In this document: positions 1 through 32,000 of the stretch, in pieces
Position numbering within the stretch: the stretch's first letter is position 1
How the letters are laid out: every line of letters starts with the position of its first letter
DNA from: Candidatus Saccharimonadota bacterium
GTDB lineage: Bacteria > Patescibacteriota > Gracilibacteria > BD1-5 > UBA6164
Direction: 5' to 3'
NCBI GenBank assembly: GCA_004563595.2
Contig: CP042461.1
Coordinates: forward strand, 1,311,104 to 1,343,103
Length of the DNA stretch: 32,000 nucleotides
The notes under the pieces: generated by a model
Database searches by the model: none
What the model saw: the letters and a program-made list of their open reading frames with translations, nothing else
Told to the model about the DNA's origin: nothing
Made by a program: the position numbers and the translations under genes

Positions 1-259
1 GAGTAAGATAGTTGATTGCATTTACCATAAGAACAATAGTTCTTACTCATGTGAAGCTGCCTGGTCAATTCACTACAATTATATTTTCTAGATCAAAAAA
101 GGTAAGAGTATTATATTTTAAAAACTCTTCTAATTTTGGGATCAAAACTGAAGATTCGTTTCCTTTTATATTCCATGAGGCTTTTCCTTGCATTTGCCTC
201 TTATCATCAAATAATATCAAAGTACAGGGGGATGAAAGAGCATCTATAAATAAGTTCAT
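1..259 (-). CDS. tsaB: tRNA threonylcarbamoyladenosine (t6A) biosynthesis protein TsaB/YeaZ; N-terminal part, truncated by the window edge
   Basis: Minus-strand ATG at 257-259. Translation is MNLFIDALSSPCTLILFDD...LENIIVVN, then the TGA at 65-67 read as Gly gives the family motif GPGSFTGVRTIVLMVNAINYL. The frame stays open to position 2. Confidence 0.75.
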
Positions 260-389
260 TATGGATAGGATTACTTTTAATATTTTCTTTTATAAGTGTA
301 CTTCTGTTGTTATTTTTGTAAAGAACTTTCTTTATTTTTTTAGATTTTTCTTTATAATCAAGCAAATATTAAAAAATAAAATAACCTAC

Positions 390-3300
390 GTGAAATCTCT
401 AGAAATAAATAAAAGCTATATAAACAGTTGAAATACTTTTTCAAAACTTCTCTTACTTCAAAGATGGCTGGAAAATAACTCTCAAAAACTTGATGGAAGT
501 ATTATGGTCGTTCAGAATGAGAAAGATATACAAAGTTACCTAAAAATATCACTTTTCTTAGGTATAAAAATGTCAAAGTTGAACAATATATCTGAGCTTG
601 TTGACCTTATATATAATAAGATCTGAAATTATATAGTGAGTACAGATTTTTTTGAAATTCAAATACCCAACACCAATCATTTAGAAAAAAAGTTTATTAT
701 TACTCTGAAAAAAGGTCAAAATATAGCTCCTGAAGAAATAAGTAAACAGCTCAATGATTTTTGATACAAACATTCTGAACATAACACAAAGTGAAGCTTT
801 AAAGTAAATGGAGATATATTGAGTATTACAAACTCAACATGAGAAGTTGAATTCAAAATTAGTTTTTGGGGAAATACTATTGAAGAGATTCTTTTAATAG
901 AAGAATCATCCAATAATACTAAAAACCTAGAGACAGTTTCTATTTGAAAAAGAGAAACTATTCATAACTTCCAAGTAACAGACACCTTTCATCTTGATTT
1001 AAAAAATAAACTTCATTCTGAGAATATATTTCATATTTTAGACTCTCTTGATTTTTCAGGTTATTTTGATGAATTTAATACAGATCTTAATAACTATATT
1101 CAATTTAATTCTCTCACACATATTCAAAATAAAGAAGCTCAAATCAACCTATGAATAAATGACCTTTATTTAGAAAAAATTGAAGACTTAAAACATATTT
1201 TAGAAGAGAACTGAATTTCAAAGAAAACTATTTATACAAAAAGTATCTGAGCAATAAAAAATTTTATCGAATATAATAACCTTCAGAGTATTGAAATTAT
1301 TGAAACAAAACTAAATAATTTAAAAAGTTTTCGTTCAGCAACTGAAATTGTAATTTGTGATGACAATATTTCAAGAATTTTTGTTAAAAAGAGAATTAAA
1401 AGAAATCTCAGTAAAAGCTTAGACTTACTCCTACAAATTAAGCCTTGAGATTTCATTGTCCATGTTGATCATGGAATATGAGTTTTTAAACAAATACTCG
1501 AAAAAGAACTCCCTGTTCAAAATGGACAAATCATAAAAAAAGAATACATAGAGCTTGAATACAAGAATAATGATAAGCTATTTGTTCCTATTACAGAAGT
1601 ATCAAGGGTCAATAAATATGTCTGATCTGAGAATCCAAAGTTGACAGGGTTATCGACAAAAGAATGGGAGAAAAAACTATCTAAAGCCAAAGGTGATATT
1701 GAAAGTATTGCCTGAGAACTCTTAGAGGTATTTGCCAAAAGGAAGCTCCAAAAATGATATAGTTTTACAAGTTACCCAACAGAGGAAGCAAGATTTTCAA
1801 ACTCTTTTGAATATACCTATACAGATGACCAATTCAACATCATTCGTGAAATAAATGAAGATATGGAATCTTCTCAACCAATGGATAGACTTGTTTCGTG
1901 AGATGTCTGATTTTGAAAAACAGAAATTGCATTTCATGCTATGTATAAAGCTATGATAAATAATAAACAAGCGGCCCTTATCTCTCCTCTTATTGTACTT
2001 GCTTATGAGCATTATGAAAAAGCGAAAGAAAGGTTTGCTCTGTTTCCATTTAATATATGAGTAATAACGAGGTTTGAAAAACCTGCCATAGTCAAAAATA
2101 CTCTCGAAAAACTCAAAAATGGAAAAATTGACCTTATCATTTGAACTCATAGGTTACTCAGCGAAGATATAGAATTCAAAAATTTATGAATCCTTGTAAT
2201 TGATGAAGAACATAAGTTTTGAGTAAAAGACAAAGAAAAAATCAAGAAATTCAAATGAAATATAGACATGTTGTCTCTCTCAGCAACACCAATCCCTAGA
2301 AGTCTAAATATGGCATTAAATGGTATAAAAAGCATGAGTATGCTTACCACTCCTCCTATATGAAGAATGCCAATCGAGACACTGGTGTCTAAGTTTGACG
2401 ATAATATTATTGCTGAAGCCTGAAAAAGAGAGTTTGAAAGATGATGACAGTTATTTTTCATACATAATAGGGTCGGGACTATTGAAACTATGAGAGATAC
2501 TCTCTGAAAAATTTTTAAGAATAAGAAAATCATTATTGCTCACGGCCAACTTCCATGAGATACTCTTGAAAAAAGAATACTCTCATTTAAAAGAAAAGAA
2601 TATGATATATTATTATCTACAACTGTGATAGAAAATGGTATCGATTTCCCAAATGTAAATACTATCATTATCAATGATGCTTATAACTTTTGAATATCGC
2701 AAATTCATCAACTCAGATGAAGAGTGTGAAGAAGTGATAAACAATGACATTGTTATCTCTTATTTAATAAAGATAAGATCAAAGATGATGCAGCAAAGAG
2801 ACTCAAAACCATTGTCGACTATAGCCACCTCTGAGCATGATTTGAATTAGCAATCAAAGACTTGGAAATCAGATGAGGTTGAGACCTCCTATGAATAAAA
2901 CAAAGTGGACAGTCTAGTGAGATCTGAGTAAATCTATTTTTAGAAATGCTTGAAAATAAAATTGAAGAACTGAAGAGGACCGGTCTTGATACTAACTCTA
3001 AAAATTCAGTAGAAAGAAATATATCTAGAATTAATACAACAATAGACTTAAATATTTCAGCCTTTATTCCTGATTACTTTTTTAGCTCAGAGCTTGATAA
3101 AATAAATTTTTATAGAGAAATAGAGAGCCTCGAGACCTGAGAAGACTTAGAAAATATAATAACTGATTTCAAAGAAATTAATAGTGACATACCAAGTGAA
3201 ACAAATAATTTTTTTACTTTACTTGAGTTAAAACTTATTGCTTCTCAGTATAAAATCAAACATATCAAAAAAGTCTGAATTAACTACCAAATAGATTTTG

Positions 3301-3491
3301 ATACAGAAATAAGCCTTGATGAGTTAAAATTATTTTTGAAGTTAGATAGCGAAGTAAAGCTTGAGGTAACCACTATTCATAGACTCAGATCAAAGGTAAA
3401 AAACTTTGGGACTGATTATGATTTTATGAAATATGTTTTAGATATAATGAAAGGAACAATGAAGAAAAGGAAAGTGAAGCTGAAAAGGTAA
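390..3491 (+). CDS. mfd: Transcription-repair coupling factor Mfd
   Basis: Frame 0 has no TAA/TAG from 390 to the TAA at 3489-3491 (checked line by line). Motifs include DHGIGVF...[19 protein letters not shown] and Walker A GDVGFGKTE at 1899-1925, where all three Gly are TGA. Also [22 protein letters not shown] and a TRG-like C-terminus. The start is uncertain: GTG at 390 fits the expected N-terminal length, and the first downstream in-frame ATG is at 504. Confidence 0.9.
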
Positions 3492-3594
3492 CCTCACCCT
3501 AAATTCCCTCTCCTTTGGAGGAGAAGGAAGCTACATTTTTTTTGAGGCTATCTTTTCCCCTCTCCTCCAAAGGAGAGGGGTTAGGGGTGAGGTT
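3490..3594. repeat. Inverted pair of a GC-rich 41-bp palindromic element (REP-like doublet) forming a long hairpin just after the mfd stop; likely mfd terminator
   Basis: 3490-3530 is AACCTCACCCTAAATTCCCTCTCCTTTGGAGGAGAAGGAAG. The reverse complement of 3554-3594 is AACCTCACCCCTAACCCCTCTCCTTTGGAGGAGAGGGGAAA. The arms are separated by about 23 nt and followed by TTATTTTC. A third copy lies at 4869-4910. Confidence 0.8.
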
Positions 3595-3672
3595 ATTTTC
3601 AAATTAAAGTTGAATTTTTAGACTTTAATCATATATTAGATGCACAAATTTTACAAAATAAATACGAAAAAT

Positions 3673-4866
3673 ATGAAGTTTACAAAAATATTTTTGATAC
3701 TCTTAATGCTAAGTCTATCACTCGCAAGTTGTACAAACAAAGAATGAAATACAATTACTAAAGACAAAAGTCAAACGGGGACACAAGCTATTTTAGATGA
3801 TAATAAAACAAAGATTATGGATAACTACCAAACAAAAAAACTCGAAGATGGAGATATTGTTGCTGTTATGAAAACAACAAATGGTACTATACAAATAAAA
3901 CTATTCACTGAGGATGTTCCAAAAACAACTCTGAACTTTATGTGACTTGCTCAACAAGGATACTATGATGGGATTATTTTTCATAGAGTTATAAAAGGAT
4001 TTATGATCCAAGGAGGTGATCCAGACGGAACAGGACAAGGTTGAAAGAGTATTTATGGAGCAAAGTTTGATGATGAATTTTCTGATAAACTCAGTAACAT
4101 AACTGGTTCAATTTCCATGGCAAACTCTGGACCAAATACAAATGGAAGCCAATTCTTTATTAATCAAGCTGATAATACAAATCTAGATTTTAATAAAGGT
4201 GATACAAGATCAAAACACTCTGTTTTTGGACAAGTTGTTGAAGGAATGGATAACGTAGATAAAATAGCAAAAGTACAAACGGCTGAACAAGATAGACCAG
4301 TAAAAGAAGTAAAAATTATATCGCTTGTAATCAAACAATATAAGAACGGTACCCTAAAAGATTATAGCTTTGATCTTGAAGCGGAAAAAGAAAAAGTAGA
4401 AACTGAAATGAAAAAAGCTGCTGAAGCAAAGAAAGAGGCTGATAAAAATAAAGCAGTAGAAGCATGAAATAAAATCGCTGTTCACTATACACTTACTCTT
4501 GAGAATGGAGACAAAGTAGATAGTAGTATAGACAGATGAGACGCTTTTGAATTTACTGTTGGAGCTTGAATGACAATCAAATGATTTGATGATGGTGTAA
4601 TCTGAATGAAAATCGGAGATAAAAAGACTCTTACACTTGATCCAAAAGATGCGTATGGTGAAGCTGAAATATCTCTCCCTAAAGCACAATTTAAATCATT
4701 TGAAGATGCTGGTATTAAGCTAGAAAAAGGAGCGAAACTTCCAACTCAAATGTGAGAAATCAATGTACTTGAAGTAAGTGATGATACTGTAACAATTGAA
4801 AACAACCATGACTTAGCATGAAAGACTCTTATATTTGATGTTGAAATGATTGAATTTAAGGATTAA
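3673..4866 (+). CDS. Lipoprotein with fused cyclophilin-type and FKBP/SlyD-type peptidyl-prolyl isomerase domains
   Basis: Signal peptide and lipobox [20 protein letters not shown]. Cyclophilin part: [21 protein letters not shown](TGA=G)KSIYG...[16 protein letters not shown]...[15 protein letters not shown]-rich linker follows, then the FKBP part: [16 protein letters not shown]...[29 protein letters not shown]...[14 protein letters not shown]. No in-frame TAA/TAG until 4864-4866. Confidence 0.9.
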
Positions 4867-4868
4867 GA

Positions 4869-4910
4869 AACCTCACCCCTAAACTCCCTCTTCTTTGGAG
4901 GAGAAGGAGC
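4869..4910 (+). repeat. Third copy of the GC-rich 41-bp palindromic (REP-like) element
   Basis: AACCTCACCCCTAAACTCCCTCTTCTTTGGAGGAGAAGGAGC, starting 3 nt after the PPIase stop codon. It is near-identical to the copies at 3490-3530 and 3554-3594. Confidence 0.8.
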
Positions 4911-4924
4911 AGCAAGTAAGATAA

Positions 4925-4960
4925 AAAAGACTGGAAAATTATATTTTTCAGTCTTTTTTA
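4925..4960 (+). terminator. Rho-independent terminator
   Basis: Stem AGACTGGAAAA (4928-4938) pairs with TTTTTCAGTCT (4944-4954) with one G-U pair, followed by a T-run. Confidence 0.7.
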
Positions 4961-5093
4961 TTACACAATTTTTTAGCCAAATAGTCAACTCAATTTAAAA
5001 TTTTATTCCAAATATTAATATCCTGTTAATGTCTCATATGTATACTGTTCTATGTAAAAAGGAGGAATTTTATATTTTTAAATTTATAATTTA

Positions 5094-5996
5094 ATGTGAA
5101 AGGTTATATGTTCATTATTTCTGTTTATTTTTTTGTTTTGATCAACATCTGCTTATACAGCAACTCAAAACGATAAAGATACTGTGGATGTTCTTACGTC
5201 TAAAATAAATAAAATAATAGAAAAAAAATGAGAAAAACTACGTACGATTTTTATAAAAAAATTATCTACACTAAAACATAAAATCAAAAAAAATGAGAAA
5301 ATTACTTACATTATTTGAGAATTAGTAAACAACTTGAACAACTCTACTCAAGCCATTGAAGACTTGATTAAAGAAGTAGAGAATCACAGTAATAATACTA
5401 ATAAAAACAGCGATAAATTATCATCTTTATTATTACTACAAGAATATGGTTCAATGTATAATAAATTGATTGACAACGATATATATTGAAAAAATTGAAA
5501 ATTTGATTTAGGATGTTGAAACTATGCAATTAAATGGAATGAAATATATAAAGATCAATTTCAAAATATATATAACAAATCAAATCTTATAAATAATATT
5601 TTTCTAATGGATTTAATGAAATATGATATTGAAAAATTCAACAAATATTTTAAAAAAACATGTAAAAATGATGCAAAAATTGATTCCATGCTGTTTACTA
5701 CAACAAGTATCTCCCGTAACCTAGATAGCTTTGATAATTCCTACTATACAGAAATATATATATTTTATAATAATTGGTACAATACACTATATAAATATCT
5801 GAAGGATTCTAAACCATGAGAAACTTGTAATACAGTCTGGGAAGATTGGGATGGATTTACTTATGACAAAATGGAGTATTTAAAAACATATACAAAAAAT
5901 ACCAACTCTGATATATACCTAAAATACTTCTCTGAACTTCAAGATAAATTTAGAAAAATGATGAAAGAAGAATGTAATGGTCTTAAAATAAAATAA
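5094..5996 (+). CDS. Secreted hypothetical protein (300 aa)
   Basis: ATG at 5094, then MGKVICSLFLFIFLFGSTSA|YTAT, a signal peptide in which two Gly are TGA. The frame is open to the TAA at 5994-5996. It contains track ORF 5607-5819. No family recognised. Confidence 0.7.
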
Positions 5997-6012
5997 CATT
6001 AACAATAGAAAT

Positions 6013-6045
6013 AAAAAAAGGCAGCTTTAAAACTGCCTTTTTTTA
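6013..6045. terminator. Bidirectional hairpin terminator between convergent genes
   Basis: AAAGGCAG (6017-6024) pairs with CTGCCTTT (6033-6040), flanked by an A-run and a T-run. It overlaps the stop of the minus-strand transposase gene. Confidence 0.7.
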
Positions 6046-6561
6046 TTTCCCATACTCTAACTCATCCAAACTCAACTCCTTATTATCCAAGTACTTCTTT
6101 GGACCAGTCTTTAAAAGTCTATGAATAGATGTATACTTATAATCTTTAATATCCTCAACGAGCTTATACTTAAGTGGATTATAATTCACAAAGCTCATAC
6201 ATTTATGTAAGTATTCTTCTGAATCAATACGAGTGCTTTTAAATCTCCCTTTAAAAACAGGCTGTTTTAGCTCTGAGGGGTATTTCTTCCTATAAGAGGT
6301 TGCATATGCTCATTGAAGTCTTTTCATGAATTCTGAGAGCCTATGTCATGTTTTGATATTTTTTACTATAAGATGAAAATGGTTTGGTAAAAATGAATAT
6401 GAAACGAGCTTTATATCAGAATAATCTTTGAGATATCGAAGAAGGAGTTCATAAAACTTATCAAATTCTTGATCGTCGTGAAAGAGTGGCTCAGTTGAGA
6501 GTCACTTGTTATAGATATGGTAATAACTATTTTCTAGAAATTCTAGTCTGGAATTTCACAT
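6043..6561 (-). CDS. IS200/IS605-family Y1 (HUH) transposase-like protein, RAYT type (REP-associated tyrosine transposase)
   Basis: 172 aa: MGNSRLEFLENSYYHIYNKG...VSYSFLPNHFHLIVK (HUH motif)...FKGRFKSTRIDSEEYLHKCMSFVNYNPLKYKLV (catalytic-Tyr region). Single gene with no tnpB. No inverted repeats seen in its immediate flanks. Confidence 0.8.
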
Positions 6562-6650
6562 AAACTTTTTCTTATATATTAATATAAGTATTCTACATTA
6601 TATAGATTTAAAAGTCAAATATGTGGACCGGTCTCAAATTATAATCAACA

Positions 6651-6676
6651 AAAAACCTTACTTTACGTAAGGCATT
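6651..6676 (-). terminator. Rho-independent terminator of the LRR gene
   Basis: The minus-strand RNA reads CCTTAC-GTAAA-GTAAGG followed by TTTTTT. It overlaps the stop codon. Confidence 0.6.
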
Positions 6677-7218
6677 GCATGAGTAGAAAGATATACTTTA
6701 TTAAACTCTGTCATTTTATCGAGTAATTCTTGACTGACGTCATTTCATTCAACATTCAAGTATTGAAGCTTATTTAACTTTGTAAGTCATTTAATATCTT
6801 CTTCGTCTAGATTATTATAAGACACATCAAGTGTTTTGAGTTTTTCTAACCCTGAGAATCATTCTAAGTTTGTGAGCTTATTATTACTCACATTTATGTG
6901 TCTAATATTAGCTGGAAGCTTTAAGTCTGAGCCAAACCTTAAGTTATTATTACCCAGATCTATTCTTCAGAGTTTATTATATCCCGATATATCAAGTAAT
7001 TCTATCTCATTATTTCATAGATAAATATTATTAACTTCTGTACCTGTTAAATAGAGGTTTAAATTGATAAAACCTTTTATTTCTTTCCCTACTAAGTTTA
7101 TACTTCTATCTGGTGTTTCATAACTTGCTAAAAGGCTTTTATTTGATAATTCAAATGCTGTTTTTCAACATGAAGCAAGTAGAAGAATCGAAACTATAGC
7201 TATAAGTACTTTTTTCAT
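6658..7218 (-). CDS. Leucine-rich-repeat (internalin-like) lipoprotein
   Basis: Lipobox MKKVLIAIVSILLLASC, then tandem LRRs of about 22 aa (LxxLxLxxNxL): IELLDISGYNKLGRIDLGNNNL, IRHINVSNNKLTNLEGFSGLEKLKTLDVSYNNL, LNKLQYLNVEGNDV. No in-frame TAA/TAG. Confidence 0.8.
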
Positions 7219-7289
7219 ATTTATATAATTTAGTGAGTAATTTCTTGGATTATATGATTTTTCTGATTTAAAACAAATTTTATACAATA

Positions 7290-7316
7290 TAAAAGACCTA
7301 TATTCTTATAGGCCGT
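7290..7316 (-). terminator. Rho-independent terminator
   Basis: The minus-strand RNA reads GGCCTATA-AGAA-TATAGGTC (one G-U pair) followed by TTTTAT. Confidence 0.55.
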
Positions 7317-7323
7317 TTATATA

Positions 7324-8658
7324 TTAATAACTTTTTGATCATAAGTCTAGCTCGTCTTCCATATTAATATGAAGGTCCTCTGATCATGTAATTCATAGAA
7401 TTGTATAATCTATTCATGACTTTACAAGATTTAATGTAATTACGGTACTTGAAGTTGTTCCAGCAATAACTATTTTATAGTCCTCTCCTCTTGTGGAATT
7501 TGACAGTGTTCTATTTGTCTGTAGTAGTGCTGACATATTAAACTCTAATACATCACCACTCATGACTCATACTACTCTATTTGATGAACTTTCACTATTA
7601 TAAATAGAATAAACAACATCGGCATCTCAACTTGATCATAGCGTTGATAAGCGAAGTTTTTCAAGCTCTATAGTAGGAGAATTATTTCAATTTTCAATAG
7701 TATTATTCCCAAACATAGCTCTGATATTCAACTCTGGAATGTTACTTGAAAGATTTTGCTCTACCTTTACTTCTAATACACCGGGAACAATAGAAAAAAG
7801 TTCTCATGGTTCAGTAACAGTATACATAGCTATATCATTTCCTGATGAGATTCCTTTTACATCATCAAATCAAACTTTACTTACATAGATATCCTTGATA
7901 GTTTTCCCTGCTTTTTCCCTCCCTATTGGTGCTGTTTTTATCTTAAGGCGTGCTTGTCTAATATTTTGAGTGATTATAAAATCATTAAGATTATCAAAGG
8001 TAATTTTTGCTTGGGTAGAACTAATAATATCTAGCTTTGATGATCATACTGAATCTATTACACTTCATTCAAGATATAACGTAGCTGTTTCGATCGAACT
8101 CTTTATATCTGTTAGGTCTTCTGGCCCCGAAATATAAAAGATAACTTTCCCTACGTCAGACGCTTCGTATAACGAGCTAAAGCTTTGTTTATATATAAAT
8201 ACTTCCTCTCAAGCTAAAAGAGTTTTCTCTTCTTCATTATAACTATCTGAGAATCCTGGATACACTGTCATTTCTTTCTCTTCTATTATTTTTTCGTCTT
8301 CAGTGATTTCATTATCTTTTATGATTATTGCTTGCTCTGATTTTAAAGCAGCTAATGTATATGAAGTTTTTAGAGTTAAATAATTGAGTATTAATTTTAA
8401 TTTTTTTGATCTCACATCAGTTCTATATTTTAATTTTTTTTCAAGAGAGGTCAGTTTGTTTGTAAGAAGATTCAAAAAGATTTCATTTTCTTTCTTTTTT
8501 TCTAGAAGACTATCAATAGCTTTGATGTATTTACTTCAATTTGTAATAATTGAAAGTCTTTCTGCTGATTCAGAAATATCATTTTCTAGGTTTGCATGTA
8601 CTCAACTTTGAGAGAATACAAATAGAAAAGATAGTAACAATGTAATAATTTTTTTCAT
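7324..8658 (-). CDS. Secreted protein (444 aa) whose C-terminal domain is homologous to the C-terminus of the adjacent S-layer-like protein
   Basis: Signal peptide MKKIITLLLSFLFVFSQSGVHA, a coiled-coil-like K/E/L-rich N-terminal part (contains track ORF 8209-8475), then a beta-rich part. The C-terminus is ...YKIVIAGTTSSTVITLNLVKSGIDYTILGITGSEDLHINMEDELDLGSKSY*. No in-frame TAA/TAG. Confidence 0.75.
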
Positions 8659-8718
8659 GATCATAATATTAAAAAATTAAATATAATTCTATTATATACA
8701 ATCCTAAATTTTACACAA

Positions 8719-8750
8719 CAAAAAACCCACTCTTTCGAGTGGGTTTTTTG
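8719..8750 (-). terminator. Strong hairpin terminator after the S-layer-like gene
   Basis: ACCCACTC (8725-8732), loop TTTC, GAGTGGGT (8737-8744), flanked by an A-run and a T-run so it can work in both directions. Two weaker hairpins lie at about 8751-8800. Confidence 0.75.
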
Positions 8751-8804
8751 TACTTACAAAAGTAAGTTTTTTTAACTAATCGTATAGATTAATTACGATT
8801 GAGA

Positions 8805-11800
8805 CTAGTAAGATCTAGTACCCATATCTAATTCATCAGACATATTGTTAGTTAATGAAGTAGCACCAGTATTGTCAGCAACACTGTATGTAACCCCAGT
8901 TTCTAATAATTGTAGAGATGAAGTATCACCATCTGCAGTACCAGTAATAGTGATTTTGAATGTTTCACTAGAACCAGCTGAGATTGTTTGATTTGTATCA
9001 GTCATACCAGCAAGAGTAAATGTAACTATATCAGGACTAGTAGTAATTACTCATGTGATAGTATCACTTGAGTCATCAGTATTAGATATAGTATATACTT
9101 CAGCACCTGCGATAGAAGTACCAAGAGTAGAGAACACTAATACGTCAACTAATGTGTTAGCAGTAGAGTTATCATTATCTTTAGTATTGTCTCCAGCAGT
9201 AGAAGTTAATTTTAATTCTGGTGTAGTACTAGAATTAAGAGAAGCTTCTACAGAAGCTGTAAGAAGAATAGGAACTATAGCAGTATCTTTAGAAGAACTA
9301 GAGATAGCTAATGTTTCATTCGTAGCATCTTTACCAGAATCAACACCTTGAACATCATTTAATGCAATATTAGTTATGTTAATACCTGTAACTGTAGCAC
9401 CATTTTTTTGGTAACCAATAGTTTCAGTATTTAATACTAATTTAAGTTCAGCAGTAGACTCTTCAACTATTAAATTATCTAAATCATCAAAAGTAATAGT
9501 AGTAGCAGTAACATCACCGATATTATTCGTATCAATTAATGTATCATCTAAGTATAGAGATGCATTAACTATTTTTTCTGTTAAATCAGTATCAACAGTG
9601 AAAACAACAGTTTCAACATCCATAGATTCATTAATAGATTGAACATCAACTGAGAATACAGTTTCAGAAGAACCAGCTAAAATAGTTTTAGCATCTTCAT
9701 TGTCTTCATTATTAGCATCAGCAGTTATAGTAAGTTCACCGAATCCAGTAATAGAGATTTGTCTATTAGAAAGGATATTAGTAGTAACAGTAACATCATC
9801 TTTATCATCATCTTCAACACTTAAAGAAGTAAGAGTTGTTTCGATAAATCTTTGATCTACTGCATCTTGTCCATCAACGATAGAAAGAACAACAATAAAT
9901 GTTTCAGTAGCGTTAGATTCTATTTTAACGTCTGTAAAGTCGTTAAATGTAACAGTACCATCAGAAGCAATTTTAGAACCAGATTCTTGGTCTAATAAAT
10001 TAGCCTCAGAAACAGAACCTACGTATAATCTTGCTTCAGAGATAGTTTGACTTGGTAAGTTAGTTGAACTAAATATAAATACTTCAGCTTGAGCAGTAAC
10101 AGCAACAACATTAGCAGTTGTAGCAACATTTGAACCAGCTAAATCACCAGTAGCATTAGCAGCAGAAGGGCTAGTGAAAGCAGTTCCTGCAACAGCAGCA
10201 GTTAAAACAAGATCAGCACCAGCGCTTGTTAATGTTATACCAGCTGTAGCGTAAGCAGCAGCATTAGCAGTAACAAAATTAGCTGCAGTAGTAGTAAGAT
10301 CAGTAGCAAAAGTAGAAGTTAATGGACTACCTGTAACACCAGCTGTAGTAATAGCTGCAGTACCTGAAGTACCAGTAATAGTAAGAGTATCTACTTGAGC
10401 AACTGCAGTAACAGCAACAACAGCAGCAGCAGCAGTTGGGTTAATTTTAGCAATTACTTCATCAACAGTTACGTAAGAAGATTCTTCAGCTTCAACTTCC
10501 CATTGTAAAGCAACAATATCTTTTGCTCCTCTAACAACAGTAATATCAGATAAATTAACTTCAGAAGCAGTAGCTCCAGATTCAGAACCATCAATAGAGT
10601 TAAAAGAAACACTAGAAGGAGTGATATCAGTAACTTCTTTATCATCTTCAGTTTCTTCAACATAGAAAGCACCTGCAGTTAATATATTAGTATTACCAGT
10701 AACAAAAGAGATTTCAAATGAAGCACTATCAAATAAATTGATATCTTCACCAGTATCAGCTCTAATAGACCAATTAGTTGATCCTTGAGGAATAATAACA
10801 TCTATACTATCTTCAGAATAGATATCAGAACTTGTACCTCCTAATTGTAATTCATACGAAGAACCTGTTTCTTCATTATATAATTCAACATCATCAAATA
10901 ATTTAGCAAGAGTTAATGCTTCAGTACCATTTAATGTATCATCATTAGCAGTACCTCCACCAGCACCATCATCAACGAATGCATTACCAGCAGTTAAAGT
11001 AACTTTAATACCAAACTCTTGTAATTCTAAGTTTTGTCCAGCAACATTTGTTAACTTGAACCCACCTATAGTAACATTATTTTTATCTTCTCTAATTTCA
11101 TCGAAATCAGGTTCAATTTCAACAATAGTTAATTCACCAGCTTCAATAGTAACTGTTTTAGGAGTACTATTAAAAGCAGTAATAACAACTGATGCACCGT
11201 AACCAAATTTAGTTGAAACAGCAGTAACGTCTAATTTTTCATCAATTGTGAATGAAATAACGTCAGCAGCACCTTCGATGATATCAGCCTTTACAGTGAA
11301 ATCTTCGTTTTTATCTTCTTGAATAGTTATACCATCACCTAAGTCAAATGTTAGGAAATCGTCTTTCATAGAAGCAGTAGATGCAACTAAATCATTACCG
11401 TAGTAAAGTTTAAAGTTAGCTAAATCATCTTCAGCATCACTAGAACCTTCAAAAGTAATAGTTTTTAAAATAACATCTTCATTGTTATCTCCATCAATTT
11501 CAAATTCAAAGATATCAACATTTTCTTCTCCTAAAGTAGGGTTAGAAACACTTGACCCTTGTGTAAATGTTAATGTTGGAGCATCAACAGAACCAATTCT
11601 TAGTGTATTTGCAACTAAGTTATCTAGTCCTTCAATGTTACTGTTTGCAACTAAGCTAGTTAGTTCTAAAGCAAACTCATCTTGAGCAGCAGCAGCAACA
11701 TTTCCTAAATCTACAACAATAGATAAAGTTCTTGTTTCACCAGCTTTAACTACAACACCTCCATCAGAAAGGTTTAGTTGAGCTTCAGTATCATTTTCTT

Positions 11801-12719
11801 GGTTATCATTTTTTTCATTAGAAGCTCTCCCTGTATCAGTAAATACAGCTAGAGATTCAAGAGTATTGTTATCAGATAACCCTCTTCTTTTAATTGTAAT
11901 TTGAGTAATAGTAACATCTTCAGAACCAGCAGTGAAATCAAAGCTAGCAGCTGGAAGACCGTTAACTGCACCAGGAACAGTAGCAGCAACTGGAGTTTCA
12001 GGAGAAAGAGAAACAGTTAATACATTGTCACCTGAGATAACTGTAGTAGTATCATCAGTAGTGTCAGTAGTAGTATCAGTATCATCTTCTTCATCATCAG
12101 TTAAGTCACCTAGAAGGTCACCTAAAAGATCATCATCATCATCAGTAGTTGTTTCCATTGAATCAGCTCCAACTTTGAATACCCAACCTCTAGTAGCAGA
12201 AGCATCGTAATCAGTAAAAGTAGAAACAATATCTTCATTAACAGCAAAAGCAACAACTTGTTCTTGCCATGAGCTCGTTTTAGAAGAATCAAAAGAGTAT
12301 CCTAAACCAGCAGCAGAAACCATCATACCTAAAGCTTCCGCTTTTGAGATATTTCTTTCTGGATTGAAAGTAGCATTAGAAGTAGAAACAATTCCAGCTT
12401 CAGCTAACGGTTCAATAGAGTAAACAGCCCAAGTATTAGGACTAGTAGCAGTAACATCAGTAAAAACACCTGTTACAGTAGTAGATTTTGCTAAACCAGC
12501 AACACCTCTAGCAACAGCAGCTATTTCTTGTCTTAATACATTTTGATCAAGATTATAAGCAGCAGTATCAGAACTGTGGTTATTAATAATTCCTTCAGCA
12601 GCTAAAGTATTAGCAGCATCAGTTTGAGCACCACTAGCAGCAGATACACCTGTAGAGAAAAGTCCCGATACAAGAGCAACTAAAGCAACACTAGCAGTAG
12701 CTTTTTTAAATAAATTCAT
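8805..12719 (-). CDS. S-layer-like cell-surface protein (1304 aa): signal peptide, three SLH repeats, acidic linker, multiple Ig-like/beta-sandwich modules and a conserved C-terminal domain
   Basis: Track ORF 9051-12719 ends at a TGA. Read as Gly, it joins in frame to ORF 8805-9005 with a true TAG stop at 8805-8807. Signal peptide: MNLFKKATASVALVALVSGLFSTGVSA. SLH signature: FTDV...NTWAVYSIEPLAEAGIVS...FNPERNISKAEALGMMVSAAGL. Linker: DDDDDLLGDLLGDLTDDEEDDTDTTTD. Repeated modules of about 100 aa (...DVTITQITIKRRG..., ...ILKTITFEGSS...FTVKADI...). The protein is acidic, rich in T/S/A/D/V and has no Cys. Confidence 0.9.
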
Positions 12720-12752
12720 GTAAATTTATTAAAAAATAAAAATAAGTGTAAG

Positions 12753-13841
12753 TTAAACACGTTTAAATATATGAGATAATTGTTTTTCAAAAGAATGAGT
12801 TGTAAATCTTTTAGCAGTACTTTTAGATGCTAAAGAAAGATTACTTCTTAATTCAGAGTTTGTTAAAATATCATAAGCTTTATCTATAAATTCATTATCT
12901 GAATCTACAAGATATCAATTCACTCAATTTTGAACTAACTCACGAGCTCAAGATTTATTCAAACATACCACAGGGATTCAAAGAGACATAGATTCAATAA
13001 GGACAAGCCCAAAAGAATCTATCAAGGATGGAAAGAGAAAAATATCTGACTTTCATAAAGTATCAATAATAGTATTATTATCTATAGTTCATAAGAAGGA
13101 AACATTTATATCATTTTCATACTTGTCACAATAATATGGTAACTCCTCTCATGCTCATCAAACTATCAAATGAAGACCTGGGATCTTCTTCTTTAAGTTT
13201 TCATAAGTATGAAAGATAAGTTGTATATTTTTTCACTCTCCCCATCTTCCATAAGTAAATATGGTATTTGAAGGTGAGTGAGTAATAATGTCTTTTTGTA
13301 TTTGTTTCTCAAAGTCTCTATCCAATACAGGAGAAAGAATTTCAGAAGGTATATTATAAATATCTTTTATAACAGACTGTAAGTACTGACTATTGGAAAT
13401 AACAAGATCAATTCTCTTTATTACTCTTTTCTCAAAAAAACGTTTTAACTTTAAAAAATTGTTTGTATTTTCACTGTAATACCATGGATAATGATGGTTC
13501 CACCAGATAAGCTTCGCTCTCGAAAAAAATAAAGTTTTTGATAACACTCATACAAAATGCATAGGTGAGTTTCAAATAATTACATAATCACTTTTTCTTA
13601 TTTTAAATGCTATATATAGGAGGCTAAAAAATTTTAACACTCCAAAACTATAGAAACTTTTCATTCAGAAATGTACAGCTTCTTCTGAAAAGACATTCTT
13701 ATCGTAAGAGAAACTATAAAATGTAACGTCATTATTCTTTTTATGTAAAAAGCTTGATAAGAATATCATCATCTTTACAGCTCATCATTTCTTATTTACA
13801 TAAGGATGAAGAACAGAGATCGTTTTATGTGTTGGTATCAT
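12753..13841 (-). CDS. Family 4 (GT-B, GT4) glycosyltransferase
   Basis: 362 aa: MIPTHKTISVLHPYVNKKGGAVKMM... N-terminal half. C-terminal half: ...TIFTYGRWGEGKN...HLIVGGAGEE...FLFPSLIDSFGLVLIESMSLGIPVVCLNKSGARELVQNGVNGYLV (E-x7-E region). Contains track ORF 13233-13547. Its stop is only 33 nt upstream of the S-layer gene ATG. Confidence 0.85.
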
Positions 13842-14135
13842 ATTATCTAAGGACTTATAGTAAAATACAAGGTTAAAGCCTTAACCCAAAAGTTGTACAC
13901 AACCCTGGGGAACAAGAAAGAAATAATTTCTACCCTCTTCCCCAAAGTTGTAATAACAAATCCTGTAAGCTACAAACTTTAATTTATTAAGTTTTCCCTA
14001 AAAGTAGGGATTGTTCAGTTCATGTTAATGACCAAAATAATTACGCGGACTATAATACTTCTTTCACCCCTCAAAGTCAAATAGGCAAAGGCACATTTCA
14101 CACATTCTTCACATAAGCTTAAATAATAAACAAAT
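13842..14135 (-). promoter_or_regulatory. GC-enriched, structured untranslated region of about 290 nt upstream of the GT4 gene; candidate 5' leader/riboswitch-like element or independent ncRNA, class not recognised
   Basis: No convincing ORF. Several stems are visible. One is a 12-bp helix, ACAACUUUGGGG/CCCCAGGGUUGU, that is fully paired (two G-U pairs) only in the minus-strand transcript; the plus strand would carry C-A mismatches. It encloses GGGGAA...UUCCCC-type pairing. There are also hairpins GGUUAAGGCUUUAACC and CCCUACUUUUAGGG. The region lies between the pilC terminator and the GT4 ATG. Confidence 0.3.
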
Positions 14136-14167
14136 AAAAAACTGAACAAATTTTGTTCAGTTTTTTA
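14136..14167. terminator. Hairpin terminator after pilC
   Basis: ACTGAACAAA (14141-14150) pairs with TTTGTTCAGT (14152-14161), flanked by an A-run and a T-run. Confidence 0.75.
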
Positions 14168-14175
14168 TTTGTTTA

Positions 14176-15342
14176 TTACCCATTTGAGATAGTATCTGCT
14201 AGATTCATGATAGGCTGCATAATAGCAACAGCGATAAATCAAACAACTACAGCTAAGAAAACTATAATAAATGGCTCAAGTAACTTATTCAATATATTTA
14301 TGGTATTATCTACCTGATCATCATAGAAGTCTGCTACTTTAATAATTGTTTGATCAAGCTTGGCTGTTTGTTCTCAAACTTGTATCATTTGTACCATCAT
14401 TTCTGGAAAAAGCTTATCTCCGTCAAGCGATTCCCACATTTTGATTCACTGCTGAATATCTTCAGAAACCAATAGTAATCTTTGTTTATATACTTCATTT
14501 CAAACAGCACTAGATGTAATTTTTAAACACTCTACCACGGATACTCATGATCAAAGTAGACCAGAAAATACTCTAGAAAACTTTGAGAGTATTAATTTTT
14601 GTCCCATTGGTCAAAAAACTGGTATTTTTAAAATAAACCCATCATAGAGGTATTTCCCATTTGGTGTCTTTTTCCATAAAGAAATGAGTATGTAACCTAC
14701 AATGAGTATTCAAATCATAATGAACCAATAATCTCTAAACGCATCTGAAATAGCGATAAGAGCTCTTGTTGACGGAGGAAGTGCTGATTTATCATCAAAT
14801 ATTTCTAATAATTTTGGCACTACCGCAACCATCATAACAGAAACAACCCCTATCACAACAACCATTATGAAAAATGGATACATCATGGCTGACTTAATTT
14901 TTCATGAAATTGATGACACTTTTTCTATCTGTAAAGCAAGATCGTTTAAGACAGTATTTAGTTGACCGGTCTTCTCTCAAGCGCTTATTATTCATACTTC
15001 TGCTTCGGTAAAACTAGATGGATATAGTTCTAAACAATCAGAAAAGCTCTTTCATCATCTCAATTCTTCACAAAACCTTCACATAATTTTTTTAAATACT
15101 GGGTTTTTTTCTTGTTTCTCTAATACAAGGATTGATTTTAGAATACTCATTCATGCATTTGTCATGGTAGACAAAAGACGAAAGAAAATAACTTTTTCTT
15201 TCACTTTTACACTTTGAAGAGAAACAATAAAATTATTTAATTGATCCATCAGAGAGGTATTATTTCTTTCTTTTTTTATATTATGGACAACATTGTCATT
15301 CTTTTTATTTTCATCATCATTTAAGATAATTAAATCTGACAT
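14176..15342 (-). CDS. pilC: Type IV pilus / type II secretion platform protein (PilC/GspF/ComGB family)
   Basis: 388 aa with two GspF repeats: ...VIFFRLLSTMTNAGMSILKSILVLEKQ...FSDCLELYPSSFTEAEVGIISAGEKTGQLNTVLNDLA... and ...FSRVFSGLLGSGVSVVECLKITSSAVGNEVY...LFPEMMVQMIQVGEQTAKLDQTI... TM segments are present. No in-frame TAA/TAG. Confidence 0.9.
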
Positions 15343-15364
15343 AATAAGGAATTAAAAATTAAAA

Positions 15365-16631
15365 ATTATCATTTTTGAGATTTTGCTACACGATATACTT
15401 CTTCTAATGAGGTCTCTCATCTAAGAGCCTTCATAACTCCGTCTTGTTCAAGAGAAACCATCCCATCCTTTATTGCTTGAGTATTAATATTCATTGCTGA
15501 TTCTCACCTCAATATCATTTGTTTTATTCACTTTGTAATCTCTAATGCTTCATAAAGTCATACTCTTCATTTATAACCAGTTCCCTCACATTCACTACAT
15601 CAGACCGGTTTATAAAAAACAGGGTTCTTTAATATATCTCACACCCTCTCGGTTAGTTCCTTTTTATCTGTGAGTGCAATAGCATTTTTTACATTATTAA
15701 GTGCATCATTTCATATTTCCTGTAAGCTTATTTTTTCTTTACAATTTTTACATAATTTTTTTATCAATCTTTGGGCAATGATAACATTAATAGATGCAGG
15801 GAGTAAAAATGGCTGAACTCACATGTTTAATAATCTTGTGAGTGTTTCTGACGCACTGTTGGTATGAATAGTAGATAATACGAGATGTCATGTTAATGAA
15901 GCTTCAATAGCGATATCTACCGTTTCTTTATCCCTCATTTCTCATACCATTATTATATCAGGATCTTGCCTGAGGGCAGTTCTGAGTCAATTTGCAAAAC
16001 TATATCATATAGCAGGCTTTATCTGACTCTGATTAATACCATCAACTTGATTTTCCACAGGATCTTCCAGCGTCATAATATTTACTCAAATTTTATTTAA
16101 AAGCGTAAGGGCTGAATATAAAGTAGTCGACTTCCCTGATCAAGTAGGTCATGAAGTTAATATTACCCCATTTGGTAAACTCAATGCTTTTTTTACTAAT
16201 CTCAAATTTTTTCCCTCAATTCATAACTCAGTTAATTTTGGTATTTTTTTACTTTTATCTACAATTCTCATTACAATTTTTTCACCATGCACTGTTGGAA
16301 GTGTAGAAACTCTCAAATCTAGAGATTTTCACTCTATAACTCTACTAATTCTTCCATCTTGAGGAATACGGGATTCATCAATTTTTAGCTCAGATAAAAT
16401 CTTAAATCTCGCAACGATTCACTGATGCAAAAACGATTGGTATTCTAAAATTTCTCTGAGCTCACCATCAAGCCTATAACGAAGTCTTACATAAGAGGAA
16501 AGTGGTTCTATATGAATATCAGAAGATTCTCATAAAACAGCCGCAAAAATAATATTGTCACAAATGAGTTGTATGTTATCTCATTTATAAACAAGGTCTT
16601 TCAGGCTATCTAAGACTTCTTTATAATTCAT
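15365..16631 (-). CDS. pilB: GspE/PilB/ComGA-family pilus assembly ATPase, interrupted by a +1 frameshift in an A6 tract (T-run 15660-15665 on the plus strand)
   Basis: From ATG 16631 the frame encodes the Walker A motif SGPTGSGKSTT (16122-16154), the Asp box, Walker B DPDIIMVGEMRD, the His box LTGHLVLSTIHTN and the first CKNC. After GAT AAA AAA it runs into a TAA at 15609-15611 (...DKKGTNREGVRYIKEPCFL*). The conserved remainder is in the +1 frame and ends at the TAA at 15365-15367: KELTERV...VGCSECEGTGYKGRVGLYEALEIT...MVSLEQDGVMKALRGETSLEEVYRV. As written there are two overlapping ORFs, 15609-16631 and 15365-15685. Confidence 0.85.
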
Positions 16632-16637
16632 GTTTTT

Positions 16638-17885
16638 TTATTTGATTATAATTTTTTCTTCCAGAGTATCTAATATTACATTATATTTCACTGCTTTTTT
16701 ATATAGTTTATCAATATTATCTTTCTTTTTTAATCATTGAGCGATCTGCTTTATATCTGAAGAAATTTCTTTTAAATAAGCATTTATTTTATTAACGTTT
16801 ATCTTATCAATTCCTTTTATTTTCTTATTTTTCATAAGAATATTTACATTCTTCTCAAGGGCTGCATATTGACTCAACATATTAACTACAAACTCCTCTA
16901 CTTTATAATATGGTAATCATTTTATATAAAATTTTAACTCTACATCAATTTTTATTTTCTCTCATCATTGTGTTGATTTTATGAAGTCTGGAAATGTTTT
17001 TTTAGAAGATTCCCCCGTATATCATGATGAATTTATGTATTCTCTCATTTGGAAACTATCAAGATCAATCATTTGGTTTTCATAGATATTATAATCTGCG
17101 TCTTTTCATGATCATAATAAAGTTATTTTTCTCCCTCTCTTTATTAAAAAATTATCTCTATATACAGATAATAGATTATCTTTTACTTCTATGTTTCATG
17201 CTTTCTCAATAAAATGAAGGAAATTAATTATATTTTCTTTTGAACCATTAAGATTGAGTCATAAAGGAATGTAAAATATATTTGTTTCTAATCATTTATT
17301 GTTCTTCCCATCATTAGAAAAATCTTCAAGTAATACTATATCTTTAATTCAAATAGGGTCTGTATATTTCAAAGAAAAGGATTCTAAAATAGTTTCCACG
17401 TAATTTATAAATTTAAAGTCTGTTAATGCTTCAGCTGTAAGGTCATTTGTTACTTCAGAGTAAGAAGGAAGGAGTTGAACAATTTCTTCTTCTTTTTCTT
17501 GCATTTTCAATTTGTTTTCATCATTATTAATCTCTTCTGATTTCTTTTCTAAAAAAACCATGAAACCTTCATTTGTTGTATTTTTTAAATGCTGTGCAAA
17601 AAAATCTTCTTTAATGTCTTTTAGTAATTCTACATCATATGAACTATATCATGTTCCTGTGGTAACAGCCTTTCCTAAAGCAAGGAAGTCTGTATATGAT
17701 ATCCCTCCTTTTGTAATAGCTTGGATATCTTGAGCTAAGATAGCTGTATCTTTCTTTTTCTGCTCAATCTCAATCACTCCTGGATATACAACTCCGTAAG
17801 AAAAGTATATTAAACCAATAAGTAAAAATGCGTAAAAAACAGCGTGTACAAGTATTCATTGAGACTCTCTCTTTGTTCTTTTCAT
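16638..17885 (-). CDS. Bitopic membrane protein (415 aa) in the pilus operon; possible PilO/PilN-type assembly component, assigned by position only
   Basis: MKRTKRESQG, then TM segment ILVHAVFYAFLLIGLIYFSYGVV, then a large extracytoplasmic domain. Contains track ORF 17349-17561. Its stop lies 6 nt before the pilB ATG. No in-frame TAA/TAG. No family recognised from sequence. Confidence 0.7.
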
Positions 17886-17894
17886 AAAAAAATT

Positions 17895-18797
17895 TTATAA
17901 TGATAAATTATTGGAATTATACTGTAACTTTATATCAAATTGTGTTTTTTTTGTAAATCATGTTGATTCTCAAAATATATTTTCTGATGAAAATATTTTT
18001 TGCCTATCTATAAGAGTAAAATCATTTCAATTTCTTTCAATATAATTTAAAAAACTATTTGCTATAGATATAGATGTTCATCAAACATTGCTATTATCAG
18101 TTCCGTCAAATCATTTAATTCCTCAGTTTTCATATCAAATTGAATATGCCTCACATTTAAGAGTGATAACTTCTTTTTTATTTATTTCGATATCAGAACA
18201 TTGTATTTTTTCAATTTCAATTGGATCATATGAATTCTTTAAGGCATCAAATTTTTCTAATATTTCCAACACTCTTAACTTATTATTACTCTTGTTTTCT
18301 AAGAAGATAATATGTTTTGATTTTGTGAAATTCTCAACTTTGTATAATCAACCCAGTACTTCTAAAACCTTTTTCACTTGATTGTCTTTTAATTTTTTTA
18401 ATTGGTCAGTATAATCTGTATATAGAAATGATACAGAAGAACAATATGAAGCTCCTGCGTGTAAATCTCATAATACTACACTACAGACAGGATCTAATGT
18501 AGTTAATTCTCTTATTTCTTCATTAGTTTGTATATAAAGATACCCGTAGAGGAGTCCTGCTATAAAAAGCCATATAAAAAATACTGTTTGAAGAAAGCTT
18601 CAAAAGATTGAAACATAGTATATTCCATCTTTATCCTTTTGTTTATTCATCTCATCAATCTCTTGCTTTAAGTCAGTGTTTGACTCAAATTCTTCGAATA
18701 TATTTGAAGAATTATCGGATGTTGTTTCTGCTTTCTTTTTTCTTTTTGTAAATAGCATAATTATTATTTTTAAATATAATCTCAATAATAATATCAT
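17895..18797 (-). CDS. Bitopic membrane protein (300 aa, or 287 aa from ATG 18758), first gene of the pilus operon; possible PilM/N-type component, assigned by position only
   Basis: Charged N-terminus KRKKKAETTSD..., TM segment SFLQTVFFIWLFIAGLLYGYLYI, then an extracytoplasmic domain with four Cys. Its stop lies 9 nt before the next ATG. Contains track ORF 18600-18797. A TATAAT-like box sits about 33 nt upstream of ATG 18797. Confidence 0.65.
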
Positions 18798-18842
18798 ATA
18801 TATAAAACAAAAACAAAAAAAGCTGCTTTACTATTATACTTT

Positions 18843-21464
18843 TTATTTTGATATATTTCTTTCAATAGCATTTAAAAAATGAGTACTATCTGAGTATTTA
18901 ATGTTTATATCTTTTGGAAAAGCTTCAAGAAAAACCTTTCCCCAATTTGTTGAATAAATTCTATCATCAATTAAAATAACAATTCATTTATCATTTTTAC
19001 TTCTTATAAGCCTTCAAAATCCTTGCTTCAGCTTTATTATTGCTTTTGGCACAGAATAATCTTTAAACGGGTCTTTAAAGAAAACACTTCTCGCCTGGAA
19101 TATTGGATCTGAAGGAACAGAAAAAGGAAATTTATGGATTACAAGGTATTTTAATTTTTCTCAAGGTATGTCAACTCATTCCCAAAAACTATCTGTTCAT
19201 AATAAAATCGAATTTTCTGGACTTTCCATAAAAAAACTCATCAGCTTTGTTTTACTTCATCAAATTGATTGGGCATATAAATTAATATCATCATGCTTTA
19301 ATTGTAAATTTAAAGCAGTGTATATTTTTCTAATGATAGAAAAACTTGTTAATAAGGTGAGTGTTTTCCCCCTTACCAAAGAATAAAATAACCCTAAAAA
19401 ATGAACCACTTCTTTTGAATTATTTTTAATACTTCACAAATTATTCGGAATAAATAATGTCGCTTGTTTATTATAGTCAAAATCACTTTCAAATGAGTAG
19501 AATTGAAATTTTTCTAAAGAAAGTAATTGAATAAAGTAATCAAAGGAATCTGATATTTTCAAGGTTGCTGAAGTGAGAATAACACTTCTCAGGTTTCACC
19601 AGAGATTATTCATTAAATAGTTCCCTGGATTTAATAATGTACAATCTAATGATACCCCTGTATTATCATGATAGTTTGCAATTTTTATGTACTCATCTTC
19701 AGAGTCCTTATTTAAAAGAATCTTTAATATGTTTAAATAACTTTGAAGTGAAGTAATTTCTTTTGTAAAATCATACTCAGATGTACATGCTAAAAAATCA
19801 ATAATATCTAAAAAGCTTAATTCAATCTTACTTTTTAACGATACAAAATCAGCCTCAGGATAAAAATCTTTTTTAATAAGAATATTTTTATATTTTTGCT
19901 CTTTTGATACCTTTCCATCAATATAACTCATTGCATAATCCATGATTAAAGCAATATGTCACAGTATTTGTTCTTTTCCATTTAAGAACTCTATTTTTTT
20001 TATATTTTTTTTATCTAAGGTATTTTCAATAAAATTAAAAATTTCTGTGATATTTTTTTCATTTATTCTTGTCTTTAATGATTCAGTTATAGAATCCTCT
20101 ATGCTATGAGCCTCGTCAATAACAAGGTTTTTAATTTTTCAAAAAATAGAGTTCTCAGATTTTAAGTCAGAAAATAATAAGCTATGGTTAATGACTACTA
20201 TATTAGAAGTTTCAACTCGTTGCCTTGCTTTAAATAAAAATTCATAATCCCTATATATATTCTTATCCGTAAGAAGAAGAGCAGAATCTGCATTTATATT
20301 TCTTAAATATCAAAATTCAGCTCAAAAATAATTTAATTCATCTAATTCTCAATATGTAGTTTCAAAAACCCAAAGAGCGATCTTAGACAAAAAATTAACT
20401 TTATAATAGTCAATTTTGTCGAGTACAATTTCGTCAAAAAACCCTTTTAAACTCATATAATTCCTTCTTCACTTTAGCTTCGTATGGTGGAAATCAAATC
20501 AAATATTATCTTCTAAAAAAGAAAGGTCTTTATAAAAAAGTTGGTCTTGTAATGTCTTTGTTTTTGTTGAAATAAAGACTTTTTCTCATGTTTTTACAGA
20601 ATGAAGTATAGAAGGAATTAGGTATGCAAAACTTTTTCATAATCCTGTTGGAGCTTCAATAACAGATTTATTTCACTTTTTCATTGTTTCAAAAACAATT
20701 TTTGTCATCTCAAGTTGATTTTCTCTCTTTTCTACCGTTCCTAAGTTTTCATAGATACTTTCCAGTCACTTAATTTTTAATTTTTTGTCTACAATTAAAT
20801 CCTTTATTTCTATTAGTTTTCATACTTTTTTTAATATTTGCTTTTCAAACGATTCAAAAATAATTGATTCTACATCCTCACTTAATAAATAATCTATCCG
20901 GTAATCTATATTCTGGTCTTCAGAAAGCTCAAAAATATACTTTAATATTTTTTTCTTTGTAACAGATAACTTTTTAAATTTCCCTGTAAGTTTTTCAAAT
21001 AGTCTGATAGTTGCCATTACATCATTTAATGCTCTATGAGCTCAAGAAAATGGAACATTAAATGAGCGACATAACATTTCTAAATTTAATGATTTTTCAT
21101 GAAAACAAAGCATATTTGCTAGAAAAAAAGTATCTAATACTATATTTTCTCGTACATTTATTCCTTTTTCTATAAAAAAGTCCCTATCAAAAAAAACATT
21201 ATGTCACAATAAGGGGGTATTTCATATAAATGCTAGAATATCCTTTTTCAGTTCATCTAATACAGGGGCTCCTTCTACATCGCTATCAAATATATTTGTA
21301 ATATTTGATATCAATTCTGGAATTGGAACTCATGGATTTACAAGTGATGAAAAGGTATCTAAAATTTTATAGGTTTTCTCATCAAACTTTACTAATGCGA
21401 TTTCTATTATTTCATCGTTGTATCTATCTAAACCTGTTGTTTCTAAATCAAAAGCTATTATCAT
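18843..21464 (-). CDS. dinG: DinG-family ATP-dependent helicase with an N-terminal DnaQ-like 3'-5' exonuclease domain
   Basis: 873 aa. Exonuclease motifs: MIIAFDLETTGL (Exo I), LLGHNVFFDRDF (Exo II), AHRALNDVMAT (Exo III). Helicase motif I: VIEAPTGLGKSFAYLIPS. Track ORFs 20820-21017 and 19596-19943 are in frame. No in-frame TAA/TAG. Confidence 0.9.
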
Positions 21465-21535
21465 TTTTTAAAATAATGTTGAATAAAGTATTCTCTTTGA
21501 TATAATAATAAATATTAAAGATTAACAAAAATTAA

Positions 21536-22213
21536 ATGAAAAAAATAATACTTTCCATTATTTTTCTGATATTTTTTTCAAGTATTCATTCTGTTTATAC
21601 TGCGGAAAGTATAGAGAATAGAGGCTCTTCATATAAACTAGGTTTTGATACTGATCAAATTTCACTCATTGAGGAATATCTCATAACTCACAAGCGTAAG
21701 ATTGAACTTTTTGCTCAAAAGTATGAAATTAAAAGTAATTCCGAATTTAATGCCCTTTTTAATGATATCTGAGATATGATCTATATCTTAAAAAAAATAC
21801 AAGAAAATAATATAGCCCCTGAAAAGTCAAAAGAAATCCTGAAAAAAATTGTAACAAAAATTAAAGTTACAAATGATAGACTCAAAGTATTATTAAAGAA
21901 TCAAAAAGAGCTTTTCGAAAAAAAACTTAAATGAAAAAAGTCTTCATACGTTAGGTTAGGAACAAAAGTTGGATCTCAATTAGATAAAATAATTGTAAGC
22001 TTTGCTGTCTCTATTAAATCAAAAAGACTTGAAAATTCTCAAAAACGAATCATTATTCATCATCTCATAGAGTTAGAAAAATATAGTAAAAGACTCAAAA
22101 ATTTTAAAAATGTGCAGTTTCAAAATGAAAAAGAGCTAAAAATATGATTTATCCGAATCCTAAAAGACATTAAAAAAGAAATGATTTGAATAAAAGAATC
22201 TTTAAAAAAATAA
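21536..22213 (+). CDS. Secreted K-rich hypothetical protein (225 aa)
   Basis: Signal peptide MKKIILSIIFLIFFSSIHSVYTA. Track ORF 21536-21772 continues through four TGA codons to the TAA at 22211-22213. The protein is predicted helical and K/E/L-rich. Confidence 0.7.
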
Positions 22214-22241
22214 AACTACAGATAAGCTTATCTGTAGTTTT
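22212..22241. terminator. Perfect 30-bp palindrome acting as a bidirectional terminator between convergent genes
   Basis: AAAACTACAGATAAGCTTATCTGTAGTTTT, centred on AAGCTT. It overlaps both stop codons. Confidence 0.75.
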
Positions 22242-22947
22242 ATTTTAAATCTATCCTATTAAATAACTCATTTTTTTCAGAAGATGAAAGATGTTTGTAC
22301 TCTCATGACTTCAGGCTTCATAGTTCTATATTTTCAATTCTAATTCTTTTTAATTTCTTTACTTTTGCTCAGACTTTTTCAACCATTCTTCTTATTTGTC
22401 TATTCTTTCATTCTGTAAGAACGATAGTAAAGGTCCCTGATGATACTCTTTTTATTTTTACCTCTTTTGTATAAGATCATAAAATGAGCATTGATTTTTT
22501 CATTTTATCTAATTCACTATCCATAATTGGTCAGAAAACTTCAACAAGGTACTCTTTTTCATGACCATATCTTGGATGGATGAGATAATTAGTAAGCCTT
22601 CCATCATTTGTCATCAGAATAAGTCCATCACTTTCTTTATCCAACCTTCATATAGGAAAAATTCTTTCTTTGACATCCATTATGTCAACAATATTTTTAT
22701 CTCACCATTCAGCACAAGTCGATACTATTCCTCTTGGTTTATTTAATTTATAATAGACTAAATCTTTCTGTTCTTTAATAGCCACATCTTTCATCTCCAC
22801 CTTGTCTGTATCTGGATCAACTGATTGTCCAATCTTAGCTACTTCTCAATTTACTTTTACCAGTCACCTTTCTATATAATCTTCTGCCTTTCTACGAGAA
22901 CATATTCCAGCTTGAGACATATATTTTTGTAATCTCATTTTATCCAT
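22240..22947 (-). CDS. RsuA/RluB-family rRNA pseudouridine synthase with an N-terminal S4 domain
   Basis: 235 aa: MDKMRLQKYMSQAGICSRRKAEDYIERGLVKVNGE (S4 domain), YYKLNKPRGIVST, catalytic GRLDKESDGLILMTNDG, LTEGKNRQIRRM. Confidence 0.85.
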
Positions 22948-23240
22948 TATAAGTTATTGTAATAATTTAAATAATACTCTGCCTCAAAATAATTCACTTT
23001 TTTTCTGTTACAACTCCAACTTTTAACTGTGTTCTCTCTTACATTTAATTCTGTGTTTCATATCTCGCAGACCAGACTATCTTTACAATCTGCCATTTTT
23101 ACAAGAGTTTGCCTCGCTTCTTCATCTCAGATTCATCAATATCAGTTACAAAAATTTGTAAAAAAGAATGTGTACATTATCAAATAGAGTATATAAGATA
23201 GTACTCAAATGATTATAAAAATTTCAAAATATCTTTTCAT
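22947..23240 (-). CDS. Small membrane protein (97 aa), hypothetical
   Basis: MKRYFEIFIIIGVLSYILYLIMYTFFF (TM segment), then a Cys-containing tail. Its TAA overlaps the downstream ATG (TAATG), and it starts 3 nt after the murB stop. The open frame sits inside a tight operon. Confidence 0.55.
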
Positions 23241-23243
23241 AGC

Positions 23244-24128
23244 CTACTTGTTACGGATAATCCTCACCTCTGGTTCCAATATTATATTATACTTATCTTT
23301 CACTATTTTTTGAGCATATTCAATAAGAGATAATAAATCTTTGTATGATGCTGTATCATCACTCATTAAAAAATTTGCATGCAATTCAGAAAAAAAAGCT
23401 CCTCATATCTTATATCATTTTAATCAACTTTCTTCAATTAACCTTCCTGCAGTATACTCCCTTGAAGGATTTTTAAAAAATGAGCCACAGGTATTTCATT
23501 TTGGTTGTTTATGTTCCCTAAAGTAAATATTATCTACATTAGAAGCATATTTTTCAACTTTTTTTGAAAGGTCAAAATAAGCTTTAATAAGAAAATATTG
23601 TCATGTAGTCTTTAATATACTATTACGATAAGAAAAGTCCATTTCATTTTTAGACAATAGTTTTATTATTCAATTTTCGAGATCAAAAACTTCAGCATTT
23701 ATAAAATTATTTTCTATTTCTAAGCCAAAACATCAAGCATTTCAAAATACAGCTCCTCATATAGACCCTGGAAGTCAAATAAATCTATGCCAGAGATTCT
23801 GCTCATGATGGTCTTCTAACTCTTGGGCTATATTAGATATAACTGATGAAGAATAAGATTCTAGTATTTGTGTCTCTTTATTATAATCCCATCATCTAAG
23901 ACTATTTTTAATGATAAGTCCATTAAACTTTTCAAAAGCAAATAATAGATTTGTCCCTCATCAAATAAAAAGATGATCTATATTTTTTTCTTTGATAAAA
24001 TCAAAAATATCTCATAGCTTATTTACATCGTTTTGACAGGATATTTCAAAAAAGTACCTTGTTATAGCTCTTGTTTTAAAGTTAGACAATTCAGATATGT
24101 CTACATTTTCTCTTAATGTATCGATCAT
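23244..24128 (-). CDS. murB: UDP-N-acetylenolpyruvoylglucosamine reductase
   Basis: 294 aa: FIGGGTNLL, GLPGSIGGAVFGNAGCFG, FSYRNS, CGSFFKNP, AGRLIEESGLKGYKIGGAFFSELHANF. Confidence 0.9.
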
Positions 24129-24134
24129 ATATAA

Positions 24135-26951
24135 TTATTTACTTAAGTATTTTTTTATAGCATCAGCTGTATAACTCTTTTTGAGATTTTTAATCTCATC
24201 AATAGTTCATGCTCATAATAACTCTCATCATGCATCTCATCATTCAAGTCATATGTCTATTATATAATCTGCATTTAATATAACATCCATATTGTGCTCA
24301 ATCACAAGTACACTATTCCCTTTATCAACTAATGAATGAAGAATAGTTAATAACCTATTTACATCTTGAAAATGAAGCCCTGTTGTTGGCTCATCAAGGA
24401 TGTAAAAAGTTTTTGTAGTGGATCTCTTTGATAACTCCGTAGCAAGCTTAATCCTCTGTGCTTCTCATCATGACAAGGTAATGCTTGACTGTCAAAGTTT
24501 AATATATCAAAGTCATACTTTATCTAATATTTGAATTACTTTTATAATTTTTGGGTGATTCGAGAAAAAATCAAGTGATTCTTCTATCGTCATCTCTAAA
24601 ATATCAGATATCGTTTTTCATTTATATTTAATTTGAAGAGTTTCCCTATTATACCTTTTCCCTCAGCACTCCTCACACTCAACATAGACGGGTGGAAGAA
24701 AATGCATTTCAATTTTTTTCACACCATCTCACTCACAATGTTCACACCTTCATTGTTTTGTATTAAAACTAAATCTCCCCGGTCCATATCATCTTATTTG
24801 AGCCTCACTCGTTTGAGCAAAAACTTCTCTTATAGGTGTAAACACTCCTGTATAAGTTGCGGGGTTACTACGTGGGGTTTTTCATATAGGAGATTGATCT
24901 ATAACCACTGTCTTATCAAGATGTTCCAGTCATTTTATTTCTTTTACTTGTCCAACTTGTCTTTTTGCTCTGTTTAAGTTATTCAGTAAATAATTTGCCA
25001 ATATATCATTTACAAGACTAGATTTCCCACTTCATGAAACCCCAGTTACAACAACAAAATTTGAAAAAGGAATAGAAACATCGATATTTTTTAAATTATT
25101 TTGTGCTGCTCAAATTATTTCGAGATACTTGTCTACCTTTCTTTCTTTTCTATCTATTATCATTCCATTGTTTCACTTTAAATAGGCTCAGGTGATTGAA
25201 TCCTTATTTTTTACTAACTCTTCTAATGTTCATTCTGCAATTATATTTCAACCATGAATTCAAGCTCATGGTCATATATCAATAATATAATCTGATTCCC
25301 TCATTATGTCTTCATCATGCTCTACAATAATAAGAGTGTTTCATATATCTCTCAATTTTTTTAAGTTCTCTATCAACATATTATTATCTCTTGGATGGAG
25401 TCAAATAGATGGTTCGTCTAAGACATATATGATTCATTCTAGTTTTGTTCCTATTTGTGTTGCTAACCTAATTCTTTGAGCTTCTCAACCTGAAAGAGTC
25501 CCTGCTTTTCTTGAAATAGTCATATAGTGTAATCCAACTCAAGTCAAAAATTCTAATCTTTCAATCGCATTTTTAAGAACTTTTTTCACTATTTTTCACT
25601 CAGAGCTAGAGAGGTTTAAATTATTCAAAAAAATCAATGATTTATCAATCGACAGCTCTGATAACTCTCAAATGTTTTGCCCCTTTAAAAATACAGATAA
25701 ACTTTCTCTATTCAATCTATATCCATCACATATTTGACACTGCATATCTACAACATACTCATCATAATTTCATTTGTCTGCTCAACTATCGAAATATCTC
25801 CTAGTAAGGGTGTTTATAACTCACTCAAATTTTGAATTATAAGTCTTTTTTTCTCAATATTCATTTTCGAAATTTACTTTATATTGTATATCTCATGTTC
25901 AATAGAGAATAATATTTTTTTCTTTTTGGCTTAAAAGAGAATATGTAATATTGAGGTTAATTTTTTTCTTTTTTGCAATTTCTTCTAATAAGGCAAAGAA
26001 ATAATTTCACCCAAACCCGGGAGCTTTTACTGCTCATTCGAGAAGCGTAAGATTAAAGTTTATTATTTTTTCTTCTAAAAATATCTTCTTTACTCCGAGT
26101 CAATGACATTCTCCACACGCTCATGCATGAGAATTAAATGAAAAGCTTGAGATGCTCAGCTCTGCAGGAATGTGTCCACAGCCAGAACATACAAATATAT
26201 TAGAAAATCCTTTTTTTTCTTTTCAGATGATATCAATTCCTATTTGTCATTTTCCTACTTTATAAGCAAGTTCCAGACTATCTTTTAGCCTTTTTGTATC
26301 AGATGAGTCATCATCCGTAAAATCCCTTATAACTAACCTGTCTAGAATAATATCTACTGAATCAATATTATCTATTTCAACATCATCATTGATAGTGTAA
26401 GTTTTATCAGCAATAGCGAACCTAATAAATCAAAGATTTAGTAATTCTTTTTTAATTGACGCAAGGTCTTTGAATGGTCACTTTATTCATGCTGTAATGA
26501 TAAACTTATCTCATGATTTAAATGAAGATAAAAAACCAATAATGTCTAAAATCGAATCTTTCTTTACTATTGTATCACAATTTACACACTTTCTTTCTCA
26601 TACATTTAAAAAGAGAAGTTTATAATAGTCATAAATTTCTGTGATCGTTCATACGGTTGATCTTGGATTTCTACTGGTTGTTTTTTGATCAATTGAAATC
26701 GTTGGTGAGAGTCATTTGATTTCATCAACCTCTGCTTCTTCTTTCATTCCACCGATGAACATACGTGCATAACTTGAAAGACTTTCTAAATACTTCTGTT
26801 GTCATACAGAATAAATAGTATTAAAAGCCAAAGAAGATTTTCAAGATCCTGATAGTCATGTAATAACTGTCATTTTATTCTTTGGAATTTTTACATCAAT
26901 ATTTTTCAAATTGTGTGTACGTGCCCCATATACCTCTAAAAACTCTGACAT
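24135..26951 (-). CDS. uvrA: Excinuclease ABC subunit A
   Basis: 938 aa: [47 protein letters not shown], zinc modules CxxC (CVNC, CSGCGH, CGEC), and second ABC signature [15 protein letters not shown]...[11 protein letters not shown]. The whole frame was checked and has no in-frame TAA/TAG. Confidence 0.95.
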
Positions 26952-27010
26952 TTTCTATAAAAAATTAACTGAATAAATGTATTTAAAATACGACCTATCT
27001 ATTGTAAGCA

Positions 27011-27052
27011 AAAAAAAATATATTCAAAGATTTTTTTGAATATATTTTTTTT
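27011..27052. terminator. AT-rich hairpin terminator after comFC
   Basis: AAAAAAAATATATTCAAA (27011-27028) pairs with TTTGAATATATTTTTTTT (27035-27052). Confidence 0.55.
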
Positions 27053-27749
27053 AATCAGATGCAATCACTAATCATATAACTTCTTTCACTCCATTTTCTT
27101 TCAGTAATTTAGAAATCACATCAATTGTAGTTCCTGTTGAAATAACATCATCAACAAGAATAACTTTTATATTGTCGAGTTTGTCTACATACTTTTTATT
27201 TATTTTAAAGGCTTTTTCTAAATTAAAATGTCTTACTTTCTTTGAAAGCTTACTTTGTTGTCTAGTATTTTTTACTCTTTTAAGCAGTTTTTTTTCATAA
27301 TCTATTTTGAGTTTATCAGATATGTATCCTGATAGAATATCACTCTGATTATAACCTCTTTTTAACTTTCTGGTAAAGAACATTGGAACTGATAGAATGA
27401 TATAATCATCTTTATTCGCATATGTTTCATTTTTTATAAATACTTTTGTCAGATATCTTGCAAAATCTTCAAATATATCTTTTTTATGATAAAATTTTGC
27501 GTCTTTTATGAGTTTTTGTATTACTTCATTACTATAATGAGTCAAAATAATAACTTTATCATAAAATACATCTCATGTGCATCACCCGTGAAGTCAAAAA
27601 TTTTCTGAAGGTCCTTTGCAGATATAACACATTGGATTAAAATTATGTTGCATTCTAAAACAGCCTAAACATAAAAAATGTCATTCTTCGTGACAAGAAT
27701 AACATTTTTTAGGAGCAATAATATCTTTAATAAGTTTTATAATTTTCAT
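27051..27749 (-). CDS. comFC: ComF-family phosphoribosyltransferase-domain competence protein (ComFC)
   Basis: 232 aa. N-terminal Cys clusters: CYSCHEEGHFLCLGC...CYIC. C-terminal PRTase motif: VILVDDVISTGTTI. Contains track ORF 27072-27545, extended through a TGA at both ends. Confidence 0.8.
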
Positions 27750-27750
27750 A

Positions 27751-29151
27751 CTACATGTTTAAGAACATTTTTGATAAACTATCTACTCAAAACCCTGTAG
27801 TTCATTTTGCAAATAACCCATATGGTTCATAGGTATTATTTGCTACTCATGCAATATCTATATGGGTAAATTTTTCATTATTATCAAGGAAATGATATAT
27901 GAATGCTCCTCACATAGTAGATCCTGAATATATTCACTTTGTCCAGTTATCAAGATCTGCAATTTCTGATTTACACTTCTCAACAAAATAATGATCAAAA
28001 GGAAATTCGGAATATTTTTCAAAGTCTGTTTTTGATTTTTTTAATAATTCATCAATTACCTTTCTGTCTGTTCACATGATTCCAGCATACCTATATCCAA
28101 GTGCAAAAAGTGCGACTCAAGTGAGGGTTGCTATTGTCATCATATTATCGATTTTATAATTTTTTGAAAGGTATGAAACACCATCTGCTAAAATAAGTCT
28201 TCATTCAGCATCTGTGTTCGTGATATTGACTGTTTTTCATGAATATGACGTTAGTATATCTGAAGGTCTATAAGATTCAGCAGAGACGAAATTTTCAGCC
28301 ATTGGGATACATGCAATAATATTTACTTTGATTTTTTTCTCATCGAGTTCTTTCATGATAGCATATACTTGGGCTGCTCAGCACATATCATCTTTCATAT
28401 CGTACATCATCTGTGTTTTTATATCGAGTCAACCACTATCAAAAACAATTCATTTTCAAACAAACCCAAAAGTTGGAGCTTTTTTGTCCACAATTCTTTC
28501 CAAAATGACCATATGAGGTTTATTTGCGCTTCATTTTCATACAGCATGTAAAAGTCCAAGTCATTTTTTCTCTATATCTTTTGGTGAAAATACTTTTACT
28601 TTTGTATTTTTCCACTTTGTTTTTTTGATTATTTTTGCAAAATTCTCAGGACTCAAATCACAAGCAGGAGTTTCTCATAGATTTCTTGCAAGAATAATAT
28701 TCTCAAGAGTTGAAAGCCTTTCATTTACTACTTTGTTTTGTTTTTTATCTATAAAAATATTAAGAACACTCTCTTCCTTTTTTGATTTATAAGTCTCAAA
28801 TTTATATCTTGAAAGAATACACGTATCTATAATATTCAGTAGGTTTTTATCGTTATTTGAACAAATCGTTAGATTATTTGGAAGAGATGGAAGCTCTTTT
28901 CATAAAAATTCAATAAGCGTTTCGTTTCCTTTTTTTGAATAATATAAAATAAATATATTTTCAAAATGTTTCTCTCAGAGAAAAAATTGTAACTTTATAT
29001 TTTTTTCTTCTGAAATAACTTCTTTAATTTTTATGAGAATCTTCTCATCTATTTTTAGGCTATTTAGAGCTCATAAATCTGAATTTTTTTCAACTAAATA
29101 AACGAAATTAGATTTTTTAATATCTCAAATTTTATTTTTTATTTGTATCAT
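27751..29151 (-). CDS. pepA: Leucyl aminopeptidase (M17 family)
   Basis: 466 aa: VGKGIVFDSGGLDIK, MKDDMCGAA, NTDAEGRLILADG, IDIAGVA. Its stop lies 1 nt before the comFC ATG. Confidence 0.9.
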
Positions 29152-29187
29152 ATTTTTATAAATCAAAAAGTATTATTTAGATAATAT

Positions 29188-29832
29188 TTAATAATCAAAG
29201 AATTCAAAATATAAAATATAGAATACATAAAATAAGATTAAAACTGAAAATAGGAGTGAAACATAGTTTTTAAAATTCTTAAAAAAAAGAATATTAAATA
29301 TTATAGAGTAAAATAAAATTCAAAGAATAACCAAGTTGGTTCCATTTAAAAATATATCTAAAATTCAAAATATTGAAGAAAAATATAAAAATAATAATGA
29401 AAGATACTTGAGCTGTTTCCTTATTGATTTTGGCTTATTAAATATACTTATACTAAGTAATCAATAATATATACAAAATGAAATTATAAATGAGATAATT
29501 GAAAAGTAATATATATTAAATGAAAAAATATATAATAAAATATAAAATGAAAAGAAAAAAAACGAATAAGATAGTAATGCAGAGTTCTCTTTTAAAAAAC
29601 TCTCACTTTTTAGGTTTTCTCTTTTTTCTTTTTTAAAATCTGTAAAATACAGTAAGAATAAAAATCAAAGAATAAAGAATGTAATTGAAGTAATTCGTAG
29701 ATCAAAATATATACTTTGTAGATCATAGTTATTCACTGACTGGAAGAGAATACTTCATCCTACAGATAAACTATAAAATATATAAAAAATGAGGGAATAT
29801 ATGAGGGAAATAGTGAAAAGTAATAATCTCAT
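29188..29832 (-). CDS. Polytopic integral membrane protein (214 aa), hypothetical
   Basis: ATG at 29830-29832, frame open to the TAA at 29188-29190. Very hydrophobic and F/I/L/Y-rich, with about 6 predicted TM segments (MRLLLFTISLIYSLIFYIFYSLSVGG...). Confidence 0.55.
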
Positions 29833-29846
29833 TAGAAGCCTGGAGA

Positions 29847-30788
29847 TTAAAAATTAATTAATCAAAATATAATAATAAAAACAAAAAATACAATGTTTAA
29901 AATGAAATTTAAAAATTTAAGCTTAAAATGCATCGAGAAATAAATAAATAATGTTATCACGAAAAAGAAAAGTCATTGATAATTAAACCTTATTTGATTT
30001 ATGTATAAATCCTCTGAACCAAGATAAAATCTTGTATATACAAATATGATAAAAATAATAGAATAACAAATCAATATAAAGAAAACATATGATCGAATAG
30101 CAAAAACTATTTTTTCAATTCTTTCAATCATTTTTATATATCATTTAACTATTGATGTATAAGAGAAGTTGAGGCCTTTTTGCTTTGCTTCAAATAAAGA
30201 AATATTTTGTTGTATTACTTTTCTTTTCAAGAAAATATCATCTCTTTTTTTCGTAGAAATAGAAATCATAAAAATACGTTTTATAATTTCCTTTGTATTT
30301 TTTTTAAGTTTTTCTTTATACTTTTTTAGTAAAAGTTCCGTTTTAATATATGAATGTGAGCTCCTATCGACAACCTTTTTCTTTTCTTTTTCTTTCTCTT
30401 TTAAATTTTCAAAAAAATGACTTATTCAAGAAAAAAATGATGAAACCAAAAAATTAATATCTCTTCATTTTTCAATAAACTGCTTTGAGGATCATATATC
30501 TTTTAGCAATTTATTTGTCTGTTTTAATAGTTTTTTTGATTTTAATGTTTTTGTTTCTTCTAGCTCCCTCAGTTCCAGTATTCAAATTTTTAAAAGTGCT
30601 AACTCTCATACTTCTTTTATTTTTGAAATATTTGTGGATTTTTTTATTTTAATAATTGAATTATATACTTTTTTTAATTTTTCTTTTTGTTCAATATCTA
30701 GATGAGAAATTTCTCACCTATCAATAAGGTTTAATAGTTTATCTAAAACAAAGTCTATTAATTTATAAACATCATCTAACTCCTTTTT
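29847..30788 (-). CDS. Distal 313 codons of a 463-codon reading frame: K/E-rich coiled-coil region plus C-terminal TM segments. No canonical start codon near its 5' end
   Basis: Same frame as 30789-31238, separated only by the TAA at 30789-30791. Open for 313 sense codons in AT-rich DNA. The first TTG is at 30509 and the first ATG at 30269. The C-terminus MIERIEKIVFAIRSYVFFILICYSIIFIIFVY... is membrane-spanning. Confidence 0.5.
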
Positions 30789-31238
30789 TAAATAAAAATT
30801 TTCATGATTTTCTTTTTTTTCTTGTTTTTTAATGTTTTTTTCAACTGATTTTCACTTTTTTTCTAATTTTTTAAATCATACAAAGATTTCATACTCTGCT
30901 TCCAGGTCTTTTATAATCTTCTCTTTTCATTCATCTGTTATATTTTCTTCATCTTGATCATATAATATATTTACTCTATATTCTAAGTCTTTTCTTAGTT
31001 TTAAATAAATTTTAAAAATGTCATCTCAAATAATTTTTCATTTTTTTATTTCACCATTTTTTTCTCCCTCAAAAATAAATTTATGCCCCAAGCTATGTTC
31101 TCATGATACTTCGTTTATACTTAAAATAGAGTATCATTCTTGATGAACCCTATCTCTCGCATTTTTTTCATTTTCAGAACTCAAGAGAAGTGTAAACTTC
31201 TTTTGATTCTTACTCACTGCTATTTTAAACTTTTTCAT
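30789..31238 (-). CDS. Hypothetical protein (149 aa as written) with an N-terminal motif resembling the N-terminus of GspF/PilC-family proteins
   Basis: ATG 31236-31238. MKKFKIAVSKNQKKFTLLLSSENEKNARDRVHQEGYSILSINEVS resembles the F-x-Y-x-A...G-x-x-x-G...L...G motif at GspF N-termini. It ends at the TAA at 30789-30791, inside a K-rich stretch between two A6 tracts. Confidence 0.5.
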
Positions 31239-31259
31239 ATCCGAACAATTGGTGTAATA

Positions 31260-31508
31260 TTAAACTATTTCACTTTTTGGTACTTTTGCTTCTAATGCAG
31301 CCATAAAATCAATTCATTGTTCTCCAAAATTTTTAGTAAAACAATTATTTAATCTCTCACAGCATTTTTCTGTAGATTTTTTATCTAAGCTAGAAAACCT
31401 ATCTTCTAGTCTTTGAAATAAAACAGACTCTTTATTTTCTGGATTTGTTAATTTATTTAATGCATCATTAATATTAATTGATGATAGCGTTAATTCAACA
31501 TTTTTCAT
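31260..31508 (-). CDS. Small hypothetical protein (82 aa)
   Basis: Track ORF 31314-31508 extended through a TGA to the TAA at 31260-31262: MKNVELTLSSININDALNKL...CCERLNNCFTKNFGEQGIDFMAALEAKVPKSEIV. Confidence 0.5.
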
Positions 31509-31512
31509 GAAA

Positions 31513-31761
31513 TTATAAATTATTAATTAAAAATGAAAACGAATTTAATTCTTTTTGTTTCTCTACAGCTTCTTTTTTTCTCATTCAAGCAATTTCAGAA
31601 AAATTATTTTTATTTATATCATCTAATTCTTTTATTTCAATTTCCTTTGTAAATTCACTTAAAGAGATATAAAGCCTATCTAATCAATCTTTATTTAAAA
31701 TACTTAAAGCTTCTAAATAAAGATCTTTTTGTACATCGTGAATTTGCAAAGAAAGAATCAT
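31513..31761 (-). CDS. Small hypothetical helical protein (82 aa)
   Basis: ATG 31759-31761, frame open through two TGA codons to the TAA at 31513-31515: MILSLQIHDVQKDLYLEALSILNKDGLDRLYISLSEF... Its stop lies 4 nt before the next ATG. Confidence 0.5.
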
Positions 31762-32000
31762 AACACTAATTATTTTTTTTCTTTTACTAATATCCTTTTG
31801 TTTTTTCAGAAAATCAAAAATCATATATTTCTTTGTTAAATGGTATCATATGATATTTTAGCATATTTTTTTATATACTCCAAATTTTATGTTTATTATT
31901 TTTTCACATATGTGAGTCTCTTTATTATTTAATTATATAATATAGATATATTATTATTATTAATAGCAATTGTTAAATAGTAAAATTATGCTCTGTAGCC

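Follow-up and report, generated by a model that had tools for sequence, protein, structure and literature searches.

TGA encodes glycine in a 32-kb segment of a Gracilibacteria chromosome and is nearly absent from its S-layer gene

Introduction

The 32,000-nucleotide stretch of DNA analysed here, to which we refer as the window, contains numerous TGA codons within the reading frames of its conserved genes, which raises the question of how this triplet is translated in the organism of origin. An initial annotation had proposed that TGA is read as glycine throughout the window, as in genetic code 25. In this code, which is termed the Candidate Division SR1 / Gracilibacteria code and was reportedly described by Campbell and by Rinke in 2013, UGA encodes glycine, UGG encodes tryptophan and UAA and UAG serve as stops. 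An alternative is code 4, which is used by Mycoplasmatales, several insect endosymbionts and some Eggerthellaceae and Minisyncoccia. It shares the use of UGA as sense codon, the loss of RF2, a tRNA with anticodon UCA and a usually low GC content, but assigns UGA to tryptophan. Here we describe which of these assignments applies to the window and how evenly the codon is distributed among its genes.

Results

Origin and gene content of the window

The window has a GC content of 28.2% and, with TGA read as sense, a coding density of 92%, with 22 tightly packed genes separated by intergenic gaps of down to 1–9 bp (Table 1). Translated with TGA as glycine, its UvrA shows 100% identity to the protein that NCBI lists for Candidatus Gracilibacteria bacterium 28_42_T64 (taxid 1862133, phylum Ca. 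Altimarinota), and the next 118 UvrA relatives are of Gracilibacteria type. In an independent assembly, the 493-kb JGI contig Ga0239576_1000025 matches positions 14135–32000 with 0 mismatches over 17,866 bases. As judged from these sequence relationships, the host belongs to the BD1-5 lineage of the Patescibacteria/CPR, within the Gracilibacteria (BD1-5) / Absconditabacteria (SR1) clade, which is where the initial annotation had placed it. The genome of 28_42_T64 is closed and was published with code 25, with prfA being present and prfB not detected (Sieber et al., 2019, PMC6851277). We are virtually certain that the window stems from the chromosome of this organism, comprising 32 kb of the complete 1.343-Mb genome, and that the organism translates with code 25.

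Table 1. Features of the window. In the motifs quoted for the window, x marks a residue encoded by TGA.
Feature	Coordinates	Strand	Remarks
Whole window	1..32000	.	Chromosomal segment of Candidatus Gracilibacteria bacterium 28_42_T64; code 25 (TGA = Gly)
TsaB-like, 5' part only, off left edge	2..259	-	xPGSFTx, first and last Gly = TGA
Mfd (transcription-repair coupling factor)	390..3491	+	Start uncertain (ATG 261, GTG 390 or ATG 504); ORF from position 12 with 40 TGA; Walker A xDVxFxKTE (E. coli GDVGFGKTE)
Lipoprotein, cyclophilin and FKBP prolyl isomerase domains	3640..4866	+	10 TGA, 26 GGN
Hypothetical secreted protein	5094..5996	+	8 TGA
IS200-like Y1 transposase family protein	6043..6561	-	4 TGA
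Leucine-rich-repeat lipoprotein	6658..7218	-	6 TGA
Hypothetical secreted protein	7324..8664	-	15 TGA
S-layer (SLH-domain) protein, 1304 aa	8805..12719	-	1 TGA, 90 GGN; stop TAG
GT4 glycosyltransferase	12753..13841	-	15 TGA; Trp by TGG (IWWNHHYPWYY)
PilC/GspF-type platform protein (T2SSF)	14176..15342	-	15 TGA
PilB/GspE-type ATPase (T2SSE)	15366..16631	-	22 TGA; Walker A xPTxSGKST (E. coli GPTGSGKST)
Hypothetical protein, pilus gene cluster	16638..17885	-	13 TGA
Hypothetical membrane protein, pilus gene cluster	17895..18797	-	11 TGA
DinG-like helicase, N-terminal RNase T/DnaQ-type exonuclease domain	18843..21464	-	25 TGA; APTGLxKS (E. coli APTGVGKT)
Hypothetical secreted protein	21536..22213	+	4 TGA
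Pseudouridine synthase (S4 and PseudoU_synth_2, RluB/RsuA type)	22240..22947	-	10 TGA; Gly in E. coli RluB at 7 of them
MurB	23244..24128	-	14 TGA; stop TAG
UvrA, 938 aa	24135..26951	-	57 TGA; 44 face Gly in E. coli UvrA
ComF-like phosphoribosyltransferase-domain protein	27051..27749	-	5 TGA
M17 leucyl aminopeptidase	27751..29151	-	21 TGA; Gly in E. coli PepA at 14 of 17 aligned TGA; NTDAExRL (E. coli PepA NTDAEGRL); stop TAG
Hypothetical membrane protein	29188..29832	-	5 TGA
Hypothetical protein, C-terminal membrane region	29847..31238	-	16 TGA
Small hypothetical protein	31513..31824	-	2 TGA

Reading frames with TGA as sense codon

The effect of the TGA assignment is evident in the length of open reading frames, of which only a single one reaches 300 residues under code 11, compared to 14 if TGA is read as sense, whereas opening TAG or TAA instead does not rescue the frames. 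The fragments thus fuse into full-length genes as had been proposed. The 9904 codons of the 22 genes include 319 in-frame TGA, 301 GGN and 29 TGG, and not a single in-frame TAA or TAG. The latter two triplets are retained as stops in the tightly tiled genes, all of which terminate in one or the other as initially annotated (19 in TAA and 3 in TAG). With TGA as glycine, the composition of the encoded proteins amounts to 6.3% Gly and 0.3% Trp, whereas its assignment to tryptophan would lead to 3.0% Gly and 3.5% Trp. Matches to Pfam families, obtained with TGA masked as X, extend over many TGA codons, as illustrated by T2SSE, which is covered from profile positions 9 to 370 of 370, and Peptidase_M17, which is covered from 2 to 309 of 310.

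The suggestion that the standard code cuts almost every gene into pieces of 60–150 residues was correct with respect to the fragmentation but not to the size of the fragments. The pieces between in-frame TGAs have a median length of 18 and a mean of 24 residues, and only 29 of 339 contain 60 residues or more. The S-layer protein, with its single TGA, is an exception to this fragmentation and remains nearly whole under the standard code.

Residues aligned to TGA

To identify the encoded amino acid, we aligned the genes of the window, with TGA masked as X, to their orthologues from E. coli K-12 and tabulated the residues facing each codon. Glycine is found opposite 120 of 186 aligned TGA codons (65%, at a Gly background of 7.4%), whereas none of the 186 faces tryptophan. 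A similar share is found for established glycine codons, with 59% for GGA, 56% for GGT and 50% for GGG. About one third of the aligned TGA codons face residues other than glycine, and since the same proportion is observed for GGN codons, we ascribe these positions to ordinary divergence. TGG, in turn, shows a 53-fold enrichment for tryptophan, in line with its proposed retention as Trp codon, which is also reflected in the tryptophans of the GT4 glycosyltransferase. In a likelihood test, glycine is favoured as meaning of TGA by 201 nats over serine as next best residue and by 300 nats over tryptophan, while all sense codons that were observed 8 times or more retain their standard assignment.

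The same preference is found in a panel of 147 diverse UvrA proteins, selected as cluster representatives that are at most 55% identical to each other. Glycine is the majority residue at 47 of the 57 TGA columns of UvrA, and in the 33 columns where it is found in at least 90% of the proteins, the window contains TGA in 22 cases, GGN in 11 and no other codon. The codon is located on Walker A glycines of Mfd, PilB, DinG and UvrA, in the latter within both motifs, and it also occurs in the motifs of M17 (NTDAEGR) and cyclophilin (GTGxGGxSIYG). All positions and motifs named in the initial annotation were recovered, with TGA being located in Mfd (1899, 1908 and 1914), PilB (16140 and 16149, minus strand), UvrA (26856 and 26841, encoding TxLSGSxKSS) and MurB (23961 and 23958, encoding xxGTNLL), the motif of the partial TsaB gene on the minus strand at the left edge, and position 4042 in the cyclophilin domain (GTGQGxKSIYG), where solved cyclophilin structures contain glycine.

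Relatives deposited with TGA as tryptophan

Of the 120 UvrA proteins in the public collection that are most closely related to that of the window, 107 are deposited with TGA read as tryptophan according to code 4. In these deposited sequences, columns containing TGA in the window show W (TGA) in 68% and G (GGN) in 21% of cases, and columns containing GGN in the window show W in 49% and G in 30%. From this mixture of both residues at either type of column it follows that TGA and GGN are exchanged as synonyms. The code 4 deposits reflect gene-calling software and not biology. The expectation that any standard-code annotation of the window would be wrong was confirmed, and the code 4 deposits are wrong as well.

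Decoding of UGA

As inferred from the literature, decoding of UGA would rely on a specialised tRNA whose anticodon is UCA and which would be charged by glycyl-tRNA synthetase owing to its glycine identity elements (G1:C72, C2:G71, G3:C70 and U73). Release factor 2, which terminates at UGA, would be lost and RF1 would terminate at UAA and UAG. The window contains neither tRNA nor release-factor genes, and no tRNA(UCA) carrying these glycine identity elements was found in the window or a 5-kb extension. With a search pattern that itself demanded a glycine-type acceptor stem, such tRNA(UCA) was detected in L017, a named Gracilibacteria MAG, and in two AT-rich contigs (L121 and L141), where open reading frames lengthen with TGA as sense.

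Depletion of TGA from the S-layer gene

Although TGA is a common glycine codon in the window, it is not evenly distributed. It accounts for 318 of 529 glycine codons (60%) in the other genes but for only 1 of 91 in the S-layer gene (Fisher p about 1e-30), whose codon bias is very strong (GGT 71%, GC3 9.7%). Relative to the remaining genes, TGA is decreased 60-fold, compared to an only about 2- to 3-fold decrease of other A-ending codons. A corresponding pattern is found in related proteins, where the median W content of 119 S-layer homologues is 0.43%, compared to 6.9% in those UvrA relatives whose deposited sequences have TGA translated as tryptophan. In 9 of 10 pairs located on the same contig, with UvrA deposited in this way, W amounts to 3.4–8.2% in UvrA and 0.2–1.8% in the S-layer protein. 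Judged from these sequences, the avoidance is lineage-wide, encompassing the window and more than 100 related genomes. No description of it was found in the searchable literature, and it may be novel. With the S-layer gene left out, the relation between codon-bias index and TGA share within the window is not significant (rho -0.29, p 0.25).

Discussion

Our analysis shows that UGA is an ordinary glycine codon in this segment, which in most genes encodes about 60% of glycines, with UGG alone specifying tryptophan and UAA and UAG as only stops. The proposed reading of TGA as glycine is confirmed by open reading frames, alignments, likelihood and genome identity, and there is no difference in the code itself between the window and the code 25 system, which it also resembles as part of an AT-rich, small CPR genome with a reported absence of prfB. 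This assignment is not new, having been described for the lineage in 2013 and for this very genome in 2019. In a BD1-5 bacterium other than 28_42_T64, proteomics has identified 97 peptides that are unique to a database with UGA as glycine, 3 to tryptophan and 0 to stop (Hanke et al., 2014, PMC4032931), and the program Codetta inferred a UGA to Gly reassignment for 13 out of 15 species of Gracilibacteria (PMC8629427).

A Mycoplasma-type code 4 would account equally well for TGA being clearly a sense codon, for the AT-rich genome and for the reported absence of RF2, and most public copies indeed show W at TGA positions (e.g. P0001). Still, it is refuted by the alignments, where TGA faces glycine and never tryptophan, and we attribute almost no probability to it in light of the large difference in likelihood, the atypical contents of both Trp and Gly that would result, the occupation of Walker A glycines by TGA and the interchange of TGA and GGN among relatives. 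Even more remote is the standard code, with in-frame TGAs originating from pseudogenes or genome decay, from errors of the assembly, from selenocysteine or from programmed read-through. Each such cause could explain a single in-frame TGA, but not their abundance in genes that are devoid of in-frame TAA and TAG, nor their location at the glycines that are most conserved and the fact that over 100 relatives either keep TGA at these positions or replace it by GGN, so that this reading is refuted as well. Assembly errors are countered by the identity of the independent assembly. Selenocysteine recoding resembles the observed system in that an in-frame UGA is recognised by a tRNA whose anticodon is UCA, but it occurs rarely, requires a SECIS element and takes the place of cysteine, whereas the 319 codons of the window are located on glycine columns and a search of Rfam families, including SECIS elements, gave no match in the window.

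Since the S-layer gene is nearly devoid of TGA, UGA does not appear to be treated as fully equivalent to GGN. Its avoidance could indicate that UGA, while encoding glycine, is decoded imperfectly, either slowly, with partial ambiguity if U34 wobble leads to cross-reading between UGA (Gly) and UGG (Trp), or with occasional termination. Ordinary genes would then tolerate the codon, whereas it would be eliminated where it is costliest. This reading would be in accordance with the decrease of TGA far beyond that of other A-ending codons and the persistence of the avoidance across the lineage. It is also in line with the potential UGA/UGG ambiguity via U34 wobble noted in the Codetta study (PMC8629427) and with the three peptides unique to the UGA=Trp database (Hanke et al., 2014). 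Conversely, plain translational selection for GGT, read by the most abundant tRNA-Gly, could suffice without any error or ambiguity, no significant correlation between bias and TGA share was found beyond the S-layer gene, and although the latter is presumably the most highly expressed gene, its high expression is inferred. We thus regard imperfect decoding as a tentative explanation, towards which we are somewhat more sceptical than inclined. In broader terms, it appears nearly as credible as its opposite that UGA has not become a fully naturalised glycine codon, with decoding by tRNA-Gly(UCA) being slow, limiting or error-prone and selection against UGA scaling with expression. As a second reading, the very rare CGG and CGA codons may be reassigned too. 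Such reassignments, of CGA/CGG to Trp, are described for Absconditabacteria and, for CGG, predicted in some Gracilibacteria (PMC8629427), which as sister or same clade share the low GC content and the scarcity of CGN. In the window, the 9904 codons include 7 CGA, 1 CGG and 3 CGC, and the alignments with E. coli orthologues cover only a single CGA, whose position is not conserved.

In practice, the correct frame of almost every gene of the window depends on translation table 25. Table 11 shatters these genes and table 4 places tryptophan on catalytic glycines, a common error that will impair the prediction of structures, the building of profiles and the inference of functions in the lineage. 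While the reassignment as such can be found in textbooks, the avoidance of UGA in a particular gene is the one aspect that might add to it and, if it extends genome-wide, the depletion in the S-layer gene would provide a handle on the lasting cost of a reassigned stop codon.

Reading frames and gene content of the window

The window has a GC content of 28.2% and contains a single open reading frame of at least 300 amino acids under the standard code versus 14 with TGA as a sense codon, while setting TAG or TAA to sense instead does not rescue the reading frames. From the TGA-sense frames we have delimited 22 genes, which span 92% of the window with several intergenic gaps of just 1–9 bp. Their 9904 codons include 319 TGA, 301 GGN and 29 TGG, and not a single in-frame TAA or TAG. 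As stated in the initial annotation, all genes end in TAA (19) or TAG (3). Read as Gly, TGA yields proteins with 6.3% Gly and 0.3% Trp, compared to 3.0% Gly and 3.5% Trp if it is read as Trp. The coordinates quoted in this annotation were all correct on re-inspection and the proposed TsaB motif is present in a partial gene. Conversely, the pieces of 60–150 residues into which genes were said to be cut by the standard code are in reality far shorter (median 18, mean 24 residues between TGA codons). The fragmentation itself holds in general but not for the gene of an S-layer protein, which is near-intact. An Rfam search of the window gave no match, and scans for tandem repeats, promoters and terminators revealed nothing bearing on the TGA question. 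Features of the window and of tRNA loci retrieved from other genomes and contigs are listed in the table.

Coordinates of features in the window and of tRNA(UCA) genes found elsewhere
Feature	Source	Coordinates	Strand	Remarks
TsaB gene	window	2-259	minus	partial
Cyclophilin-FKBP lipoprotein-like ORF	window	3640-4866	plus	signal peptide followed by LSLASC; two fused prolyl isomerase domains
IS200-like Y1 transposase family protein	window	6043-6561	minus	172 aa; solitary
S-layer (SLH-domain) gene	window	8805-12719	minus	1304 aa; 1 TGA
Terminator-like hairpin	window	14174-14128		strong; past PilC
Type IV pilus or type II secretion-like cluster	window	14176-18797	minus	PilB, PilC and two genes
Gene preceding PilB/PilC	window	16638-17885		no Pfam match
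Gene preceding PilB/PilC	window	17895-18797		no Pfam match
DinG-like helicase	window	18843-21464	minus	N-terminal RNase T/DnaQ-type exonuclease domain
UvrA	window	24135-26951
tRNA(UCA), Gly-type acceptor stem	L017	4485-4561		named Gracilibacteria MAG
tRNA(UCA), Gly-type acceptor stem	L127	~1650-1722	minus	adjoins terminase-large-subunit-like gene
tRNA(UCA) outside recoding clades	L012	1799-1871
tRNA(UCA) outside recoding clades	L015	269-341		in Thr-Tyr-X-Thr cluster
tRNA(UCA) outside recoding clades	L022	596-666
tRNA(UCA) outside recoding clades	L023	2860-2933		in Thr-Tyr-X-Thr cluster
tRNA(UCA) outside recoding clades	L030	153-226		adjoins tRNA-Tyr

The two genes preceding PilB and PilC may encode the missing assembly components of the pilus or secretion cluster. 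Codons of the CGN box are rare in the window, with 7 CGA, 1 CGG and 3 CGC, all located at unconserved sites, 4 of these 11 (2 CGA, 1 CGG and 1 CGC) residing in the gene of the DinG-like helicase. Although CGG was predicted to encode Trp in some Gracilibacteria (PMC8629427), these codons are too few and too poorly placed to permit any inference on an additional reassignment from the window.

TGA encodes glycine

To avoid circularity, TGA was translated as X in alignments and profile searches. Even so, full-length Pfam domains were recognized across many TGA codons, in Mfd, the cyclophilin-FKBP fusion, GT4, PilC, PilB, the DinG-like helicase, a pseudouridine synthase, MurB, UvrA, a ComF-like protein and an M17 aminopeptidase. 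We then used BLASTP alignments to experimentally grounded orthologues of E. coli K-12 to tally the E. coli residue facing each codon of the window. Among 186 aligned TGA positions, 120 (65%) face Gly and none Trp, on a Gly background of 7.4%; the canonical codons GGA, GGT and GGG face Gly at 59% of 59, 56% of 27 and 50% of 30 positions, respectively. TGG faces Trp at 36% of 11 positions, equivalent to a 53-fold enrichment, and has thus retained its meaning as initially proposed. In a BLOSUM-based likelihood test patterned on Codetta, a method for alignment-based inference of the genetic code, Gly as meaning of TGA is ahead of the runner-up Ser by 201 nats and of Trp by 300 nats, and all sense codons that were observed 8 times or more obtain their standard meaning.

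The same assignment is manifested in individual proteins. From an exhaustive search for UvrA we have selected 147 cluster representatives with normal Trp content and no more than 55% identity to the window protein. They carry a majority Gly at 47 of the 57 TGA columns of the latter. Where Gly is found in at least 90% of the 147 proteins, as is the case for 33 columns, the window codon is TGA 22 times, GGN 11 times and never another. Glycines of the Walker A motif are encoded by TGA in Mfd, UvrA (at both sites), PilB and DinG, and further TGA codons lie in the motifs NTDAEGR (M17) and GRLD (RluB). In the cyclophilin domain, the TGA at 4042 is opposite a Gly in solved structures, with a 15-residue segment of the window aligning to GDPTGTGRGGTSIYG. 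The claimed placement of TGA on invariant glycines is thus borne out. UGA is translated as Gly, UGG as Trp, and UAA and UAG terminate.

Source genome and relatives

With TGA read as Gly, all 938 residues of UvrA agree with the NCBI entry for excinuclease ABC subunit UvrA of Candidatus Gracilibacteria bacterium 28_42_T64 (taxid 1862133, phylum Ca. Altimarinota), encoded on a contig of 1,343,103 bp, in agreement with the proposed placement in the Gracilibacteria/Absconditabacteria. The JGI contig Ga0239576_1000025 matches window positions 14135-32000 without mismatch over 17,866 bases. The window stems from the closed 28_42_T64 genome, which was described with genes predicted under code 25 (Sieber et al., 2019; PMC6851277); it has a GC content of 28.87%, 33 tRNA genes and a detected prfA, whereas prfB was not detected (PMC6851277). 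In another BD1-5 bacterium, proteomics identified 97 peptides unique to UGA as Gly, 3 to Trp and none to stop (PMC4032931). Of 15 Gracilibacteria species analyzed with Codetta, 13 were inferred to read UGA as Gly, while the other two lacked a tRNA(UCA) and contained RF2 (PMC8629427), and the GTDB class JAEDAM01, comprising the orders BD1-5 and Absconditabacterales, is handled as a table 25 taxon. The reassignment is therefore textbook knowledge for the clade and already known for the 28_42_T64 genome itself.

An assignment of TGA to Trp (code 4) might appear to be favored by public sequences, since among the 120 UvrA proteins most closely related to that of the window in the public collection, 107 show W at TGA positions. 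These entries are translated with table 4 and include P0001, which is otherwise identical to the window UvrA, and P0003. They show that BD1-5-type proteins are systematically mistranslated in public databases, and code 4 is refuted by the alignments. The same entries serve as codon marker, with W denoting TGA and G denoting GGN. At TGA columns of the window, these relatives contain 68% W and 21% G, and at GGN columns 49% W and 30% G; TGA and GGN are thus exchanged freely for one another, in the manner of synonymous codons. A standard code, with interruptions ascribed to pseudogenes, assembly errors, selenocysteine or read-through, is excluded by the lack of in-frame TAA and TAG, the occupation of invariant glycines by TGA, the retention of TGA sites or their exchange for GGN in more than 100 relatives and the identity of the independent assembly.

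Decoding machinery

As suggested by the literature, UGA would be read by a tRNA with anticodon UCA carrying glycine identity elements and RF2 would be absent. The window contains no tRNA gene, and a tRNA(UCA) with Gly identity is absent from the window and from 5 kb past its right end, where the extension on the P0001 locus harbors tRNA-Arg(CCU) as sole tRNA. When one genome per species was scanned with a strict tRNA-shaped pattern, 28 matches were obtained, with 28_42_T64 not among them and only two being relevant (L017 and L027, a Patescibacteria MAG). As the pattern required a Gly acceptor stem, it is the mere existence of a tRNA(UCA) in such genomes that is informative. Among the matches listed in a relaxed scan of metagenome contigs, credible candidates are few (L121, L141 and L127). 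L121 and L141 are AT-rich contigs with longer reading frames if TGA is sense, where the tRNA(UCA) has a Gly-type acceptor stem; its neighboring genes differ between L017 and L121. Most relaxed-scan matches listed resemble glyT(UCC) with a one-base loop deletion. Many an apparent tRNA-Gly(UCA) is of this kind and has a 6-nt anticodon loop (CTTCAA), namely L013, L018, L020, L024, L028, L029, L036 and many BNJ*/VOF* loci of the relaxed scan; the probable cause is a miscounted CC homopolymer in assemblies from long reads.

L127 (3070 bp, 36% GC) contains long reading frames solely with TGA as sense and may belong to a phage that infects a code-25 host and brings its own UGA-decoding tRNA. Gly-type acceptor stems combined with a 7-nt anticodon loop and a UCA anticodon were also found outside known UGA-recoding clades, in genomes or MAGs of Archangium, Gemmatimonadales, Streptococcus sp. 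LQJ-218, Thalassotalea and an alphaproteobacterium. In L015, L023 and L030 their site matches the position of glyT in thrU-tyrU-glyT-thrT of E. coli. These tRNAs may be UGA-suppressor variants of glyT or base-call errors.

The S-layer gene avoids TGA

TGA accounts for 1 of 91 Gly codons in the S-layer gene, compared to 318 of 529 (60%) for the remaining 21 genes taken together (Fisher p ~1e-30). This gene strongly prefers GGT (71% versus 10% in other genes), GCT (85% versus 41%), ACT (75% versus 32%), GTT (80% versus 37%) and TAC (68% versus 18%), a usage of the strongly selected type from which we infer high expression. The drop is 60-fold for TGA compared to 2- to 3-fold for other A-ending codons. 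The cyclophilin-FKBP lipoprotein is also poor in TGA (28% of Gly codons, p = 6e-5). In 119 S-layer homologues, the median content is 0.43% W and 7.1% G, compared to 6.9% W and 2.0% G in UvrA relatives deposited with TGA as W. Similarly, 10 pairs of UvrA and S-layer protein are presumed to share a contig because their contigs are equally long, and in the 9 pairs with UvrA deposited in this way, W amounts to 3.4-8.2% in UvrA and to 0.2-1.8% in the S-layer protein. The avoidance in S-layer genes is thus lineage-wide. We reject horizontal transfer as its cause in view of the GC3 of 9.7%, which is below that of every other gene of the window, the apparent location of a homologue on the contig of UvrA in at least 10 relatives and the lack of TGA in its homologues as well.

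It is conceivable that UGA is decoded as Gly but partly imperfectly, as suggested by its near-absence from the S-layer gene. Codetta's authors considered an ambiguity between UGA and UGG possible through U34 wobble (PMC8629427). Among window genes other than the S-layer gene, TGA share shows no significant graded relation to codon bias (rho -0.29, p 0.25). We regard imperfect decoding as a serious possibility that falls somewhat short of being probable.

Implications

Taken together, the initial observation is confirmed and its interpretation as reassignment of TGA to Gly is supported, with the practical consequence that such sequences should be annotated with table 25 and neither with table 11 nor table 4. 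A full-text literature search found no description of UGA-Gly avoidance in an S-layer gene, and this strong and conserved avoidance is possibly the sole new element of our analysis.

Follow-up and report, generated by a model that had tools for sequence, protein, structure and literature searches.

Two adjacent, putative surface proteins of a UGA-recoded CPR bacterium share an undescribed C-terminal module of about 310 residues that ends in a conserved tail

Two neighbouring minus-strand genes, A and B, in a 32,000-nucleotide stretch of CPR DNA (the window; positions are counted from its first letter) encode secreted proteins that, judged from their sequences, are paralogues with a lineage-specific, previously undescribed surface-protein module of ∼310 residues. 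The conserved tail at the end of both proteins is predicted to be the last β-strand of the third β-sandwich domain of the module and, as such, would be part of the fold rather than a detachable tag. A role for the tail in the structure or assembly of an S-layer-type coat is more likely than one in sorting. With a probability of roughly 0.6, A and B belong to a set of paralogous module proteins in which A would be the abundant coat protein, B would join it through module contacts and the tail would be a structural strand. The features of the locus are as follows.

8805–12719, minus strand: gene A, encoding a 1304-residue, putatively SLH-anchored S-layer-type protein (code 25 translation)
12333–12464, minus strand: SLH domain of A, residues 86–129 (Pfam PF00395, E=2.6e-7)
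9051–9053, minus strand: the sole in-frame UGA of A, codon 1223, read as Gly
8808–9734, minus strand: C-terminal module of A, residues 996–1304, three predicted β-sandwich domains (blastp against B, E=2e-52)
8808–8849, minus strand: tail of A, NNMSDELDMGTRSY-COOH, predicted terminal β-strand of the last domain (model and column conservation)
8718–8751, minus strand: intrinsic terminator between A and B (A-tract, CCCACUC-GAAA-GAGUGGG, U-tract)
7324–8664, minus strand: gene B, encoding a 446-residue secreted protein with 15 UGA-Gly codons (code 25)
7327–8271, minus strand: C-terminal module of B, residues 132–446, paralogous to A 996–1304
7327–7368, minus strand: tail of B, INMEDELDLGSKSY-COOH, with the conserved Gly codon (7339–7341) being UGA
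6658–7218, minus strand: LRR lipoprotein with the lipobox LLASC, directly downstream of B

The window reads UGA as Gly (genetic code 25), as does the code 25 lineage of the Gracilibacteria and Absconditabacteria, and most of the A–B relationship had been hidden for this reason. UGA accounts for 56–75% of the Gly codons in 10 of the 12 genes counted, for 28% in the PPIase gene and for one of 91 in A. In database copies of B orthologues, 66 of the 169 positions translated as Trp (39%) align with Gly, compared with a Gly background of 2.8%. The window contains no tRNA genes. Codon 1223 of A is matched by UGA/Gly in B and by Gly in the homologues, and the conserved Gly of the B tail is itself encoded by UGA. 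ORF calling with code 11 truncated A at 9051 and shattered B, and code 25 was adopted instead. An earlier note on this DNA set the right-hand limit of the shared region at 9053 because the single in-frame UGA of A occupies 9051–9053. Caution is needed wherever the standard code is applied to UGA-recoded genomes, as it truncates proteins and turns long homologies into apparent short "tails".

Under code 25, A 995–1304 aligns with B 135–450 over 321 columns with 33% identity (blastp, E=2e-52; this B numbering starts from the ORF boundary at 8676 and corresponds to B 131–446 counted from the ATG at 8664). The similarity that had been reported as about 65 residues between otherwise unrelated proteins is thus real and beyond chance, but its true span is about 310 residues, and the unrelated parts are limited to A 1–994 and B 1–130. 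Positions 2–311 of the module HMM match the C-terminal modules of both A (E=2.4e-106) and B (E=3.4e-134).

An exhaustive profile search located the module in ∼75 clusters at 50% identity. The match to the last domain ends 0–6 residues from the C-terminus in every one of these clusters, and the full ∼310-residue module is present in all members long enough to judge. Module and tail follow several kinds of N-terminal region, encoded at different loci; at least four architectures carry the module, including SLH-anchored giants, B-like proteins of ∼440 residues, lipobox lipoproteins and one other. The last-domain profile and the module HMM each yield one match per protein, at the C-terminus, and the only internal module copy found (in P0074) stops short of the tail. 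Self-comparison of A returned only weak copies of the tail domain, the best of which (27% identity to A 1109–1198) lacks the motif. Unrelated Ig-repeat giants match core positions 5–102 of the profile and never its last 14 positions, which hold the tail motif. The suspicion that the tail is simply the last strand of a generic Ig-like repeat holds insofar as the tail ends an Ig-like sandwich, but neither the domain nor the motif is repeated through A. The module is not described in Pfam, NCBIfam or the PDB, or in the literature on the surfaces of Gracilibacteria, Absconditabacteria and Vampirococcus. A search of PDB sequences with the module profile gave no match, and scans of GTDB genomes with alignments of the A and B types gave no confirmed locus.

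From the N- to the C-terminus, A consists of a signal peptide, an SLH domain, an acidic D/T-rich linker, a β-rich array and the C-terminal module. The SLH domain, at the N-terminal position typical of SLH-anchored S-layer proteins, matches PF00395 with 30.9 bits (gathering cut-off, 20.8 bits); Pfam detects a single SLH repeat in A, and the domain is flagged in the A orthologue of L002 as well. By eye, the N-terminus of A resembles a signal peptide, as does that of B, in agreement with the earlier description of adjacent secreted proteins of which one is S-layer-like. A has a pI of 4.1 and a GC3 of 0.10, which is still AT-biased, with UGA nearly absent from its Gly codons. The A–B terminator folds with a dG of -23.1 kcal/mol (z=-7.5), and none of 200 shuffled sequences was as stable. 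The strong codon bias of A and its own strong terminator suggest high expression. Because A nearly avoids UGA and ends in a strong terminator, it is probably the major, abundant S-layer-type coat protein, and B is probably a minor partner. The S-layer role of A, including lattice assembly, is putative.

B comprises a signal peptide, a ∼100-residue Lys/Leu/Glu-rich region that appears helical by eye, and the module. An alternative ATG at 8658 is the start used in the database copy P0010, and a TATAAT-like box lies beyond the A–B terminator, upstream of B. The N-terminus of B matches other secreted ORFs of the window at the signal-peptide level only. The adjacency of A and B is retained in L002, L003, L004 and L005, and the LRR lipoprotein keeps its position downstream of B in L002, L003 and L005. 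This lipoprotein, which has neither the module nor the tail, is a possible functional partner. A type IV pilus cluster is, together with the LRR protein, a conserved neighbour.

The two C-termini read ...LTNNMSDELDMGTRSY in A (stop codon, 8805–8807) and ...HINMEDELDLGSKSY in B (stop codon, 7324–7326), exactly as first quoted, and share the ending ELDxGxxSY. Across the family, the ending generalizes to N-hyd-x-x-x-hyd-x-hyd-G-[ST]-[RK]-x-[YF]. The motif is found in 58 of 85 members, 54 of which (64% of the 85) end exactly on Tyr or Phe; the terminal aromatic residue is missing from about a third of the members, and loose internal matches number three in 48,629 residues. A purely structural strand would not require so exact an aromatic end at this frequency. 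The expectation that the tail would recur beyond this pair and in orthologues was borne out by the ∼75 clusters and by the orthologues of L001, L002/L003, L004 and L005. The tail is never found without the whole module. Its conservation is comparable to that of the KDGIxYDV strand and does not exceed that of the other core strands. Co-variation of the A and B tails within genomes looked promising with two genomes and was gone with four (0.59, compared with 0.52 across genomes). A calcium-binding reading of DELDxG (DxDxDG or EF-hand-like) was dropped because B orthologues do not keep the acidic residues and have KELN, RELS or SDIS instead.

An AF2 model of the module of the orthologue P0009 consists of three all-β sandwich domains (pLDDT 84.7, pTM 0.80). 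The tail strand belongs to the most confident block of the model, with a pLDDT of about 95. The tail is still a β-strand in a model of the last domain by itself, and its confidence falls from ∼95 to ∼68 once domains 1 and 2 are removed. Given this drop, contacts of the tail with other domains or with other subunits are possible. Structure prediction of the C-terminus, proposed earlier as a check, returned a terminal strand that is an integral part of the last sandwich. Foldseek comparison of the whole module with the PDB returned generic Ig-like matches only (TM 0.15–0.3) and no specific fold relative; adhesin and biofilm Ig-like domains are among these matches. The last domain by itself had no significant match in the PDB (best E=0.3).

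In the preferred reading, A would be the SLH-anchored, abundant coat protein of a CPR bacterium of the Gracilibacteria or Absconditabacteria type that reads UGA as Gly, with its module at the end farthest from the SLH anchor. B, which has no anchor of its own, would be transcribed separately, probably at an ordinary expression level, and would join the coat through contacts between its module and that of A. In related genomes, lipoprotein paralogues and others would join the coat likewise. For the whole module, a role in assembly or mutual docking is plausible, and the terminal strand, as modelled, would have a structural role.

Alternatively, the module could be a distal, host-binding adhesin tip that a CPR bacterium of episymbiotic or predatory lifestyle displays on proteins with different anchors, with the tail just closing the fold. 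Its position opposite the SLH or lipid anchors would suit such a tip, as would the conserved pilus and LRR neighbours and the adhesin and biofilm domains among the fold matches. The relatives of this bacterium are epibiotic predators with elaborate surfaces (PMC8080830). However, the module and the remainder of A are conserved to about the same degree, without the hypervariability of a tip; the fold matches are weak and generic; and no signature of a lectin or other known binding domain is present. We regard the adhesin tip as unlikely.

A more specific version of coat assembly makes the terminal strand, with its free Tyr/Phe carboxylate, an intermolecular docking element that co-assembles SLH-bound A, anchorless B and the lipoproteins, for example as an edge strand or donor strand that inserts into the module next to it. 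If this rather doubtful version were true, it would amount to a CPR-specific S-layer assembly code, possibly read by a candidate dedicated factor.

The tail was originally proposed to be a recognition tag. Developed further, this proposal makes the last domain and its terminal motif a C-terminal sorting or attachment signal for a dedicated CPR machinery, perhaps cleaved, that would work like the β-sandwich CTD of the T9SS or a sortase signal. Such a signal would account for the strictly C-terminal position and the exact Tyr/Phe end of 54 of the 85 members, for the presence on several N-terminal architectures from different loci, for the conservation in orthologues and for the absence of the tail from the internal module copy. 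A portable signal would be carried by many unrelated passengers, but all judgeable members have the three-domain module, the tail never occurs without the entire 310 residues, and the few architectures are all β-sandwich surface proteins. As was observed from the outset, the tail is hydrophilic without a TM segment and does not resemble LPXTG, PEP-CTERM, GlyGly-CTERM or the Por/T9SS CTD; A and B have neither a TM helix nor a basic anchor at the C-terminus, and no Pfam or NCBIfam sorting-signal model matches them. Moreover, the tail is no more conserved than other strands, about a third of the members lack the terminal aromatic residue, and A and B already carry Sec signals. No processing enzyme, peptidase or transporter recurs in the five genomic contexts examined. 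With the whole module always present and the tail predicted to be an integral strand, the tag proposal is unsupported, and a sorting signal is improbable.

Recent gene conversion or chance similarity, either of which would leave the shared tail without a function, is hardly credible, although the adjacency of A and B on the same strand favours conversion. The codons of the two tails are different at most synonymous sites (56% nucleotide identity), which shows protein-level selection on these sequences rather than conversion. Overall A–B identity is just 33%, the tail identity within a genome (0.59) does not stand above the cross-genome value (0.52), and about 75 clusters conserve the motif.

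Most UGA-recoded CPR bacteria are epibionts or predators that have not been cultured, and to our knowledge the envelopes of this group are known from micrographs only. Coat assembly through the module, as preferred here, gives a concrete hypothesis for such envelopes. The locus probably pinpoints the major coat protein of such bacteria together with a minor partner that is conserved, and it adds a new 310-residue module common to surface proteins with an SLH anchor, a lipid anchor or none. The HMM of this module and the tail motif provide a handle for envelope components in UGA-recoded CPR genomes.

The tail differs from the C-terminal signals of known systems. A sortase signal combines an LPXTG-like motif, a hydrophobic helix and a basic tail, and exosortase, archaeosortase and rhombosortase signals combine a short motif, a TM helix and a C-terminal Arg-rich cluster. 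In contrast, NNMSDELDMGTRSY and INMEDELDLGSKSY are hydrophilic, and nothing follows them in the protein; neither matches an NCBIfam sortase-signal model, and neither C-terminus has a TM segment or any NCBIfam match with E<=1, including PEP-CTERM, GlyGly-CTERM and their relatives. Like the last domain of A and B, the T9SS CTD of Bacteroidota is a C-terminal Ig-like β-sandwich of ∼80–120 residues with conserved terminal strands and no TM segment. However, the T9SS CTD is found on many unrelated passengers, whereas the A/B last domain always accompanies two further conserved domains; no Pfam or NCBIfam model of Por_Secre_tail and its relatives matches A or B, and T9SS machinery is not expected in a monoderm CPR bacterium. 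The OMP β-signal, like many module members, ends on Tyr or Phe after an alternating hydrophobic strand with Gly. The tail is instead placed in a predicted soluble sandwich rather than a barrel (AF2 β-sandwich, Ig-like sandwiches in Foldseek), the hyd-x-hyd-G-[ST]-[RK]-x-[YF] spacing does not fit, and the terminal aromatic residue is absent in about a third of the members.

The closest likenesses are to S-layer proteins and their paralogues. Like SLH S-layer proteins such as Bacillus anthracis Sap/EA1 and Geobacillus SbsB, A has a Sec signal, an N-terminal SLH cell-wall anchor and a C-terminal β-sandwich array, and is acidic with a strong codon bias suggesting high expression. These monoderm proteins differ from A in having no sequence or specific fold relation to it beyond SLH; A has one Pfam SLH repeat and belongs to a UGA=Gly CPR bacterium. 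Families of S-layer-associated paralogues also have one module in common with the main S-layer protein: SLH in the BSLs of B. anthracis and CWB2 in the CWPs of Clostridioides difficile. As with A and B, a common conserved module joins otherwise different proteins, some of which are encoded beside the main coat gene. In BSLs and CWPs, however, the shared part is the cell-wall anchor, whereas members of the A–B family have their distal C-terminal module in common and their anchors vary among SLH, lipobox and none.

A, an SLH-type surface protein, and B, the adjoining secreted protein downstream, are best interpreted as paralogues that have an undescribed three-domain β-sandwich module in common, with the C-terminal tail highlighted in the earlier note as the last strand of this module. 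The genes are arranged in the order type IV pilus ATPase and platform, glycosyltransferase, A, B, LRR lipoprotein, Y1 transposase, secreted cyclophilin-FKBP protein and Mfd, with the following features.

14176-18827, minus strand: type IV pilus-like cluster encoding a PilB-like ATPase, a PilC-like platform and two membrane proteins that match no family
12753-13841, minus strand: GT4 glycosyltransferase
8805-12719, minus strand: A, 1304 aa, ending NNMSDELDMGTRSY
8718-8751, minus strand: intrinsic terminator between A and B (A-tract, 7-bp GC-rich stem, GAAA loop and U-tract)
7324-8664, minus strand: B, 446 aa, ending INMEDELDLGSKSY
6043-6597, minus strand: Y1 (IS200/IS605-type) transposase, with counterparts in the relatives' loci L002 (12355-12873) and L005 (5398-6606)
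3640-4866, plus strand: fusion lipoprotein of cyclophilin-type and FKBP-type peptidyl-prolyl isomerases (PPIase), lipobox LSLASC

Read with the standard bacterial code, the region appears nearly gene-free and the large minus-strand ORF halts at 9051 without the quoted tail. Long and dense genes appear once only TAA and TAG are read as stops. In 10 of the 12 genes counted, about 46-75% of the codons at glycine positions are UGA (15 of 27 in B and 57 of 89 in the UvrA-like gene), and the conserved glycine of the B tail is itself a UGA codon (7339-7341). In B orthologues, which public gene callers had translated with UGA as tryptophan, 'W' columns align with glycine in 66 of 169 cases, compared with a glycine background of 2.8%. 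These sequence features together indicate that the window uses code 25 (UGA=Gly), which is so far known from Gracilibacteria and Absconditabacteria only (PMC11452946). In ordinary genes, such as that at 24135-26951 on the minus strand, UGA is not merely tolerated but is the majority glycine codon, at 56-75%. Both endings quoted in the earlier note are present, each downstream of in-frame UGA codons, as translation straight through the region shows; the note's right-hand coordinate, 9053, is the sole in-frame UGA of A.

The tail terminates a common C-terminal region of ∼310 residues, as a blastp alignment under the correct code matches A 995-1304 to B 135-450 in ORF numbering (131-446 when counted from the ATG at 8664), with 33% identity over 321 columns (E=2e-52). 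The proposed extent of about 65 residues was therefore too short, and only A 1-994 and B 1-130 are unrelated. Neither the shared region nor the tail has a model in Pfam or NCBIfam. At its N-terminus, A has an SLH domain (PF00395, E=2.6e-7) and a sequence resembling a signal peptide. An extremely acidic D/T/E linker (TTTDDDDDLLGDLLGDLTDDEEDDTDTTTDTTDDTTT; 12040-12160, minus strand, A residues ∼188-226) follows the SLH region, and its LLGDLLGDL core is kept in orthologues. An Ala/Thr-rich low-complexity insertion (∼10020-10350, minus strand, A residues ∼790-900) is missing in orthologues (5-37% identity there), and similar inserts break up the module itself in the database proteins P0048, P0063 and P0067.

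An AlphaFold2 model of the module from P0009, an orthologue sharing 56% identity with A (16-sequence alignment), is all-β with a mean pLDDT of 84.7 and a pTM of 0.80, and the tail (LDLGTRS) forms a strand within the most confident block (∼95). When the last domain was folded alone, the tail was still a strand (∼68), but the lower confidence (pLDDT 70, pTM 0.66) suggests that the domain is stabilized by the remainder of the module. Foldseek comparison of the module with the PDB returned generic tandem Ig-like sandwiches only (TM 0.15-0.3) and nothing significant for the single last domain, and a sequence-profile search found no solved relative.

A word-indexed search with the A module yielded 8 proteins; the profile built from them yielded 15. 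The HMM search for further tail-bearing proteins was based on the last domain alone; run exhaustively with HMMER against 1.84 billion cluster representatives, its profile gave 88 matches. Ten are unrelated giant Ig-repeat proteins in which many stretches match the profile core but never the last 14 positions, which hold the tail motif. The other matches end 0-6 residues from the protein C-terminus. The main length classes are ∼430-470 aa (B-like) and ∼1150-1375 aa (A-like, with SLH-type N-termini), accompanied by lipobox lipoproteins (P0004, P0053, P0064, P0061 and P0002), proteins whose N-terminal domain is of another type (P0025, P0044 and P0074) and a minimal signal peptide-module architecture (P0068). 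By module HMM, the complete module (HMM ∼2-311) is C-terminal in every member long enough to judge. P0074 carries two copies, both short of the tail (the internal copy ends at HMM 289 and the C-terminal copy at 290). In P0003 (267 aa), an N-terminal cytosine DNA-methylase motif (PF00145) is fused to the module, which probably reflects a short, chimeric contig or an erroneous gene call rather than a real architecture.

The motif hyd-x-hyd-G-x-x-x-[YF] lies within one residue of the end in 58 of 85 members, with the aromatic residue at the exact end in 54, and only three loose internal matches occur across 48,629 residues. The terminal aromatic residue is common but not universal, since one sub-clade ends in SID, SIN or TNN. 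The information content of the tail columns (G 3.7, L/I 3.0, L/F 2.7, R/K 2.5 and Y/F 2.2 bits) is similar to that of other core strands of the last domain, such as K-D-G-I-x-Y-D-V (G 3.8, Y 4.1), and the module is no better conserved than the remainder of A. B orthologues (KELN, RELS, SDIS) do not conserve the acidic residues stressed in the earlier note. Both A and B carry the tail in each conserved A-B pair of relatives. Recent gene conversion of the two tails is excluded because most synonymous sites differ (56% nucleotide identity). A-B tail identity is 0.59 within a genome versus 0.52 across genomes, providing no signal of co-variation.

The full gene order given above is kept in L002 and L003, L005 and L001 retain part of it, and A and B also adjoin in L004. 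The pilus-like cluster and GT4 gene lie directly upstream of A, an arrangement kept in L001 and L002. The cyclophilin-FKBP lipoprotein keeps its synteny with the A-B cluster in L002 and L003 and could serve the surface proteins as an extracytoplasmic foldase. The Y1 transposase keeps a constant place downstream of the A-B-LRR cluster though the B proteins are only ∼50-60% identical; because a fixed position is unusual for a mobile element, it may be a domesticated (RAYT-like) copy. Lipoprotein-type module genes occupy their own conserved locus, the def-secY interval, at the end of a ribosomal-protein operon, flanked by peptide deformylase and secY (L009 8001-9476, L010 2246-3721 and, probably, L006 150-1652). 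They contain no UGA and have a GC content of 0.37 versus 0.25-0.29 in their neighbours. The third (L007) and minimal (L011) types are at other loci. No peptidase or transporter recurs across the module-gene contexts examined, including any candidate for the anticipated processing enzyme.

UGA is used at only 1 of 91 glycine codons in A, where GGT accounts for 65 (71%), and at 28% in the secreted PPIase, an intermediate level. In this genome, UGA-Gly seems to mark low-expression codon usage. The lipoprotein-type gene of P0064 has no UGA in 492 codons, compared with 31 in 423 for the adjoining secY. The codon usage of A argues for translational selection rather than foreign origin, as its GC3 (0.10) is still AT-biased. 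The very stable A-B terminator (ΔG -23.1 kcal/mol, z=-7.5), 53 nt past the A stop codon, is followed by a TATAAT-like box ahead of B. It looks bidirectional and was unreported by a consensus scan. From the UGA avoidance in A and this strong terminator-box arrangement, we infer that A is the abundant protein of the coat, with B as a partner made at a lower level.

The lattice of SLH-anchored S-layer proteins is formed by their non-SLH part. B has no anchor, so module-to-module contact with A would be the simplest way to keep it on the cell, and by the same logic the lipoprotein and other paralogues might make such contacts. A host-binding tip is a reasonable alternative role for the module. A dedicated sorting signal in the tail or last domain has the strict terminal position in its favor but lacks every other supporting feature. 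The observation in the earlier note is thus confirmed in part, and its interpretation is partly supported. The shared module of the paralogues A and B is of moderate-to-low interest unless its terminal strand turns out to mediate docking between molecules. The papers searched on Gracilibacteria, Absconditabacteria and Vampirococcus refer to pili, giant surface proteins and proteins with S-layer domains; the module and motif are described in none of them. The module is a new lineage-specific domain family within S-layer-type surface proteins, which are themselves of a known kind.
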